DNA from: Clostridiales bacterium
GTDB taxonomy: Bacteria; Bacillota; Clostridia; Christensenellales; UBA1242
Length of the DNA stretch: 64,000 bases
Assembly: GCA_015055815.1 (NCBI GenBank)
Contig: SVHM01000002.1
Span: 7,520 to 71,519, forward strand
Reading direction: 5' to 3'
The notes under the pieces are model-generated. The model did no database searches. It was not told the DNA's origin and was given only the letters and a program-made list of their open reading frames with translations. How positions within the stretch are numbered: the first letter of the stretch is position 1; every line of letters starts with the position of its first letter. Positions 1 to 64,000 of the stretch are shown here, one piece after another. A program made the translations under genes and the position numbers.

Positions 1-262
1 CTTTTACAATCTCCAAGTTTTCTTTAGCGACATTTTCATATCCAGAGAAAGTATGAAGTACATACCACTTTGCATCTTCAGTCAATGCATTAACTTTCAC
101 TTCAGTTGTATCATCAATTTTATTTTCCGAAGTAGAAATTGTAGTTACTGCATCTATAGCTTCAGTGCTTACTGGACTTTCAACAACATCATCAAGAAGA
201 GAATTATCTTCAGCAATCACATTGTCATTTGCCAAAGCATCTTTCAATTCTTCATTTTCCAT
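1..262 (-). CDS. nusG: Transcription antitermination factor NusG, N-terminal part only; the gene continues past the left edge
   Basis: It is absent from the ORF track because no stop lies in the window. Reverse-complement reading from the ATG at 262..260 (SD GAAGGAG upstream) gives MENEELKDAL...TEDAKWYVLHTFSGYENVAKENLEIVK. The KWYVLHTFSGYEN string is the start of the NGN domain. The position downstream of rpmG-secE is the canonical one. Confidence 0.85.
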   Translation of the reverse strand, partial: MENEELKDALANDNVIAEDNSLLDDVVESPVSTEAIDAVTTISTSENKIDDTTEVKVNALTEDAKWYVLHTFSGYENVAKENLEIVK

Positions 263-286
263 GAAAATACTCCTTCAACTTTTAAA

Positions 287-652
287 TTAACTATTTGGAA
301 TTAATAAGTCATATATCAAACTAAATAACCTATCTACACCAAATAACAACACTGTACATATAGCCACAACAGTAATAACCACACAAGTATTTTTGACTAC
401 TTTTCCAAAAGAAGGCTTTGATACTTTCTTTAATTCACTCCAAACTTCAGCAACTTTTTTCTTAAAAGACTTCCTTTCTTTTTTCTTAGCCTTTTTAGCA
501 TTTTTATCTTTAGCCTTAGTGTCAATCTTTTCTACCTTAGCTTCTTTAGTTGCTTTCTTTGTTTTTTTATCGGAAGTTTGTTCAATAGTCTCATCATCTG
601 GTACAATCACTTCTACTGCTTCATTTGTAGATTGTTTTTGTTTTTTCGCCAT
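287..652 (-). CDS. secE: Preprotein translocase subunit SecE with a long charged N-terminal extension (121 aa)
   Basis: The C-terminal part, KKKVAEVWSELKKVSKPSFGKVVKNTCVVITVVAICTVLLFGVDRLFSLIYDLL, matches the SecE pattern of an amphipathic KEV..ELKKV segment plus a single TM helix. It lies between rpmG and nusG. The start is ATG at 652. Confidence 0.8.
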   Translation of the reverse strand: MAKKQKQSTNEAVEVIVPDDETIEQTSDKKTKKATKEAKVEKIDTKAKDKNAKKAKKKERKSFKKKVAEVWSELKKVSKPSFGKVVKNTCVVITVVAICTVLLFGVDRLFSLIYDLLIPNS

Positions 653-676
653 ATTTCACATTTTCCTTAAATACAA

Positions 677-826
677 TTATTTTGTTTCTTTATGAACGGT
701 ATGTTTCTTACAGAATTTACAATATTTTTTTACTTCAATTCTATCTGGGTCGTTCTTTTTATTCTTTTGACTGTCGTAATTTCTTTGTTTACATTCAGTA
801 CAAGCAATAATAATATTATCTCTCAT
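677..826 (-). CDS. rpmG: 50S ribosomal protein L33 (49 aa)
   Basis: The product reads [49 protein letters not shown], with the CxxC...CxxC zinc ribbon typical of L33. I moved the start from the track's 871 to the ATG at 826. That ATG has the SD GGAGAAAGG upstream, and the predicted promoter -10 (862-867) lies downstream of 871. Confidence 0.9.
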
Positions 827-861
827 AACCTTTCTCCTTGTTACATAGCCTTTGCGAATAG

Positions 862-891
862 ATTTTAACACACCGACTACTAATTTGTCAA
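862..891 (-). promoter_or_regulatory. Sigma-A type promoter for rpmG-secE-nusG
   Basis: On the minus strand, TTGACA (891..886) is followed by an 18 nt spacer ending in TGt, then TAAAAT (867..862). This is an extended -10 about 35 nt upstream of the rpmG ATG. Confidence 0.5.
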
Positions 892-903
892 TGCTTTCAC
901 AAT

Positions 904-942
904 AAAAAATAGAGCCATAGGAAATTATAAACTCTATTTTTT
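904..942 (-). terminator. Weak AT-rich hairpin plus U-run downstream of the acidic-protein gene
   Basis: The inverted repeat is aaaaaatagag (904-914) / ctctatttttt (932-942) with a 17 nt loop. The GC content of the stem is low, so this is only a possible terminator. Confidence 0.3.
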
Positions 943-1049
943 ATTCTTACTACAAAAAGTATACTATATAATATTCAAAAAATCAAGTGTTTTCTTAAAT
1001 TTTTTATAATTATTAACCAAAAAATTAAAATATTTCAAAAGGTATAAAA

Positions 1050-2786
1050 TTATCTTCCATCCATAGACATTTCATGAGTTTTGCCTTCAAGCATATTTTG
1101 AACATTTGCTTGGAACATTTCCCCATACTCATTTGTATCAACTTTTGGTTGCTCAACTGGACGATCTTGAACATCATCTTGTGTTTGACCCATTATATTT
1201 AATGAAGGACCTAACCCATCGCTATATTCATCTTCATCAACGGTACTATCTTCCAAATCATAAGTAGTTGTCGAAATAATTGGCGTTTCATAAACACTTG
1301 GAATTTCTTTCTCTTCATCCATAATATTTTCATTAGATACTTCTTCAATCAACTCTTCACTTTCAACAGTTTCACTTTCATTATAACGTTGAAGTTTGTT
1401 ATTGTTTTCTCTAACCTTATTAGCAAGATTTTGGAAAATATCACTTAGCGTCTTTGTTTTACCATCATTTGTAGGTTGTTCTTCTTCAAATATAGTTTCA
1501 TTATCATTAGAAAGATTTTCCTTTCTTCTAAACATATCCATGAAACTTCCACTCTCTTCTTCTTGAGAAGGAGTTTCTTCTAGAACTTCATCAATTTCAG
1601 GAGTTTCTACTTCTAACGTTGCACCCTCATCTTCTTGAACTTGAGTTGTTGATGGTTGAGACAAATCAATTCCAAATAGTGCTTGAATTCTCTCCATTTC
1701 TTTTTGTTTACTTTCACTTTCGGATGAAGTATTTTCTTGAGCTTCAGCCACTTCACTACTCATCTCGTTATCAACATTTTTCATATCATCTAGAGTTGGC
1801 TCTTCACTATCAACTTCCATTTCAGGATTATCAGAAATTTCCGCTTCAATTGGTTGATTTTCCATCTCTTCAATTTGCTTATTATGTTCATTTTCTGAAA
1901 GTTTGATTTCTTCTAATTTTCTCTTGTCGCTTTTACCTAACATTGAAATAGCCTTATCTTCAAACTTTTCATTAATATTATTTACGCTATTAGTAAATTC
2001 TTCTAAAGATGTTGATAAACTATTTTTAAACTCTTCTTCTTGTTCTTTCCAATTTTCGTTTGTACCCGAAATCTCTTCAATACATTTATCTAAAAGTTCA
2101 TTCAAGACCTTAAAGTTTTTGTTACTCAAAAATAATTTTTCAATCATGTCATATTCTTGATTAAACTTTTGCAAAACTGCTTTACAATAATCATTTTCGG
2201 TAGTTGTCAAAAGAGTTATTCTATCAGAAAAATACTTACCATAGGCATCTAAAAACTGTTCATCAGAAAGTTTATCTAGCATTAGCATAAATTGTTTTTT
2301 AGCAAGAATATAACTATCTTCACCCGACAAGTCATCAAGTAGTTTTTTGTCTTTGCCTTCATCACTATCAACATCATCAAATATATGATAATACTCATAA
2401 GACTTTTGAATAAAGTCATCTAAAGGTGCTACAAACTCATCAATTTTTGTTTTTATAACATTTTGAAGATAACCATTAATTTTTTCAACATCTTCCAAAA
2501 CATAAAAATTAGCTTTTGCCATACCATCACTTGATGTAGCGTCATCAAATTCTATTTCAAAAACAATTTCACCATAACCTAGTAAATGCCCCACGCAAAA
2601 ATTTGAATTGTTATATGAAGATTTTTTAACTTTTTTCAAAGCAATTAATTCATCAATTATTTGTGGAGAAATAAAGTAATTATTTGCTTCATCATAACTA
2701 CCCAACAAATTATTCTTTATAACATCAATTTTTTCAGTAGCAAAATTATCTTGAGTAGATTGCCTTGTGAAATTTTCTTCAGACAT
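1050..2786 (-). CDS. Hypothetical highly acidic cytoplasmic protein (578 aa) with a low-complexity E/D/S/T/N-rich C-terminal half
   Basis: This is a long ORF in AT-rich DNA. I moved the start to the ATG at 2786 (MSEENFTRQS...), which has the SD GGAAGAGG. The track start at 2846 adds an implausible MFYFFCYLCY leader. An extended -10, TGtTATACT, sits at about 2814-2822 on the minus strand. There is no signal peptide, TM segment or family motif that I recognise. Confidence 0.75.
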   Translation of the reverse strand: MSEENFTRQSTQDNFATEKIDVIKNNLLGSYDEANNYFISPQIIDELIALKKVKKSSYNNSNFCVGHLLGYGEIVFEIEFDDATSSDGMAKANFYVLEDVEKINGYLQNVIKTKIDEFVAPLDDFIQKSYEYYHIFDDVDSDEGKDKKLLDDLSGEDSYILAKKQFMLMLDKLSDEQFLDAYGKYFSDRITLLTTTENDYCKAVLQKFNQEYDMIEKLFLSNKNFKVLNELLDKCIEEISGTNENWKEQEEEFKNSLSTSLEEFTNSVNNINEKFEDKAISMLGKSDKRKLEEIKLSENEHNKQIEEMENQPIEAEISDNPEMEVDSEEPTLDDMKNVDNEMSSEVAEAQENTSSESESKQKEMERIQALFGIDLSQPSTTQVQEDEGATLEVETPEIDEVLEETPSQEEESGSFMDMFRRKENLSNDNETIFEEEQPTNDGKTKTLSDIFQNLANKVRENNNKLQRYNESETVESEELIEEVSNENIMDEEKEIPSVYETPIISTTTYDLEDSTVDEDEYSDGLGPSLNIMGQTQDDVQDRPVEQPKVDTNEYGEMFQANVQNMLEGKTHEMSMDGR

Positions 2787-2830
2787 ATTAAACCTCTTCC
2801 GTATATTTGTTTTAGTATAACACAGATAAC

Positions 2831-2884
2831 AGAAAAAATAAAACAAAAAAAGATATTATATAAATTGAAGTTTATATAATATCT
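2831..2884 (-). terminator. Intrinsic terminator after the Nudix gene
   Basis: A perfect 14 bp inverted repeat, agatattatataaa (2851-2864) / tttatataatatct (2871-2884), has the loop ttgaag. On the minus strand it is followed by a long U-tract (plus-strand A-run 2831-2850). Confidence 0.6.
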
Positions 2885-2892
2885 ATTGTTTA

Positions 2893-3453
2893 CTACATTT
2901 CTCTTTCACCTAGAAAATATTGAGCAACCATCATATCTGTAATTGCATCTTTATAATCAGATTGTGGTAATTCTCTAGGAGATTTTACAGCAATCATTCC
3001 ATCAATTGCTTCTGATTCTTCCAACTGTGTTGATGCAACTTTTTCACAATCATAAGCAATAAAACAATGAAGTCCATATTGAATGGTAGATGGAGATTCA
3101 TGATAATAACCTAAATAAACTAAATTATCGGAAGTTAATCCAGTCTCTTCCATCAATTCTCTTTTGGCACATATTTCAGGTGCTTCATCTTCAGAACAGT
3201 ATCCCTTTGGTACTTCATATCCCCAACCACGAGCCGAATGTCTAAATGTTTTTATAAACACCATATCCCCTTCCTTGGTTATTGGAAGAACAGCAACGCT
3301 ACCTTTACCCCTCATAGAAAGTCGTAAAAATGTACCATATGCTCCGCTTGGAAATTTTACTTTATCATCAAAAAATTCACAAAACCTATTTTCAAAAACT
3401 TTATTTTCTTCTATTATTTCAATTTCGCCATTTTCACTATTACCCTTATACAT
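2893..3453 (-). CDS. Nudix hydrolase (ADP-ribose pyrophosphatase-like), 186 aa
   Basis: The Nudix box GX5EX7REUXEEXGU is present as KGYCSEDEAPEICAKRELMEETGL. The start is ATG at 3453 with the SD AAAGGGG. Confidence 0.85.
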   Translation of the reverse strand: MYKGNSENGEIEIIEENKVFENRFCEFFDDKVKFPSGAYGTFLRLSMRGKGSVAVLPITKEGDMVFIKTFRHSARGWGYEVPKGYCSEDEAPEICAKRELMEETGLTSDNLVYLGYYHESPSTIQYGLHCFIAYDCEKVASTQLEESEAIDGMIAVKSPRELPQSDYKDAITDMMVAQYFLGEREM

Positions 3454-3498
3454 ATAAACCCCTTTTGAATGTATTTACATTCATTTGCAACTAATTAT

Positions 3499-3527
3499 AG
3501 TATACCATATATAACCGAATTTGTCAA
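3499..3527 (-). promoter_or_regulatory. Sigma-A type promoter for the Nudix gene
   Basis: On the minus strand, TTGACA (3527..3522) is followed by a 17 nt spacer ending in TGg, then TATACT (3504..3499). Confidence 0.5.
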
Positions 3528-3544
3528 TATAACCTTAATACATC

Positions 3545-3572
3545 AAAAAAAAGAAACTATTTCTAGTTTCTT
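3545..3572 (-). terminator. Intrinsic terminator of the str operon, after tuf
   Basis: A perfect 9 bp stem, aagaaacta / tagtttctt, has a 4 nt loop. On the minus strand it is followed by a U-run (plus-strand A-run 3545-3550). It lies 14 nt after the tuf stop. Confidence 0.7.
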
Positions 3573-3585
3573 TTTATAGCGTTAA

Positions 3586-4788
3586 TTATTCAATAATTGA
3601 ACTTACAACACCAGAACCTACTGTTCTACCACCTTCACGGATAGCGAAACGTAGACCTTGTTCGATAGCGATTGGAGTGATTAACTTAATAGTCATTCTA
3701 ACGTTATCACCTGGCATAACCATTTCAACGCCTTCAGGTAGTTCAATAGTACCAGTAACGTCTGTAGTTCTGAAATAGAATTGTGGTCTGTAACCATTGA
3801 AGAATGGAGTATGTCTACCACCTTCTTCTTTCTTTAGAACGTATACTTCAGCTGTGAAGTGAGTATGTGGAGCAATTGAAGAAGGTTTAGCAAGAACTTG
3901 TCCTCTTTCAATTTCGTTTCTTTGGATACCTCTAAGAAGTAGACCAACGTTATCACCAGCTTGAGCTTGGTCTAACATTTTTCTGAACATTTCAACACCA
4001 GTAATAACTGTTTGAAGTTTAGAACCCATACCAACGATTTCAACTGTATCACCAACTTTAACAGTACCTCTTTCTACTCTACCAGTAGCAACAGTACCTC
4101 TACCAGTGATTGTGAATACGTCTTCAACTGGCATAAGGAATGGTTTATCAGTTTCTCTTTCAGGTTCAGGGATGTAGCTGTCAAGTGCTTCCATTAATTC
4201 GTTAATAGGAGCACAAGCAGGATCATCAACTTTTCCGTCTTTAGCAGCTTCAAGAGCTTTAAGAGCAGAACCTTTGATAATTGGAGTTTTGTCTCCAGGG
4301 AAACCATATTCAGTTAATAGATCTCTGATTTCCATTTCAACAAGTTCAAGAAGTTCAGGATCGTTTACTTGGTCAGTTTTGTTCATGAATACAACAATGT
4401 ATGGAACACCAACTTGTCTAGCAAGAAGGATATGCTCTCTTGTTTGAGGCATTGGACCATCTGTAGCAGCAACAACTAAGATTGCTCCGTCCATTTGAGC
4501 AGCACCAGTGATCATGTTCTTAACATAGTCAGCGTGTCCTGGACAGTCAACGTGAGCATAGTGTCTCTTGTCTGATTCATATTCAACGTGTGAAGTATTG
4601 ATTGTAATACCTCTTTGTCTCTCTTCTGGAGCTTTATCGATAGCACCGTAGTCCATTGCAAGGGCTTTACCTTGAGCAGCTAGTGTTACTGTAAGAGCAG
4701 CAGTAAGAGTTGTTTTACCGTGGTCAACGTGTCCGATTGTTCCAACGTTAACGTGTGGTTTAGTTCTTTGATAAGTAGCTTTTGCCAT
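3586..4788 (-). CDS. tuf: Elongation factor Tu (400 aa)
   Basis: The product reads [32 protein letters not shown]..., with the GHVDHGKT P-loop plus DCPGH and NKTD motifs. It is full length. The SD AGGAGG precedes the ATG at 4788. Confidence 0.99.
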
Positions 4789-4823
4789 TTTTAAAAATCC
4801 TCCTAAATTTATTTAATTAAAAA

Positions 4824-6902
4824 TTAGCTTTTTTTGATATCGCCGATAATTTTTTCAGCGATTGCTTTTGGAACTTCTAAGTAATGAGAAGGTTCCATTG
4901 TGAAATTACCACGACCTTGAGTAAGACCACGAAGATCTGTTGCATAACCGAACATTTCTCCAAGTGGGATATCAGCGTGAATAATTTGAGTACCGTTACG
5001 CACATCTGTGCCACTTAGCACACCACGACGACGAGTAATATTACCCATAACATCGCCTAGGTAGTCATCAGGTGTCTCTACGTCAACTTTCATGATAGGT
5101 TCTAGAAGAACTGGATCAGCCTTCTTAACACCATCTTTGAATGCCATAGAGCCTGCAATTTTATATGCCATTTCTGATGAGTCTACATCGTGATAAGAAC
5201 CATCAAAAAGCGTAACCATAAAGTCAACGGTTTCAAATCCAGCAAGAACACCATTTAGTTTTGCTTCTTGAATACCATTGTCAATTGCTGGAATATATTC
5301 CTTAGGAATAGCACCACCAACAATTTTATTTTCGAATTTGTATCCTTCGCCAGGTTGAAGTGGAGCAAGTTTAATCCAGCAGTGACCATATTGACCACGT
5401 CCACCAGATTGTTTAATATACTTACCTTCTACTTCTACCTCTTTTCTTATAGTCTCTCTGTAAGCAACTTGAGGAGCACCAACATTAGCGTCTACCTTAA
5501 ATTCTTTCTTTAATCTATCTACTATAATTTCAAGGTGAAGTTCACCCATACCTGCAATAATTGTTTGACCAGTTTCCCCGTCTGTATAAGTTTTAAATGT
5601 AGGATCTTCTTCAGCAAGTTTTACAAGTGCTATAACCATTTTTTCTTGGTCAGCCTTAGTTTTAGGCTCGATAGCAACTCTAATAACTGGCTCTGGGAAA
5701 TCCATACTTTCAAGTATAATTGGTTTGTTTTCAACACATAGTGTATCACCTGTTGTAGTATCTTTAAGACCTACAATAGCGATAATTTCACCTGCATATG
5801 CTTCATCAATTTCTTCACGATGATTAGCATGCATTCTAATAAGTCTACCAATTCTTTCTTTTTTATCTTTACAACTGTTGTAAACGTAGCTACCTGCTGT
5901 TAATACACCTGAATAGATACGGAAGAAAGTAAGTCTTCCAACATAAGGGTCGGTCATAATTTTAAATGCAAGACCAGCAAATGATTCTGTATCAGAACTC
6001 TTTCTAGATTCTTCAATTTCAGTATTAGGTTTAGTTCCCTTAATATCTTCTATGTCTGTTGGAGCTGGCATATAGTCAACTATAGCATCAAGAAGTTTTT
6101 GGATACCCTTGTTTTTGAAAGATGTTCCACAAACAACTGGATTAATTTTACCAGAAATAGTTCCAATTCTAAGGCCTTTCTTAATTTCTTCAACTGAAAG
6201 ATCTCCAGTTTCGAAATATTTTTCCATAAGAGCGTCATCTTGTTCAGCTGCAACTTCTACAAGTTCTGCTCTAAACTTATCAGCTTGTGCCTTAAATTCA
6301 GCTGGAATTTCAACAACTTCTGTATCAAGACCCTTATCATCTTTATACATAGTAGCATTCATTTCAACTAAGTCAATGATACCTCTAAACTCATCTGCTT
6401 CACCAATTGGCAATTGAATTGCAACTGCATTAGCATTAAGTCTACTTCTCATATCATCAACAACTTTTAAGAAGTTAGCATCATTGATATCCATCTTATT
6501 TACATAAGCCATTCTTGGAACGTTATACTTGTCAGCAAGTCTCCAGTTTGTTTCTGATTGTGCTTGAACACCTGCTCTAGCACTAAATACAGCAACAGCA
6601 CCGTCTAATACTTTCAAACTTCTGTTAACTTCAACTGTAAAGTCAACGTGTCCTGGTGTATCAATGATATTAATTTGGTGATTTTTCCATTGACAAGTTG
6701 TAGCAGCACTAGTGATTGTGATACCTCTTTCTTGTTCTTGAGCCATCCAGTCCATAGTTGCTTCACCTTCGTGAACTTCACCTAACTTATGTGTTTTACC
6801 TGTAAAGAAAAGAATTCTTTCAGTTGTAGTAGTTTTACCGGCATCAATATGAGCCATAATTCCTACGTTTCTTAATTTTTCTAATGGAGTAGTTCTAGAC
6901 AT
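4824..6902 (-). CDS. fusA: Elongation factor G (692 aa)
   Basis: The product carries [21 protein letters not shown]..., DTPGHVDF and NKMD motifs. It occupies the canonical position between rpsG and tuf. The SD AAGGAG is present. Confidence 0.99.
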
Positions 6903-6919
6903 ACTGTATTATCTCCTTA

Positions 6920-7390
6920 TTACCAACGATAATGTGCGAAAGCTTTATTACTTTCAGCCATTTTATGAACGTCGTCTTTCTTCTTATATGCTCCACCTGT
7001 ACTATTGTAAGCATCGATAATTTCGTTAGCAAGTTTTTCTTCCATGCTCTTTTCATTTCTCTTTCTTGCGTAAGTTACCAACCATCTGATTGCTAGAGTT
7101 TGTTGTCTAGCAGGAGTGATTTCGATAGGTACTTGGTAGTTGCTACCACCTACTCTTCTAGCTTTAGTTTCTAGTAATGGTTTAAGATTTTCTAAAGCTT
7201 GGAAGAAGTACTTATCAGGTTCTACGCTTAATTTTTCATTAATTATATTAAATGCTCCGTACACAATACCTTCAGCGATTGCCTTCTTACCATCAAGCAT
7301 AATTTGATTGATAAGTTTTGTAACAACTTTACTATTATAAGTAAAATCTGGCAATACGTCTCTTTTGCGTACACCTGCTCTTCTTGGCAT
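6920..7390 (-). CDS. rpsG: 30S ribosomal protein S7 (156 aa)
   Basis: The product runs from [15 protein letters not shown] to NKAFAHYRW, the conserved S7 termini. The gene is part of the str operon. Confidence 0.98.
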
Positions 7391-7444
7391 AATTTTCTCC
7401 TTATATTATTTATTTAAAACATTCAAATAGACAAAATCTATTTA

Positions 7445-7816
7445 TTACTTACCTTTCTTTGCGCCATATTTACTACGAGATTGTTTTCTCTTAGCTACGC
7501 CTGCAGTATCAAGTGTTCCTCTGATAACATGATAACGAACACCTGGCAAATCTCTAACCCTTCCACCACGGATAAGAACAACACTATGTTCTTGAAGATT
7601 GTGGCCTTCACCAGGGATATAAACAGTACCTTCTTGACCGTTAGAAAGTCTAACTCTACAAATCTTTCTTAAAGCTGAGTTTGGTTTCTTTGGAGATGTA
7701 GTAGTAACACTCAAACAAACTCCTCTTTTTTGTGGATTTTCGTCTAAGATAGGAGTTTTAGATTTTTCAGCAACCTGCTTTCTACCTTGTTTTACTAATT
7801 GTGAAATTGTAGGCAT
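7445..7816 (-). CDS. rpsL: 30S ribosomal protein S12 (123 aa)
   Basis: The product contains [13 protein letters not shown]...[10 protein letters not shown]...[15 protein letters not shown]. The SD AGGAGG precedes the ATG at 7816. Confidence 0.98.
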
Positions 7817-7878
7817 TTTATCCTCCTAAAATATTTTTGCAAACATAATATTCAACCCAAAATCAAGTTTGCGTTACG

Positions 7879-7925
7879 ACTCACATAGCACAATAGTCAA
7901 TCGACCATTATATTGTAGCGTGAGT
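7879..7925 (-). promoter_or_regulatory. Imperfect long hairpin inside the ~190 nt rpsL 5' leader
   Basis: The arms are actcac..gc.acaata (7879-7895) and tattgt.gc.gtgagt (7911-7925), with a 15 nt loop. The hairpin lies between the predicted rpsL promoter and the rpsL SD. Confidence 0.35.
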
Positions 7926-8013
7926 ATTTTCAAATGCTTGAAATCACACCCAAATCAAACACTTAAAAACTACTAAACGCATAATACGTTTAGTATACTA
8001 TAATACGATAATG

Positions 8014-8042
8014 ATTTTATCAAATAAAATACCCAATGTCAA
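8014..8042 (-). promoter_or_regulatory. Sigma-A type promoter of the str operon
   Basis: On the minus strand, TTGACA (8042..8037) is followed by a 17 nt spacer ending in TGa, then TAAAAT (8019..8014). Confidence 0.55.
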
Positions 8043-8092
8043 CATTTTTTTGTATATTTTAATCATAATATTTATGCTACTTAAAATACCAT

Positions 8093-8126
8093 AAAAAATA
8101 CCCGTCCCTAAAATTAAAGCGACGGA
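8093..8126 (-). terminator. Intrinsic terminator after the HicB-like gene
   Basis: The minus-strand RNA reads CCGUCgC...GgGACGG, followed by GUAUUUUUUAU. Confidence 0.5.
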
Positions 8127-8143
8127 TATTTTGATAAAACTAA

Positions 8144-8422
8144 TTAAACTGCTTTATTTTTATCATTAAGTGTAGATTCAACTAATACACACAAATCTTT
8201 CGGATGTGTTTCAACAACTACATCAAAAGGACTAGGCTCAGGAATTTCACAATCGAAAGCAAAAGCACACTCTAAGTAAGAATCTAACATAGATCTAGCA
8301 TTAGCATGAGCATCTTCAACTGTTTCACCATTAGTTACTAAACCCAAATCAAACATTGCAATTACGTAACTTTTTTCTTCTTCATCAAAATATAAAACTG
8401 CAGGATAAGTAAATTTCTTCAT
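8144..8422 (-). CDS. HicB-like (UPF0150 fold) small protein, 92 aa; no partner toxin is adjacent
   Basis: The product MKKFTYPAVLYFDEEEKSYVIAMFDLGLVTNGETVEDAHANARSMLDSYLECAFAFDCEIPEPSP follows the HicB-like antitoxin N-domain pattern (YPA..., GxT.EEA, ..iPePs). I moved the start to the ATG at 8422, because the track start at 8431 is a GTG. Confidence 0.6.
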   Translation of the reverse strand: MKKFTYPAVLYFDEEEKSYVIAMFDLGLVTNGETVEDAHANARSMLDSYLECAFAFDCEIPEPSPFDVVVETHPKDLCVLVESTLNDKNKAV

Positions 8423-8503
8423 AATCAACACTCGTATATATAATTTATTCCATATTTTTTAAGATTTTAACATATATTTTCTTAAATGTAAAATTTTTTA
8501 TCA

Positions 8504-9508
8504 CTAATTAGCCAAAAAATCAACCATTAAAGAATAAACTTTATCTAATTTTTTTCTATTGAATAGTTTATACTTTTTAGAAGCACTTTCAAAAAGCACA
8601 TAAATTTTATCGTTTTCAACTACTATTTCTTCAGACATTGATGGGATTTTTTCGCTAGAAATTAACGAATTACCATCAAGAAAATATACAGGAATTTCAT
8701 GCCCTGCACTTACTTTAAATTTAGCGGGTGTATCTTCATCAAAAACATTTTTATAACAAGATAACGTAGAATCATGTATGCTATATGAAGATGATGTGAT
8801 TATTTTCCCGTCAGATGTTAAAGCAATTCCTTGAACTAATTCCCCTACTGACAATGCCACGTCTGGCAAGTAGTCCATAAGCCCATATCTATTTTTTTCA
8901 TTTATTTTATATCCAAATACCAAAGCTTTATTTACTTCACCAGATGGTGTAGTTAAATGATGATTGGTCTCAGTTTCGTATTTCCATTCTTTATAAAACT
9001 CTCCAACATACAAAGTTTCATTTTTTATAAATAAGAAGTCTGCCGTATTGTTAGTTTTAAAGTAATCGGTAATTTCAACTACTCCACCATCTTCAACATC
9101 ATTGACATAGCTCCATAAAAATCTATATACAACCCCACCATTATCGTTTGAAGAAGTCCATAAAGTTGAGTTAAAAGAAGCAACCCCACCAGCGTGACCA
9201 CAATATGATTTACCAGATATTTCTAATGTGAAATACTTAATAAGTTTATAATTTTCATCTAACAAATAAAATCTAGATGGACTACCATCATCCATATAAC
9301 CGCTAATTAAATATTTATCTTGACCTTCAACTTTTGTAAAACCCTGTGGAACAAACTCTGTATCCAAGCCAGGAATATCAAACTCCGCAACTGCATTATC
9401 AAAAAATTTCTTATTCCATGGCCAACAAAAATAAATACACAGTGCCAGCAAAACAGCTGTCATCAAACTAGCCACTATAGAAATTGTAATTTTCCAACCT
9501 TTTTTCAT
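8504..9508 (-). CDS. Hypothetical N-terminally membrane-anchored extracytoplasmic protein (334 aa)
   Basis: The N-terminus MKKGWKITISIVASLMTAVLLALCIYFCW looks like a signal anchor, and the remainder is beta-rich. The SD GAGGTG precedes the ATG at 9508. I do not recognise a family. Confidence 0.7.
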   Translation of the reverse strand: MKKGWKITISIVASLMTAVLLALCIYFCWPWNKKFFDNAVAEFDIPGLDTEFVPQGFTKVEGQDKYLISGYMDDGSPSRFYLLDENYKLIKYFTLEISGKSYCGHAGGVASFNSTLWTSSNDNGGVVYRFLWSYVNDVEDGGVVEITDYFKTNNTADFLFIKNETLYVGEFYKEWKYETETNHHLTTPSGEVNKALVFGYKINEKNRYGLMDYLPDVALSVGELVQGIALTSDGKIITSSSYSIHDSTLSCYKNVFDEDTPAKFKVSAGHEIPVYFLDGNSLISSEKIPSMSEEIVVENDKIYVLFESASKKYKLFNRKKLDKVYSLMVDFLAN

Positions 9509-9570
9509 TTGTCACCTCATTATATTTAGATTAACATAAAATAATATTATCATCAAACAAAATATGACAA

Positions 9571-9607
9571 AAAAATAAAAACCACATGACTACGTATGTC
9601 ATATGGT
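9571..9607 (-). terminator. Intrinsic terminator after the 92-aa gene
   Basis: The minus-strand RNA forms a 10 bp stem (accauaugac / gucauguggu, with one G-U pair) and a 7 nt loop. It is followed by UUUUAUUUUU (plus-strand A-run 9571-9580). Confidence 0.65.
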
Positions 9608-9614
9608 TAATTAT

Positions 9615-9893
9615 TTACATTTCTGTTGCTAATTCTGGAACTATCATAGTAGCCGTTTCACTCTCAATTTGAGTAGGAACGATACCAATTTCTCTAGCCT
9701 TATTCAAAATTGATTCTTTTAGGTTTTCTGGAACGATTTGTTTCAAAACCTTTTGACCATTTTCATTTGTCGCAATATAAAAATTTTCACTTACTTTAGC
9801 AATATCTTTTTTATCATTATTTACTAATTCTTGACAAAAACTAGACACTCTGCTAATATATTTTTCCTTTTCATTACTTGTCATTTGGTCCAT
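9615..9893 (-). CDS. Hypothetical small protein (92 aa)
   Basis: The ORF has a strong SD (AAGGAG) before the ATG at 9893. It is flanked by its own promoter-like and terminator signals. I do not recognise a family. Confidence 0.6.
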   Translation of the reverse strand: MDQMTSNEKEKYISRVSSFCQELVNNDKKDIAKVSENFYIATNENGQKVLKQIVPENLKESILNKAREIGIVPTQIESETATMIVPELATEM

Positions 9894-10013
9894 AATTTAT
9901 CTCCTTTGAAAACAATTATTTCCCCCAAGTATTAGACTTTCGTCATATCCCCAAATAATTTTTACTACCACCTTAAAATCCACCATTTCATAAAAATTAT
10001 TTATTACAACCAT

Positions 10014-10042
10014 ATTATACTACATAATTTACATAATGTAAA
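10014..10042 (-). promoter_or_regulatory. Sigma-A type promoter for the 92-aa gene
   Basis: On the minus strand, TTTACA (10042..10037) is followed by a 17 nt spacer, then TATAAT (10019..10014). Confidence 0.45.
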
Positions 10043-10063
10043 TACTAAAATTTAAAATTTTTT

Positions 10064-10091
10064 AAAAAAATCTCTAGCAATACACTAGAGA
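10064..10091 (-). terminator. Intrinsic terminator after rpoC
   Basis: A perfect 7 bp stem, tctctag (10071-10077) / ctagaga (10085-10091), is followed on the minus strand by a U-run (plus-strand A-run 10064-10070). It lies 9 nt after the rpoC stop. Confidence 0.7.
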
Positions 10092-10099
10092 CTTTTTGT

Positions 10100-13000
10100 T
10101 TAAATAAATTCTTCTATATCTTCTGAAAATAATTCTTTTGTTTGGTCGTCCATTGCAACAACTTCTCTTTCGTCAACTCTTAAATCTTTTACTTCCAAAG
10201 ATTTAATGTTATGGAAACCAGTTCCTGCAGGAATTTGTTTACCAATCATTAAGTTTTCTTTTAGAGATATAAGTTTATCTTCTTTACCTTTAACAGAAGC
10301 ATCAGTAAGCACTCTAGAAGTTTCTTGGAATGATGCAGCGGCAAGGAATGATGGATTGCTAAGAGAAGCTTTTGTAATACCTTGAACAAGTCTTTTAGCA
10401 GTAGCAGGAACTCCACCTTCGCTAACAATTTTATCATTTTCTTCTTCAAACTTGAAGTGATCAACAATATCACCTACAAGCATACTAGTATCACCACTAT
10501 CTTCAACCTTAACGTTTTTAAGCATTTGACGGATAATAATTTCAACGTGTTTTGTATTAAGTTCAACACCTTGAGATGAGTATGTTGCAAGTACTTCATT
10601 TAGAAGATAATTTTGAACTTCATTAACACCCCTAGTTCTTAGGAAATCATTTGGATAAATTGAACCTTCAGTTAAAACTGAACCAGCTTCAACCATGTCA
10701 CCATTCTTAACTTTTAATACTACACCATAAGGTATAATATATTTTCCATCACCATCAGGGTTTTTAACGATAACTTCGTAGTATTTACCACCATCTTTAT
10801 TTTGGGCAGCCATTTCTTTAAGAACTACTTTACCAGCTACTTCACTAACTGTTGCAACACCCTTTGGCTTTCTTGCTTCAAAAATTTCAGCAACTCTTGG
10901 AAGACCTTGAGTAATATCGGCAGCATTCGCAACACCACCTGTGTGGAATGTTCTCATTGTAAGCTGTGTACCTGGCTCACCAATAGATTGTGCAGCAATA
11001 ATACCAACTGGCTCACCAAGTGGAACAATCTTATTGCTTGACATATTTTTACCATAACACTTAGCACAAATGCCATGTTTTGATCTACAAGTAAGAGCAG
11101 TTCTAATACAAACTTTTTCAATACCAGCATCAGCAACTTGTTTTGCCATATCTACAGTAATCATTGTATCAGCAGGAATAATAATTCTCTTAGTATTAGG
11201 GTCAACAACATCTTCTACTGAATATCTACCAATAATTCTTTGTTGTAAAGAACAAACTGGAGTACCATCTTTAACAATGGCAGTAACATACATACCTTTA
11301 GTTTTCTCACCATTCTCACGGAAACAATCTTCTTGAGCAATGATAACTTCTTGAGCAACTGCTTCAAGTCTTCTAGTCAAATAACCAGAGTCAGCAGTCT
11401 TAAGAACTTTATCGGCAAGACCTTTTCTACCACCACGAGAAGAAATAAAGTATTCAAGTGGAGTAAGCCCCATACGGAAATTAGATTTAACTGGAATATC
11501 AACCTTTCTACCAGATGTATTAGCCATGATACCACGCATACCACAAAGCTGTAATACCTGTCCTGCGTTACCACGGGCTCCAGACTCAGCCATCATTCTA
11601 ACTGGATTTAATACATCCATTTTCTTGATAACTAAACCTTCAAGTTGCTTAGTAACATCTTTCCAAAGTTTAATATTTTTATCTAATTTTTCATTTTCAG
11701 TAATGAAACCCCTCTTGTAATATTTTTCATTTTCAGCAATTTGAGCTTCAACATCTTTTACAAGAGTCTGTTTTTCTTCTGGAATTTGCATATCAAACAC
11801 GTTAATTGTTATAGCACCAATTGTAGAATACTTGTAGCCAATTTCTTTGATATGGTCTAGCATTTTAACTGTTTCAGTAGTTCCCAAAGCATTGAAACAT
11901 TGACGAATAATAAGGTCTAGTTTCTTCTTTGTAACCAAGAAATCAATTTCATACTTTCCAGCGTTTTCTGGATTTTCTCTATCAATAAATCCAATATTTT
12001 GTGGGATATTTTTATTGAAAATAATTTTACCAACAGTAGTATCAATTCTCTTAGGAACAACCCTACCATTAATTTCAACATATTTTCTTACTTGAATTGG
12101 AGATTGAAGTTCAACGATTTTTTCTTGATAAGCCATCATTGCTTCATCTTCACTCATAAAGTACTTACCCGCACCTTTGCCATTTTCTTTAACAATTGTT
12201 AAATAATATGAACCAAGTACCATATCCTGAGTTGGAGTTACAATTGGGCAACTATCTGCAGGTTTAAGTACGTTATTACTTGCAAGCATCAAAATTCTTG
12301 CTTCAGCAACTGCTTCAGGGCTAAGTGGAACGTGAACAGACATCTGGTCACCATCAAAGTCAGCATTAAAGCCACCACAAACAAGTGGATGAAGTCTAAT
12401 TGCTCTACCTTCAATAAGCACAGGTTCAAATGCTTGAATTGATAGTCTGTGAAGAGATGGAGCACGGTTTAGAAGTACTGGATGATCTTTAATAACTTCT
12501 TCTAGTAAATCCCAAACAACAGGTTTTTGTTTTTCTATTACTCTTTTTGCAGTTTTGAAGTTAAGAGAAAGATTTCTCTCAACAAGCTTTCTCATAATAA
12601 ATGGTTTGAAAAGTTCCAAAGCCATTTCTTTAGGAAGACCACATTGATACATTTTTAGTTCTGGACCAACAACGATAACTGAACGACCAGAATAGTCAAC
12701 TCTCTTTCCTAACAAGTTTTGTCTAAATCTACCAGGTTTACCTTTCAAAGATGCTGTCAAAGATTTAAGTTCTCTTTGCTTTGGACCTTGAACGGCTTTT
12801 CCTTTCTTACCATTTTCTATAAGTGCATCAACAGCTTCTTGAAGCATTCTCTTTTCATTTCTAACGATTACTTCTGGAGCTCCGATTGATATAAACTTCT
12901 TAAGTCTATTGTTTCTATTAATAATTCTTCTATATAAGTCATTAATATCAGAAGTAGCAAATCTTCCGCCATCTAGTTGGATCATTGGTCTTAAATCTGG

Positions 13001-13708
13001 TGGGGTTACTGGAATTACATCAAGAACCATCCATTCAGGTCTATTACCACTTCTTCTAAATGACTCAACCACTTCAAGTCTTTTTGATTTTAATTTCTTT
13101 TGACCTTTAGTAGCTTTAGCGATTTGTTCTTTTAATTCTTTACTTTCTTTTTCTAAGTCAATTTCACTTAGAAGTTCTTTAATAGCTTCACCACCCATTC
13201 CGGCTCTGAAACTATTATAACCATATTTCTCAACCGCTTCTCTATATTCAGCATCTGTAATTACTTGCATTTTGCTAAATCCAGTTTGACCTGGGTCAAG
13301 AACGATATAAGAAACATAATAAATTACTTTGTCTAATTGTCTACTATTTAAATTAAGTAAAACACCTATTCTAGATGGAATGCTTTGTAAGAACCAAATG
13401 TGAGCAACTGGAGTAGCAAGTTCAATGTGACCCATTCTCTCACGTCTAACGCTACTCTTTGTTACTTCTACTCCACATTTATCACAAATAACACCTTTGT
13501 GTCTAATTCTTTTATACTTTCCACAATGACATTCCCAATTCTTCTTTGGTCCGAAGATTCTTTCACAAAGAAGACCAGATGTTTCAGGTTTATGAGTACG
13601 ATAGTTAATAGTTTCACTCTTTGTAACTTCACCCTTACTCCATTCTCTAATTTTGTCTGGAGATGCAATACCTATTTTAATTGATGCTAGGTTATTTAAT
13701 TCAAACAT
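10100..13708 (-). CDS. rpoC: DNA-directed RNA polymerase beta' subunit (1202 aa)
   Basis: The product has the Zn-binding CxCGKY..C..CGVEV segment, the catalytic NADFDGDQM motif, and full-length colinearity with RpoC. The SD AAGGAG is present, and the gene starts 11 nt after the rpoB stop. Confidence 0.99.
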
Positions 13709-13719
13709 TATATTCTCCT

Positions 13720-16700
13720 TTATTCTTCATCAAAGTCATCATCAAATAGTGCTGACTCATCAAAAATATTATCAAAATCTTCGTCACTTTCCAAATCTTC
13801 TTCCAAAGCACCTTCAGGAGAAACTTCAAAGTCAAGTTCAATGTCTTTAACTTCTTCCTTAGGTTTAGTAACTTCAGCAAATGTTTCAATTGTATCAGCG
13901 CTTAAATCACTTAATGCAAATTCTTTGCCTTGTTCATTTAGAAGTTGGATATCAAGACCTAAGCCTTGTAATTCTTTAATAAGAACTTTAAATGATTCTG
14001 GCATACCAGGTTCTGGAAGTGGAAGTCCTTCAACTATTGCCTTGTATGTTGCAAGTCTGCCTTCTGTATCATCAGACTTGATTGTCATCATTTCTTGTAG
14101 AAGTTTAGTAGCACCATAAGCTTCCAACGCCCAAACTTCCATTTCTCCAAATCTCTGTCCACCGAACATAGCTTTACCACCAAGTGGTTGTTGAGTAACA
14201 TATGCGTATGGACCAGTTGATCTAGCATGCATTTTATCATTAACCATGTGTTCAAGTTTAATATAGTACATATATCCAACTGTTACAGGGTTTTCAAATG
14301 GCTCACCAGTTCTACCATCATAAAGTTGAATTTTACCATTTTCAGGGAAATTGTTTTCAACTAATAATTCTCTAATATCATTTTCTTTAACACCATCAAA
14401 TACTGGAGTTGCAATCTTGATACCCAAAGCCTTTGCAACAAGACCAAGATGAACTTCCAAAACCTGTCCTACGTTCATACGTGAAGGAATACCAAGTGGG
14501 TTAAGAACGATATCGATTGGTTGTCCGTTTGCCATGAATGGCATATCTTCAACAGGAAGTATTCTTGAAACAATACCTTTGTTTCCATGACGTCCAGCCA
14601 TTTTATCACCGACGCTAATCTTACGTTTTTGAGCAATTGTTACTCTAACCATTTGATTAACACCAGTTTCAAGTTCGTCTTTATTCTTTCTTGAGAAAAT
14701 TTGAATATCAACTACTACACCGCTAATTCCATGTGGAACTCTCAAAGATGTGTCTTTAACGTCCCTTGCTTTTTCACCAAAGATTGCTCTAAGAAGTCTT
14801 TCTTCTGGTGTTGGCTCTGTTTCACCCTTAGGTGTTACCTTACCTACAAGAATATCACCTGGCTTAACTTCAGCACCAATTCTAATGATACCGTTTTCAT
14901 CTAAGTTTTTAAGAACATCTTCACCAAGGTTTGGAATATCTCTTGTAAATTCTTCATCACCAAGTTTAGTTGTTCTACATTTTACTTCTTCTTCTTTCAA
15001 AGTAATAGAAGTATAAACGTCTTCTTTTACAAGTCTTTCAGAAAGTAGTATAGCATCTTCGTAGTTATATCCTTCCCAGTTCATGAAAGCTATAAGCATA
15101 TTTTTACCAAGTGCAAGTTCACCACCACTAGTACTATAACCATCAGCAATTGTTTCGCCTTTCTTAACTTTTTGTCCTTTTTTAACAATTGGTTTTTGGT
15201 TGATACAGCTTTCTTGGTTGGTCTTTACAAACTTAGTAAGTTCATATTTATCTACATCACCATTATCAAGTGTAATTTCAATATTGTTTGCATCAACATA
15301 AGTAACTACACCATTATTCTTAGCTGGGATAATAGCACAGTTATCAAGTGCTATTTTATGCTCCATACCTGTACCAACGATAGGAGCTTCTGTTCTAATT
15401 AGTGGAACTGCTTGACGTTGCATGTTCGCACCCATTAGGGCTCTGGCTGTATCGTCGTTCTCTAGGAATGGAATAAGTGAAGTTGGAACAGAAATTAATT
15501 GTCTTGGAGATACGTCCATGTAATCTACCATATCACTGTCAACTTCCAATACAGTGTCTTTATATCTACAAATAATTCTCTTATTTACAAATGAGCCATC
15601 AGCATTAAGTGGTTCAATTGCTTGAGCTATATAACAATTTTCATCTTCGTCTGCCATTAAGTAAACAGTTTCGTTTGTTACAATTCCCTTTTCTTTGTTT
15701 ACCACTCTATAAGCAGTTTCAATGAAACCATATTCATTAATTCTAGCAAAAGAAGATAGTGAGTTAATAAGACCGATGTTTCCACCTTCAGGTGTTTCAA
15801 TAACACATATTCTTCCATAGTGACTATGGTGAATATCTCTGACTTCGTCTGTTGCTCTGTCTTTCTTAATACCACCTGGACCTACGGCAGATAATCTTCT
15901 CTTTTGAGCAAGAGAACTTAATGGGTTCATTTCATCCATCAACTGACTTAATTGGTGACTAGCCAAGAAATCTTTAAATGCTCTGTTTATAGGTCTAGCA
16001 TTAACAACTTGACTAGGACTAATATCGTTAAGGTCGTGAGACTGAAGTGTTTCTTTTACAGCATTAGAAAGTTTATTCATACCACTTCTGAATGCGTCTT
16101 GTAGAAGTTCACCAGCACCCTTTATTCTACGGTTGCATAGGTGGTCAATATTATCTACTTCTCCAATTCCAGCGTTTAAGTCAAGGAAATAGCTTACTGT
16201 TGCTAAAATATCATCAATTGTAAGAGTTGAGCCAACTAAAGCATCAGCATTTAGTCTAATTGCTTCAAGTCTTTCTTCTTTTGTCTTATATTCTTTAAGT
16301 ATATCTGCAAGAACTGGATAATAAACTTGATGATTAATACCTAATTCTTTTTCGTTACATTTAATAACTTCACTTAGTTTAACTCTGTTATTACCATACA
16401 TTTTGTGTTTCTTGCCATCAATAAGCACCCAAACACTATTAATACCTAAATGTTGAATTTCATATGCTTTTTCTTTAGTAATAACTTCACCAGCTGGAAC
16501 AATGACCGTTTTCTTATCTTTAATATCTTCTCCAGCAGTAAGACCCACAAGTCTATTAGCAAGTGCTAGTTTCTTATCTACTTTAAATCTACCAACTTCA
16601 CCTAAGTTGTAGAATTGTGTACTAAAGAATTGAGAGAATATAAACTGTTTAGTAGCTTCAGCACTAGGAATTTCACTAGGTCTTGTCTTTCTAGAAAGTT

Positions 16701-17415
16701 CGATTAAAGCATCATGTTGAGTTTCATAAGCATCTTTATCAAGAGTTGCTTTCATGATTTCATTATCACCAAAAGTATCAAGAATATTTTCTCTAGTAAG
16801 ACCAAAACACTTAAGGAATATACCAAGTGAAATTTTACCACCCTTATCAAGACAAACTCTAAGTTGGTTTGGCTCTTTTTCCTTTTGCTCTATTTCCAAC
16901 CAACTACCACGTTTTGGGTTTAGAGTACTAGCAAATATTTCTCTACCAGTCTTATCCATCTTCATAGAATAGTAAACACTAGGGCTTCTAACAATTTGAG
17001 AAACAACTACTCTTTCAATTCCGTTGAAGATAAATGTACCAGCTTCAGTCATGAATGGAATGTCACCAAGGTATACTTCTTGTTCGATAGCTTCACCAGT
17101 TTCTTTAATAACAAGTCTTACATTACATCTAAGTGGAACAGAATAATGTCCGCCCTTTCTCTTAGTTTCAGCCTTAGTAAGTTTAGGCTTGTCTTCGATA
17201 GTAAAGTCCAAAAAATAGACTTCTGCTTTTCCCGCATAGTCTGTGATAGGTGAAAATTCTTTCAAGGCTTCGCCTATTCCTTCTTTGATAAACTTTAAAT
17301 ATGAGTCCTTTTGAATTTCTAACAAATAAGGCATCTCTGCTTCTTTTGATTTTCCGAAAGTATAACGAATATTATTGCCATACTTAATCTTTTTGATGTC
17401 TGCAGTATTTAACAT
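13720..17415 (-). CDS. rpoB: DNA-directed RNA polymerase beta subunit (1231 aa) with an acidic C-terminal tail
   Basis: Conserved RpoB blocks are present (e.g. [62 protein letters not shown]). I moved the start from the track's TTG at 17445 to the ATG at 17415 ([13 protein letters not shown]...), which has the SD GGGAGA. Confidence 0.97.
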
Positions 17416-17573
17416 TAAGTTTATTCTCCCTTGAAAATTATTCAAATTCTATTAAGTTGTAAAATATGCAAAAAATCATTTGCCAAAAATAAATTTTTAG
17501 ATTATATTAAAAACATGAAGTTGAAGATATTTTTGGATGTTTGCACACTTATAAACAATACTTTGCACTTCAA

Positions 17574-17602
17574 ATTTTAACACAATAATAACCCCTTGTC
17601 AA
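17574..17602 (-). promoter_or_regulatory. Sigma-A type promoter of rpoBC
   Basis: On the minus strand, TTGACA (17602..17597) is followed by a 17 nt spacer ending in TGt, then TAAAAT (17579..17574). The leader to the rpoB ATG is about 150 nt. Confidence 0.6.
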
Positions 17603-17641
17603 TTCTTTTTTGCAATTTTTAAAAGAATTATTGTTTTTTGT

Positions 17642-17670
17642 TTGACAAATTTTAAAAATTATTATATATA
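17642..17670 (+). promoter_or_regulatory. Orphan plus-strand consensus-like promoter, divergent from the rpoB promoter
   Basis: On the plus strand, TTGACA (17642-17647) is followed by a 17 nt spacer, then TATATA (17665-17670). No plus-strand gene follows it. Confidence 0.35.
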
Positions 17671-17672
17671 CC

Positions 17673-17705
17673 ACACTCCAAACCACCCGCTTGGAGTGTT
17701 TTTTT
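17673..17705 (+). terminator. Orphan plus-strand intrinsic-terminator-like hairpin
   Basis: A perfect 9 bp stem, acactccaa (17673-17681) / ttggagtgt (17691-17699), has the loop accacccgc and is followed by T6 (17700-17705). There is no U-run in the minus orientation. Confidence 0.5.
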
Positions 17706-17936
17706 GTGCTCAAAAAACTCTTTGAAAATTATAAATAATAAAATTTTTCATATGTTTATATGTGCTTATATTTATGAAAATAATTTAACAACTATTAATT
17801 TAAAAACCATTTAACCATCTAGTTAAGAGATACATTATTACATCCATAATATAATAAAAATAAACACTCTAATGTTCTAACTATGCTAGTGTGATGTATC
17901 CAACCATGCTAAAAACAAACTAATAACAAAGAAAAT

Positions 17937-17969
17937 GAAAAAACTGCCAATTATTTCTAATTGACAGTT
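17937..17969 (-). terminator. Intrinsic terminator after the 8022-aa gene
   Basis: The minus-strand RNA forms the stem aacugucaauua / uaauuggcaguu (one G-U pair) with the loop GAAA, followed by UUUUUU. It lies 25 nt after the stop at 17994. Confidence 0.65.
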
Positions 17970-17993
17970 TTTAGTTGAAAATAATTAGATTTT

Positions 17994-20900
17994 TTAGGAA
18001 AGCGGACTTAAAGAATATGCACTTTCCCGAATAGTAGGTTGAGTATTGAAACTTATTAAATAGTCTCTATATCCATCTCCAGTCTTATCCGTCAAGCCAT
18101 CCTTCTTAAACCAAATATTTACGCAATTTTTTTCACCATTTTCGTCTAATGCCACACATGTTGCATCGGCAATACTATCAGAGCCTCTAAATGTGATATC
18201 TAAAGACGATGTATACCAAGAATCTTGATAGAACAAACCATTACCTTGATATTTAGATATATCTATCCACTCAGTAACATTAAGCCATGCATCCTCGTTT
18301 GCCATTTTTAAAGCCCTGCCAATACTAAAACCACAATTATCAAACATTGCGTCATCACTACTTGCCAAATAACACACTTTATATATTTGTATTTTGTAAC
18401 TATCGTCCTTATCTTTATTTTTCAACCAATCATACATAAATGTGTATGTTTTTTGACATGCAGCCGAGCCGTCAACTTCTAATCTTTCACCAGAAGAATT
18501 AAAAATATTTCCAGTATTCTCACCTTCATAATATTGATTACCAGGATTTCCATCACCAATAATTCCACCAACAATTGCTTCACCTACAAGATAAGTAACT
18601 CCATAATACTTGTTATCACTTAAACCTACTGCATTATATTGCAAAAACCTGTAAATACCATTTGAAGCATCATTTCTCCAGTCGCCTTCATTAGTTGACA
18701 TTAAAGCACTTCCCGCCTGACCAATCATTCCACCAACAGTATATCCTTCAATTTGCTGATCTTTATTAGTTTGACTAGCTCCGACTTGACATTTATAGAA
18801 ATTCATTACACTACCATGTGTATCTGGAGCAACTTCTCCAATTATACCACCTGCAATATGGTTGTCTTCCTTTGTAGTAAGTCCAGCTTTAATTAATCGT
18901 GAATTAACTTGAATATTAATAAAATCTATTCTATTAAATGCAGATGTCCAACCAATAACACCACCACAAGCACCATTGTTTGAATAAATACTTGAATCAA
19001 TAATTATTGCATCTTCACTATCACCGAACTGAGCATATCCATACCCCAAACTATGAGTTCCTATTTCTTGAGTTAATGTTTTCTTACCCTCTTTATCATA
19101 TGTCATAGCATTATTCTTCATTTCGTCTGTCAAGTTTTTATAGCTATTATCTAACTTGCCAATTAAACCACCTGCAAACGAACCACCTCTAATAGTGCCC
19201 GATGAAATCGTTGTTTGACGAATTACAATTGAAGAGTATTCAGAATGCCCTATTACACCACCAGCAATCTCTGTACCCTCAATAACACCTGTTATTTCCG
19301 ATGGAGAACTACTTGCTTGATGTCCAATAGTTATAGAATTCCTTTCTAGTATTCCAACATGTCCACCTGATATGTTAGAATACATTCTAGTATTAACATC
19401 AACATTTACAATAGTTAACGCTGATCTTTCACACAAATAACCTGCAATTCCACCAGCCGCTACTCGAGCAGTAATATTACTTGAAATTGTAGTATCTTTG
19501 ATTGAAGATACAGTTGCTTGTTGTAAATCACCAAATAGTCCACCAACATAAGTCACCTTATAATCATCATTTTCTACACTAGTCATAGATATTACACTGT
19601 TAATTTCTGACAACGTTATACTAACAATTTTTGTAATTAGTTTTCCAACCAATCCCCCAGCGTATGATGTGGTTTTATCTTTATTATTTACATTATATTT
19701 CTTATATGCTTCAATATAATCAACTCCAAGATAAATATCAGAAAGCTCTTCAATAAGAACAACTTGTCTGATAGTTAATTCACCAAATACACCACCAATA
19801 TTCATACCTGTCATAGTTGTAATATTCTCTGAGTAATTTTTATCAGCATATATTTTATGAAGTTTTTCACTATCATCAACATCTTTATTATTTATCATAC
19901 ATGACAATTCAGGCGATAAATTATTATCTAAAGCAACCCTTCCTATATATCCAGCTACAACATCTTCCGATTTAATATTTGCTTTAACATATGAATTATG
20001 AATAGAAATTCTTAAATGCTTTTTAGCATCACCTATAATACCACCTGCTAAATTTTTACCTTGAACAGAAGCATCAAGTACGGCAGTGTTACTAATATCG
20101 CTATAGCCACCATTATTGGTTTCATTTCCATCTTCGTCTGTTGGAATATAATTTATTGCAACAATACCACCAGCGATACCACTTTCATCTATATCTTCTG
20201 TATCACTGTCATCTTGCATTATAGCTGTAATAATTCCACTATTTTGACAATTATCAATGTTTGTATTTTCATACTCATTGACACCAATAATTCCACCGGC
20301 ATACTGCGTGTTTTCAGTAAAATCATCTTCTTCTAATTCATAATCGCCTACACTTCCAAAGTTTTTAGAATATTGAATCAACAATAAAGGATACTCATCT
20401 TTATTTTGATATTCTTCTCCTAAATACTCAACTTTGCCTATAATACCACCAGAAACGTTACCATTAATAATAGTATTGTTTTCATCATTTTCTGTAGAAT
20501 AATAGAAATTATTATCATTGTTTTGCTCTTGCAAACCATTAATCATATTTTCTAGAGTATAGTTATCATTACCCAATAATACCAATTCGCCAACTATACC
20601 ACCTGTTACTTTTCCACCTATTATTGAAGATTTGTTTATTATACAACCATCGTAAAAATATGAAGTCTCTATACATACATTACTATATAGTCTTCCAAAT
20701 GATCCACCAGCAATTAAGTTAATATTGCTTGTATTTGTATATTCTCCATCAGTTACAACATTAAACAATCTTATTATTGATGGATCAGCCGTATCTTCAC
20801 CTACTTGCCCAATTAAGCCCCCATATAATGCAATATTAGAACCTGTTGCTATTCCATGAATTGTAAGTTCAACAAGACGTCCTTCATTAGAAATTACTTT

Positions 20901-23900
20901 TGCAACAAGTCCACCATATATTCCATCAGTAGCCAAGTAATTGCCACTATGGATATTAACTGCTTGGTTATAACCTTTCTCCATATGAATATTAGATACA
21001 TTTATTGCTCCACTCACATATCCTATCATACCGTATAAATCAAATGTACCATAGTCACTTGAAGATACGGCTACATTTACAACTTCATCATTTTCAAAAG
21101 TATTAACTTCGCCATTACCTACAATCGTCAAGTTATTTATTGGATAGAAAGCACTTCCTAATGCATTAAGTGTATACTTGTCTCCACTTACTTTAGTGTA
21201 AATATTTGGCTTACCTGACAAATTAATTCTTACATTAATAGGAGTTACGTCTCTTGTATATCTCTTAGTTAAAGCAGTATATATTTTTTGATAGCTATCG
21301 CTATTTAATTCCATTTGGTTAGTACGTGAATTAAATTCTCCAATTTTATCATCATCCTGAGAAGAACTTGTATTATACTCTGCAGAACGTTGAGCACCAT
21401 CATCTCCATAATCGATCATTTCTAGTGCAACATTGTTCTCATTAATTCTATAATAATGCCATACACCAGACTCACTGTATAATTGTTTGATGTTTTCAAG
21501 TAGGTAAGATACTGCGTATGTAATACTAATATCACCATCTTCTTGGAACACATATTCAAAATTTTCATTTTGAACAATTTTCTTTAAACTCCTATATTGA
21601 GTATTTGCATAATGCTCATTCCAATTAATGTCTTCCATACAAATAATAGATAATTTCTCACTATTACCCGTTTTACCTTCCGCAAACCTTACAACTGTTT
21701 CGTCAAAGATTGAAGTAGTATTTAAGGCATCACCTACACCGAATTCAACAGAAATGTTGTTATCTTCACCCTCTTGCTCTGCAGTTGTTACTGCCATTTG
21801 AAGAATATCGTAAAGTTGCACCCCTTCTTCACTCACACTAATCTCTGCTACAAAATTAGCATCAGTATACCAGTTTTGGTTTGCATTAAATGATTTATCA
21901 TATTCAAGTTTGTATGCAATACCATTTGCTAGTTTTGTTCCACGTGATGAAGCTTCGAATATATTATAGTTCTTAGCATAACCAACAACACCACCGACAA
22001 ACACTTTATCATCGTTAATTTTTATCTTATTATTATTACTGTTTGCAAAATTAATGTCAATATTTTCTATTTCTTTAATAGCATCACTTACAGCATAACC
22101 AACTATTCCACCTGCATATCTATGTTCAGGGTGATTATGATTTGCAAGTGGGTTCACTTCAATACTTTCTGCTCTTACAGAAGCATTTTCAACATTACCG
22201 TCACTTATATAACCAACTATACCACCAGCAACACCTTTTTTAAACAATAATTTACTAGATGTTACTTTTGAATTTCTAACATTTGCATTTTGCAATTTAC
22301 CAACAATACCGCCAGAGTATTCGTTTCCAGTAATCTTACTAGATACACTATTATCAGATAGATTTACGCCACTTAAATTACCAGCTATACCACCAACATA
22401 TTGGTTAGCAACAATGCCGACAAAGTCTATACCTATTTTGTCACCTTCTACCACTTTATTTCCAGAAATAATTGGAGAAGATGAAGATATTGCAGTACCT
22501 GCACCACCGATGACACCACCGACATAGTTAAAGCTTGCAACATTGATTTGATTAATTGTTATGGTGTTATTAATAAAGTCTATATATTGACCATATTTAA
22601 CATATCCAACAAGTCCACCAACGTAATCGCCTGAAATACCAGTTTCATTAGAGATATTTACAGTTAACTTGTGGTTTTTGATTGTCATTTTGCTAGATGT
22701 GTTATCATTCCCCACAACATAAGAGTTATCAATATATCCATAACCACCAGCAACATAATATGAATTACCACTAGTAATAGTAATGTCTGAAGTAACTTCA
22801 GGAGAAGTCATACTATTATTTCCTGTAAATGTTCCAACATATCCAGCTATACCACCAAGATAAGATTTTCCAATAATACCTGTAATACTCTTATCTTCAT
22901 CTTCTAGAATATAAGCCTTTAACTTTAATGCATCTTCTTTTAAAGTTGCGACCTTTCCAATCAAACCACCAACATATGACGCAGTTTTGTATTGCATATT
23001 AAGGTCGATTTTTATTTCAGGATGAACATAATTATTTAAATTTTGAGCTTTTAACTGAATATAATCAGCATTACCTACAAGCCCACCAACAGCACCACTT
23101 TCACTGTTGTTATGAGATTTTAAAGTAATTGTTCCAACATTTATAGCATCAGTATTTAAAATTACATTTTTTGAGTAACCAATTAAGCCACCTACATTTG
23201 CGCCATAGTTATAACTTGTAACTTTCAAATTAACTTCGTTATCTAATATACTTACTTGTGCAGTAGGATTATTAAATACTGTAACTTGATTAATTTCAAT
23301 AGTTCCGTCTGAATATGCTACTATACTTCCAAAACTATTTCCAATATCCATATGAGACAATGCGTTTGCTTCTATCTCAGCCCTAGACAATTTAACATAA
23401 ATATTTTCAATGCGACCAATTATTCCAGAACTATATGTCGCAAATCCTGTTAAGAAACCTTCATAACGTAACTTTTTGAAAGTAACTTTTGTAGTATCGC
23501 TACTGCCTGTAATTCTACCAATCATACCACCGACATTAGATGATGGAACATAATTGTTTCTATTTAAACAAATTGTAGAATTTGATGTAATATTACCCAT
23601 ACACAATTCGTTAATATCTGTGTTTTCTACATCATTAGCAGTACCCAATGTATCTTTATCTACTTTCATAATTTGATCAGTTACTTCAAGTGTACCAACT
23701 ACTCCACCGATATTGCTACCAAAACCAGCAATTGTAACATCTTGAACTATGATATTTGTTATATTATTTATTGTTTCTTCGCCAACTTTATAGTTGTCTT
23801 TATCAACATTGTATTTATATCCAATTACTGTATCTTTGGCATATCCAACAAGAGCACCAACATTTTCACTCTTATTTAATATATATCCACCACTTAATAC

Positions 23901-26900
23901 TGGAGTGTTATCAGAATTACCTATAATCGTAGCATTTTGAGTATAACCAAATAAACCAGTACTTCCCTTTAAGTCATTATCATTATCTAAATACTTACCG
24001 CTGAAATAACCAACAGAATTTATATTAGAAATAGTCTTTCCATTAAAGTCGAACGTTCCCATAAATGGATGTTGTTCTTCAATATTTTCATTTTCAAATA
24101 GTATATATCCAATAGATTTAAATATCTTACCACCAAGGTCAATATTATTATTTAGTTTAATGGTTATTCCTGCAAATGTAATATTGGAATTTACTTGTTC
24201 AGCTATCCATGCCAAATGCTTTGGATTTTCTATAATATAAACGCCCGCTTCATTAGTTGGAGCTTCACTTTCCCAACACTCAGTCAATACTGATAGAACT
24301 GGGTAGTTATTATTTTTACCAGATACTCTTGACCAAGGTATTAACCATGAATCGTAGAATAAGATATTGTCAAATGCTCGTAATTCTATACCTGATATTT
24401 TGTTAATTTCATTAGCATTAAAAGGTTCACTAGTAGCTGTATTAACTGCCATGTAAACTGTATTATATGTAACACTACTGCTATTTGTAAAGACTTTTTC
24501 ACTATAAGGCAAGTATGCATTTGTAATTTTTACAGATACAATTTCATTTTCTTTAGTATTTACAAAACCAGCATTATGAGTTGCATAAATTGGATAATAG
24601 TACCAACCAACACCGCCAGAATATGAGTTTGTTATATCTCCAGCCATTTCTTTAAAATATGTATACTTATCTAAGTCTCCACGTGAGATATATGCATTTA
24701 AGATTTCTACACTCTTATCAGTGTAACCTATCAATCCTGAAGCATATGCACCATCATCAATTCCTTCAACTGAAGAAGCATTGTAACACTCAGATAATTT
24801 GATAGCTGTTCTTTCAGCATATCCTACAATACCACCGGCAAAACTTCCAGCAGATATATTGGTTTCGTTGAACGATTTTGAAAGTGTAAGTTTTGAACTT
24901 TCAATTTTTCCTATAATACCACCAGCGGTAGATTTTGCAACGAATTTTTTTGTTATATCTTTTTCATCACTTGCTAATGACGGATCATCTAGTTTATCTA
25001 GCATGTATACCCTGTTGATATTAACAGTATTTACACCATTAATATAGCCGACTGCACCACCAAGTATATCAATATCTCCAAGCATATAACAATCTATAGC
25101 TGAGTTATTGATATCTAGTCTTGTAGCATTTGACATGTATCCAACAAGTGTACCAACGCTATTTTCTATGTCATTATGATTAGCTATTAGTAGTCTTGCG
25201 TTAGAAATATTAACGTTTTCGATATATAAGTCGCCAATTTGATTTGCAACTAATATTGCACCATCACCATTATTTGAATAAACAAATACATTTTCAAAGT
25301 TTACATTTTTAATTGAATTCATTTGTGAGTTGCCGAATATTCCCGCAAATGTATCATTTAGAATTGTAATATTTTTAATTGTATGTCCGTGTCCGTCAAA
25401 TTTTCCTTTGAATGTAGTAATTTCGTTACCAGTTCTCTTACCACCAATTGGAGTTAAGATTTTACCACGCATGTCAATGTCTTCTTCTATATAAACTGTG
25501 TAACCATCAAATGACATTCCTTCATTAACAAGTCTTATAAAGTATGCAAAACCTATATCATCTCTAATATTAAATGTTTTATTAATGGAATTAATTCTTA
25601 TGTGATCAATTAATGAAACATGAGAAGTTGGAAGAGGAACTCTTTCTAAATATTCACTAGGTATATTGTCTTCAATATATTTATTAACATAATTATTCCA
25701 TGAATAATTTGCATAGTCTGTTTGATTAGCAGAGTAAATATTCATGTCATCAATGAACCAACCACCGCATTCTTCCTTAATCATCCATTTTAGCATTGGA
25801 TAACCAGCATTACCAAATGTTGAGCCGGAATTTGTAGTCCCACCAACGAATACAATCCAGTCATTATAGAAATCAAATTCGTAAGACGACTTGGTAAATT
25901 GTATCAAATCATCTGCTGTTGCAGTCAATACAAAACTGTTATTTTCATCTCTTCTAATAGTTGCCATTAACATTGTTCCATTATTGTCATAATAAGCAAT
26001 TCCATTATTAGTATTGACCATACAATTTATTAAATTTGCATTTGCTTGTGAAATTTCGTTTAATATAATATCGGATAATTCAATAGTTCCATTTCCACTC
26101 TCGTTAAATATATTTGCCTTATTATTAATATTCGCATACGTTATCAACCCATCATTCTTTCCATATAAGTTACCGACATTTAAGTTAGTTAAAGATGGAT
26201 GCAAATCAATACTACTATTTAACTGAATGTAATACCCATTATCTATATTACCATTAATTGAACTTCCACTAATCTTACCATTGTTAGTACCAATAATCGT
26301 TGAAGTAACATTGCCATTTATTGACATTCCATATACTCTAGATAATTTGTCAACTTTAGTGATTGTTGCTATACAATTATTGAAGTAAATATCGTTATTA
26401 TCTAAACTTCCATTTGAAACTTCTAATGAAATACTCATGCTTGTATTAGTAATTATATAACTCTTGCCACTAACAAGCCTCAATTTATTACTTACAGCAT
26501 TAGTAGATGAAAGTTGTATTGGATTTAATCTAGCACTATTATAATTATAATTATCAGTATCACTTATAAATATTTTTAAATTTGGGAATACATTGTTATC
26601 TGTGTCTGTATTTCCCGCCCACTTACTTCCAAATGCAGAATAAATATTATTACCACCATCATCTTCATGGTCATACAACATATCTTGAACAGATAATGGT
26701 GTACCAATTTGATTAGTCTTTAACATAAATTCTGACAAGTAATAAACATTTTCGATTTCAGATAGCAAGTCATAAATATCTACTTGACCATTAGTCATTA
26801 ATTTTGCATTACCAATAATTCCACCCATTTGACTATTTGGGTCAGTATTATTAGCACATACAATATTTGCAATAGAATAACTTGTATTTAATTTTATTTT

Positions 26901-29900
26901 ATCTACATAGTCTTTGTTTGAAATCTCTACTCTTCCTATAATTCCACCCAATGAATTATATAGTGAAGAAATTTCACTATGTTGTAAAGTTCCATTTTCA
27001 GCATAAACTTCATAGCAAACTTCAATTGTATTAGAAGTATAACAGTCTACAATGTTTACACCATTATTTACAAATCCAATCATACCACCAATATTTGCAT
27101 TGATTTGTTCATTTTCTCTAGGTTCACTACGTGAAACATTTAGCTTAATGCTTCCATCAGCAAATGACTGGCTAATTGTTTTCATGTTATCGGTATTACT
27201 ATAATTATTTAAGTAACCTACAAGTCCACCAGCATTGATATTTAATGATGATTGGTCATCCGCTACAATTTCTAATGTTCCATTATAATAAGAATTATTT
27301 ACGGCAGTATCAGTAGCCTTTCCTATAAATCCACCAACATTTAATTGAGTAGAGTCTCCAATGTTAGTAGTAACTTTAATAATATTAGAAACTGCTTTTG
27401 TGTAAGTTCCACAATTTGTTGAACCAAACACACCACCAACGTTAATAATAGCATTGTCTTTTTCTGTAATACTAGTAGTTAACATAGGAATATTAGCAAC
27501 ATTGACAGGTGCAGGAATTGTATTATGACCTACACCGCTAAGTATAGCACCTACTGTACCTGCAATATTTATTGTAGAATGAGTTTTATTCATGCTCGAC
27601 ATGTGTGATTTGTCGTTATCATGAGTAATCTCACCCATGCCACAATAATAGCTTAATCCGTCACCAAATTGTAAATCACCATTGAAGTTTGTACCAATTA
27701 ATCCAGCATAACCACCGATACCAGCAATACCAGAATTAATTATGTTACTTGATACATATACAGATTTGTTATTATACTTAAACTTGCTTAATTTTACATT
27801 AATATTATTTATGTTAAACTTAGTTGTAGTAATTTCGTTTTGTTTACCTTCAACAATTCCAAATACACCACCAACGCCTAACATTTCATAAGAAACTTTG
27901 CTATCGCTTAGAGCTTCTAATTTAACATCTAATATTGATGTAGGAGTTGTTATATTTTCGTCTATAGATATATTATTTATTTCTGAGTCATCAAAACCAA
28001 TAACTTTACCAAACAATGAACCAACGGCTATTGTATCATAAAGTTCATTTTCGCCATAAGCTATATCAACTTTTATGTTTTGATTTGTAATTGTAACAGT
28101 ATCTAATCCTTTACCAACAGCAATTGAGCCATATCCACAAATACCACCAACATATAATGACAAGTTATTAATACCTGTGATATCTTTTTCTGAGTTTGTG
28201 TTATCTACGTCACCAACAACTATAGTTGGATTTGTTATTGTTAATTCGGAAATTTCTAAGCTTTCTGCATAACCACCAACAACACCTATGTATGATGCTG
28301 AGTTTTTAGCAATTATTTTCTTGCCACTAGTAAATGTAATTGAAACATCTTTAATCTTATTAGTAGCAAATCCCCTTGAATAAGCATAACCAAATATTAC
28401 GCCACCAGCAGAATTAATACCGCTATTAACTTCTATGTCGCCATCAACAACAAAATTAATACCTTCAATTGTTGCACCTTTAATTGCTGAGAATAAGCCT
28501 ACGTTATTACCTGCCATACCTTTAATCGTAATAGTAGTTGCAGTACCTTTTTTCAAAGTACCAGTAAATGGATTACCAGTTGAAAGTAAAGGTAAAGATA
28601 CTTTATCACTTGGAATAGCAATATTTTGATCTAATATGAATGTACCATAAGGATATTCATATACTTTTAACAAGTCTTCTGCTGTATTAACATGAATGAT
28701 TGGTTCTGTTAATTCCATTTCAAATACTGGGAATATTGGATTTTGTTTAGTAGTATCATCAGAAGCATCTACTTTGTAATATCCCCAAACTGACGATCTC
28801 CAGAAGCTATCATTGAAAATATCTTGCGATGTTGCATTTCTTTGAGCAATTAATCCAGTTGAATATGTTCCATCACTAGTTGAAATTGTAATATCTTTAA
28901 TTTCTTGTGTTTCGCCCTTTGATACTGTATCTGTATCTGTACCATTCTTAATAGCATTAAGAATTTTAATAGCATTAGCATGATTATATGTTTTACCTAG
29001 AATTTCTTGTAAAGTTCTACTTGAAGAATATGTTCCAAGTCTAGAGAAATGAGCAACATCATCAATTGCTATAGCATTTCCGTTTACACTTAATGTTATA
29101 TAATTACCACTAAATACGTTACCTATATTACTAGCTATTACAACTGGAGTTGCAGTTGTATTGTTATTTGCAGTTGAAATAGTGGTTATATATTTGCCAT
29201 TTTCAATATTGGTATTAGAAATACCAGGTGCTGTAGTTGATATATTACCTATTTCACCAATAAGTTCAAATTTATCAAAACTATCACTTGAAGAAGAAGC
29301 AAGACTTTCGTTAATTGAATTAAATGTATATGCAGTAATTGTATACATGTCTTCTTTTAACATTCTACTATTAAAATCATTAACATGAATGATATTAAGA
29401 TCTTTATCGTCACCTTCTACATTTTTGCAATTTACCCAGTAACCGACAAGACTTCCGATATTTGCAAAATCATCTGATTTATTAACAACATATCTATCTA
29501 TATTCAAATGCTCTTTCTTCCAGATATTAGAAGCAACAATTGATGTCATGCTTAGAGATGGAGCATCTGCATCATTAAAGAATTTTTTGTAGTTACTATT
29601 TGCATCTATCTCACTATCTTCAATAAACAACTTAAACATTGGTATTTGTTCAGTTTGTACAGTGTCAAAGTTTTCAGCATAATTAGTATTGATACCAATT
29701 ATACCACCGACACCATAATATGCATAAACATCACTAGTAGTATAAACGGTAGATAGTTCACCACCAATATTAGCACCAATAATTCCACCAGCATACATCG
29801 AATTAATATTTATTACATTCACCCTATTGTAACAATTTTCAATTCTACCTTCTTGGTTTAGACCAACCAAACCACCAATGAAATGAGCATTAGCAGAGAA

Positions 29901-32900
29901 GAATGTATCACTACCAGTATTAGAAATTTTATCTCCGAATACTTGAGTGTTATTTTTATTTGATGCAATATTCTTTATGTTTTTATCAACTGTGTCTTGA
30001 GTAATTTGTTCGTTTGCCACATAACTTCTAGCGATTACACCTTTGTTCATTCCCACAAGTCCACCAGCAATTCTTGTAGCACGTAATGTTGAATTTGTAG
30101 CAACACTTACGCTATTTTGACTGATGAATGTTTTGTTTCCCGCATAACCAAACAATCCACCAACAATTTGACCAGTAATAATTGCTGTACCTTGTAATTT
30201 ATTTCCCCTTACATTAGCAATACTATTTACATCAAAGTCTTGTATAGTTGTATCTATTTGGCTCAAGTCTAATATACCAGCGATACCACCCGCATATGAA
30301 ACTTTTGAGAAATTTGAATATTCATCATTAGGAGTTGTATTTTTAGGAATATAAACATTGTACTCTGAGATATATGTAATATATGGATTTTTTGCAGAGA
30401 ATGAGTTCTCTTTTACACTATCATTATTAGATGTAGCAGATACCCCACTTGTTACATTAACAAGACTGCTACTGCCAGAAACTCTACCTACAACGCCACC
30501 AACTGCGTTTAATCCATAAACTACTACGTTACTATTTCCAGAAACATTAATATTAAATAAATTACTATCGATTACTTGTCCAGCAAGCGCACCTACAAAG
30601 TTTACGCCCGTTCCATACATTTCGTTTACAACAATGTTTACATTTTTTACAACAGCCTTTCCAGTTATCTTTGCAAATAAACCTAAGCTTGTTGCATTTT
30701 GAAGAAGTATTACTTTTGAGTTGTTGTTATCAATTTTATAGTTAATATTTGTAACTTCATTTCCATTCAGAGTAAGTTTAGTAGTATCTACATTATAAGT
30801 AGTTCCGTCAATATTTACTTGACCTGAAGTAATTGAAATTTCACGAAGAATAATTTTATCATCTTCTTCATAAGTTTTAGCCAATTGTTTTGCAATAGCA
30901 TTATCGGTCTTTGTAGCATCAGCATTGATATTAACATTGTTAATAGTCATACCATTTCCATCAAAGATACCTTTGTAATTAACGTTATATGTAATTGCTG
31001 AAACGGCATTACCCGGTGTTCCAAATTCAATATCTGATACAAGTCTCATCTTTTTATTTGAAACTAAATTATTTCTTTCAGTAAGGCTGATATTGTTATT
31101 ACCAAGCTCTAATACATAATTATTATAATCATTAGAGTTTTTGATTAAATATGGATTAAATACGCTTTCGCCATATCTAATTAAAGATATATTTTGATTT
31201 GCTGTAGATTCTGATGTAGGTACAGACCAGCTAGTTTTATCTTCATATTCATATGTATTAGTTGTATCAACTGGAACTGAATTTTTAGATTTATCAATAA
31301 AGTTGATATTATATCTAATTGTTCCACCTGTAATTTTATTACTTATAGCAGATTTAATATCATTAACAAGTATTTCGTAAGTACTTTGAGTATTTCCTTC
31401 TTGAATTTCTGTATTTGTAGCAGTAGTATAATTATCTGTACTTAAATACATATTTACTTGAACAACATAGTTTGTTGTATTTTCACCAGTCTCACTTGAA
31501 GTAACACTTGAAGTAACACCAACCATAATATTCTTTCTATCAATATCACTTCCAAATTTGTTCATGATATTGTGTGTTAGCATTAATTCATAAACACATT
31601 CTTTTACATCTATTGATTTACTATTAATGCTTGTTTTAAAGCTATATGTCATTAAGTTTGCAGAAACCAATTGTGGTACACCAGAAGGATAATTAATATT
31701 TCTGAAATTATCTCTACTTTCACTACCTGTTGGATAATACCAAACACTTGATGCTATAGTATTAATATTTGTTGAGAAATCACTATTGAATGCAAAAGTC
31801 TCAAAAGTATTTACAATGCCAAATTGATTAAGTGAAATAGCGTTTGCTACTTGATTTTGGCTTTCGTAATTGTTGTATTCATCAATGAAAGTATTACTGT
31901 CGCCAGTTGCACTTCCTGCAAATTCAATATCTGTATTTAGTACTTTCAAGTAGTATGAATTAGTGATTGTTCCGTCATTGAAGTTATCTTCACCCTTTAA
32001 TGCTAAGAATGGGCTACCATCTTTCACTACACTACTTAACGAATATGTATTATTAATAGTTCCAGAGTTTTTAAATGCGAAACCTGTAGTAACATTACCT
32101 GAAACCATAAAGTTTGCATAGCTATCACTAATAATACCTGCATTTTTGTATACAAATGATGAAGCATTACCGTTTGCAGAAATAACGGCAGTTGACATCT
32201 TTCTCATGTCTTTATAGTCATATGAACTATTTCCACGATCATCATACAAACTATCATTATTAATTACATAATTATAGCCATTAAAACCAGTCAAACTAGT
32301 TAGTCCAGTTAAGTTAACATGTTCTGTGTTATTACTATTATAGAAATGTCCGCCAGATGTATAACTATAAAGAATTTTACCATTGTTGTTATATACAAAT
32401 CCTGAAGCACCAACATCTTCCGACTTAGCAGTTAATGCAACAACGTTACCACCGTCATAATAACAACTTGAAATGGTATTATTGTTGTCTACAACAAATC
32501 CAGCAACATTGTCTCTACCCTTAATAGTTACATTATTGATATTACTATTTGTAATATATCCATTGTTTTCAGCAACTAAACCACCAATTTTGTAACTACC
32601 AGTTAAAGAATAATCTAAACCAAAGTAAACATTGACAGATGCAAGTTTTCTAATACTTTGAGTATTTTCATTATTATCGGTTTCTTGTAAAATTCTTTGT
32701 CTATTGTTTCTATAATCTTTAGCATTACTTGTAATTGTTACATTTGTAATTATACCATTGTTTATTGGTGTCAATATACCAAATTTAACATTTGAATAAT
32801 TGCCAGCTGAAATTTGCAAATCACCTAACGCTTCAATTGCCGAATCGGTATATTCGAAACCTATATCATCACCTTGATCGTTTTTCCTATTTTCACAAGG

Positions 32901-35900
32901 AATTTCAATTACAACGTTTTTAATAATTGAATCACTGTAAATTTGAGAGAATATTCCAAGATTTAAATCTTCTGCTTTATCTTCGATAGAAGTATTTTTA
33001 GTAGTATCATAGAATGATTTTAATTTAATTACATATCCATTACCATCAAAAGATTTAATATCTTCATCAAGTGGAACCCAGTTTTCTAAAGTAATATCAT
33101 TCATAAGAATATAGTGTGAATTTTCTCCACCAACCATATTTTTGAATTGATCAACAGAATATATAGGCTCTGGATTTACTTCTGTATTAAGTCTAACAAA
33201 ACTTAAAGTGAACGCTGTTATTTTTTCAAATGAATAACCATCAGATACAATTTTGTTTTCTACTCCACCACCATCTTTCGTATAACTATATGCAATTCTT
33301 GCAAGTAATGTACTAGCAGAATTAATTCTTGTATTTCTTATAATCAAATAATCAGATGAATCTTCATTATCAGTTATTTCAAAATCTGGATAAGGATCTC
33401 CAACATTAAGAGGAATATGAACATTATTTTGTAGATAGTAGAATGACTGTGCATCCTTTTTAGAAAGAGCATCAGCAAAATTCTTGATTTGATTGCTAAG
33501 TGCATAATTGTTTAATTGGTCATAATCTTTATCATACGTAGCTTCAATGTCTAGGCGTAAATCATATGGCTGATTAAATATACCCAACATTTGACCATTT
33601 GTAACATATTTTACATTTATTTTATCAATTATATATGGTGCCAAAATAAACTTGATTTCGTCGCTATCTGTATAATATTTACCATTAATTGTTGATGTAA
33701 TTGTTGCAGTCAAAGTAAATGTTTTTCCAATATAGCTTGAATATTCAACACCGATGTCATTTGCACTCTTTACATCTAAATAGAATTTGCCATTTTCATA
33801 TCTTGGTTCAGTATTTTTAAATATTGTGTTTAGACTTGAAATCGAATTATTTTGACCTAAATTTTCAACCAACTTCCATGTAATTGAATTTTTATTGTCT
33901 GTTTTTGCATCAATTACAAGCGGATGATTAAATGTAGCAACAGCTCTTTCTTCTAGTCCATTAACAGAAATATCAATACTTGGACTATTCTTTGTGACGA
34001 TATAAATAGAATTTCCACCAACCCTTGTAGAAGTTCCATTTGCTTCGTTTACATAGAATGAATAAGTAATAAGGAAGCCATCAACATTACTTGGAATTGT
34101 ATTTTGAATATTTGTTCTAACATAGAATGAGCCATCAAATACATTTTTTCCACCGTCTATTATGCTGACTTTTTCAAGGACTAGTCTATTTTCTCCGCTT
34201 ACAGTATTGTAAAGGGATGAATAACTTGTAACTTGACTACCAGTATAGTTAGCAACCATTTGTTCAAATGCAATATATGTATTACCAACTTTTGTAGATT
34301 CAATTACTACATAGTCTACACTTGCGTATTTAGGATAAATATTAAGTCTCAAAAGTCCTGGATAGCCACTAACCAAAGCATTAGCTACATAATAATTGTT
34401 TGCATCATATGTTTTATCAAAATCGCCATCTTCAGAACCATCAGGTTTATATGCATAATGAATACTTGATTCATTGAAACTTTGCTTTAAGATATTAACT
34501 GTAGTAACAGTATCCAAAGTTTTATCTTCTGGACCACCGTTAACTTTATCAACTTTGAATGTTAAGTTGTAACTTTGAATCAAATCGGTAGATAATTTTT
34601 CATTTTCTCTAACACCAATCATAAATGTGTAAATAATTTTCTTCTCAGTATTGTCATATGGGCTACTATGAAGTTTAATAAACATTTTATCAAATTCATG
34701 AGTTGTTCCATTTGTTACAAACTCAAATCCATTAAACACATTACCATTATGGTTATTTTTGATATCAAGAGTTACTTTCTCATTGCTATTATCTGTATAT
34801 ACAATAACATCAAAGAATGAAGTTACATCTGGCTCAAATTCAACTTTACTATCACTTGAAATTGAAGTTGCGCCAATTAAAGTTTTAACTTTAAACGATG
34901 CTGTAAATGTTGTTTCAGTGTTATTATTGATAATCTTTACTTGTTCACCATTTTTCCAATAAAGTGTAGCAGAAATTGTTGGAATTGCTGTTCCATAACT
35001 ACCTGCAGAAAGTTTAACTGAATTGGATGAAGTATATGGATAAGTTGTTATATTATCAATTTTAACTGTTGGATAACCTTCTTTGTTTTCAGCTTTTAAA
35101 TAAGAATATTTAACTTCAAAGTCATTATCTATAACTAGATAGATAGGAGCACAATCGCTATCAAAACCTAACGTTCCCCTATCGCTATCAGATAAAATAT
35201 ATGCATATTCAGGAACAATTTCAACGTTATATTTATCATTTAGAAGTAAGTTTACTATACTTTCAGATGTTAATTTATTTTCTTCTCTAATCTCACCATT
35301 ATACAAATTAAATGTATTAACTGGAGATATAACATTTAATTTAATTGTCGCATAGTTATTAGCATTATAAACAGAAGAAATTCTAATACTAATCTCACCA
35401 TTTCCGCAAGCTACAAAATATGGTTTGTTATTAACAATTTCAATGTAACCAACTTGTGGGTCGCTTGTTATAAATTTCAATGCACCATTTTGCAAGAAAG
35501 GTGGATAAATTGTAATGTTACAACAATCAAATAAATCATATCTATTTTTTTCTATTAACCAATTATCTAAATTAGCACTAAGATTTTTATCAAAATCATC
35601 GTACTCGCCATCACCCTTAAAGTCGATAACTTTTCTATAACCACCATATACAGGAATAGTAGTATATTTATATCTAGAATAATCTACTTGATAGTATTCA
35701 ACAGTAGCATTTGAAGTAGATGAAGATGCGATTGACTGCGCACTACTTTTTAAACTTTCGATAAAGTTTGCAACTTCAATTTCTTCATTATTTACTGATT
35801 TTTCTGATTGTTGCATAGTACTATTTGTTTTAGATATATTATCTGAAACTTTAGTCATACTAGCACCAATTGAATAAGAAACAGCTTCTCCTTGTAAAAC

Positions 35901-38900
35901 ATTCTCATTTTCTTCACTTGAAGTCGCTTGAGTTTGAGAAGCTCCACTACCAGTAGGAGTGGTAACTGTAGGAGCAAGATTTGTTACTAATTGAACATAT
36001 CTTGTACCGCCATATGTATAATATTTATCTTTGCCATAAGCAAGTGGTCTACCACCTAAAATAGACGAATGTCTAAATAATATATATTTATTAAGATTGT
36101 TAATACTATTAGAACTATCTTCACTAGCATTTATACCAGTGTCTGTAGTTGAAATATATAAAGAATTTAATTCAACTTCTGACTCTGTATTATCTGCGTC
36201 TGTAGTTGTATATTTCAAACTTTCCGAGCCATAATTTACATTATAGTATGTATAATCAATAGTTTCAAGCAGACTATTACTAGTTGCGCTGAATTTGATT
36301 GAGAATGGTTTGAAATAATAAGTTTTTAACTGTCCTGCAGTAGAATAACCAAATAAATTAGTAGCATATACATTTTCACTTACAGTCTTTGTAGATGAAA
36401 TATTAGAAATGTGTGCATTATTAACAGCTTCAATTGTCTCATTTATTGAACCATTACCATTATAGAAATTAATTTCTTGACCGGAAACAAATGACATATA
36501 TGCAATAATTGTTGACATTTTGAAGTATTGATTATCTAAATCTGTTACGACTGAATAATCTTTAACAGCCCCTTCACCGCTTCCGTCTGGGTCAAACCTA
36601 AAGTAAATTGGATTACTTCCATTTTTTAGTTCTCTATATTCTTCTCCAGCGAATTTCTCAATATCAGCAATTTCATTATGAGATGATAGTTTTGTTTCTT
36701 CGTTTTCTGTAATTCCATCCGATAATTTCATAGTTGAGAAACTATAAATCATATTACCAAATTTACCAGAAACTTTATCTTTATTTGGAAGAGTTATTTC
36801 AAATGAATATTGTAACGACCCAAATCCTGATGGTGTAGTTTCTGTATTAGTGCCACCTTCAGTTTCACCGTCACCAGTTTCACCTTCTCCCGACTCTTCT
36901 TCAGTCACACTTGCAGTTGAATTTGATCCATGAACAAATCCATAACTATTAAGTGTTGGAAGAACTCCAGATGGAGTTGAGCCAGCAGAAACTTCAATAT
37001 AAGCAACGCCTTGTCCACCATTTGTGGTATTTGAAGCAATAAACAATATATGTCTAGTTGTTGTTTTTGATGGGTCTTCTTCATCTTCAGCGATATATTT
37101 ATTAAGTTCAGAAGCATCTCCAATAAATCCGCCAACTGTATCAGCTGTAGCACAAGTAATTGTACTGCTATTATTATAAATAGTTCCATCAACTGTTGTA
37201 CCTACAATACTAATAACACCTTTGGCTTTTCCAATTAAACCACCAACATATGCACGATATGTGTCTTGTATAACTTCATGAACAAATGCAATTTTTACAT
37301 TAACAAATGATGAATATATAAAGCCACCATTCATTTGACCAATCATTCCACCAACATATCTATTTCTATTTAGTGAACTATCAGCCATTTTAACTACAAT
37401 ATCACCATAGTAGTCATCATTTAACCCCAAATGAGCATCTACTTTATCTGCTACATGAGAATTAAAATATCCATTAGTTGTTACATTTTTTGAATAGTAA
37501 CCATGAACAGAATTATGAGCAAGTATATCACTAAATTCAACTGTACCTGCATTATAATTTACAGCAATATCATCAGATGTATATTCACCGATTAAACCAC
37601 CGATTTTGTCATATGCATAAATACCAGTATTTAAATATGATGCGATAACATCTTCAAATTCAATAAATTCTACTTTATTTCCTAATATTGTTGAACCTGC
37701 AGTAGCAGTACCTACAAGACCACCAACTTTTTCATTTCCAATAAGTGTAGGAACTACTAACAAGCCTTCAATTCTAGCATTATTTACACCAACAGCACCA
37801 CCAATATTATCACTTCCATAAATAAACACTCTAGCAACAATATCTTTCATACTTCCAGAATATGTATTGGTTGTGATAATAGTTTCTTCTCCATCAGTAG
37901 TTTCAGTAACTTCAACTAAATTAGTATTTTTACCAACAATTCCACCATAGTAGTTAGTTCTACTGTACTCTTTATCTTGGCTAACATTAATAAATGTAAC
38001 AACATCAAAAGAGTTTAGATTGTCAGTAACATAGAAATTACTATTATTTGAATATATCCTTCCGCCCCTATTTTCACCAGCAATTCCACCGACAAATATA
38101 TTAGCAGTTGCTTCTGCATTTTGATTATCTACAATTTCAAATTTTAATTTTGCTACACAATTTTGAACGATAGATTTGTTAGCAATAGAAACATCGTCAG
38201 TTGTATAAAGATTTAATCCTACAATTCCACCAATATTTGAATTAACAGTATGACCATCTGCAAATACTGAAGAAATTGAATAATAAATTCCATATGACAT
38301 CTCATTAACAGAAGAAACAGAATTGTTTGTTAAAATTTGATTAGTTAGAGTGCAAATAACCTTACAGTTTCTAATAATACCAGCATTTGTACCTGCTAAC
38401 ACGCCTACATTTTCTTTAAGAACAATAGTTTGTGAACTTGTTGATGTATAAGATGATACTCTAACTATCGGATCTACAATAGTAATATTTTCTATATGTC
38501 CTTTTGCTCCAATTTTTGCAAATAATCCATAGTTTACATCTTTCTCAACAGCCAAGGCGTCTTTGCTCATATTATAAGAAATATTTAGACCATAAATTGA
38601 ATAATTTGCTCCTTCAGTAGAAGCAAGCTTACCAGTAAATTCTACATCAGTATCATCAGCCTTATAACCCAATGGCATCCAAGGTGATGTAAGTGTTATA
38701 TCGTTGACAATTTCGTAATTTAAAGACAATCCTTCATCAGTGTCATAAATTTTCTTTAAATCTTCTTCATTGGCAACTTTATATGGAATACCCCTTCCAT
38801 TCTCAACAACAATAGTAAGAATTTTATAATAAGTATATTTGCTAATTTTATCACTGAAAGACTCGTTTCCACTATTAGTGAATTCTTCTTTTAATGCACT

Positions 38901-41900
38901 TCTTGGGCAAAGTGCCACTGTATATTTAGGAGTTGATTGTTTACCTTTTCTAATATTATGAATAGTAATCTCAAGAGTATTAACTTTACCATCTACAGGG
39001 ATTACAGATATACCTTCACCATCATCATAATAAATGTCCAAGTCTTTAATTAAAAGTGTAGACTCTTCTTTATTAACTACAAAATCATATGTTATAGTTT
39101 CTGTGTTATTTTTAGAAAGAGTTGTAACACCACTATCTTGGTCTGTAACACCACCCATATCTCTAAGGTCAAATGATACAAGATTATTATAAACATTGAT
39201 ATTAATTCCATCGCCTTCCAATTTAGCAGATTCAACTATGTTGATTGAAACTTCCAAAGTTTTATCATCAGTAATTAATTGTCCATTTGGTAAATAATAC
39301 GACTGCTTAACAACTGCACGAAGAATTAAACTTGATTCTTGTTCTTGTAGAGTTCCTAAATATGAAATTTCAATAACTGCACACTTTCTATTACTTGTTA
39401 ATGAAAGGGTTACAGTTTCATCACCAACACTTGATAGTATGTCGCTTAATGATTTTGTTAAATCAGTTTCAGTTGAAGCTATACCATCCAATCTACCACC
39501 TTTTGATGTAGCCAATACCCAATCAATAGTATAATTAATGTTTGGATTTTCTGGATTTAAAGTTAAAGGAACTTCAACAGTACAATATTTACTTTGATAA
39601 GTTTCATTTTCGTCATACTTTGCATAACTATTAACAGTATCTTTGTTATAAACTTCCAAAGTGTATTTTTCTGTTGACAAAGAAGTTACAACACTCAAAG
39701 ATGAAACATTGAAAGATATTTCATAAATAATATCATCAGCAAGCCCCATATCTTGCTTAAATACAAATTTAACTGTAGGTAATACCGAGCCTGTTATTTG
39801 ACCATTAAGTCTAATGGTTTTATTTGCTTTATCAATATCAATTAAACTACTTGTGCTTGTAACACGATCTATTTCAAGTATGTCAGTAAGGTTATTGGTA
39901 GCTTTACCACCAAGATGATATTCAAAATAATATGTCTCACCAACAACAAATTGCGTAGTTTTTACTTGTGGTGTATTGTCACCTTCTTCAGCAGTTCCAA
40001 CTTTACCTTTATTGCCTTCAATTTTATTCGTGATATCAAATGAATAATGATATGTATTATCGATAACTATTTCAGATAAATTAGAAATTTTTACTTGCAA
40101 ATCTGAATTATTGTTTATAGGATAAATTGTTCTTATTGTAAATTCAATTGGTTGAAAATCTGAATCTTTAACTCCTACCCTAATAACAGAAACACCAACT
40201 TGATTTCTAAATCTAAATACCCATTGTGGAGCAGCTCCTTCAGTTTCACTTTCAAAGTTAACACTCACAACATTATCATTACTAGCATAAGTACCATCAC
40301 TTTGCTTAACATCAACAAATATAAATGAATAATCAGGATCTCCACCTTCAAGCGTTGGAATACCATCAATATTTGTTACATAGTCAGTTAAATATGTCTT
40401 TTTATTCCATTCTTGATTTGAATTATTGTAATTTTCAATATCTAACTCTTCAGTAAATATTCTAATTTCATTATCAAATTCAATTGAAGTAGCATCTTCT
40501 ACCATAAGAAGTTTAATAGATTTTGATGCAACAGGAGATTCATCTTCACTTATTGAGATATTACTTTCACCTACTAAGAATACATCCCCACTAACTTCAA
40601 CATCAGTTCTTCTAAGTATGATTGTTTCACCACTATAACACCACTCAATTGGTTGCATAGTTTTACTACTTAAAATTTCAACACAACCTTCCGCTTCAGT
40701 TTCGATATGCAAATTGATTACTTGCTTCATATCGTTGAAATTATTTATATCAAAATAATGTTTATCATTCCATGCTGTTACTATAATTGGAACTTTTCTT
40801 TCAGTACTATTGAACATTACAATTGAGTTGTCAGTACAACTTTCTACTTTGTTGTTATTGATAAATTCTTCATTGTTATAAAATTCAATTCTATTTGGAT
40901 AAGTAATTGCCTTGACATCTACTTCCAATTCAACTTTTTCATATTCAGGATAATTAGCAAGACCAACTTCAAACACTAAAGTATAATCACCTTGCATAAC
41001 ACCTTTTCTAACTTCATAAGTATGTTCATTAGCAGTCTTAGAAACTTTAATACAACTAGTATCAGAAAGTTCACCATTATCTTGAAGATTTTTTACAGAC
41101 AATGTATATAGTTGAGCAGTTCTCTGAACAGGAATTCCTTCATCCCCCCATTCATAGAATAAACCTTTTTCTTCAGTAACATATGTATCAACACTACCTG
41201 TCTTTTTCATTACTGCTAAATTTGTAAAGTAATAATTAGAAAATTCACCAGATGAATTAAATGCAATAGTTAATTGATTACCAGACATCAAATTAGGTCT
41301 ATTACCATTTAATTCTTCCTTAATAACAAAATCATTAGCAGTTGGCAAATCATAAACATTTACAATTACTTGTCTTGCTATCTCTTCATTAACAGCCGAC
41401 CTAATGTTCATAATAAATGAAGATAAATTAAAATCAGTTGGAACAATTAATTCTGAGTAATTACTATTTTTTATGTAAGAATTCAAAGAAGCTAATTCAT
41501 TTTCGTTATTAACTTCACTTTCAGAAGATACAGCAGACACATCATATGTTAATCCCGACTGTGTTGTATTCAAAGGGAAAAGTGAAATATGTTTGTTCTC
41601 ACCAAGAACTAAAGACATCTTTTCACCCTTAACAACAGAGAATACATCTGAAGTAAGTTTAATAGCCTTAATTGGAACAACTACATTAACTTTGTATGAT
41701 AATGAAGCATCACCTTCGTGAGACTTAATATCAATAGAACATGGACCACCACCAACAACTTTAAATGTAGCAGTAGTAGAATGTCCTTTATTAACATTAG
41801 AGTTAAGAACCAAAACAGACTTATCTGAAATATTAAAAGATAATTTTCCAGAAACCCTATCTTCTACCCCTTTCACATCTACTTCTAGTGAAAAAATAGT

Positions 41901-42062
41901 TTCACCTTCATCAGCAAAAGTAATAGAGCCGTTTTCAATGCCTATTTCCTTAACTATTTCTATTGTCATATTTTCGTACTTACTTTTACCACAAGCAGTA
42001 ACACCACAAACGGTGACAAACATAAGTACGACAAATGATAATATCTTGTTCCAAATTTTCAT
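17994..42062 (-). CDS. Giant surface lipoprotein (8022 aa) with a beta-rich N-terminal region plus about 7 GLUG-type repeat cassettes
   Basis: The ORF is an uninterrupted 24,069 nt in AT-rich DNA. The start is ATG at 42062 with the SD AGAGGGA. The signal peptide is MKIWNKILSFVVLMFVTVCGVTA|C, with the lipobox VTAC. There are dozens of GGxxG turns (IGGIVGLN, VGGIAGEN, VGGLVGTA, IGGLIGEY, VGGMIGQM...) spaced by N.G.I.N(S/C)Y-type strands, as in the Pfam GLUG motif family. F/LDGNG entry motifs recur. Confidence 0.93.
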   Translation of the reverse strand: MKIWNKILSFVVLMFVTVCGVTACGKSKYENMTIEIVKEIGIENGSITFADEGETIFSLEVDVKGVEDRVSGKLSFNISDKSVLVLNSNVNKGHSTTATFKVVGGGPCSIDIKSHEGDASLSYKVNVVVPIKAIKLTSDVFSVVKGEKMSLVLGENKHISLFPLNTTQSGLTYDVSAVSSESEVNNENELASLNSYIKNSNYSELIVPTDFNLSSFIMNIRSAVNEEIARQVIVNVYDLPTANDFVIKEELNGNRPNLMSGNQLTIAFNSSGEFSNYYFTNLAVMKKTGSVDTYVTEEKGLFYEWGDEGIPVQRTAQLYTLSVKNLQDNGELSDTSCIKVSKTANEHTYEVRKGVMQGDYTLVFEVGLANYPEYEKVELEVDVKAITYPNRIEFYNNEEFINNNKVESCTDNSIVMFNSTERKVPIIVTAWNDKHYFDINNFNDMKQVINLHIETEAEGCVEILSSKTMQPIEWCYSGETIILRRTDVEVSGDVFLVGESNISISEDESPVASKSIKLLMVEDATSIEFDNEIRIFTEELDIENYNNSNQEWNKKTYLTDYVTNIDGIPTLEGGDPDYSFIFVDVKQSDGTYASNDNVVSVNFESETEGAAPQWVFRFRNQVGVSVIRVGVKDSDFQPIEFTIRTIYPINNNSDLQVKISNLSEIVIDNTYHYSFDITNKIEGNKGKVGTAEEGDNTPQVKTTQFVVGETYYFEYHLGGKATNNLTDILEIDRVTSTSSLIDIDKANKTIRLNGQITGSVLPTVKFVFKQDMGLADDIIYEISFNVSSLSVVTSLSTEKYTLEVYNKDTVNSYAKYDENETYQSKYCTVEVPLTLNPENPNINYTIDWVLATSKGGRLDGIASTETDLTKSLSDILSSVGDETVTLSLTSNRKCAVIEISYLGTLQEQESSLILRAVVKQSYYLPNGQLITDDKTLEVSINIVESAKLEGDGININVYNNLVSFDLRDMGGVTDQDSGVTTLSKNNTETITYDFVVNKEESTLLIKDLDIYYDDGEGISVIPVDGKVNTLEITIHNIRKGKQSTPKYTVALCPRSALKEEFTNSGNESFSDKISKYTYYKILTIVVENGRGIPYKVANEEDLKKIYDTDEGLSLNYEIVNDITLTSPWMPLGYKADDTDVEFTGKLASTEGANYSIYGLNISYNMSKDALAVEKDVNYGLFAKIGAKGHIENITIVDPIVRVSSYTSTSSQTIVLKENVGVLAGTNAGIIRNCKVICTLTNQILTNNSVSSVNEMSYGIYYSISSVFADGHTVNSNIGGIVGLNLYTTDDVSIANKSIVQNCVAKLKFEIVDNQNAEATANIFVGGIAGENRGGRIYSNNSNFYVTDNLNSFDVVTFINVSQDKEYSRTNYYGGIVGKNTNLVEVTETTDGEETIITTNTYSGSMKDIVARVFIYGSDNIGGAVGVNNARIEGLLVVPTLIGNEKVGGLVGTATAGSTILGNKVEFIEFEDVIASYLNTGIYAYDKIGGLIGEYTSDDIAVNYNAGTVEFSDILAHNSVHGYYSKNVTTNGYFNSHVADKVDAHLGLNDDYYGDIVVKMADSSLNRNRYVGGMIGQMNGGFIYSSFVNVKIAFVHEVIQDTYRAYVGGLIGKAKGVISIVGTTVDGTIYNNSSTITCATADTVGGFIGDASELNKYIAEDEEDPSKTTTRHILFIASNTTNGGQGVAYIEVSAGSTPSGVLPTLNSYGFVHGSNSTASVTEEESGEGETGDGETEGGTNTETTPSGFGSLQYSFEITLPNKDKVSGKFGNMIYSFSTMKLSDGITENEETKLSSHNEIADIEKFAGEEYRELKNGSNPIYFRFDPDGSGEGAVKDYSVVTDLDNQYFKMSTIIAYMSFVSGQEINFYNGNGSINETIEAVNNAHISNISSTKTVSENVYATNLFGYSTAGQLKTYYFKPFSIKFSATSNSLLETIDYTYYNVNYGSESLKYTTTDADNTESEVELNSLYISTTDTGINASEDSSNSINNLNKYILFRHSSILGGRPLAYGKDKYYTYGGTRYVQLVTNLAPTVTTPTGSGASQTQATSSEENENVLQGEAVSYSIGASMTKVSDNISKTNSTMQQSEKSVNNEEIEVANFIESLKSSAQSIASSSTSNATVEYYQVDYSRYKYTTIPVYGGYRKVIDFKGDGEYDDFDKNLSANLDNWLIEKNRYDLFDCCNITIYPPFLQNGALKFITSDPQVGYIEIVNNKPYFVACGNGEISIRISSVYNANNYATIKLNVISPVNTFNLYNGEIREENKLTSESIVNLLLNDKYNVEIVPEYAYILSDSDRGTLGFDSDCAPIYLVIDNDFEVKYSYLKAENKEGYPTVKIDNITTYPYTSSNSVKLSAGSYGTAIPTISATLYWKNGEQVKIINNNTETTFTASFKVKTLIGATSISSDSKVEFEPDVTSFFDVIVYTDNSNEKVTLDIKNNHNGNVFNGFEFVTNGTTHEFDKMFIKLHSSPYDNTEKKIIYTFMIGVRENEKLSTDLIQSYNLTFKVDKVNGGPEDKTLDTVTTVNILKQSFNESSIHYAYKPDGSEDGDFDKTYDANNYYVANALVSGYPGLLRLNIYPKYASVDYVVIESTKVGNTYIAFEQMVANYTGSQVTSYSSLYNTVSGENRLVLEKVSIIDGGKNVFDGSFYVRTNIQNTIPSNVDGFLITYSFYVNEANGTSTRVGGNSIYIVTKNSPSIDISVNGLEERAVATFNHPLVIDAKTDNKNSITWKLVENLGQNNSISSLNTIFKNTEPRYENGKFYLDVKSANDIGVEYSSYIGKTFTLTATITSTINGKYYTDSDEIKFILAPYIIDKINVKYVTNGQMLGIFNQPYDLRLDIEATYDKDYDQLNNYALSNQIKNFADALSKKDAQSFYYLQNNVHIPLNVGDPYPDFEITDNEDSSDYLIIRNTRINSASTLLARIAYSYTKDGGGVENKIVSDGYSFEKITAFTLSFVRLNTEVNPEPIYSVDQFKNMVGGENSHYILMNDITLENWVPLDEDIKSFDGNGYVIKLKSFYDTTKNTSIEDKAEDLNLGIFSQIYSDSIIKNVVIEIPCENRKNDQGDDIGFEYTDSAIEALGDLQISAGNYSNVKFGILTPINNGIITNVTITSNAKDYRNNRQRILQETDNNENTQSIRKLASVNVYFGLDYSLTGSYKIGGLVAENNGYITNSNINNVTIKGRDNVAGFVVDNNNTISSCYYDGGNVVALTAKSEDVGASGFVYNNNGKILYSYTSGGHFYNSNNTEHVNLTGLTSLTGFNGYNYVINNDSLYDDRGNSSYDYKDMRKMSTAVISANGNASSFVYKNAGIISDSYANFMVSGNVTTGFAFKNSGTINNTYSLSSVVKDGSPFLALKGEDNFNDGTITNSYYLKVLNTDIEFAGSATGDSNTFIDEYNNYESQNQVANAISLNQFGIVNTFETFAFNSDFSTNINTIASSVWYYPTGSESRDNFRNINYPSGVPQLVSANLMTYSFKTSINSKSIDVKECVYELMLTHNIMNKFGSDIDRKNIMVGVTSSVTSSETGENTTNYVVQVNMYLSTDNYTTATNTEIQEGNTQSTYEILVNDIKSAISNKITGGTIRYNINFIDKSKNSVPVDTTNTYEYEDKTSWSVPTSESTANQNISLIRYGESVFNPYLIKNSNDYNNYVLELGNNNISLTERNNLVSNKKMRLVSDIEFGTPGNAVSAITYNVNYKGIFDGNGMTINNVNINADATKTDNAIAKQLAKTYEEDDKIILREISITSGQVNIDGTTYNVDTTKLTLNGNEVTNINYKIDNNNSKVILLQNATSLGLFAKITGKAVVKNVNIVVNEMYGTGVNFVGALAGQVIDSNLFNINVSGNSNVVVYGLNAVGGVVGRVSGSSSLVNVTSGVSATSNNDSVKENSFSAKNPYITYISEYNVYIPKNTTPNDEYSNFSKVSYAGGIAGILDLSQIDTTIQDFDVNSIANVRGNKLQGTAIITGQIVGGLFGYAGNKTFISQNSVSVATNSTLRATRIAGGLVGMNKGVIARSYVANEQITQDTVDKNIKNIASNKNNTQVFGDKISNTGSDTFFSANAHFIGGLVGLNQEGRIENCYNRVNVININSMYAGGIIGANIGGELSTVYTTSDVYAYYGVGGIIGINTNYAENFDTVQTEQIPMFKLFIEDSEIDANSNYKKFFNDADAPSLSMTSIVASNIWKKEHLNIDRYVVNKSDDFANIGSLVGYWVNCKNVEGDDKDLNIIHVNDFNSRMLKEDMYTITAYTFNSINESLASSSSDSFDKFELIGEIGNISTTAPGISNTNIENGKYITTISTANNNTTATPVVIASNIGNVFSGNYITLSVNGNAIAIDDVAHFSRLGTYSSSRTLQEILGKTYNHANAIKILNAIKNGTDTDTVSKGETQEIKDITISTSDGTYSTGLIAQRNATSQDIFNDSFWRSSVWGYYKVDASDDTTKQNPIFPVFEMELTEPIIHVNTAEDLLKVYEYPYGTFILDQNIAIPSDKVSLPLLSTGNPFTGTLKKGTATTITIKGMAGNNVGLFSAIKGATIEGINFVVDGDIEVNSGINSAGGVIFGYAYSRGFATNKIKDVSITFTSGKKIIAKNSASYIGVVGGYAESLEISELTITNPTIVVGDVDNTNSEKDITGINNLSLYVGGICGYGSIAVGKGLDTVTITNQNIKVDIAYGENELYDTIAVGSLFGKVIGFDDSEINNISIDENITTPTSILDVKLEALSDSKVSYEMLGVGGVFGIVEGKQNEITTTKFNINNINVKLSKFKYNNKSVYVSSNIINSGIAGIGGYAGLIGTNFNGDLQFGDGLSYYCGMGEITHDNDKSHMSSMNKTHSTINIAGTVGAILSGVGHNTIPAPVNVANIPMLTTSITEKDNAIINVGGVFGSTNCGTYTKAVSNIIKVTTNIGDSTQLNVGGFIGKATDTAVNNSYYNGTLEIVADDQSSLNINAGGLVGYLNNYSNTDNMKTISQSFADGSIKLNVSRSEPRENEQINANIGGMIGFVNNGVNIVDCYTSNTIEVCYEVYAENGTLQHSEISSLYNSLGGIIGRVEISNKDYVDKIKLNTSYSIANIVCANNTDPNSQMGGIIGNAKLMTNGQVDIYDLLSEIENVYYLSEFMLKTNQIGTPLSVQDMLYDHEDDGGNNIYSAFGSKWAGNTDTDNNVFPNLKIFISDTDNYNYNSARLNPIQLSSTNAVSNKLRLVSGKSYIITNTSMSISLEVSNGSLDNNDIYFNNCIATITKVDKLSRVYGMSINGNVTSTIIGTNNGKISGSSINGNIDNGYYIQLNSSIDLHPSLTNLNVGNLYGKNDGLITYANINNKANIFNESGNGTIELSDIILNEISQANANLINCMVNTNNGIAYYDNNGTMLMATIRRDENNSFVLTATADDLIQFTKSSYEFDFYNDWIVFVGGTTNSGSTFGNAGYPMLKWMIKEECGGWFIDDMNIYSANQTDYANYSWNNYVNKYIEDNIPSEYLERVPLPTSHVSLIDHIRINSINKTFNIRDDIGFAYFIRLVNEGMSFDGYTVYIEEDIDMRGKILTPIGGKRTGNEITTFKGKFDGHGHTIKNITILNDTFAGIFGNSQMNSIKNVNFENVFVYSNNGDGAILVANQIGDLYIENVNISNARLLIANHNDIENSVGTLVGYMSNATRLDINNSAIDCYMLGDIDILGGAVGYINGVNTVNINRVYMLDKLDDPSLASDEKDITKKFVAKSTAGGIIGKIESSKLTLSKSFNETNISAGSFAGGIVGYAERTAIKLSECYNASSVEGIDDGAYASGLIGYTDKSVEILNAYISRGDLDKYTYFKEMAGDITNSYSGGVGWYYYPIYATHNAGFVNTKENEIVSVKITNAYLPYSEKVFTNSSSVTYNTVYMAVNTATSEPFNANEINKISGIELRAFDNILFYDSWLIPWSRVSGKNNNYPVLSVLTECWESEAPTNEAGVYIIENPKHLAWIAEQVNSNITFAGITIKLNNNIDLGGKIFKSIGYILFENENIEEQHPFMGTFDFNGKTISNINSVGYFSGKYLDNDNDLKGSTGLFGYTQNATIIGNSDNTPVLSGGYILNKSENVGALVGYAKDTVIGYKYNVDKDNYKVGEETINNITNIIVQDVTIAGFGSNIGGVVGTLEVTDQIMKVDKDTLGTANDVENTDINELCMGNITSNSTICLNRNNYVPSSNVGGMIGRITGSSDTTKVTFKKLRYEGFLTGFATYSSGIIGRIENIYVKLSRAEIEANALSHMDIGNSFGSIVAYSDGTIEINQVTVFNNPTAQVSILDNEVNLKVTSYNYGANVGGLIGYSKNVILNTDAINVGTITLKSHNNSESGAVGGLVGNADYIQLKAQNLNNYVHPEIKIDLNMQYKTASYVGGLIGKVATLKEDALKLKAYILEDEDKSITGIIGKSYLGGIAGYVGTFTGNNSMTSPEVTSDITITSGNSYYVAGGYGYIDNSYVVGNDNTSSKMTIKNHKLTVNISNETGISGDYVGGLVGYVKYGQYIDFINNTITINQINVASFNYVGGVIGGAGTAISSSSPIISGNKVVEGDKIGIDFVGIVANQYVGGIAGNLSGVNLSDNSVSSKITGNEYSGGIVGKLQNANVRNSKVTSSKLLFKKGVAGGIVGYISDGNVENASVRAESIEVNPLANHNHPEHRYAGGIVGYAVSDAIKEIENIDINFANSNNNKIKINDDKVFVGGVVGYAKNYNIFEASSRGTKLANGIAYKLEYDKSFNANQNWYTDANFVAEISVSEEGVQLYDILQMAVTTAEQEGEDNNISVEFGVGDALNTTSIFDETVVRFAEGKTGNSEKLSIICMEDINWNEHYANTQYRSLKKIVQNENFEYVFQEDGDISITYAVSYLLENIKQLYSESGVWHYYRINENNVALEMIDYGDDGAQRSAEYNTSSSQDDDKIGEFNSRTNQMELNSDSYQKIYTALTKRYTRDVTPINVRINLSGKPNIYTKVSGDKYTLNALGSAFYPINNLTIVGNGEVNTFENDEVVNVAVSSSDYGTFDLYGMIGYVSGAINVSNIHMEKGYNQAVNIHSGNYLATDGIYGGLVAKVISNEGRLVELTIHGIATGSNIALYGGLIGQVGEDTADPSIIRLFNVVTDGEYTNTSNINLIAGGSFGRLYSNVCIETSYFYDGCIINKSSIIGGKVTGGIVGELVLLGNDNYTLENMINGLQEQNNDNNFYYSTENDENNTIINGNVSGGIIGKVEYLGEEYQNKDEYPLLLIQYSKNFGSVGDYELEEDDFTENTQYAGGIIGVNEYENTNIDNCQNSGIITAIMQDDSDTEDIDESGIAGGIVAINYIPTDEDGNETNNGGYSDISNTAVLDASVQGKNLAGGIIGDAKKHLRISIHNSYVKANIKSEDVVAGYIGRVALDNNLSPELSCMINNKDVDDSEKLHKIYADKNYSENITTMTGMNIGGVFGELTIRQVVLIEELSDIYLGVDYIEAYKKYNVNNKDKTTSYAGGLVGKLITKIVSITLSEINSVISMTSVENDDYKVTYVGGLFGDLQQATVSSIKDTTISSNITARVAAGGIAGYLCERSALTIVNVDVNTRMYSNISGGHVGILERNSITIGHQASSSPSEITGVIEGTEIAGGVIGHSEYSSIVIRQTTISSGTIRGGSFAGGLIGKLDNSYKNLTDEMKNNAMTYDKEGKKTLTQEIGTHSLGYGYAQFGDSEDAIIIDSSIYSNNGACGGVIGWTSAFNRIDFINIQVNSRLIKAGLTTKEDNHIAGGIIGEVAPDTHGSVMNFYKCQVGASQTNKDQQIEGYTVGGMIGQAGSALMSTNEGDWRNDASNGIYRFLQYNAVGLSDNKYYGVTYLVGEAIVGGIIGDGNPGNQYYEGENTGNIFNSSGERLEVDGSAACQKTYTFMYDWLKNKDKDDSYKIQIYKVCYLASSDDAMFDNCGFSIGRALKMANEDAWLNVTEWIDISKYQGNGLFYQDSWYTSSLDITFRGSDSIADATCVALDENGEKNCVNIWFKKDGLTDKTGDGYRDYLISFNTQPTIRESAYSLSPLS
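41991..42062 (-). other. Lipoprotein signal peptide and lipobox of the 8022-aa protein
   Basis: The n-region is MKIWNK, followed by a hydrophobic core and the sequence V-T-A-C24. The Cys codon is at 41993..41991. Confidence 0.75.
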
Positions 42063-42138
42063 AATTTTTCCCTCTATAATTATATTTTGATAATAAATAA
42101 AAATTATTATTATATAATAATAAAATTATACATTAATA

Positions 42139-42167
42139 ATTATATATAAAACATCCCAACTAGTCAA
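42139..42167 (-). promoter_or_regulatory. Sigma-A type promoter of the 8022-aa gene
   Basis: On the minus strand, TTGACT (42167..42162) is followed by a 17 nt spacer, then TATAAT (42144..42139). The leader is about 70 nt. Confidence 0.55.
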
Positions 42168-42250
42168 ACAAATACGAGTGAAAAATATACAATTATGTAA
42201 AAATATGAAATATTTTTTGTAATACAGTACATTTATGTAAAAATTCGTAA

Positions 42251-42490
42251 AAACTAACTAAAACACAACTAAAACCATAAAACACACTATACCAAAACCA
42301 AACAAACCGCACTATTTGATTAAAATAAAAGATCCTATAAACTTTTAGTCTTAACAAACCCAATCTTGATTACTTTCACACATTGAAAACATATCCACTC
42401 ACACAACCATACTTAACCAATCACCACACAAACAAAAGACAACCGCAAAAGCCAAATTTATACACATAACAACATACTACGCAAACAAAA
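42251..42490. other. C/A-rich, G-depleted low-complexity tract between the two giant genes
   Basis: My hand count over these 240 nt on the plus strand gives about 64 C and about 10 G, with the rest mostly A. No ORF is present. Confidence 0.8.
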
Positions 42491-42517
42491 GAAAAACGTC
42501 TATAATTAGACGTTTTT
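42487..42517. terminator. Bidirectional intrinsic terminator after the 5021-aa gene
   Basis: A perfect inverted repeat, aaaaacgtcta (42492-42502) / tagacgttttt (42507-42517), has the loop taat. In the minus orientation the hairpin is followed by UUUUUCUUUUGUUUG. It lies 29 nt after the stop at 42546. Confidence 0.7.
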
Positions 42518-42545
42518 CAATTATTAATATTTAGTTTGCATAGTA

Positions 42546-45500
42546 CTAATTATACCTTGAAAAACAAACAACTTGGTATCTCCCTGGAACACCTTCCACT
42601 TCTGTCAATTGACCATAATTATTTGCGGAATTACTAAATAACAAAGTATGCACTTTACCATTATAATCAAATTGTATTTTATACTGATCAACCATACATC
42701 TTATTAAAGTCCCACAGTATGGCCCATTTTTATCACCACAAAATACATATAGAGAATTAGACATATACAGTTGTACACTATTCAATTCTTCTTTAGCATT
42801 ATTATTTGTAACAAAGATAGTTAAATTACTTAGCGCAACATTATAAATAACACCAATATTTTGAGTAATAGGAGTACATTCATTAAAATTTTGATTTTGA
42901 AAATTAAAATTAATATTCGCAATTAAACCGCTATTAACCTGAATAAACACATCAAATCCATTGTTATCAGTTATTTCCATGGTAACTTTTTTAACATCAT
43001 CCCCTAAAGGAATACCGATAATTGCAGAGTTTTCAGATATAACCATAAATGTAAAATCACTTGGCAATTTCAATTCAAACGAATCACCTATTAACAGGAT
43101 AATCGAATTTTTTAATTCAGACCTATAATAATAATCTTTCTCTAAACCTTTAAATAATTCAATCAATTGTGTATCGTTATATATCAACTTAACAGTCGCA
43201 CCATCATAAGTTGGTATTTCACTCTCACTATTTATCTCTAATGAATATGTAAACACATAATCACTATCAATATTATCGGGATCTGACATTTGCGAATTTA
43301 ACTCACTTATTGATTCTAACAAGGTTCCATTAACAAGCAATTTAACCCTAAATACATGTTCTTGTAATGGTAGAACAAAACCATATTCTCCATTATCATA
43401 TTTTTCCCAAACTTCATTATCTTTAGATATTTTTACTAATTGACTAATATTGCCTTCATCATTTAATCTATTAAATTTAGAAACTTCTTGTGGAACATAT
43501 ATCACATAATTTTTACAATAGCCAGAGTTAGCATTTTTTACCAAATATAGTTTATATTTAGTTTCTCCGCTATAACCTATTGTCGCAGAATATACATCTA
43601 TAATTTTACCCGTGTTGTTAGATGAGAATGCGTAAATAGTCTTACAATTAGCATTAACAGCCACATATGAAGAAATACATTTATAAATATTACCAGCATT
43701 TCCAACAGTAAACGCAGAAGTAATATTTCCATCGCTAGTAGCATTACCATTAATATCAATAAGCATTCCCGAATTTCCATATACAGAAACACCAACAATT
43801 AAGCCATTTGAACTATTAGTGTTACAGAATGCCAAATCACCACTCAAATCTATTCTTAAATTAGATATTACACCATTATTAGTTCCAATTATATAACTAG
43901 TTACAGCCACACCAGAACCACTAGTCGAACCAGCAGTCAATGTAGAGAAGCTGATTACATCATTATTAATCTGCGTCCTACCAGATATTATAGTCTTTTC
44001 ACCAACTGAAGCAATACCTGACGGAACATTAGCACTTTCATTGATTACATAATACTTATTATCAGTAATATTATTTCCACTAACACTAAACATCTCTAAA
44101 TTAAACCTATAATCTGTAAAGTTTAATTCAGTTAACGAATCAGTAAACGCCTTAGGAACAAACACTTTTACGTTACCACAAGCAATAGTATCCATTTTGT
44201 AATTATTGTCATCATCGTAAGCAAATAATGAAGTAGAAGTATTAGCTTCAATAGTTAGCTCTACAATTTCAGTTGTTTCAGGATTATCAGTACTAAAATA
44301 CAAATCAGCCAAAGCAAATGTATTAAAGAAACTATCATTACTTTCATAATTATTAGTAGCAAATTCTTGAGCAAAATAAACATTTTCAATAGTCGTATCA
44401 GTTGTATATTTAGAAATAGCATATGTGTTTTTACCACTCGGAATTTCAGTATATACAAATCCGTTCGTTAAAGTATCCATACGTTTAGAATCGTAAGTAA
44501 CACCAGCCATGTAATTTGTATTACTTGTCGAATGACGACCAACACCATCACCATCCGTTATAGTTGCTAGAACAGAGAAGCCTTGCATGGTTATAAATTG
44601 ATCTCTATGTCCCAATATACCACCACAGTATAACATACTATTCGATAGAGCATTAATCATTCCTGCAACAAGAACATTAGTTACAGTAAACGATTTTTTA
44701 GCATATCCCACAACACCACCAACATACAATTTACATTGCACATTAGCAGTAATTTCAGAATTTGCATAAATAGTATTTCCAATAAAATTTTTAACATATC
44801 CAATAATACCACCAACATAAATACCATTACTACTATTTGCAGTTGAAGATACACCAATATCTGCAAAGTTACTAACATTAGTTAATGATAATGATGATGT
44901 ATTATCACTATCTACAACACGTCCTACAACACCACCTATATATGATTGAGCAGTAATGTTTGATACTGTAATACTACATTCACTATTAACAGTTGATTGG
45001 GTAATATTAACATTAAAAGCCTTACCAACAAATCCACCAATTGATACATATGTTTCATCATCAGTTGAAGTATTACCAGACAACACTATTTTCATCTTAT
45101 TTACTGAATTTGCAACACTGATGATATCGCTATTATCTTGATTACCAACAAACCCACCAGCATTTACTGTCGACTTGCTACTAGTTATTGACAATTTGTT
45201 AATATTATTTGTCACATTATATAATGATGACCCTGTTGTACTACCAACCATACCAACATTATATTCACCATTAGCAACCACCAATTTAATATCTGACATA
45301 TCAGAATCAACAGTAACATTATTTAAAGAACTTGATGCAAAGTTACCAGCAACAATTCCAAAGTTTTTACCATCTTGAATGGATATATTACCATCATATA
45401 CCGTAACATCTTCACCAATCTCAACATTATTAACTACCCTAACATTAACATCTGCAATTTGCGTTGTTTGAACTACACCAAACACAAGTCCAACATTAAC

Positions 45501-48500
45501 TGCACCAATGTTAATGTTATTGGATATAGCTTTATTTCCCATATTAATAGTAATATTACAATTATCAAACAACGACCTGTTTAATGTATTTACAAATAAG
45601 CCAAAGTTATCTGTAGTTACATTACAATCACCATTACTATAGTTAATTATAATGTCAACATTTTTCCATGTAACGTTATCTATTATATTGAATATAGAAT
45701 GTACAGTCGAAGAATTTATTATATTAAATTCAATTCTTGGATTTCTTCTAGCAGAAATTCCTTCACCTGATAATACTTGAGCATTACTTACCTCAACTTG
45801 ATTTCCAATCAATGAGAATTTAATAGAGTCCCTTATCCAAACATCTCTTTTATCTTCAATCTCAATAGTTATATCACCAGTCAATATATGTGTCGCATCA
45901 CTCTTTGTATTGATAGCATTAATAAATTGATCTTGTGTACTTATTTCCTTAGTAGTATCAACACTTGATTTAAATGCTGGAAGATATTCATCCATTACCC
46001 AATTGCTACTACCATCAATTAGTACAAATTCAGTATTGATACCATCAGTAACTTGAGAGCCAGCAAATCTACTTTTTCTATCATATTTTTCATCAAATAC
46101 ACTTCTTGTAAACTTATTAGTTTTTGAAGTACCGCTTGCAACAAGTTCAGAATATGCACCCATTAACTGTTCTGCATATTCTTGTGCAGTAAAGATTTGT
46201 GGGAAACTCATTATGTCATAATAACCAGATTTTGTAGCAGAATATTGCAATGAGTCCTTATTTGTAGTTACTTCGGAAGACATTTCGGTCGATTCTTCTA
46301 CAGGCCTGTAAGCATATCTATAGCTACCAATCGACCTATTACCTATACCAGAAATACTTATAGTAAATGGATCTTTTTCATAGCTATCAACTTTATTTCC
46401 ATCCAAATAACTATTTGTTGATGAAGTATATCTACCTAGTGTATTACTAAATACAACACCTGTTATATTATGATCTTGATCAACTATATTAGTAATATTA
46501 GTAGTAGTAACATCTATAAAATCAGGATAAGTAATTGTAGTGACAATTTCATCGTCAACTTCATTACTTTCAGTTACTTCATAAACAACCTTTCCAATAC
46601 TTGAGCCTACTAAATATTTAATATTACTATTAGTATAAGCAAAATCTCTATTATAATGCTCATCATCATCCGCTACAGTTGGAGTAATTGGGGCCAAATT
46701 ACCAATTTCAGGCATTTTTATGTAGAAATTATTGTAATTTCCGTTACCAATATAATATCCTACTTGATTTGAATATAATCTCTCAGTTATTTTATTTCTA
46801 TAATTAATTTCGTTATCGTCTTTGCCAGCATTATTCCAGTCTGTCAAAGCAACAACTCTATCCATATTTAAAGTCGTTCCTAATTGTAAACCAATTGAAC
46901 CACCAATTATTCTTCCCGAATAAACAGAACCAGTAGAATAACAATAACTAATTTTATTTACCGCTGTTACAATTTCATTATCAACATAACCAACTAACCC
47001 GCCTGCTATAAAGCTATTTGGATTAATAACGTTAACTTTTGAGTAACTATTAGAAAGTTCAGCATTTTTCATATAACCTACAATACCACCAACGGCAATA
47101 TTGTAAATTGAAGATAGTTTGAATAAATCATTATATCCACGTTCTCTATCTTTATCAGAAAGCAACATAGAGTCATCTATTCTATCTTGAAGCGCCTTAT
47201 CATGTTCTATTGATGAATAGTCAATTTCTGCATTATACAATTCACCAACAAGTCCACCAGCAATATTGAAAGACTTGATTGACTGTCCACCAGAAACTAT
47301 AAATTTAGAAGTTTCAACTTTAGTAGTTACATTTCCAATTTTTCCAACAAATCCAAACAAGCCACCAGCAATATCCGATTGTTGTATTTCAAAGTTACCC
47401 TTTACTGTCACATCATAAACTTCACTATCTTGTAGTACACCAGCAATACCACCAGCATAAGAAACTCGACTATCATTACTTCCATCATAGTGAACAAATG
47501 TATACATTTCTGTATTACCTGCAACATTTGTACTATAAGTTTTATAATCATGACTTACATTCGACGAGAAGTTAACACCATTTTTAACACTTGAATATCC
47601 TAGGCTAATAGCAATATTTTCAACTGTAATGTCTGAAATGTTACAATTATCTATCTTACCAGCCAACGCACCAGCCATATTTTTAGCTGTGATTACCTTT
47701 CCATTACCATTACCACTTCCAATAATATGAACATTGTTTATTGTAGAATTATTAGTTATCGTTCCCGCCAAAATTCCACCATACGTAACATCACTACCAG
47801 ATGAGTAACCAGAAAGTGTAATTGTCAAGTTTTTAATAGTTCCGCCTTGGATACTACCAAATAAGCCAAACTTATCAATATTTAGTTCTTCTTCTTCGCC
47901 AACATTTAAACTTAAATTCTTAAGTGACATTCCATTTCCATCTAGAACACCACTGAATATAGTTTGGAATATATAAGAATTTTTACATTTTGTAGCAGTA
48001 GTTAAACCTGTAAAATCTAAATCTTTAACCATTCTGAAATGCGTACCTGTAATAACTTCTCTACCAGCATTAGGATTGGCATTATTAATAGGGTCAGAAT
48101 AATTAAGAATATAATTATTGAAGTCTAATGCACTATCTAAAATTATAGGATTTACAGCTAAACCATATGAATATGTAGAATGGTACTGATAATAGTACAT
48201 ATATTCAGTCATTGTACTATCTGTACCAGTTGTTCCGCTATCAGAATTATCAATAAGAAGTGTTCTATGTGAGAAGGTTTCTTTTTCACATGATTCTAGT
48301 TTTGGTAAATATGTACCCATCTTCCATTCGCCATTACCTGCATCACCAGTCGCAAACTTAAATCCATACCAATTATTTGCTGGAGCAAATAAATTCTCAT
48401 TTCCACATTTTAGCATTCCAACAGCTTTTTCGGAAGAAACTGTCGCTTCATTACCCAATATTAAGTAATAACAATTTGTATACGTACCGGAATTATTAAT

Positions 48501-51500
48501 ATTAGCATTTTCAATACCAGTAAACACACCATATGCATTTGAAGAATTCTTTTTAGTACCAGCAGAATAACTATTTTCAATAGTACCAGTATTAGTATTA
48601 TTAAATACGAATGCTCCAGAGAATGCTCCCCTATGTTCTATATAAACATTTGCATAACTATTTAAAATCTTACCAGCATTTTCATAGACTAGACCACCAA
48701 CACTACCCCTTGATTCAATCATTGAGATATCTTCAACGGCTCTATAACTTTCAATAGTTTGACCTTCTGCATAACAAGAAGTTATAAGTCCACTACTACT
48801 ATTATTTGCAACAAAACCACCCGTCGCACTCTTATTTCCAAGTGGATACAAGTTATATATACCAACACCTTTTACAAAGCTATTAGATATAATCTTTGTA
48901 TTTTGAGAAACCAAGCCACCAATAACATTACCACTTACAATTGCAAATGGATAAACATTTATTGAAGGTATACTTGCTTGATTTTCATTTGAATTTGAAT
49001 CACTTGGTGCTGGTGCTATTTTTATAATACTACCATTACTATCCGTTTTACTACTAATACCAGCAAAAGAATTAGTAATATATCCATTATTTACAGCAAC
49101 TAAACCTGCAATGTTATGATTATAATCAGTTCCCAAATCATCTCTTTGTTTTACTAAGACGTGAAAATATTCACTTTCTGAGTTGTTGGCACTAGCATTA
49201 TATGTATTAACAACTTTAACATTAGTAATTGTACCGTTATTTTCACCTGCCAATACCCCAAAGTTAACATTCTTAATGTAACTCAAATCAATATTAGATT
49301 GATTATGAACATAAGTTTCAGCTTTTGAATTTTCAAGTATTGCTTCGTCATTTAAGAATTTAGTTTCAGTAACCAATAATTCAGATATATCTATTGTAAT
49401 ATTCTTAAGCAATGTATGCTCAGATATTGTAGAGAATATACCTGCATTTGCTTTTTCCTGATTTCTAAATTTGTCCATATTGAAGCTACTTACTTTTAGG
49501 ACATATCCATTTCCATCAAGCATTCTACAATTAATATCCATTGGTTCCCAATCGATAAGATTAATATCATTTAGAAGTATATAGTTTCCTTCACCTTCTT
49601 TTGAGTTACAATACTTAACCAATTCTTCTTGAGTTCTTATTGGAGTTGGATGGTCTTCTGTAGAATTATCTTCTACTGTAATTATAATATCAATTACTTT
49701 TTCATAAACGTTACCAGTATCACCCAATTTTAACATACCAGTATAAACTTTTTTACCATCTACTTCAATTTCAGAATAATCATAGAAATACTTAAATTGC
49801 AATCTAAATTGATTATTTTCACTTACAATCTTACCTACTAAAGAAGCATAACTATAAGTATATCCATCTTTTTCTTCTGATGAAGTTATCAACTTAACAT
49901 TATTATATGTTGTATTAAATGTGTCCATCTTTTCATAAAGTTGATGTTCTGCGTCATAACAATACAACCAATATTCACTAACATCACTATTTAAAGATAT
50001 TATACTACTTGTCGAATTAGAAATTTCAGTTCTAGCAAGCTGATATTCAAATTTATTCTTATTTGACATTGTGCCAATACTTTCATCTTCAAGAGCTCTT
50101 TTATATTTTTCAACTTCTTCAGTAGTACCAATCTCAATAGGTTTATACTTAATAGTTAAAGCAATATTAAAGCCTTCCGCTTGATTAATTGTTATATATG
50201 CTTTTGAATAGTCATTATTCTTGTAAGAAGCTTCATTATCAATAGTAATATAATCTATTTCAAACTCAACTATTTTAAATGTTAATTCTTCAGTTGCAAT
50301 TTCAACTTCACCAAGTACAACTTCACTTGCATAGAATTCAATAGTAGCTTCACTTACTGTACACTCTACATCAACACATACAAAATATGAATTTATATAT
50401 GATATGTCTAGTACACCATTTGCTTTTTCTAATTTATTACCGTTATATCTAGCAACAAAAATCTTATCAATATCTTTACCGCTATTTGTTGAAATTGAAT
50501 AGTAAATATTATTAGTAATATTCTCAATGTTAATGTCAAGTTGTTTTTTAACACCCCTACCAATAACATTTCTTTCTACATCAGTTTCACCTTTTAATGC
50601 TACTGACAATTCAGGCAATTCTTGAACTGATAATATTTTTTGGTTTTCATAAGTTTTTGTAGCAATATTATTTTTCACTTCATAAGAATGAACAATAACT
50701 GGAATTTGACTAGTCTTTGGAAGTCTACCAATCATACATAGCCTTATATAATATGTATTACCATAATTAATTATATTATCATTACTTGAAGTTTGTCTTG
50801 CAAGTCTTATACCAAAATACTTACCACCATGATCTCTAGCATCACCCAAATTTTGAATGTCATAATATTTACTTAGTATTCCCGTATCAGCATCAACAAC
50901 ACCACTAACTTGTTTAAGTATAATATCATTTTTAAATTCAATTGGAATAAGTACTTCTACATAACTTGAATTATTTAACTTCTCGTCTAAAGTAAGTTTC
51001 ATAATTCCATTTTCATTATAAACCATACTACTACTTGTATTTGTTTCAGTTAAAATAGTATATTCTCTATTACTTTCTTGAGTTCTTGGATAATAGTCCA
51101 TATAAATTCTAGAAAGTTCATTTGGAGCAATAGACCAATTAACCAAGCTATAAAGCCCTGTATTTGTTTCTGACATAACTGTCATTTTGCAATTTATATT
51201 ACTCAAATCATACATATGTGCATTGTCAATATAGAAAGTTTCATTAAATACTACTTCGTATTCAATTGATACTTTAAACATTCCATCAGACAATGCTTCA
51301 TAAGTATATGGCTTAAATTTGAATGTAAACAATGCATAATTAAATTCACCCTTAGTACCCATGGTTACCACATTACCAGAAACGGTATTATCGCTTCCAT
51401 CTGCACCAACAATGTTTTGTGGTAAAATGAATTTCTTATTTGTAAATATGAAAGATAATTCATTTAGATTAGTAGTACCTAAGCTATATGTTGTTGTAGG

Positions 51501-54500
51501 ATTTGTTCCTTCAGTTACAGTTGTTGTAATGTTATTTGTTACAATTGATAAAACTGCTTGTGTAGAACTAGAAACAGAAACCACCGAACTATCCAAATCA
51601 TTTACAAGTTCAATTGTTCTTCCTGTAACATCAAATGTAAATGATTTAATCATGCTTTCATCTTTCATAATATACGAATTTGGATAACTAATACCTTCAT
51701 ATGTACCATTATAAGTTACATCTCCCAAATTCAATATTGGAACTAATTTAAAGTTAACCATTGTACCAATTTTACATTTAGGAATGATATCTAATTGTTT
51801 ATTATTAAGTAGTATTACTCCGCCATCATTGACAGTTACACCATTTACAATAATGTTTCCTGTATTTGTATATGTATTATCAATAGTAACACCGCATGAT
51901 ACTAGGTGGAATAAATATTTAACATCATTAGCAGTTGAATTATCGTCACCAATGTAGAAAGTATTTCTTTCTGTTACATACATTGTTTTATTTGCTATTT
52001 CTGTTACTTCTTCATGACTAGAATTTTCTAAATGATAATTACTAGAAATACCATGCATAACTTTAATTAATATCTCAGCTTTAATATCTCTATCTAGATA
52101 ACTACTAATTACTAATGTTGCTTTACCAGCTTTCAAAGGAACGATAGTATTTCCTTGTAATTTAAATACTCCCTTGTCACCATCTTCCAAAATAGACAAT
52201 TCAATTCTATCATTACTCTTTAATTTGAAATTAGTAGCATCAATTGTTTCTCCACGATATGAAACTACAAGAGTACATGTCTTATCGTCATCCCCATCTA
52301 ATTCTTCAGATATGACAATATTGTATACTGGATTTTCTCGAAGAAGCATCAATATCTGATGATGTCTACCATTCTCATCATCATAGTGAATATCATATTT
52401 AAAGGAGCCATCAATACCAACATCAATACCTGTTGCCACAAGGTCATACATTAATTTACCTTTATCATCAATTATGATTGGTAATATCTGATATGTAGTT
52501 TCATTCAAACCTACAGTATTAATCTTATTATTTGTATTGTAGAACCATTTATGATTTTCACTATCATAGGCAACGCTTCCATCAGTAATCTTAGTCAAAC
52601 TATTCTTTATCTCATCGCCTAACAAATTCCCTTCTGAATAAATACCCGCTAAAACAATCTTAGAACTTTCTGTTTTTACAATAAAGCCAACATTGTTATT
52701 AAGAACAGCATATGAATTTGAAATTTTTAGTATTAGCGTTTCTTCACTATTTACCGCACTTACCTGATCGTCTTCTTCATTTTCTTCATTATTTACTATA
52801 GCTAGAACAAATTCTTTATCGATAAATTCAATTGAACCAATAATACTTGCCCCATTTACAACGTCTTTTACTTCAACAAATGTATTTCCGTCTTCAGATC
52901 TATAAATCAAACCTACAGCATAGCTATCTAAAATCTCTACATTTTTATAGCCACCCAACATTAAACCAGTTTTAGCAAAGTTTCCGTCATTTTTAACAAC
53001 GGCAATATCACCATCAAAATAACTTGATTTTATTATTCCATGCGAGTAATTACCAACAATTCCACCTATTTCTGATGTCTTATCAACATTTGCATAAATA
53101 TTACCTAAATAATTATCTCCAATTGTTGAATTGTAGAAACTTCTTACATATGAATAATTAATATTTCCATATGCACTACCAACAATTCCACCAACAATTG
53201 CTTGTGAGTTAGGCGCATCAAGTCTGAAATTGATTTTTTCAATGCCAAGATAATCGTTACCAATATTAACAAAGTAAACAATAGCATGAGTTATATCAGT
53301 AGAAGCAGTACTTTCACCTAGTATACCACCGACCTTTAAAGTATTATTACTATCAGTCTCAACAAGGATTTTTGGACTTGCTGTAACTGAAGAAATATTT
53401 GAAGGTGCATCACTACTTAAACCAACGCAACCACCAAATACACCAACTTTTTTAGCAGTAATCAATGAAACGACTTGTAAATCAGTTAATTGACAACTAT
53501 TAATTCTACCAACTATACCACCCGCAACATATGAACTTCCACAATTTGAAAGTTTAATAACAACGTTTGCATTATCATAAGTTGAGCTAACACCTATTAC
53601 ACGATTATCTGGCAAACCTAAAATTGCAGTTTTTGTAGCATTGCCCACAAAACCACCAATATTAATAGTTCCAGCAGTATTGCCACCAATAACTTCAATA
53701 GTACCAGTTGCCACACAACTATTAATCTTACAGTATGATGTATTATCTACAACTCTAACGCCAGACATGGATGATTGAGATACCCCTCCACCATCTGTCA
53801 ATCCAGCAAATATACCAACATTTACAGTTCCTGTAAACCCACTGTTTAGGCTATTATTGATGACTATTTCAGCATTTTTAATAGTTAGGTATTCTAATTT
53901 TACTTCTACACCTGTTGCAATTTTTCCAAACAAGCCAATATTTTCTACCGCACTAGAATTACTACTAGTTAAATTTTTACGAATTCTTAAGTTTAATATA
54001 GAAGAATAATATGTAGTTTGATCTTTTCCTGTACCACTAACAAATTTACCGCTTAGTGAGAATACCCTTCCCGCTGTATTTGTTAAGTTAATAGGAGTAA
54101 AGTTATTTTTGCTAGACAAATCAATGTCGTTAACTAACACATAATAATTATAATGCCCTTCATTTACATTATTAACCATTCTATCAAAGTCATCTATAGT
54201 TGATATTTCAAATGGATGAGACACCGAGCCATCAGAATATGTAACTCTAACAGTTTGAACAAACATATTACTTCCATTATAGAAGTCAAACCCATCTCCA
54301 CTTTGAGATAACCCTTTTATATTATCTTCAGTTGTAATTACTATGTAGTACTCAGAAGCGCTCGCACCCGGCTTAGGTGTAATTTCAATATATCCAGTAT
54401 TTCCGTTGTTTGTTTGAACTATTTGAGTAGTAAACATTGTAGTTTCAACATCTTGAATAATGGTTAATTTTTTGTTTGTAGCATTAAAATTATTAATTGT

Positions 54501-57500
54501 ATAACCAATTCTTCTTGTACGAATTGAGTCACTTCCACCAACGATTTCTTCATAAATACCTTGTTTGCCTACATCTAATTTAACACCATTTGTTTTCTCT
54601 GGAACAGAAGCTCTAAAAGTTACTGAAGAAGCCACCGTTTCATAGTTAAACTGTCTAACTTTAATGTCAACCTGGAATACAATGTTGTTTGAAGATATTA
54701 TTTCTCTTAAAATGGTTTCTTGACCAATTGTAATGTGATTATTAATAAAGTTCTTTAAATCTTCAGACATAACACATGTGACAACACATTCACCCGTAGT
54801 CTCATTTTTATCAACTCTAAACAAGTCCCCATATTCAAGTGCATATTCATCTGTAGTTTTTTGAGACTTAATCTTTACTTGTTGTCCATTACTATCGTAA
54901 ATAGGTCTTGCACTCATCATTTCATATGAATAAGTTAAAGATATAGCTTCATCATTTGCACTAAATCCTATTTTCATACCTACCCAATCTTTATTAACAC
55001 CAGCATGAGTTAATTTATTAAAGTTGGTTGAAATATGTTTTTCATGCATTTTATTTTTATTAGGGTTAACGATATCATAATATCCCAAATAATCTTGCAA
55101 ATAAATTGTATCATTTACTAGATTTACATCAACTTCCAAGTCTTTGAAGTCTTGAAGAATGTACACATAAAGGACAGCTCTTCTATTTTCTAATTTAATA
55201 GTTTTATTATCTAAACGATAAAATTCATAAGAGATGGTTATTTGAGTTTCACCAGTTTCGCCTTGTGTTGTTAAAATACCATCTTGTAAAGCCACATACC
55301 TATTGTTGCCGATAGATATTTTTACATTCTTGGAAATATCTATTCTTTCACCTTTTAAGAAGTCATAAATTCCCAAACTTACAGAAGAATTTGGATGCAT
55401 AAATAATTTTGCAACCGACTCGTAGTTAATTCCACCAAATTCGCATTTTGCTTTAGGATCAAATGTTTCTGCGTCATCTCCACCATCTTCCAAAGCACTT
55501 GCTCCAGTTGTCCCTTCACCCTCTACTGGCAAAGTGGTATTTGTAACGTAATACAAATATGAATTTGATGTTGACAACATCTCTAATGCCAAAGGAGCAT
55601 CACTATGAAGAGAATAGAATGAAGTCATATAACATTTAATAGTTATACTTTCTTGAAGTTTGTTATGTTTAGCAGTAAATGTAACTTTAAAGTCTTTCTT
55701 CATTGTCTTTAAAGGTTCAACATAATAAACATACCCTTCTTCTTCACTCCACTCATAGTCAATTTTTAAATTTTCTTTATCATATTCGATTGATTGAACA
55801 ACTTTTTGTGGTGTCAATTCAGACTCTAAAGCGAACAATTTAGTTTTTGCACTTGACAAATCTGCCGTATCAATAAATAATGTTTTTTCGTAATTTTCAC
55901 CAAAGAAAGTCGCTAAAGTTTTTTCAAATTTCAATTTAATTGGATAATAAATATACTGAGTTGAAATCTCATCACTCAAAGTATCCAATGAAAATTCTAT
56001 TGCTATATAAATAGTGTTATCTGCAACTTCAGAAAGATCTGAAAATTCGTGTTTTAAGTAGAATACCGACCCGTAACCAAACACAACAGGATCTTCACCC
56101 TTTTCAAGAGAGTCTGCCCCAAGCCTTGCAAAATTAACTGTTTCTTGCATGCCCTTTACATTTAATGTAAGTTTTGACGCCAACTGATCGCTATCAGTTG
56201 CCAAATAATAATTCCAGTTCCTATAAGTACCCGCTTGTATTTCAAGAGCATCACCCAATTGAACATTAAATTCTGCTCCATTTCCAGGATAGTTATCACA
56301 TATCAAGAATGGATTTAGCGATAATTCTTGGTTATTTATATACAAGGTGTTTGGCAAAGAAACAACTTCAAAATTAACAATAATTTCATGTGAAATAGCT
56401 TGCGGATATTCTTTATGTCTAAGTAGGAAAGTATGTGTATATGTACCAGCAAACAAAGATTCAACACTAAATGCGTTCAACTCACCACTTGGCAAAATAG
56501 ATACACACTTACCATGCTTAGGCAAAACAGCCTTAACTTCTTCACCATCAACAATAGATACAACTTCAAAATCAGAAGGATTTCCAGCCTTATATTCCAA
56601 CTTCAAAGCACGTCCAAAATAGTATGATAAAGGAATATTTGGATCAGCAGATAGCCTACCCTTAGCCCCCTGATCAACAAGTTTAACATTGTATTCATAT
56701 TTATCAGAAACAGACGCCAAAACATCTTTTTCATTTTGTTCTTCAAGACTAGACAAAAGTTTTATATCAGTACAATCATTAAGTACCACTACATCAAAAT
56801 ATTTAACAATATCAGAAGTCGTCTCGTCATCATCTGAATATGTAGCACTAATTCTAACAACTTCATCATAAGTAGCTTGTGCATTTTCATCAAAAGACCC
56901 ACTTGATAAAGTCTTTTTAGGATAAGTTACAGGTTGCTCTTTAGACTCAGCATCTAAGTATGTAGAATAAGTTTGTAAAGTTGTACCATTAACAAATTTC
57001 GCAAATTTACCAAATTCCAATTCTTCTTGAGCAACAGAATATTGAACGCCATCACCAGTAGAACCATCTGGAATAACAACGTCAAACTTCAAATTTTGTT
57101 GTGTTGTCTCTTGTGGTTTAAAGTCAATAAACGATTTTACTTCGCTTAAATCGATAGAATCTCCCTTTCTGATTGCCGATATCAAACTGTTTTGTTTGAA
57201 GTCAAAATCATTAAGTTTAACATCAATTATAAACGGAATTTGACATTTTTCACCCCCACTAATAGCAGAGACTTCCAATGTAAAAGGTCCTTTATTCGAT
57301 GGAGAAATTGCGTTAGCTGTAATTTTAGTTTTACCATCACCGATATATTCAGAAGTCGTTGTAATAAAGCCCCTTCCTGCACCTACAGAAACACCCAAAT
57401 CAACATCAGTTTCAGCAGACACTTGAACTTCAAAAGAAACAGATGTGGACTCATAAACCCCATCTCTAACTTCTTCAAGCATTAAATGTATTGGCTCATT

Positions 57501-57611
57501 ACCACCCACTTTCGAAATGGTGACAGAAGCATATGGATCTTCATCTCCACAAGCAACAAAGCCAAAAATCGAACATAGCATTAAACAAAATATTACAAGC
57601 TTCTTTTTCAT
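42546..57611 (-). CDS. Giant surface lipoprotein (5021 aa), a paralog of the 8022-aa protein with about 4 GLUG-type repeat cassettes
   Basis: The ORF is an uninterrupted 15,066 nt. The start is ATG at 57611 with the SD GGAGA 7 nt upstream. The signal peptide is MKKKLVIFCLMLCSIFGFVA|C, with the lipobox FVAC. The architecture and entry motifs match the 8022-aa protein (e.g. HPTPIRTQEELVKY...NYILLNDINLIDWEPMD...LDGNGYVLKVSSF). GGxxG repeats include IGGFVGNA, AGGIVGRI, VGGILGES, VGGIVGSA and IGGIVGNY. Confidence 0.93.
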   Translation of the reverse strand: MKKKLVIFCLMLCSIFGFVACGDEDPYASVTISKVGGNEPIHLMLEEVRDGVYESTSVSFEVQVSAETDVDLGVSVGAGRGFITTTSEYIGDGKTKITANAISPSNKGPFTLEVSAISGGEKCQIPFIIDVKLNDFDFKQNSLISAIRKGDSIDLSEVKSFIDFKPQETTQQNLKFDVVIPDGSTGDGVQYSVAQEELEFGKFAKFVNGTTLQTYSTYLDAESKEQPVTYPKKTLSSGSFDENAQATYDEVVRISATYSDDDETTSDIVKYFDVVVLNDCTDIKLLSSLEEQNEKDVLASVSDKYEYNVKLVDQGAKGRLSADPNIPLSYYFGRALKLEYKAGNPSDFEVVSIVDGEEVKAVLPKHGKCVSILPSGELNAFSVESLFAGTYTHTFLLRHKEYPQAISHEIIVNFEVVSLPNTLYINNQELSLNPFLICDNYPGNGAEFNVQLGDALEIQAGTYRNWNYYLATDSDQLASKLTLNVKGMQETVNFARLGADSLEKGEDPVVFGYGSVFYLKHEFSDLSEVADNTIYIAIEFSLDTLSDEISTQYIYYPIKLKFEKTLATFFGENYEKTLFIDTADLSSAKTKLFALESELTPQKVVQSIEYDKENLKIDYEWSEEEGYVYYVEPLKTMKKDFKVTFTAKHNKLQESITIKCYMTSFYSLHSDAPLALEMLSTSNSYLYYVTNTTLPVEGEGTTGASALEDGGDDAETFDPKAKCEFGGINYESVAKLFMHPNSSVSLGIYDFLKGERIDISKNVKISIGNNRYVALQDGILTTQGETGETQITISYEFYRLDNKTIKLENRRAVLYVYILQDFKDLEVDVNLVNDTIYLQDYLGYYDIVNPNKNKMHEKHISTNFNKLTHAGVNKDWVGMKIGFSANDEAISLTYSYEMMSARPIYDSNGQQVKIKSQKTTDEYALEYGDLFRVDKNETTGECVVTCVMSEDLKNFINNHITIGQETILREIISSNNIVFQVDIKVRQFNYETVASSVTFRASVPEKTNGVKLDVGKQGIYEEIVGGSDSIRTRRIGYTINNFNATNKKLTIIQDVETTMFTTQIVQTNNGNTGYIEITPKPGASASEYYIVITTEDNIKGLSQSGDGFDFYNGSNMFVQTVRVTYSDGSVSHPFEISTIDDFDRMVNNVNEGHYNYYVLVNDIDLSSKNNFTPINLTNTAGRVFSLSGKFVSGTGKDQTTYYSSILNLRIRKNLTSSNSSAVENIGLFGKIATGVEVKLEYLTIKNAEIVINNSLNSGFTGTVNVGIFAGLTDGGGVSQSSMSGVRVVDNTSYCKINSCVATGTIEVIGGNTAGTINIGGFVGNATKTAILGLPDNRVIGVSSTYDNANVVIKLSNCGSSYVAGGIVGRINSCQLTDLQVVSLITAKKVGVFGGCVGLSSDAPSNISSVTASPKILVETDSNNTLKVGGILGESTASTDITHAIVYFVNIGNDYLGIEKINFRLDAPNSQAIVGGIVGSAYGNINYSYVRSFYNSTIGDNYLGNIYANVDKTSEIGGIVGNYSHGIIKSSYFDGDIAVVKNDGNFAKTGLMLGGYKNVEILDSYAVGLIYRSEDGNTFVEVKDVVNGASIIGSIEFIDKEFVLAIVNNEENEEDDQVSAVNSEETLILKISNSYAVLNNNVGFIVKTESSKIVLAGIYSEGNLLGDEIKNSLTKITDGSVAYDSENHKWFYNTNNKINTVGLNETTYQILPIIIDDKGKLMYDLVATGIDVGIDGSFKYDIHYDDENGRHHQILMLLRENPVYNIVISEELDGDDDKTCTLVVSYRGETIDATNFKLKSNDRIELSILEDGDKGVFKLQGNTIVPLKAGKATLVISSYLDRDIKAEILIKVMHGISSNYHLENSSHEEVTEIANKTMYVTERNTFYIGDDNSTANDVKYLFHLVSCGVTIDNTYTNTGNIIVNGVTVNDGGVILLNNKQLDIIPKCKIGTMVNFKLVPILNLGDVTYNGTYEGISYPNSYIMKDESMIKSFTFDVTGRTIELVNDLDSSVVSVSSSTQAVLSIVTNNITTTVTEGTNPTTTYSLGTTNLNELSFIFTNKKFILPQNIVGADGSDNTVSGNVVTMGTKGEFNYALFTFKFKPYTYEALSDGMFKVSIEYEVVFNETFYIDNAHMYDLSNINCKMTVMSETNTGLYSLVNWSIAPNELSRIYMDYYPRTQESNREYTILTETNTSSSMVYNENGIMKLTLDEKLNNSSYVEVLIPIEFKNDIILKQVSGVVDADTGILSKYYDIQNLGDARDHGGKYFGIRLARQTSSNDNIINYGNTYYIRLCMIGRLPKTSQIPVIVHSYEVKNNIATKTYENQKILSVQELPELSVALKGETDVERNVIGRGVKKQLDINIENITNNIYYSISTNSGKDIDKIFVARYNGNKLEKANGVLDISYINSYFVCVDVECTVSEATIEFYASEVVLGEVEIATEELTFKIVEFEIDYITIDNEASYKNNDYSKAYITINQAEGFNIALTIKYKPIEIGTTEEVEKYKRALEDESIGTMSNKNKFEYQLARTEISNSTSSIISLNSDVSEYWLYCYDAEHQLYEKMDTFNTTYNNVKLITSSEEKDGYTYSYASLVGKIVSENNQFRLQFKYFYDYSEIEVDGKKVYTGMLKLGDTGNVYEKVIDIIITVEDNSTEDHPTPIRTQEELVKYCNSKEGEGNYILLNDINLIDWEPMDINCRMLDGNGYVLKVSSFNMDKFRNQEKANAGIFSTISEHTLLKNITIDISELLVTETKFLNDEAILENSKAETYVHNQSNIDLSYIKNVNFGVLAGENNGTITNVKVVNTYNASANNSESEYFHVLVKQRDDLGTDYNHNIAGLVAVNNGYITNSFAGISSKTDSNGSIIKIAPAPSDSNSNENQASIPSINVYPFAIVSGNVIGGLVSQNTKIISNSFVKGVGIYNLYPLGNKSATGGFVANNSSSGLITSCYAEGQTIESYRAVEDISMIESRGSVGGLVYENAGKILNSYANVYIEHRGAFSGAFVFNNTNTGTIENSYSAGTKKNSSNAYGVFTGIENANINNSGTYTNCYYLILGNEATVSSEKAVGMLKCGNENLFAPANNWYGFKFATGDAGNGEWKMGTYLPKLESCEKETFSHRTLLIDNSDSGTTGTDSTMTEYMYYYQYHSTYSYGLAVNPIILDSALDFNNYILNYSDPINNANPNAGREVITGTHFRMVKDLDFTGLTTATKCKNSYIFQTIFSGVLDGNGMSLKNLSLNVGEEEELNIDKFGLFGSIQGGTIKNLTITLSGYSSGSDVTYGGILAGTITNNSTINNVHIIGSGNGNGKVITAKNMAGALAGKIDNCNISDITVENIAISLGYSSVKNGVNFSSNVSHDYKTYSTNVAGNTEMYTFVHYDGSNDSRVSYAGGIAGVLQDSEVYDVTVKGNFEIQQSDIAGGLFGFVGKIGNVTTKVETSKFIVSGGQSIKSFNIAGGLVGELYNAEIDYSSIEHDKALQDRIDDSMLLSDKDRERGYNDLFKLSSIYNIAVGGIVGYMKNAELSNSYSKVNVINPNSFIAGGLVGYVDNEIVTAVNKISYCYSTGSVYSGRIIGGSIGLQLGTTLNMDRVVALTDWNNAGKDDNEINYRNKITERLYSNQVGYYIGNGNYNNFYIKMPEIGNLAPITPTVADDDEHYNRDFAYTNSNIKYLVGSSIGKVVYEVTESNEVDDEIVTTITYPDFIDVTTTNITNIVDQDHNITGVVFSNTLGRYTSSTNSYLDGNKVDSYEKDPFTISISGIGNRSIGSYRYAYRPVEESTEMSSEVTTNKDSLQYSATKSGYYDIMSFPQIFTAQEYAEQLMGAYSELVASGTSKTNKFTRSVFDEKYDRKSRFAGSQVTDGINTEFVLIDGSSNWVMDEYLPAFKSSVDTTKEISTQDQFINAINTKSDATHILTGDITIEIEDKRDVWIRDSIKFSLIGNQVEVSNAQVLSGEGISARRNPRIEFNIINSSTVHSIFNIIDNVTWKNVDIIINYSNGDCNVTTDNFGLFVNTLNRSLFDNCNITINMGNKAISNNINIGAVNVGLVFGVVQTTQIADVNVRVVNNVEIGEDVTVYDGNISIQDGKNFGIVAGNFASSSLNNVTVDSDMSDIKLVVANGEYNVGMVGSTTGSSLYNVTNNINKLSITSSKSTVNAGGFVGNQDNSDIISVANSVNKMKIVLSGNTSTDDETYVSIGGFVGKAFNVNITQSTVNSECSITVSNITAQSYIGGVVGRVVDSDNTSSLSLTNVSNFADIGVSSTANSSNGIYVGGIIGYVKNFIGNTIYANSEITANVQCKLYVGGVVGYAKKSFTVTNVLVAGMINALSNSMLYCGGILGHRDQFITMQGFSVLATITDGDGVGRHSTSNTNYMAGVTYDSKRMDTLTNGFVYTEIPSGKNTYAISKYTTDTTIENVYFAQEFATNNYESNDSFFNTFALADLYFSTDNPETTEIVELTIEANTSTSLFAYDDDNNYKMDTIACGNVKVFVPKAFTDSLTELNFTDYRFNLEMFSVSGNNITDNKYYVINESANVPSGIASVGEKTIISGRTQINNDVISFSTLTAGSTSGSGVAVTSYIIGTNNGVISNLRIDLSGDLAFCNTNSSNGLIVGVSVYGNSGMLIDINGNATSDGNITSAFTVGNAGNIYKCISSYVAVNANCKTIYAFSSNNTGKIIDVYSATIGYSGETKYKLYLVKNANSGYCKNYVIYVPQEVSKFNRLNDEGNISQLVKISKDNEVWEKYDNGEYGFVLPLQEHVFRVKLLVNGTLLESISELNSQMSDPDNIDSDYVFTYSLEINSESEIPTYDGATVKLIYNDTQLIELFKGLEKDYYYRSELKNSIILLIGDSFELKLPSDFTFMVISENSAIIGIPLGDDVKKVTMEITDNNGFDVFIQVNSGLIANINFNFQNQNFNECTPITQNIGVIYNVALSNLTIFVTNNNAKEELNSVQLYMSNSLYVFCGDKNGPYCGTLIRCMVDQYKIQFDYNGKVHTLLFSNSANNYGQLTEVEGVPGRYQVVCFSRYN
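57549..57611 (-). other. Lipoprotein signal peptide and lipobox of the 5021-aa protein
   Basis: The n-region is MKKK, followed by a hydrophobic core and the sequence F-V-A-C21. The Cys codon is at 57551..57549. Confidence 0.75.
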
Positions 57612-57686
57612 TTTTCATTCTCCAATTAATTATATATTTCGCAATTTAAAATCGAAATATTATATATTAAATACATAATCTAATAT

Positions 57687-57715
57687 ATTTTATAAATTTT
57701 GTAGTATTTTGTCAA
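57687..57715 (-). promoter_or_regulatory. Sigma-A type promoter of the 5021-aa gene
   Basis: On the minus strand, TTGACA (57715..57710) is followed by a 17 nt spacer, then TAAAAT (57692..57687). The leader is about 70 nt. Confidence 0.55.
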
Positions 57716-57768
57716 ATAATATAAGTGTATATTATAAAAGAATTAAAATATTTTTACATCCAAAACTC

Positions 57769-57797
57769 TTGCATCCAACCCATCACTATGATAATAT
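57769..57797 (+). promoter_or_regulatory. Sigma-A type promoter of the ttcA-like gene, divergent from the giant-gene promoter
   Basis: TTGCAT (57769-57774) is followed by a 17 nt spacer ending in TGa, then TAATAT (57792-57797). Confidence 0.5.
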
Positions 57798-57818
57798 ATC
57801 ATAGAAAAGAAGGTAATT

Positions 57819-58547
57819 ATGAAAAGAGTTTTGAGTTTAATAAGACGTGCTTGTGATGAGTACAGTTTAATAGATGATGGTGATAAAATAGCAATAGGAG
57901 TGTCAGGCGGAAAAGATAGCCTAGCACTACTTAAAGGAATGGCTATGTTTAGCCGATTTTCTCCAAAGAAATTTACAGTCGTTGGAATATCAATTGATAT
58001 GTTTGATGGGAAGTCAGACTTCTCGAAAATTAAAGAATTATGCAACGATTTAGGTTGCGAATACCATGTAGTAAACTCACAAATTTTCGATATAGTTTTT
58101 AATGAACGAAAAGAAAGTAACCCTTGCAGTTTATGTTCCAAATTAAGACGTGGAATGCTTAACACAAAAGCCCTTGAGCTTGGATGCAACAAACTAGCAC
58201 TAGGACACACCGCTGACGACTTAATTCACACATTTTTGCTTAGCATGTTCTACGAAGGCAGACTAAACACTTTTCAACCCAAAACCTACTTAGACAGAAC
58301 AAAAATGACAGTTATACGTCCACTGATACTGACAGACGAAAAATTAATTTCAACAGTAGCAAAATCACTACCCGTTTCAAAAAGTAATTGCCCCGCAGAC
58401 AAACATACAAAAAGAGAATTAGTAAAAGACATATTAAAAAATATTCAAAAAGATATACCAATCGCAAAAGATAGACTATTTACCGCACTTATCCACCCAG
58501 AAAGATACAACCTTTTAGACAAAGAATTTAATAAAGACAACAAATAA
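57819..58547 (+). CDS. ttcA: PP-loop ATPase, TtcA-family tRNA 2-thiocytidine synthetase-like (242 aa)
   Basis: The product has the SGGKDS PP-loop (IAIGVSGGKDSLALL), the NPCSLCSKLRRG CxxC motif and LALGHTADD. The SD AAGAAGG is present. Confidence 0.75.
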   Translation: MKRVLSLIRRACDEYSLIDDGDKIAIGVSGGKDSLALLKGMAMFSRFSPKKFTVVGISIDMFDGKSDFSKIKELCNDLGCEYHVVNSQIFDIVFNERKESNPCSLCSKLRRGMLNTKALELGCNKLALGHTADDLIHTFLLSMFYEGRLNTFQPKTYLDRTKMTVIRPLILTDEKLISTVAKSLPVSKSNCPADKHTKRELVKDILKNIQKDIPIAKDRLFTALIHPERYNLLDKEFNKDNK

Positions 58548-58576
58548 AAAACTCCTAATTATAGGAGTATTTTTTA
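58545..58576. terminator. Bidirectional terminator shared by the convergent ttcA-like and spoIIID genes
   Basis: A perfect 7 bp stem, actccta / taggagt (58551-58568), has the loop atta. It is flanked by an A-run upstream and a T-run downstream. Confidence 0.7.
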
Positions 58577-58593
58577 TATTTGCATAGTATCTT

Positions 58594-58839
58594 TCAATTT
58601 ATTTTTAACTTAGCATACTTTTCTTTGGTGGCAAGTCCACCCCTAATATGCCTTTCTTTATAATTTAAATTTAAAATCTTATATACTTGATAATACAAAA
58701 ACTTATTTGTAATCTTAAGTTTTTTTGAAATATCATTATGTACAGTACTTTTTCCAATATTAAAATTTTCTGCACACTTTCTAATAGTGCATTTATTATC
58801 TATTATGTAAATAGCAAACAATTCTTCTCTCTTTCTCAT
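58594..58839 (-). CDS. spoIIID: SpoIIID-family sporulation transcriptional regulator (81 aa)
   Basis: The product is colinear with SpoIIID. It has the HTH segment IRKCAENFNIGKSTVHNDISKKL and the C-terminal basic motif ERHIRGGLATKEKY. The SD GGGGGAG is strong. Confidence 0.85.
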   Translation of the reverse strand: MRKREELFAIYIIDNKCTIRKCAENFNIGKSTVHNDISKKLKITNKFLYYQVYKILNLNYKERHIRGGLATKEKYAKLKIN

Positions 58840-58929
58840 TTTCTCCCCCTAAGCCAGAAAGTTAAAAAATGATTATCTAATCAAATCATTATTTGCTATA
58901 AAATATGACAAATTTTTACATAATATTCC

Positions 58930-58964
58930 AAAAAAAACAAAAAACACCTAGCCAAAGCCAGATG
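58930..58964 (-). terminator. Intrinsic terminator after acpP
   Basis: The minus-strand RNA reads CAUCUGGC-UUUG-GCUAGGUG (8 bp, two of them G-U), followed by UUUUUUGUUUUUUUU. Confidence 0.65.
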
Positions 58965-58972
58965 CTTAAATA

Positions 58973-59215
58973 CTATTTAGATTCTTTTGAAGTTTTTGAA
59001 TCTATTAATTTAACTATATCAGCAACAGTTTTTAATTTAACACTTTCTTCATCAGTAACTGTAATATTGAAATTATCCTCCAAAGTCATAAGCATTTCAA
59101 CTACATCTAAAGAATCTGCACCTAAATCTTCAATTACTCTACTACCTTCTGTTATTTTTTCAGCAGGAATATTTAATTGCTCTGCCAATAATTGTTTAAC
59201 TTTATCGAATGTCAT
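58973..59215 (-). CDS. acpP: Acyl carrier protein (80 aa)
   Basis: The product reads MTFDKVKQLLAEQLNIPAEKITEGSRVIEDLGADSLDVVEMLMTLEDNF, with the DSLD phosphopantetheine-attachment motif. I moved the start to the ATG at 59215 (SD AGGGGTGA), because the track start at 59224 is a GTG. Confidence 0.93.
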   Translation of the reverse strand: MTFDKVKQLLAEQLNIPAEKITEGSRVIEDLGADSLDVVEMLMTLEDNFNITVTDEESVKLKTVADIVKLIDSKTSKESK

Positions 59216-59284
59216 AAAATTCACCCCTTTAAAAAATACAATTATATTGTAGCAATTATTTGAAATTTAGTAAAGTAAATTAGA

Positions 59285-59884
59285 CTACTTAACTTCAATA
59301 TCTAAATAAGCAGCAGGATCAATCTTTTTACCATCATCAGTCATAGAAAAATGCAAATGAGCACCAGCATCACTCTCACTAGTTGCACTTGCTGAAACTT
59401 TTCCTATCTCAGCACCACCCTTTATATGGTCGCCTTCTTTAACTAAGATATTATCATCAAGAGAAGCATATGTTGATACAATACCATCCTCATGCTCAAT
59501 CACAACAACATTACCTTCAAGAACATTTGAATAGACATCTTTAACAACTCCATCACTAATAGAATATACAGCGCTTCCATTTGCTACTTGAAAGTCTATT
59601 CCATTATGAGTTTCCCATTGTTTAAGAGTTTCATTATATACAAGTTCATCCCCATAATATCCTTTGTAAATTGAAGCATTCAAAACAGGCATATATGTCA
59701 TAGTAGTTTGAGTATTTGTATCAACAATATTATCATTATTAGGAATATCTTCAACAGTATCTGAATTAGCAGAAGCAATTATAATAGTTAATAAAAAACC
59801 TAGTAACAATACCCCCAACAACATATAATAACCATACTTTTTAAATGCATGAGCCATCCTTTGTTTAAATGTATAATTTCCCAT
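59285..59884 (-). CDS. Membrane-anchored M23/LytM-family metallopeptidase, SpoIIQ-like (199 aa)
   Basis: The N-terminal TM segment is YGYYMLLGVLLLGFLLTIIIA. The LytM domain has intact Zn ligands, HNGID (HxxxD) and HLHF (HxH). The architecture and the location next to spoIIID resemble clostridial SpoIIQ. The SD GGAGG is present. Confidence 0.8.
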   Translation of the reverse strand: MGNYTFKQRMAHAFKKYGYYMLLGVLLLGFLLTIIIASANSDTVEDIPNNDNIVDTNTQTTMTYMPVLNASIYKGYYGDELVYNETLKQWETHNGIDFQVANGSAVYSISDGVVKDVYSNVLEGNVVVIEHEDGIVSTYASLDDNILVKEGDHIKGGAEIGKVSASATSESDAGAHLHFSMTDDGKKIDPAAYLDIEVK

Positions 59885-59943
59885 AGAAACCTCCGTTTAA
59901 GTTTTGTTAATTATAACCACCTTAAAAACTTTTATACACAATT

Positions 59944-60300
59944 TTAAAAAGAATTTTTTATAAGTGGAATTCCCACTTCACACACATTATCATATACAGA
60001 TATTTGAATATTAACTCTATTATTATCTATAATAACATAATCAGAAATCTCACTACTATAACACTCTAAAATTCTTCTATCTTCAAGATAAAAATCATTT
60101 ACAATTTCAGCATTTGATTTGTCTAAAAAATCATTAAGATACAGACTTAAAAATTCATATTCATTTTCACCAATACAACTTACATTTTCATCACAATTAT
60201 TAACTAAAAAATTATAAGTATAATTTACATTATTTAGATAAAAATTAACAACCAACAAAACACCCAATATAATAACACAACAAACCCTTTTTATTAACAT
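59944..60300 (-). CDS. Hypothetical small protein with an N-terminal signal or anchor (118 aa)
   Basis: The N-terminus is MLIKRVCCVIILGVLLVVNFYL. The SD AAGGGA is present, and the gene is co-directional with the M23 gene 59 nt downstream. Confidence 0.55.
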   Translation of the reverse strand: MLIKRVCCVIILGVLLVVNFYLNNVNYTYNFLVNNCDENVSCIGENEYEFLSLYLNDFLDKSNAEIVNDFYLEDRRILECYSSEISDYVIIDNNRVNIQISVYDNVCEVGIPLIKNSF

Positions 60301-60454
60301 ATATTTCCCTTATATATTTCAAACTATTTACACATAATAATTTTAGACAAATACATAATTTTTAAAACATTTTACTAAGTTTTTATAATATTTAATTTTA
60401 ATATTGAATTTTAGGTAATTGTCATTATGTATATAGTATTTGTCAATATAACAT

Positions 60455-61576
60455 ATGTTAGAAAACAATATCATACTATTTAACAACAAAATAAAGCCAA
60501 TATCGATTTTTGTAATTTTTTGTATTTTTTTATATATTATTTATTTTTCACTTGTCAACCAGCAAAATATTTTATATAAAAATCACACACAAAACAACAT
60601 AGTTAAAACATCGAATTTTTATGGCGAAAATTTAACTCAATATGACGGTGAAATAGAGTGTTTATCTTTTAACACTTTAATATCTTTCCCCGATAAAATT
60701 TTTATGAATTACAACACAAATAGTTCAAACATTTTTGATGACAAAATTACAGCACAAGAATTTAAAAACATTTTGCAAAATTTATATGATAATAATTACA
60801 CTCTTTTAGACATAGAAAGCGTATATTCGACACATGAAAAAACCACTTACAAATCATTTCTATTCCCTGTAAACAAAAAACCACTTCTAATGTTTTTTCA
60901 AAATGTGACATACAGAAGCAGTTTTAAAAATACTGGTGAAATTGATAAAATAATTATTGATAGAAATAACAATTTAGCATCGTATAGCACGAAGCAAAGT
61001 ATTCAAGATAGAATTCACTATGACAACGAATTTATTTTAATACTAGAAAACTTCATATCAATACATCCCGACTTTTCTTTTAATTCAGCTCGTGGAGTTA
61101 TTTGTTTTTCTGGCGACAACGGACTACTTGGATACAACACATCACACAAAAATGTAAGTTACAAATACGAAACAAAAAGAGTTTCTCAAGTCATCAGACG
61201 ACTACAATCAATGGGTTGGAAATTTGGATGTAATAACTACTCATATGTAGACAACTCCAACCTTAGCGATATACAATTTGCTAAAGATTTATCTTTATGG
61301 AAAAACGAAGTTGAACCAATTATAAATATCACCAACATCTACTCATTCCCCTACGGCAACAAAAACATAACACCAGAAAAACAAAATCTATTACTTGAAA
61401 ACAACTTTGAAATTTTTATATATAAAGACAATGCAAATTGCAACCAATTATTAAAAGACAATTGTTTATTTATATCAACTAGAGAAATAACTGGGCAAAC
61501 ATTATTAAATAATAGAGAAGATTTTTTACACTTATTTGATTGCAATAAAATTATTGATAAAAATTTTAGAAAATAA
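60455..61576 (+). CDS. Hypothetical N-terminally anchored extracytoplasmic protein (373 aa)
   Basis: This is a long ORF with one N-terminal TM segment (ISIFVIFCIFLYIIYFSLV). There is no clear SD at 60455, so the start is uncertain. I do not confidently recognise a family. Confidence 0.6.
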   Translation: MLENNIILFNNKIKPISIFVIFCIFLYIIYFSLVNQQNILYKNHTQNNIVKTSNFYGENLTQYDGEIECLSFNTLISFPDKIFMNYNTNSSNIFDDKITAQEFKNILQNLYDNNYTLLDIESVYSTHEKTTYKSFLFPVNKKPLLMFFQNVTYRSSFKNTGEIDKIIIDRNNNLASYSTKQSIQDRIHYDNEFILILENFISIHPDFSFNSARGVICFSGDNGLLGYNTSHKNVSYKYETKRVSQVIRRLQSMGWKFGCNNYSYVDNSNLSDIQFAKDLSLWKNEVEPIINITNIYSFPYGNKNITPEKQNLLLENNFEIFIYKDNANCNQLLKDNCLFISTREITGQTLLNNREDFLHLFDCNKIIDKNFRK

Positions 61577-61627
61577 AAAAAGATGATACGATTTAAACTT
61601 CTAATAAGTTTTCATATCATCTTTTTT
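61575..61627. terminator. Long compound hairpin acting as a bidirectional terminator between convergent genes
   Basis: The outer stem is gatgata (61582-61588) / tatcatc (61615-61621), extended by flanking A and T runs. The inner stem is aaactt (61595-61600) / aagttt (61606-61611). Confidence 0.55.
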
Positions 61628-61628
61628 A

Positions 61629-62753
61629 TTATTCTTCAGTTGTGATTTTTGATACAGTTTTATTTTTATATACAATTTTATCTACCAAAACAACTATCAA
61701 GTAATTTATTAAATACATAAATAGTTCAAATACCCTATATATTACCATTACATAGAAAAGGTATCCATTAACTACAATATTTTTAAATAATGTTATAAAT
61801 AACAACTCATAAGCAATAATTCCGCCCGGTAATGGCAAGCATGACAATATCGCTTCCAACATAAAGCATTTTATTAAAATTTCACCCATTACTGAAGCAT
61901 CGGACAACAATAAACTATTCATAGACAAATAAATTATTAATACCCTAAATAGCCATATTATCATATTTGCAACCGTTTCCGATATAGAAATTATTTTTCC
62001 ATTGTTAATAGAATTAGTATAAATTAGTAGTTTGTCTGACAAATTATTAAATGTTTTTTCGTAATCTTTAATTATCTTGATATTAAATAAAAATTTTGTC
62101 GTTTTACCTACAATTGAAATTCCTAAAGCCTTATTTTTTCTTGTAATAATTACTAGTAGTATCATAGCAAATTGCCATAAAACAATTAACAAAACCAACA
62201 TATAAAGCCAAATATTAATTACATCCATCATAAATAGCGACCAGATTAAACATGTTAATCCCACTAAAACAAATGCAACTTTTGAATAAAATTTCTTACT
62301 ATAAACTACATCACACGCCAAATTTTCTTTTGTTTTTCTTTCAACAAGTTTTCCCCAAAGTGAAACATCTCCAACTCTACCATATAGACTTAATCTACTT
62401 AAATATTCAGAAATAGAAACTGAACTATAAACCGCATAGAAATTTTTTCTTTTACTTTTTACATATATTTTTAGATATGACATTAATGACTTTAGTAGAA
62501 TTACTACAACAAAGACAACAAACACCATTAACCATTGTCTAAAGCCATACAATTCAAAGAAATTTTCAAGGCTAGCGATTTTCATTGTATTATTTAATAA
62601 AATCCACGTAACAACCAATGAACATAATGACATGACTATTATTAACAAATAATAAATTGACGACTTACCTATTACATTTTCATTATATGAATTTTTAAGT
62701 TTCTCTATATATCTATCTTTATAAGTTTCTTTATGCTTTTTATTTTCAGTCAT
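61629..62753 (-). CDS. Multi-pass membrane protein, UPF0104 / LPG-synthase-TM (flippase-like) family candidate (374 aa)
   Basis: The product has about 8 hydrophobic segments. The C-terminal motif CLPLPGGIIAYELLF resembles the P.(T/L)PGG.G..E signature of that family. I moved the start to the ATG at 62753 (MTENKKHK...), which has the SD GGAGG. Confidence 0.6.
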   Translation of the reverse strand: MTENKKHKETYKDRYIEKLKNSYNENVIGKSSIYYLLIIVMSLCSLVVTWILLNNTMKIASLENFFELYGFRQWLMVFVVFVVVILLKSLMSYLKIYVKSKRKNFYAVYSSVSISEYLSRLSLYGRVGDVSLWGKLVERKTKENLACDVVYSKKFYSKVAFVLVGLTCLIWSLFMMDVINIWLYMLVLLIVLWQFAMILLVIITRKNKALGISIVGKTTKFLFNIKIIKDYEKTFNNLSDKLLIYTNSINNGKIISISETVANMIIWLFRVLIIYLSMNSLLLSDASVMGEILIKCFMLEAILSCLPLPGGIIAYELLFITLFKNIVVNGYLFYVMVIYRVFELFMYLINYLIVVLVDKIVYKNKTVSKITTEE

Positions 62754-62858
62754 AAAAACAACCTCCGTACTCAAATATATTACAATATTTAATTCAAAAA
62801 ACAAAATAATTTACATAAATCTTAATAAATTATCATATGAATTACTAAAGGAGATACT

Positions 62859-63137
62859 ATGGAAAAGACAGTTATTAAAGATAATTTAAACATATCTAAT
62901 GAAAAAATAAGCCTTGTTGATAGAAAAAAATTATCTCTTGAAGGAGTTTTAGAAGTAATTTCATCAAATGAAAACGGTATATTTCTTAAATTAAAAGATA
63001 CACACCTAACAATAACAGGCAAAGATATACATATAGAAAGATTAGATATTGGTAATCAAATTTTAGAATGTAATGGACACTTTGAAAGTTTTAAATACGG
63101 CAAAAGTGGTAATATTTTTAAAAGGCTATTTAAATGA
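62859..63137 (+). CDS. yabP: Sporulation protein YabP (92 aa)
   Basis: The product ISLVDRKKLSLEGVLEVISSNENGIFLKLKDTHLTITGKDIHIERLDIGNQILECNGHFESFKY follows the YabP pattern (nR..L.itGV..V.sF.e..i.l.T..G.L.ikG..LhI..L....g.l.i.G.i..l.Y). It is followed by yabQ and divIC, as in Bacillus. The SD AAGGAG is present. Confidence 0.85.
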   Translation: MEKTVIKDNLNISNEKISLVDRKKLSLEGVLEVISSNENGIFLKLKDTHLTITGKDIHIERLDIGNQILECNGHFESFKYGKSGNIFKRLFK

Positions 63138-63499
63138 AAATATCTTATATTTTTCAGTTGAAAGATTTTTTAATTTTATTATTAATTGGCTTTTTAATTG
63201 GGATATTTTATGGAATATTAAATGCACCATCCAAAATAAAAAACAATTATTTATATCAGATTTTTGCAGATATTATATTTTGCTTAATATCTACAATTGT
63301 ATTCGTTTTTTCTATAAACATAATAAATATGGGAGAATACCGTGCATTTCTCGTTTTTGCATATGTTTTAGGAATTATAATTGAAAGAACAACTTTAGGA
63401 AAATTATTTGCCAAAGGTTACAAATATATGTATAATAAAACAATAAATATGATAAAAAAGATTGCAAATAGCAAGTTTGGAAGGATAGTTTTTAAATAA
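63134..63499 (+). CDS. yabQ: Spore cortex biosynthesis protein YabQ-like membrane protein (121 aa)
   Basis: The product has three or four TM segments, and synteny is yabP-yabQ-divIC. Its ATG overlaps the yabP stop (ATGA at 63134-63137). Confidence 0.75.
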   Translation: MKISYIFQLKDFLILLLIGFLIGIFYGILNAPSKIKNNYLYQIFADIIFCLISTIVFVFSINIINMGEYRAFLVFAYVLGIIIERTTLGKLFAKGYKYMYNKTINMIKKIANSKFGRIVFK

Positions 63500-63780
63500 T
63501 GGATAAAAAAGTAAGGAATGTTAAAATAATAACAATTATTTCAATAGTGTTAATATTTATATGCACTATCATTCTTGCTATACAACTTGTAAAAATCAAC
63601 AATTTAAAGGAACAATCTAAAAACCTAGAAGTTTACAAAGAGCAATTAATTGACGATATAAATAATTACAGCGCTTCCAACAATTACTATGAAAATAATC
63701 GTGATGAATATCTAGAAAAATACGCACGTGAAGAGCTTGGTTGGGGAGAGAAAGACGAAAAATGGTATGTCAAAAAATAG
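63499..63780 (+). CDS. divIC: Septum formation initiator, DivIC/FtsB family (93 aa)
   Basis: The product has an N-terminal TM segment (IITIISIVLIFICTIILAI), a coiled-coil stretch and a C-terminal YLEKYAREELGWGEKDE motif. Its start overlaps the yabQ stop by 1 nt (TAATG). Confidence 0.8.
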   Translation: MDKKVRNVKIITIISIVLIFICTIILAIQLVKINNLKEQSKNLEVYKEQLIDDINNYSASNNYYENNRDEYLEKYAREELGWGEKDEKWYVKK

Positions 63781-63862
63781 TTATTTATAGTATTTTTTGG
63801 CATATTTTACATGATTGAGCTTAGAAATACATGGAAAAATTATAAATTTTTATGATTTTCTA

Positions 63863-63892
63863 TTGACAGTTACACAAATTAGATGTTATAAT
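63863..63892 (+). promoter_or_regulatory. Sigma-A type promoter of the tRNA gene
   Basis: TTGACA (63863-63868) is followed by an 18 nt spacer ending in TGt, then TATAAT (63887-63892). The tRNA begins about 16 nt downstream. Confidence 0.6.
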
Positions 63893-63907
63893 AAATTTGT
63901 TGTATAT

Positions 63908-63985
63908 CGCGGGGAGGAGCAGTCTGGTCGCTCGTCGGGCTCATAACCCGAAGGTCGTGTGGTTCGAATCCCACTCCCGCTACCA
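63908..63985 (+). tRNA. Initiator tRNA-Met (anticodon CAT), CCA encoded
   Basis: The sequence CGCGGGGAGGAGCAGTCTGGTCGCTCGTCGGGCTCATAACCCGAAGGTCGTGTGGTTCGAATCCCACTCCCGCTACCA is nearly colinear with bacterial tRNA-fMet. Initiator hallmarks are present: an unpaired 1:72 position (C x U), A11:U24, and three G:C pairs closing the anticodon stem (GGG/CCC). It is 78 nt, with one extra nucleotide in the 5' arm of the T stem. Confidence 0.9.
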
Positions 63986-64000
63986 CCATTAAGACACTTA

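Follow-up and report, generated by a model that had tools for sequence, protein, structure and literature searches.

Two uninterrupted reading frames directly upstream of rpoB-rpoC occupy 39 kb of the chromosome of this low-GC gut bacterium, which raises the question of whether they are genuine genes and, if so, what kind of protein they specify. Within the 64-kb stretch of DNA analyzed here (the window), gene A (42546..57611) encodes 5021 aa and gene B (17994..42062) encodes 8022 aa; both are stop-free ORFs beginning at an ATG, and both products are predicted to be giant lipoproteins. The genes are arranged head to tail, with A as the upstream member of the tandem, and B is followed by its conserved neighbors rpoB-rpoC (10100..17445; rpoB, 13720..17445; rpoC, 10100..13708). 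All coordinates are window positions, and all features of the locus lie on the minus strand.

Integrity and expression signals of the two genes

The translations of A and B contain no internal stops, and the chance of such a stop-free run at the local composition is ~1e-201 for A and ~1e-322 for B. The longest open stretch in the remaining five frames over 17994-57611 is 122 aa, which corrects the maximum of 108 aa given in an earlier, sequence-only reading of this DNA. Codon usage in A is close to that of the flanking housekeeping genes (RSCU r 0.84, GC3 0.17). The DNA of the two genes holds no repeat beyond ~60 nt at 70% identity, and tandem arrays are absent from both. Over the final 9.4 kb of B, four public contigs of different sample origin match it at 100% identity, the rpoB-adjacent gene product is 8022 aa on all four of them, and copies of the locus within the species are identical. 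The strain occurs in JGI sample 3300022661 and in ENA samples ERZ27248370, ERZ27248446, and ERZ27248314. Because repeated DNA is absent and the same length is called on these four contigs, misassembly of the region is unlikely. That the long ORFs are misassembled repeats or nonfunctional remnants, a suspicion raised by the metagenomic origin of the sequence, the nearly blank Pfam and NCBIfam results, and an in-frame stop in one relative, is effectively refuted by the improbability of the stop-free runs, the repeat-free DNA, the agreement of the four other assemblies in both the 3′ end and the 8022-aa call, collinear orthologs in more than 20 species, and a conserved signal peptide and promoter.

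A and B are real, natively encoded genes, and the earlier claim that they are under selection is borne out. The larger product had also been placed among the largest bacterial proteins. Its size is notable, but the ranking was overstated and no record is set, as proteins of 10,000-30,000 aa have been reported from gut Clostridia and proteins of up to 85,804 aa elsewhere (bioRxiv 10.1101/2023.11.21.568195).

Each gene had been described as having a Shine-Dalgarno site, a near-consensus promoter, and its own terminator, and all of these could be matched, with the calls made at the pattern level. A promoter-like site precedes A by consensus match (57687..57715; TTGACA-17-TAAAAT, 11/12 matches). 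For B, the promoter-like site (TTGACT-17-TATAAT at 42167..42139), the 5′ UTR, and the Shine-Dalgarno sequence fall in a region that is conserved across species (42063..42172). This region is 75% identical to its equivalent in the relative L083, including a perfect, palindromic 27-nt block, whereas the corresponding proteins are only 23-31% identical. The Shine-Dalgarno sequences are GGAGA for A and GAGGGA for B, both 7 nt 5′ of the ATG. Hairpins resembling intrinsic terminators lie 3′ of A (42491..42518; a 12-bp stem followed by a T run) and 3′ of B (17939..17972; a hairpin plus T run), and the rpoB-rpoC pair has a promoter-like site of its own (17602..17574). A search of the whole window against Rfam returned only a tRNA at 63908-63982, leaving the spacers around A and B empty.

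A giant protein family beside rpoB

The expectation that orthologs would adjoin rpoB was confirmed. Among the 45 related species genomes with enough flanking sequence, 25 carry a giant ORF upstream of rpoB, of which 22 are directly similar to A or B; one further locus with such similarity is truncated. The A-B tandem itself is conserved in one relative, L083, where the ortholog of A is 31% identical over 2413 aa and covers A residues 2588-4790. Collinear orthologs of B were found in L081 (34% identity over 3216 aa) and in L083 (31% over 3175 aa), and in close rpoB relatives (25-29% over ~1,550-2,850 aa). A and B are themselves paralogous.

The giant family is conserved beside rpoB and is evolving very fast. 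Its orthologs remain collinear at ~25-35% identity (55% or less throughout), compared to 93-95% for RpoB. Set against its neighbors, the giant protein diverges far faster, with identities of 25-29% for the giant protein, 47-52% for an uncharacterized neighboring ORF, and 90-95% for RpoB, RpoC, and EF-G. One relative has an in-frame TGA in its B ortholog, seen at L083 and L084, and full-length B may for this reason be dispensable in some lineages. We also sought rplL within 10 kb upstream of rpoB as a means of dating an insertion, and it was absent from all 80 loci.

An exhaustive search with the B N terminus recovered only 24 relatives among 1.84 billion representatives, and a word-indexed homolog search with B residues 1-1500 returned no matches. 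No close relative emerged when contigs were scanned with A as query; the exact 8-mer seeds of that scan are too strict for so divergent a family. The relatives are labeled Christensenella or Christensenellales in public records, and public copies of the family are mostly fragments annotated as "hypothetical, partial." Our literature search returned no description of an rpoB-linked giant lipoprotein family.

Predicted lipid anchor, Ig-like array, and GLUG-type cassettes

The N termini suggest how the proteins may be held at the cell. In A, the signal peptide and lipobox (57549..57611) read MKKKLVIFCLMLCSIFGFVA followed by C21, and in B (41991..42062) they read MKIWNKILSFVVLMFVTVCGVTA followed by C24. 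The lipoboxes, FVA before Cys21 in A and VTA before Cys24 in B, both fit PROSITE PS51257-type and Gram-positive patterns, which we wrote as regular expressions, and the signal peptide is the single hydrophobic segment of each protein. The N terminus of A is weakly homologous to ortholog N termini that retain the lipobox cysteine, and this cysteine is present, as [AG]-C at positions 9-27, in all 16 ortholog fragments beginning at residue 1. The lipoprotein signal peptides first proposed for both genes are upheld by these patterns and by this conservation. Inspection of motifs and hydrophobicity likewise agreed with the sequence-only reading that A and B lack LPXTG, a transmembrane anchor, and HExxH: neither protein has an LPXTG-like motif within its final 100 aa or a C-terminal hydrophobic segment, and HExxH occurs nowhere in either. 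The window contains neither lgt nor lspA. Judging from their N termini, A and B are probably lipidated and surface exposed.

Beyond the anchor, B residues 22-600 (40263..41999) are predicted to form tandem Ig-like beta-sandwich domains, a putative stalk. The AF2 model of this segment has a pLDDT of 80, with 272 residues at or above 90, and its leading Foldseek matches are the S-layer proteins SbsB, EA1, SbsC, and Sap, with cadherins and titin next and a probability of 1.0 for each of them. The TM-scores of 0.14-0.24 are low, and because cadherins and titin score similarly, the likeness is one to generic Ig-like arrays. The model shows the N terminus of B as an array of Ig-like domains, which is consistent with the beta-rich N-terminal regions described before; the N-terminal modeling covered B.

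These matches bring up the possibility that A and B constitute the main self-assembling envelope layer of the clade, comparable to an S-layer but with a lipid as its anchor in place of SLH or CWB2 domains, and would not be separate adhesive fibers. The B array finds its best structural matches among S-layer proteins, a near-consensus promoter-like site precedes each gene, the genes adjoin highly expressed operons, the 5′ UTR of B is conserved, and S-layer proteins typically diverge rapidly too. SbsB, SbsC, EA1, and Sap resemble B in its Ig-like array and are likewise fast-evolving surface proteins. We nevertheless consider a coat of this kind improbable. Pfam finds no SLH, CWB2, or other S-layer domain in A or B, the TM-scores are those of generic arrays, and about half of the related genomes have no giant gene at this site. 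With masses of 560-900 kDa, A and B are also far above known S-layer subunits (5-10x larger than the four proteins named), and they contain beta-helix cassettes in addition.

These cassettes are of the GLUG type. The conserved core of A (residues 2628-3600; 46812..49730) is predicted from profile searches, AF2, and Foldseek to hold two GLUG-type beta-helix cassettes, and it is ~31% identical to its relatives and to the paralogous, conserved double cassette of B (residues 2937-4140; 29643..33254). The heads of the conserved core are canonical for GLUG cassettes (NPxPI..YILxNDIxL..DGNGYxI..GLFs.I..IKNL). A profile built from the core recovered 169 proteins, nearly all with Glug (PF07581) and/or Peptidase_M26_N (PF05342) and several named "GLUG motif-containing protein," and the A core itself gives a weak Peptidase_M26_N match. 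Elsewhere in the proteins, motif and rung-HMM searches point to a vGGivG (GLUG-like) rung cluster in A at residues ~1319-1550 (52962..53657) and to a first GLUG cassette plus rung cluster in B at residues ~1093-1700 (36963..38786), both of which also have sub-threshold Pfam Glug matches. By the same searches, a further GLUG-like cluster in A (residues ~4152-4350; 44562..45158) resembles B 6279-6487, and several GLUG rung clusters occupy the C-terminal half of B (residues ~4900-7850; 18513..27365), which aligns to the L081 protein (P0001) as well as to the ORFs nearest rpoB in relatives. Altogether, A has ~16 and B ~52 GLUG-like rungs, compared to 0 in shuffled controls.

Direct Pfam evidence is thinner. 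Whole proteins and pieces of 2,500-2,700 aa gave nothing above the cut-off and one sub-threshold Glug match. Long queries had suppressed true A-B matches in phmmer, and shorter pieces were therefore used in both Pfam and phmmer searches. Among 20 sub-fragments of 560-900 aa, two exceeded the Glug cut-off of 20.5 bits (A 3019-3578, 28.0 bits; B 6425-7324, 24.1 bits), and six further distinct sites fell below it. A regular expression for the cassette head ("DGNGxxI") found one clear head per protein, and the cassette profile had no match at the sequence level in the PDB. Glug matches are stronger among orthologs, occurring in 9 of the 28 C-terminal pieces examined (26 orthologs plus A and B), with a best E-value of 9e-42; the piece from B had none. 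The GLUG assignment therefore rests mainly on the profile searches, the stronger ortholog matches, and similarity of fold.

The AF2 model of the A core (pLDDT 68) matched right-handed beta-helices in Foldseek, among them 3n6z (probability 1.0, TMt 0.46) and the IgA1 protease structures 6xjb, 6xja, and 7uvk (probability 1.0), and the other matches were beta-helices as well. With TM-scores of 0.2-0.46, this model is of moderate confidence, and with the same moderate confidence we predict that the GLUG-type cassettes fold as right-handed beta-helices, as had been anticipated. The earlier picture of proteins made of repeated GLUG cassettes stands as far as profile homology and fold are concerned, but the Pfam signal is marginal and the rungs do not extend over the whole of either protein. 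Some 70% of A and 50% of B, beyond the GLUG regions and the modeled N terminus, are without an identifiable domain, and the portions beyond the GLUG rungs have relatives only within the clade. A and B share the cassette signature of GLUG proteins (PF07581), of the IgA1 protease Peptidase_M26_N region (6XJA, 6XJB, 7UVK), and of 3N6Z (BACOVA_03286), and the A core shares a predicted right-handed beta-helix with the IgA1 protease N-domain and 3N6Z. Unlike IgA1 proteases, however, they have no M26 metalloprotease domain, no HExxH, and no Peptidase_M26_C match. They also differ from all of these proteins in that the predicted anchor is a lipid instead of LPXTG, in being 4-6 times longer, and in that GLUG regions make up only part of the protein.

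Species-specific tips and a proposed surface fiber

The C-terminal regions, presumed to be the distal tips, differ between species. Those of A (~670 aa; 42549..44561) and B (~170 aa; 17997..18512) contain no recognizable domain and gave nothing significant against Pfam, NCBIfam, or the PDB. The NCBIfam scan of the two proteins had no matches, and searching PDB sequences gave no significant match for A, for either half of B, for the cassette profile, or for either tip; the lone result, a VWA2 match at an E-value of 0.006, was not trusted. Because the tips match nothing, no ligand or activity can be named for A or B. The last ~230 aa of A do not align to the L083 ortholog. Tips with NlpC/P60 occur in the orthologs of L020, L025, L026, and L081, the last of which also has CHAP, and four other orthologs carry C-terminal Listeria-Bacteroides repeats (Flg_new). 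NlpC/P60 and CHAP are absent from A and B by Pfam, which also found nothing in the N-terminal and middle regions of orthologs (L081, L083, P0127, and P0128).

The adhesin or coat function suggested in the sequence-only reading is plausible, but since some orthologs end in peptidoglycan hydrolases, other roles come into consideration, and because polysaccharide lyases can be beta-helices too, enzymatic activity or antagonism is conceivable. The fiber might position a catalytic module directed at polysaccharide or at peptidoglycan, whether that of neighboring cells or of its own, much like the cell-wall-degrading giants proposed for predatory bacteria or polymorphic toxins with swappable C termini. 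A conserved scaffold with variable C termini would suit such a device, as would the hydrolase-tipped orthologs and the link already drawn between giant proteins and cell wall degradation (bioRxiv 10.1101/2023.11.21.568195). In Foldseek, the cassette model obtains its best E-values with PL6 alginate lyases, but at ~9% identity, a TM of ~0.2, and an rmsd of ~30 Å, these matches indicate a shared fold only. No hydrolase, lyase, or toxin domain was found in A or B, and neither gene is followed by an immunity-like gene, a terminator standing after each and rpoB after that of B. We regard a tethered enzyme or antagonism device as unlikely for A and B.

The reading we favor, and consider probable, is that A and B are lipid-anchored, fast-diversifying, adhesin-like surface fibers of this uncultured low-GC bacterium of the gut Clostridia. 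The molecules would be extended in shape and would function in adhesion or cell-cell contact. The family's behavior is that of a fast-diversifying surface fiber or adhesin, with a constant scaffold and a binding or effector tip that changes from one species to another. Each precursor would be exported by Sec and would receive its lipid at the lipobox cysteine, Cys21 for A and Cys24 for B; once signal peptidase II had cut off the signal peptide, the lipid would hold the mature N terminus at the outer surface of the cytoplasmic membrane. In B, the string of Ig-like beta-sandwich domains could then serve as a stalk through the wall, and several GLUG-type right-handed beta-helix cassettes with interspersed all-beta regions would lengthen the molecule to, as a rough estimate, the order of 100 nm or more. 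The far end would display the species-specific C-terminal tip.

Megadalton, all-beta, extended surface proteins with Ig-like modules and a presumed role in adhesion are familiar from Ebh of Staphylococcus aureus and from SiiE, LapA, and Bap-type proteins, which are built of many near-identical tandem repeats and are attached either through T1SS retention or through a C-terminal anchor of the transmembrane or LPXTG type. A and B resemble them in size, all-beta character, Ig-like modules, and presumed adhesion. They differ in that self-BLAST reveals no internal repeat (similarity within each protein is weak and at the level of rungs) and the DNA has none, and in having an N-terminal lipobox with no C-terminal LPXTG or transmembrane anchor.

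A second comparison is provided by [quoted passage not shown] (bioRxiv 10.1101/2023.11.21.568195), which describes Oscillospiraceae proteins consisting of RCC1 only, the 10,000-30,000-aa Clostridia proteins, and Omnitrophota giants with many transmembrane segments and SecA-like (divergent SecA DEAD helicase) domains; neither GLUG, lipoprotein anchoring, nor rpoB linkage is mentioned there. A and B share with these giants an origin in gut Clostridia and beta-rich surface modules, and some of their orthologs share the Listeria-Bacteroides repeats or cell-wall hydrolase domains. Unlike the Omnitrophota giants, A and B have one hydrophobic segment each and no Pfam match to the SecA DEAD helicase.

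A bolder version of the fiber model, which we offer as a long shot, would make the rpoB-linked giants the defining envelope organelle of the clade: a lipid-anchored fiber of at least 100 nm whose species-specific tip may attach to other microbes or host material, which in lineages with NlpC/P60 or CHAP tips may breach the wall of a partner, and whose conserved, palindromic 5′ UTR may act as a regulatory switch. If true, Firmicutes would have evolved an apparatus for epibiotic or predatory contact of their own, independent of the giant genes of Omnitrophota.

If expressed, A and B probably dominate the cell surface as it is met by the host, by phages, and by neighboring microbes. They appear, from their sequences, to exemplify a non-repetitive giant protein with an N-terminal lipid anchor, an architecture that has been little studied. 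With Pfam and NCBIfam almost blank, the family is nearly invisible to routine annotation. Its position is conserved, its divergence is far faster than that of the rest of the genome, and its tips are interchangeable, and for these reasons together it may be useful as a marker of strains or species. The family is also a candidate for what sets the specificity for niche or partner among uncultured Clostridia that are widespread in human and animal guts.

Integrity and native origin of genes A and B

Genes A and B, which encode predicted giant lipoproteins, are uninterrupted minus-strand reading frames of 5,021 aa (42546..57611) and 8,022 aa (17994..42062), and B is followed by rpoB, rpoC, rpsL, rpsG, fusA, and tuf. 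Over these 39.6 kb, the longest open stretch in any other frame is 122 codons. At the window's composition (GC ~30%), a stop is expected about every 11 codons in a random frame, and the composition-based chance probability of the stop-free run is ~1e-201 for A and ~1e-322 for B. Both genes begin with an ATG 7 nt past a Shine-Dalgarno sequence (GGAGA or GAGGGA), and, as pattern matches only, each has a sigma-70-like promoter on its 5' side (11/12 in both cases) and a hairpin-plus-T terminator on its 3' side. Because their codon usage and GC3 are like those of the flanking housekeeping genes, A and B look native.

The sequence-only reading had raised the worry that repeats were collapsed in assembly, but the direct repeats in A and B are just 30 to 60 nt long at ~70% identity and code for a 'vGGivGy' motif. 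No tandem arrays were found within either gene, and self-BLAST detected no internal repeat in either protein. More than 20 public contigs encode RpoB and RpoC identical to those of the window. Four of them, each from a different sample, were fetched (JGI 3300022661; ENA ERZ27248370, ERZ27248446, and ERZ27248314), one of which is possibly the window's own source while the others are independent assemblies. On all four, the product of the gene upstream of rpoB is exactly 8,022 aa, and the window is matched at 100% identity over the final 9.4 kb of B and the spacer. Unless long reads contradict it, misassembly of the locus is excluded, and an artefact or pseudogene is effectively excluded.

The gene divergent from A is a PP-loop ATPase gene (57819-58547, plus strand; Pfam ATP_bind_3, E 2e-14). 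It is overlapped by a 155-aa GTG ORF (57743-58210, minus strand) that has no family match and is probably spurious. Upstream of A are genes for SpoIIID and an M23 peptidase, as would suit a Firmicute with sporulating ancestry. Rfam places a tRNA at 63908-63982 (plus strand, 46.8 bits); ARAGORN calls none in the window. Between rpoC and rpsL, the otherwise conserved rpoBC-str region is interrupted by three minus-strand ORFs (8144-9893), listed as a 92-aa HicB-like antitoxin (8144-8422), an unknown 334-aa ORF (8504-9508), and an unknown 92-aa ORF (9615-9893).

Conservation and divergence among related gut Clostridia

A search with RpoB brought up 80 species-representative genomes (58-95% RpoB identity), every one a MAG of an uncultured gut bacterium. 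Their hosts include humans (Hadza, Nepal), goat, roe deer, yak, rabbit, and reindeer, and their labels read Clostridia, Clostridiales, Christensenella sp., or Christensenellales. For 45 of the loci the full 10 kb upstream of rpoB is available, and 25 of these contain an open frame longer than 2,700 codons that extends past the edge of the locus and stops a few hundred bases short of rpoB. It is present in every locus with RpoB identity of at least 92% (8/8), and tblastn found similarity to B or A in 24 loci. A metagenome scaffold, L081, aligns collinearly with B, starting at residue 2452 and reaching ~7000 and beyond (34% identity over 3,216 aa, then the B-like protein P0001), its gene call being split by a scaffold gap of Ns. 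The whole tandem was found in two metagenome loci, L083 and L084, as an A ortholog (31% identity over 2,413 aa), a 240-nt spacer that includes a terminator and a promoter, and a B ortholog (23-31% identity over residues 1-4090). Given this synteny, A, B, and their order were already present in the ancestor of at least a part of the clade. In none of the 80 genomes (L001-L080), with or without a giant gene, did the 10 kb before rpoB contain a detectable rplL (L7/L12), and the usual rplJL-rpoBC linkage seems absent from the whole group.

Identity to the closest species is 93-95% for RpoB, about 90% for RpoC and EF-G, 47-52% for the uncharacterized 334-aa neighbor, and 25-29% for B; the closest ortholog pair among the relatives (L002/L020) reaches 55%. 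Ortholog alignments stay collinear across thousands of residues. The giant genes are diverging rapidly on a retained scaffold rather than being swapped for unrelated genes.

The 110 nt preceding the B start codon (42063-42172, minus strand) are 75% identical to L083, whereas the encoded proteins share just 23-31%. This region is an AT-rich imperfect repeat according to Tandem Repeats Finder and contains a 27-nt block, TATAATTTTATTATTATATAATAATAA, that is perfect between the window and L083 and includes the palindrome TTATTATATAATAA. Such conservation speaks for constraint on the promoter or 5' UTR and for expression of B, and the region may be an operator or RNA element. The window's A-B spacer also holds a ~240-nt stretch (about 42235-42480), G/T-rich on the coding strand, with no counterpart in L083's spacer and no Rfam match.

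The L083 B ortholog has a single in-frame TGA (11243-11245), at the same site in L084, in the context …SANYV*TKDILITAENW… versus LNYEIVNDITLTSPW at residues about 1113-1122 of B (about 38697-38726, minus strand). At least 2,846 further codons are open beyond it. The two assemblies sharing it are independent and differ at just 4 of 17,106 bases. The TGA could mark a nonsense or off-state allele, or it could be read through.

Protein architecture from anchor to tip

The N termini of A and B match lipoprotein signal-peptide patterns, and neither protein has a second hydrophobic segment, LPXTG, or HExxH. B residues 1-1200, searched exhaustively with HMMER against 1.84 billion representative proteins, gave only 24 matches, 16 of them N-terminal fragments aligning from residue 1. 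All 16 keep the lipobox cysteine (e.g., FFAC|G, VTAC|D, LAGC|G, and FVGC|G), and the N terminus of A shows weak homology to this set as well. With these orthologs as its alignment, the AlphaFold2 model of B residues 22-600 is confident (mean pLDDT 80) and shows consecutive beta-sandwich domains that Foldseek matched to the S-layer proteins SbsB, EA1, SbsC, and Sap, followed by cadherins and titin. By the model and its matches, the region is a tandem Ig-like array. The rival reading that A and B form an S-layer-like coat draws on these matches, but they are generic to the fold and both proteins are without any anchoring domain.

Routine annotation leaves A and B nearly empty: on 2.5-kaa pieces, Pfam gave one sub-threshold Glug match, and NCBIfam had no match of any kind. 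On 560-900-aa pieces, Glug scored above the 20.5-bit cut-off twice (28.0 and 24.1 bits) and below it at six more sites (seven rows in overlapping pieces), with one weak match to Peptidase_M26_N. The only region clearly common to A (2628-3600), B (2937-4140), and distant relatives holds a pair of cassettes that carry the canonical head of GLUG proteins (NPxPI…YILxNDIxL…DGNGYxIxI…GLFsxI…IKNL) followed by 'GGxvG' rungs. Its profile retrieved 169 proteins, nearly all with Pfam Glug and/or Peptidase_M26_N and several named 'GLUG motif-containing protein'. The AlphaFold2 model of A 2628-3600 (pLDDT 68, cores 85-92) matches right-handed beta-helices only, namely PL6 lyases, antigen 43, phage tailspikes, 3N6Z ('putative IgA1 protease' BACOVA_03286; probability 1.0, TMt 0.46), and pneumococcal and Gemella IgA1 proteases (probability 1.0). 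Scanning with a rung HMM gave about 16 rungs for A and 52 for B, in clusters, and none for shuffled sequence. We estimate that GLUG-type regions make up about one quarter of A and as much as half of B, and both proteins belong to a broad, uncharacterized GLUG beta-helix superfamily.

Past the last rung, the C termini of A (~670 aa) and B (~170 aa) have no match in Pfam, NCBIfam, or the PDB. Pfam was also run on the last 1,500 aa of 26 orthologs plus A and B, and it identified Glug in 9 members (best E 9e-42), Listeria-Bacteroides repeats (Flg_new) in 4 (L017, L018, L021, and L034), NlpC/P60 in 3, and CHAP in 1. NlpC/P60 tips occur in L020, L025, and L026, where they take up the last ~150-300 aa of the giant ORF next to rpoB, and in L081 (P0001; 18700-20185), which has CHAP as well. 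With different families at the ortholog ends and blank tips in the window, the distal ends are modular and species-specific, with tips swapped on a conserved scaffold. Hydrolase tips in four orthologs would suit a tethered enzyme or antagonism device, but nothing within the window supports that rival.

A candidate surface fiber and its place among giant proteins

The best-supported reading is that A and B are N-terminally lipid-anchored, extended surface fibers diversifying under surface-type selection. Of this, the data support the structural statements alone, and lipidation, surface exposure, length, and adhesion are inferred. Such a fiber would comprise an Ig-like stalk (seen for B), then beta-helix cassettes, and then a variable tip. 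Known systems differ. M26 proteases have a catalytic domain that A and B do not, and that identity was rejected. So were adhesins of the Ebh, SiiE, or LapA type, which are built of repeats and use another anchor, whereas A and B are predicted to be lipid-anchored and are without repeats, and the Omnitrophota-type giant proteins, which carry a SecA-like domain that is absent from A and B, each with a single hydrophobic segment.

The suggestion that B would rank among the largest bacterial proteins needs tempering, as gut Clostridia proteins of 10,000-30,000 aa, and proteins from elsewhere reaching 85,804 aa, are on record (bioRxiv 10.1101/2023.11.21.568195). That report mentions neither GLUG, lipoproteins, nor rpoB linkage, and our literature search found no other description of the family. 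No new mechanism is demonstrated here; what emerges is a well-defined, poorly annotated family that is clade-restricted (24 relatives of the first 1,200 aa of B), non-repetitive, probably lipid-anchored, rpoB-linked, and fast-evolving, with swappable tips.

What the first reader, a model, noticed from the sequence alone, without database searches (positions are those of the whole stretch)
18550..38800. The 8022-aa protein is a concatenation of about seven complete adhesin-like cassettes with conserved entry and exit motifs
A three-part unit recurs along the protein. (i) The entry module has the form xPxxIx(T/S)xE(D/E)(L/F)...Y.L.NDI.L..W.P(I/L)...F.G.(F/L)DGNG..I.N(L/V). Examples are NPEPIYSVDQFKNMVGGENSHYILMNDITLENWVPLDEDIKSFDGNGYVIKLKSF and GVYIIENPKHLAWIAEQV...NNNIDLGGKIFKSIG...FMGTFDFNGKTISNINS. 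(ii) A run of GGxxG turns follows. (iii) The exit motif has an aromatic residue plus YP.L or FP.F, as in VWYYPTG..NYPSGVPQLV, QNPIFPVFEME, NAGYPMLKWM and NNNYPVLSVL. Hand-anchored codons place FDGNGY at 33033-33050, FDGNGM at 30948-30965, FDGHGH at 25383-25400 and FDFNGK at 24036-24053. Approximate cassette spans on the minus strand are C1 38800-36900, C2 33185-31660, C3 31160-28690, C4 28700-25760, C5 25580-24265, C6 24245-21860 and C7 21170-18550. Non-GLUG beta-rich spacers lie at 42062-38800 and 36900-33190. The repeats are diverged at DNA level, because the same motif uses different codons in different cassettes. This argues for old duplications rather than assembly artefacts or recent recombination.
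Basis: seen in the sequence. Interest (0 to 1): 0.75.

Follow-up and report, generated by a model that had tools for sequence, protein, structure and literature searches.

The report
Giant surface protein of chained beta-helix domains

Summary
All four hand-anchored motif coordinates are exact. GGxxG turns occur 54 times against 0.7 expected, and all lie inside the proposed cassettes.

A profile of the entry module finds six significant copies, starting at aa 1087, 2958, 3635, 4449, 5490 and 5936, with no decoy hits. The seventh cassette has only a degenerate entry (profile-profile P=2.6e-4). A canonical exit (helix...F.F...W...YPxL) is alignable at five places. One of these closes an extra 260-aa module (C4b). 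C1, C6 and C7 lack a canonical exit.

AlphaFold models of C5 and C4 give confident right-handed beta-helices that start at the entry module. Their best structural and sequence matches are BACOVA_03286 (3n6z) and the N-terminal beta-helix of M26 IgA1 proteases.

The entry module occurs in more than 120,000 representative proteins. These include giants with 8-20 verified cassettes and many single-cassette lipoproteins.

The duplications are old. There are no long DNA repeats, C1-C3 are collinear with the neighbouring 5021-aa paralog, and the C5/C6 order is kept across species.

The most likely function is an N-terminally lipid-anchored adhesive fibre; this is inferred, not shown. Verdict: a new member of a known kind, of modest interest.

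The parts
17994..42062 (-). Giant gene, 8022 aa
   Evidence: Single ORF. The only hydrophobic segment is N-terminal. No LPXTG tail and no HExxH.
41991..42062 (-). Signal peptide with lipobox (aa 1-24, ...VTAC|G)
   Evidence: Read from the sequence. Hydropathy peak at aa 3-27 only. Lipoprotein status is inferred from the motif.
38805..41990 (-). N-terminal non-GLUG region (aa 25-1086), presumed stalk
   Evidence: No GGxxG, no Pfam or NCBIfam match, no internal BLAST repeats. Fold not determined.
36900..38804 (-). Cassette C1 (aa 1087-1721): entry at 38451-38804, 9 GGxxG, no canonical exit
   Evidence: Entry iE 1.6e-14. Entry is most similar to C2 (37 bits) and to paralog cassette B1 (33 bits).
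33192..36899 (-). Spacer (aa 1722-2957), non-GLUG, unassigned
   Evidence: No GGxxG. No Pfam hit.
31659..33191 (-). Cassette C2 (aa 2958-3468): entry at 32889-33191, coils of N.G.I.N.Y type without GGxxG, exit at 31665-31862
   Evidence: Entry iE 1.4e-8. 32-36% identical over about 440 aa to paralog aa 2628-3054. Exit alignable but not detected by the external exit HMM.
28707..31160 (-). Cassette C3 (aa 3635-4452): entry at 30807-31160, 7 GGxxG, exit at 28713-28862
   Evidence: Entry iE 1.3e-6. Collinear with paralog aa 3142-3586. Exit HMM 7.8 bits.
26553..28706 (-). Cassette C4 (aa 4453-5170): entry at 28419-28718, 7 GGxxG, exit at 26568-26717
   Evidence: Entry iE 1.4e-8. AlphaFold beta-helix is confident from aa ~4450 to ~5100. 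Best PDB matches are IgA1 proteases 6xja/6xjb, prob 0.97-0.99.
25773..26552 (-). Module C4b (aa 5171-5430): no entry, no GGxxG, own exit at 25782-25940
   Evidence: Conserved at 28-33% in six orthologs. Not significantly like the cassette profile (hhalign E 0.018-0.28). Exit HMM 8.3-9.2 bits. AlphaFold confidence is low.
24264..25595 (-). Cassette C5 (aa 5490-5933): entry at 25269-25595, 3 GGxxG, exit at 24285-24443
   Evidence: AlphaFold pLDDT >90 over aa ~5485-5795, a right-handed beta-helix. Foldseek top hit 3n6z, E 2.3e-4. Exit HMM 13.3 bits.
21861..24257 (-). Cassette C6 (aa 5936-6734): entry at 23910-24257, 13 GGxxG, no canonical exit
   Evidence: Entry iE 2.4e-24. Closest internal relative is C5 (37% identity, E 1e-5).
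18513..21185 (-). Cassette C7 (aa 6960-7850): degenerate entry at 20973-21167, 15 GGxxG, no exit
   Evidence: hhalign of the ortholog profile against the entry profile gives P=2.6e-4. The ortholog in L029 has a significant entry at the matching place (iE 1e-6).
17997..18512 (-). C-terminal region (aa 7851-8022), lineage-specific
   Evidence: No BLAST match to the C-termini of 25 orthologous giants. No Pfam hit.
42139..42167 (-). Promoter-like site upstream of the giant gene
   Evidence: 11 of 12 consensus matches. Consensus match only.
17939..17972 (-). Terminator-like hairpin after the stop codon
   Evidence: 15-bp stem plus T-run. Consensus match only.
42546..57611 (-). Neighbouring 5021-aa paralog with lipobox (FVAC) and the same cassette plan
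   Evidence: Entries at aa 1128, 2649 and 3165. Collinear at ~30% identity with C2-C3. 16 GGxxG against 0.3 expected. Own promoter-like and terminator-like sites.

Best explanation
The gene encodes a giant extracellular lipoprotein of an uncultured, low-GC gut Clostridia (Christensenellales-like) bacterium.

Proposed path (inferred): after Sec export and lipidation at Cys24, an N-terminal region of about 1060 aa with unassigned fold acts as a stalk. Beyond it lie seven right-handed parallel beta-helix rods of the GLUG type (C1-C7) and one small extra module (C4b). These are joined either directly (C3-C4, C5-C6) or through non-GLUG spacers.

Anatomy of each rod:
- It starts with an entry module of about 100 aa (short strand, helix, Y.L..DIDL, W.PIG, F.G.FDGxGxxIxNL, GLFG..I.N). 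This module forms the N-terminal cap and the first rungs.
- It continues with rungs carrying GGxxG / N.G.I.N.Y turns.
- In the canonical form it ends with an exit module (helix, F.F, W, YPxL). I infer that the exit caps the C-terminal end of the solenoid.

I infer that capping both ends lets each rod fold on its own and keeps solenoid ends from pairing with one another. That property would allow the unit to be copied many times in one chain.

The most likely role is a long adhesive or spacing fibre, of the order of 100 nm if extended. Its fast-diverging lateral faces would bind host, dietary or microbial surface ligands.

What is shown and what is inferred: the architecture and the fold are shown. 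The anchoring, the capping role of the exit module and the adhesive function are inferred.
For: Architecture:
- Six significant entry modules with no decoy hits.
- 54 GGxxG, confined to the cassettes.
- Five alignable exits.

Fold:
- AlphaFold gives a confident beta-helix for C5 (pLDDT >90 over ~310 residues) and for C4 (aa 4450-5100, starting at the entry module).
- Best Foldseek hits are 3n6z and IgA1 proteases 7uvl, 7uvk, 6xjb and 6xja.
- The entry profile hits 3n6z at E 3.6e-8. It hits the start of the IgA1P N-terminal beta-helix at E 0.08 (domain limits from PMC7695701).

Autonomy of the unit:
- Single-cassette lipoproteins of 430-830 aa exist.
- Exit motifs sit within 45 aa upstream of 22 of 92 entry modules, against a 3.3% background.

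Surface location:
- Lipobox and a single N-terminal hydrophobic segment, no other transmembrane segment, no LPXTG.
- Relatives of the cassette carry SLH, dockerin, T9SS-tail, choline-binding and Big domains.

Evolution:
- The giant is 25-29% identical between species whose RpoB is 92-95% identical and whose neighbouring non-core ORF is 47-52% identical.
- A giant GGxxG-rich gene sits upstream of rpoB in 25 of 50 related loci examined.
Against: - No experiment or ligand is known for any GLUG beta-helix outside IgA1 proteases, where the domain gates a protease active site rather than acting as an adhesin.
- The exit modules and C4b were modelled with low confidence (pLDDT <50), and no solved structure contains the exit by sequence. 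Its capping role is therefore unverified.
- C1, C6 and C7 lack a canonical exit, so a cap of this kind is not obligatory.
- 37% of the protein (N-terminal region, spacers, C-terminus) has no assignable fold or family.
- Lipoprotein status rests on a motif only.
Confidence: 0.6

Rival explanations
1. The beta-helix cassettes are enzymes rather than binders. The protein would be a chain of polysaccharide lyases, hydrolases or epimerases of the pectate-lyase fold, each acting on a different host or dietary glycan.
For: Below the IgA1-protease hits, the Foldseek lists are filled with pectate and alginate lyases, polygalacturonases, C-5 epimerase AlgE4 and phage tailspike depolymerases. A PDB sequence search gave a marginal pectinesterase hit (E 0.25).
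Against: Those matches have E 0.1-2 and TM 0.15-0.3, which is generic beta-helix similarity. No Pfam, NCBIfam or CAZyme-like family is matched. No conserved acidic or basic catalytic cluster stands out in the alignments: the nearly invariant columns are glycines and hydrophobic residues.
Confidence: 0.12
2. The giant protein is an antagonistic or cell-wall-acting device. The fibre would present a variable C-terminal effector, like polymorphic toxins or the giant proteins proposed to degrade prey cell walls.
For: C-termini differ between related species. In L028 and L029 the C-terminus is NlpC/P60-like (Pfam E 5e-5 and 1.4e-4). Giant proteins of other phyla have been linked to cell-wall degradation (bioRxiv 10.1101/2023.11.21.568195).
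Against: The window's own C-terminus has no Pfam hit and no His after its Cys motif. No small immunity-like ORF lies between the stop codon and rpoB. NlpC/P60 domains also serve the cell's own wall remodelling or anchoring.
Confidence: 0.1
3. The protein (with its 5021-aa paralog) is a structural coat or spacer layer. It would be a protective, antigenically variable envelope component shielding the cell from phage, IgA or bile, with no specific ligand.
For: Two tandem giant genes total about 39 kb, each with its own promoter-like site. The locus is kept next to rpoB in many species, with fast divergence.
Against: Nothing shows high abundance or lattice formation. Relatives with SLH or dockerin anchors look like appendages rather than lattice proteins.
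Confidence: 0.12
4. The internal periodicity is a compositional or assembly artefact, or the ORF is not a real gene.
For: The sequence has low GC, is rich in N, I, S and G, and comes from a metagenome.
Against: Decoys give no entry hits. Shuffles give 0.7 GGxxG against 54 observed. There are no long DNA repeats. The identical flanking rpoC is on 23 contigs. Collinear giants exist in 25 other genomes.
Confidence: 0.01

Closest known systems
GLUG-motif beta-helix domain (Pfam PF07581 Glug; C-terminal part of PF05342 Peptidase_M26_N). Structural prototypes: BACOVA_03286 (PDB 3n6z) and the N-terminal beta-helix of M26 IgA1 proteases (6xjb, 6xja, 7uvk)
   Same: The entry module is homologous (profile E 3.6e-8 to 3n6z; it maps to the start of the IgA1P beta-helix). 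The cassettes share the GGxxG rung motif and the right-handed beta-helix fold. In canonical relatives the entry module is what PF05342 positions 146-250 match.
   Different: There is no M26 catalytic domain, no HExxH, no G5 and no LPXTG. The window's copies are so diverged that Pfam Glug reaches only 16.8-22 bits. The exit module is in no Pfam model and matches no solved structure by sequence.
Multi-cassette GLUG giants from metagenomes (for example P0148, 7824 aa, 20 cassettes; P0147, 7338 aa, 18; P0182, 7822 aa, 12; P0221, 7830 aa, 8)
   Same: They have the same three-part cassette (entry, GGxxG rungs, W...YPxL exit) repeated many times in one chain of 5000-8000 aa.
   Different: Those proteins have more, shorter and more regular cassettes (about 330 aa period in P0148). 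They have other anchors (SLH in P0182) or other intervening domains (Flg_new or Ig-like). The window protein has fewer, longer, highly diverged cassettes, long unassigned spacers and a lipobox anchor.
Giant1-5 extracellular proteins of Apilactobacillus kunkeei (PMC12863079)
   Same: Both are tandem genes for 3000-8000 aa surface proteins in a small Firmicute genome. Both contain beta-solenoid domains, evolve fast and are presumed adhesins.
   Different: The Giants have one N-terminal SRRP-like beta-solenoid followed by alpha-helical or beta-sheet repeat rods and a C-terminal SH3b-like wall anchor. Here there are many GLUG solenoids and an N-terminal lipid anchor.
Beta-helical adhesins of Gram-negative bacteria: autotransporter passengers, TpsA/FhaB, and chlamydial Pmp proteins with GGA(I/L/V) and FxxN repeats (recalled from general knowledge, not tested)
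   Same: Long right-handed beta-helices carry short glycine-rich rung motifs and are used as surface adhesins. Ag43 (4kh3), Pet (4om9) and Hap (3syj) appear as weak Foldseek hits.
   Different: The window protein has no TPS domain and no beta-barrel translocator, and the host is a Firmicute (SpoIIID gene nearby). Those proteins form one continuous helix rather than a chain of separately capped helices.
Beta-solenoid binding region of serine-rich repeat proteins (L. reuteri SRRP, PDB 5nxk)
   Same: It is a right-handed beta-solenoid that binds glycans or epithelia. It appears as a weak Foldseek hit (E 0.2-0.45).
   Different: The window protein has no serine-rich repeats, no SecA2/Y2 context and no LPXTG, and shows no sequence similarity to SRRPs.

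Membership tests
GLUG beta-helix domain family (PF07581 / PF05342-C / 3n6z-like) | GLUG rung motif recognised by Pfam PF07581 | tested here: inconclusive
   One stretch (aa 4062-4083 of the protein) scores 22.0 bits when scanned in the C-terminal half (cut-off 20.5) and 16.8 bits when scanned in the N-terminal half. The motif GG[ILVMFA][ILVAFMT]G itself is 54 observed against 0.7 expected.
GLUG beta-helix domain family (PF07581 / PF05342-C / 3n6z-like) | N-terminal entry module homologous to that of solved members | tested here: met
   A profile of window and relative entry modules hits 3n6z residues 45-142 at E 3.6e-8 and IgA1P 6xja residues 113-203 at E 0.08. There are six significant copies in the protein.
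GLUG beta-helix domain family (PF07581 / PF05342-C / 3n6z-like) | Right-handed parallel beta-helix fold | tested here: met
   AlphaFold models of C5 and C4 are confident. The top Foldseek hits are 3n6z (E 2.3e-4, prob 1.0) and IgA1 proteases (prob 0.84-0.99). These are predictions, not structures.
GLUG beta-helix domain family (PF07581 / PF05342-C / 3n6z-like) | Homology of a whole cassette to many family members | tested here: met
   C5 alone gives 29 hits at 25-43% identity, many carrying PF07581. The cassette profile gives 1318 hits at E<=1e-5. The entry profile gives 120,292 representatives at E<=1e-3.
M26 IgA1-specific metalloprotease | Zinc-binding HExxH catalytic domain (Peptidase_M26_C) | tested here: not met
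   There is no HExxH anywhere in either giant protein and no Peptidase_M26 Pfam hit.
M26 IgA1-specific metalloprotease | LPXTG or N-terminal wall anchor and G5 domain | tested here: not met
   There is no C-terminal LPXTG and no G5 hit.
Type V secretion adhesins (autotransporter / TpsA) | TPS domain or C-terminal beta-barrel translocator | tested here: not met
   No such Pfam or NCBIfam match. The host is a sporulation-gene-bearing Firmicute.
Polymorphic toxin / contact-dependent inhibition proteins | Recognisable C-terminal toxin domain followed by an immunity gene | tested here: not met
   The window's C-terminus has no family hit. No plausible ORF lies between the stop codon and rpoB. The variable C-termini in relatives (NlpC/P60 in two) keep the idea alive for the locus as a whole.
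Bacterial lipoproteins (Lgt/Lsp pathway) | Signal peptide ending in a lipobox [LVI][ASTVI][GAS]C | tested here: met
   The N-terminus reads MKIWNKILSFVVLMFVTVCGVTAC|GK, and the paralog has ...GFVAC|GD. Only one hydrophobic segment is present. No dedicated predictor was available.
Serine-rich repeat adhesins | Serine-rich repeat regions, LPXTG anchor, accessory Sec locus | tested here: not met
   Composition is N/I/S/G-rich but without serine-rich repeat tracts (sequence). There is no LPXTG. The neighbours are rpoB and a paralog.

The most novel reading that the evidence does not exclude
The locus upstream of rpoB in this clade of gut Clostridia may be a dedicated hot spot for hyper-diverging giant fibres. 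In this reading the chain of individually capped GLUG solenoids is a modular scaffold: each cassette binds a different target, and the C-terminal tip is an exchangeable effector (NlpC/P60 in some species, an orphan domain here). That would make it a contact-dependent device for attacking or remodelling neighbouring cell walls rather than a passive adhesin. In addition, the exit module (helix-F.F-W-YPxL), which is unmodelled in Pfam and absent from the PDB by sequence, could be a new C-terminal solenoid cap that also serves as an inter-cassette joint.
Probability: 0.1. Interest if true: 0.6.

Novelty: new member of a known kind. Interest (0 to 1): 0.3.

Why it matters
The result gives a residue-level parse of a protein that standard annotation leaves blank: Pfam reports one marginal 22-residue hit in 8022 residues.

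It shows that the "entry" and "exit" motifs are the conserved ends of a domain present in more than 100,000 protein clusters, many from gut bacteria. Pfam models the entry only partly and the exit not at all, and no function is known outside IgA1 proteases. A proper family model of the whole cassette would improve annotation of very many giant surface proteins.

For this organism, the two tandem genes (39 kb) are probably its main surface appendages. They are therefore candidates for host or phage interaction. The architecture itself is ordinary for the family.

Tried and rejected
- Whole-protein BLASTP self-comparison returned only the identity hit. I replaced it with 250-aa fragments.
- jackhmmer from single exit motifs did not converge on the other exits and gave a spurious hit at aa 2519-2545. 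I replaced it with an exit HMM built from external proteins. That HMM reported nothing on the full-length protein and only weak scores on fragments.
- NCBIfam gave no hits. Pfam on the spacers, the N-terminal region and the C-terminus gave nothing credible.
- The exit profile found no solved structure; the top PDB hits are chance matches.
- C4b could not be shown to be a cassette (hhalign E 0.018-0.28) and could not be modelled.
- AlphaFold gave low confidence for both modelled exits.
- One alignment was too large for structure prediction and two alignment calls failed.
- The search for homologous proteins never returned proteins longer than about 1460 aa, nor the window protein itself. Full-length giant relatives came only from the representative library.
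- I considered a protease (no HExxH), a type V adhesin, a serine-rich repeat protein, an assembly artefact and a prophage tailspike (only generic beta-helix similarity, E>0.5), and rejected them.
- An Rfam scan of the window showed nothing in or around the gene.

Full report
**1. The gene**

The window holds one uninterrupted ORF on the minus strand, 17994..42062, of 8022 aa. It starts with a signal peptide ending in a lipobox (MKIWNKILSFVVLMFVTVCGVTAC|GK). This is the only strongly hydrophobic segment. There is no LPXTG tail and no HExxH motif.

Directly upstream lies a 5021-aa ORF (42546..57611, minus strand) with its own lipobox. Downstream are rpoB, rpoC, an unassigned 334-aa ORF, rpsG and two long ORFs I did not scan (692 and 400 aa). 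Further upstream are SpoIIID and an M23 peptidase.

Each giant gene has an 11/12 sigma-70-like site in front and a hairpin plus T-run behind. These are consensus matches only.

RpoB places the organism among uncultured low-GC gut and rumen Clostridia MAGs labelled Christensenella, Christensenellales or Clostridiales. The best match is 95%.

**2. Check of the observation**

- The four hand-anchored motifs are at exactly the stated coordinates.
- GG[ILVMFA][ILVAFMT]G occurs 54 times against 0.74 expected (max 3 in 200 shuffles). Every copy lies within the proposed cassette spans.
- Fragment-wise BLASTP shows real but weak internal similarity (25-37% identity, E down to 7e-7), confined to the cassette regions. 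Examples are C5 entry with C6 entry (37%, E 1e-5) and C1 entry with C2 entry (29%, E 5e-4).
- A jackhmmer profile seeded on the C5 entry was run over the two giants, 25 orthologous fragments, 29 database relatives and two decoys per sequence. It finds six significant entry modules at aa 1087, 2958, 3635, 4449, 5490 and 5936 (iE 1e-6 to 5e-33). No decoy scored at E<=10.
- At DNA level there are only 30-52 nt matches of 60-85% identity over the GGxxG-coding sites and no long repeats or tandem arrays. The copies are old and not an assembly artefact.

**3. Where the tidy picture fails**

*C7.* It has no significant entry (iE 3.8). Alignment with orthologs shows a conserved, divergent version (helix Y..lY.a..KRY, PIG-like, I.G.., YNLYG.IGY..g.i.i.NI). 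A profile-profile test against the entry alignment gives P=2.6e-4 and probability 42%, over the second half only. The L029 ortholog has a significant entry at the corresponding place.

*Exit motif.* The exit is part of a module of about 50 aa. An alignment of 21 external and 5 window exits has W and P invariant and the pattern T..qMk...F..WDF...W.i.....YP.L.

- In relatives, a strict [YFW]P.[LFIVM] lies within 45 aa upstream of 22 of 92 entry modules, against 3.3% of random 50-aa windows.
- 255 exit modules were found in the 296 relatives in hand.
- Inside the window protein, an exit HMM built only from external proteins scores 7.5-13.3 bits at aa 4411-4429, 5138-5172, 5406-5428 and 5854-5927. 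Between 1 and 5 of 4290 shuffled fragments reach as high. The HMM misses the C2 exit.
- C1, C6 and C7 have no canonical exit.

Residues 5171-5430 (C4b) form a separate module. It is conserved at 28-33% in six orthologs but is not significantly like the cassette profile.

The count is therefore six canonical cassettes, one with a degenerate entry, and one extra exit-bearing module. Together they cover 63% of the protein.

**4. What the cassette is**

C5 alone finds 29 database proteins (25-43% identity). Many are 430-830 aa lipoproteins that equal a single cassette, and several carry Pfam Glug.

| Model | Region | Result | Best PDB matches |
|---|---|---|---|
| AlphaFold C5 (38-sequence alignment) | aa 5434-5935 | pLDDT >90 over about 310 residues, as a right-handed beta-helix starting at the entry module | 3n6z, a putative IgA1 protease of Bacteroides ovatus (E 2.3e-4, prob 1.0), then IgA1 proteases 7uvl, 7uvk, 6xjb |
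| AlphaFold second model | aa 4400-5500 | Confident beta-helix from aa ~4450 (the C4 entry) to ~5100 | 6xja and 6xjb on top (prob 0.97-0.99) |

The entry profile hits 3n6z at E 3.6e-8. It hits the start of the IgA1P N-terminal beta-helix at E 0.08. In that enzyme the helix spans residues 781-1070 and gates the active site (PMC7695701).

In canonical relatives, Pfam sees the rungs as Glug and the entry as the last ~100 positions of Peptidase_M26_N. The exit is in no Pfam model and matches no solved structure by sequence.

Both models have low confidence for the exits and for C4b. The structural role of the exit as a C-terminal cap is therefore my inference.

**5. How common the architecture is**

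- The cassette profile finds 1318 proteins at E<=1e-5 among only 8000 scored candidates. Partner domains include SLH, dockerin, the T9SS tail, choline-binding repeats, Big_2/3, Flg_new and Peptidase_M26_N.
- The entry profile, run against 1.84 billion cluster representatives, finds 120,292 proteins at E<=1e-3 and 61,685 at E<=1e-10.
- The top 150 of these are 1570-7830 aa with 5-23 matched stretches.
- I verified 18, 20, 12 and 8 full entry modules in P0147, P0148, P0182 and P0221. In P0148 and P0182 most entries are preceded by an exit of the W...YP.[FL] type; in P0147 and P0221 other domains lie in between.

Chains of capped GLUG solenoids are thus a widespread design. The window protein is a diverged, long-cassette example.

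**6. Age of the duplications**

Entry-module scores pair C2 with paralog B2 (67 bits) and C3 with B3 (49). C1 pairs with C2 (37) and with B1 (33), and C5 pairs with C6 (39). The two giants are collinear over C2-C3 at about 30% identity. The C1-C3 array therefore predates the gene duplication.

In orthologs from other species, successive entry modules are best hits to C5 and then to C6, in that order. This holds in L004, L005, L008, L019, L021, L023, L024, L029, L033, L034 and L079. The C5/C6 split therefore predates species whose RpoB is only 73-95% identical.

**7. The locus in relatives**

Of 50 related loci with upstream sequence, 25 have an open frame of more than 2700 aa (usually running off the 10-kb flank) directly upstream of rpoB, with 8-53 GGxxG.

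| Protein compared between species | Identity |
|---|---|
| RpoB | 92-95% |
| RpoC | 89-92% |
| S7 | 90-94% |
| Unassigned 334-aa neighbour | 47-52% |
| Giant protein (collinear over up to 2800 aa) | 25-29% |

The giant evolves much faster than core proteins, and faster than a non-core neighbour.

The last ~420 aa have no match among the orthologs. C-termini differ between species, and L028 and L029 end in an NlpC/P60-like domain.

**8. Mechanism (inferred)**

The protein is exported and lipid-anchored at its N-terminus. The unassigned ~1060-aa N-terminal region presumably carries the rest through and beyond the wall. The solenoid rods give a stiff, long reach. About 4500 residues sit in beta-helix; at an assumed ~23 residues and 4.8 Å per rung (textbook values, not measured here), that is of the order of 100 nm.

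Entry and exit modules cap each rod, so each can fold alone. This would explain why the same unit exists singly and in chains of up to 20.

The fast-changing lateral faces are the likely ligand-binding or antigenic surfaces. One functional screen reported a GLUG-domain protein from infant gut DNA as an NF-kB activator (PMC8480279). This hints at host interaction but does not concern this protein.

Rivals are an enzyme array, an antagonistic device with a variable C-terminal effector, and a protective coat. They are scored separately in this report.

**9. Verdict**

The thing itself is a new, diverged member of a very large, poorly characterised but known domain family.

Noticed in passing
window 42546-57611 (-): A second giant gene (5021 aa) has a lipobox signal and the same plan: three significant entry modules (aa 1128, 2649, 3165), a weak fourth near aa 3885 preceded by an exit-like motif, and 16 GGxxG. 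It is collinear at ~30% identity with C2-C3 of the 8022-aa protein. The two genes occupy 39 kb.
   Followed up: partly
loci L004-L079, positions ~1-9700 (upstream of rpoB at 10001): 25 of 50 related MAG loci carry a GGxxG-rich open frame of more than 2700 aa directly upstream of rpoB. The position is conserved while the protein is only 22-29% identical over the long collinear alignments.
   Followed up: partly
L028 and L029, last ~120 codons of the giant ORF; window 17997-18360: The C-termini of the giants are not conserved between species. Two relatives end in an NlpC/P60-like domain (Pfam E 5e-5 and 1.4e-4). The window protein has a look-alike Cys motif (MFDNCGFSIGRAL) but no downstream His and no Pfam hit.
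   Followed up: partly
window 25773-26552 (-), aa 5171-5430: Module C4b is a conserved 260-aa unit with N.G.I-type turns and its own canonical exit, but no entry module. It is not significantly similar to the cassette profile. A look-alike stretch (by eye only) is at aa ~4500-4700 of the 5021-aa paralog.
   Followed up: partly
window 42075-42146: An AT-rich imperfect tandem repeat (periods 22-30) sits just upstream of the giant gene's start codon and overlaps the 11/12 promoter-like site at 42139-42167.
   Followed up: no
window 8504-9508 (-): A 334-aa ORF lies downstream of rpoC, between rpoC and the rpsG/692-aa/400-aa gene group, and has no Pfam match. It is present in relatives at only 47-52% identity, and a HicB-like antitoxin gene is next to it in locus L001.
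   Followed up: no
window 63908-63982 (+): Rfam calls a tRNA here (46.8 bits), but ARAGORN reports no tRNA in the window.
   Followed up: no
window 38805-41990 and 33192-36899 (-): About 2300 aa of the giant protein (the N-terminal region and the C1-C2 spacer) match no Pfam or NCBIfam family and show no internal repeats by BLAST. Their fold is unknown.
   Followed up: partly
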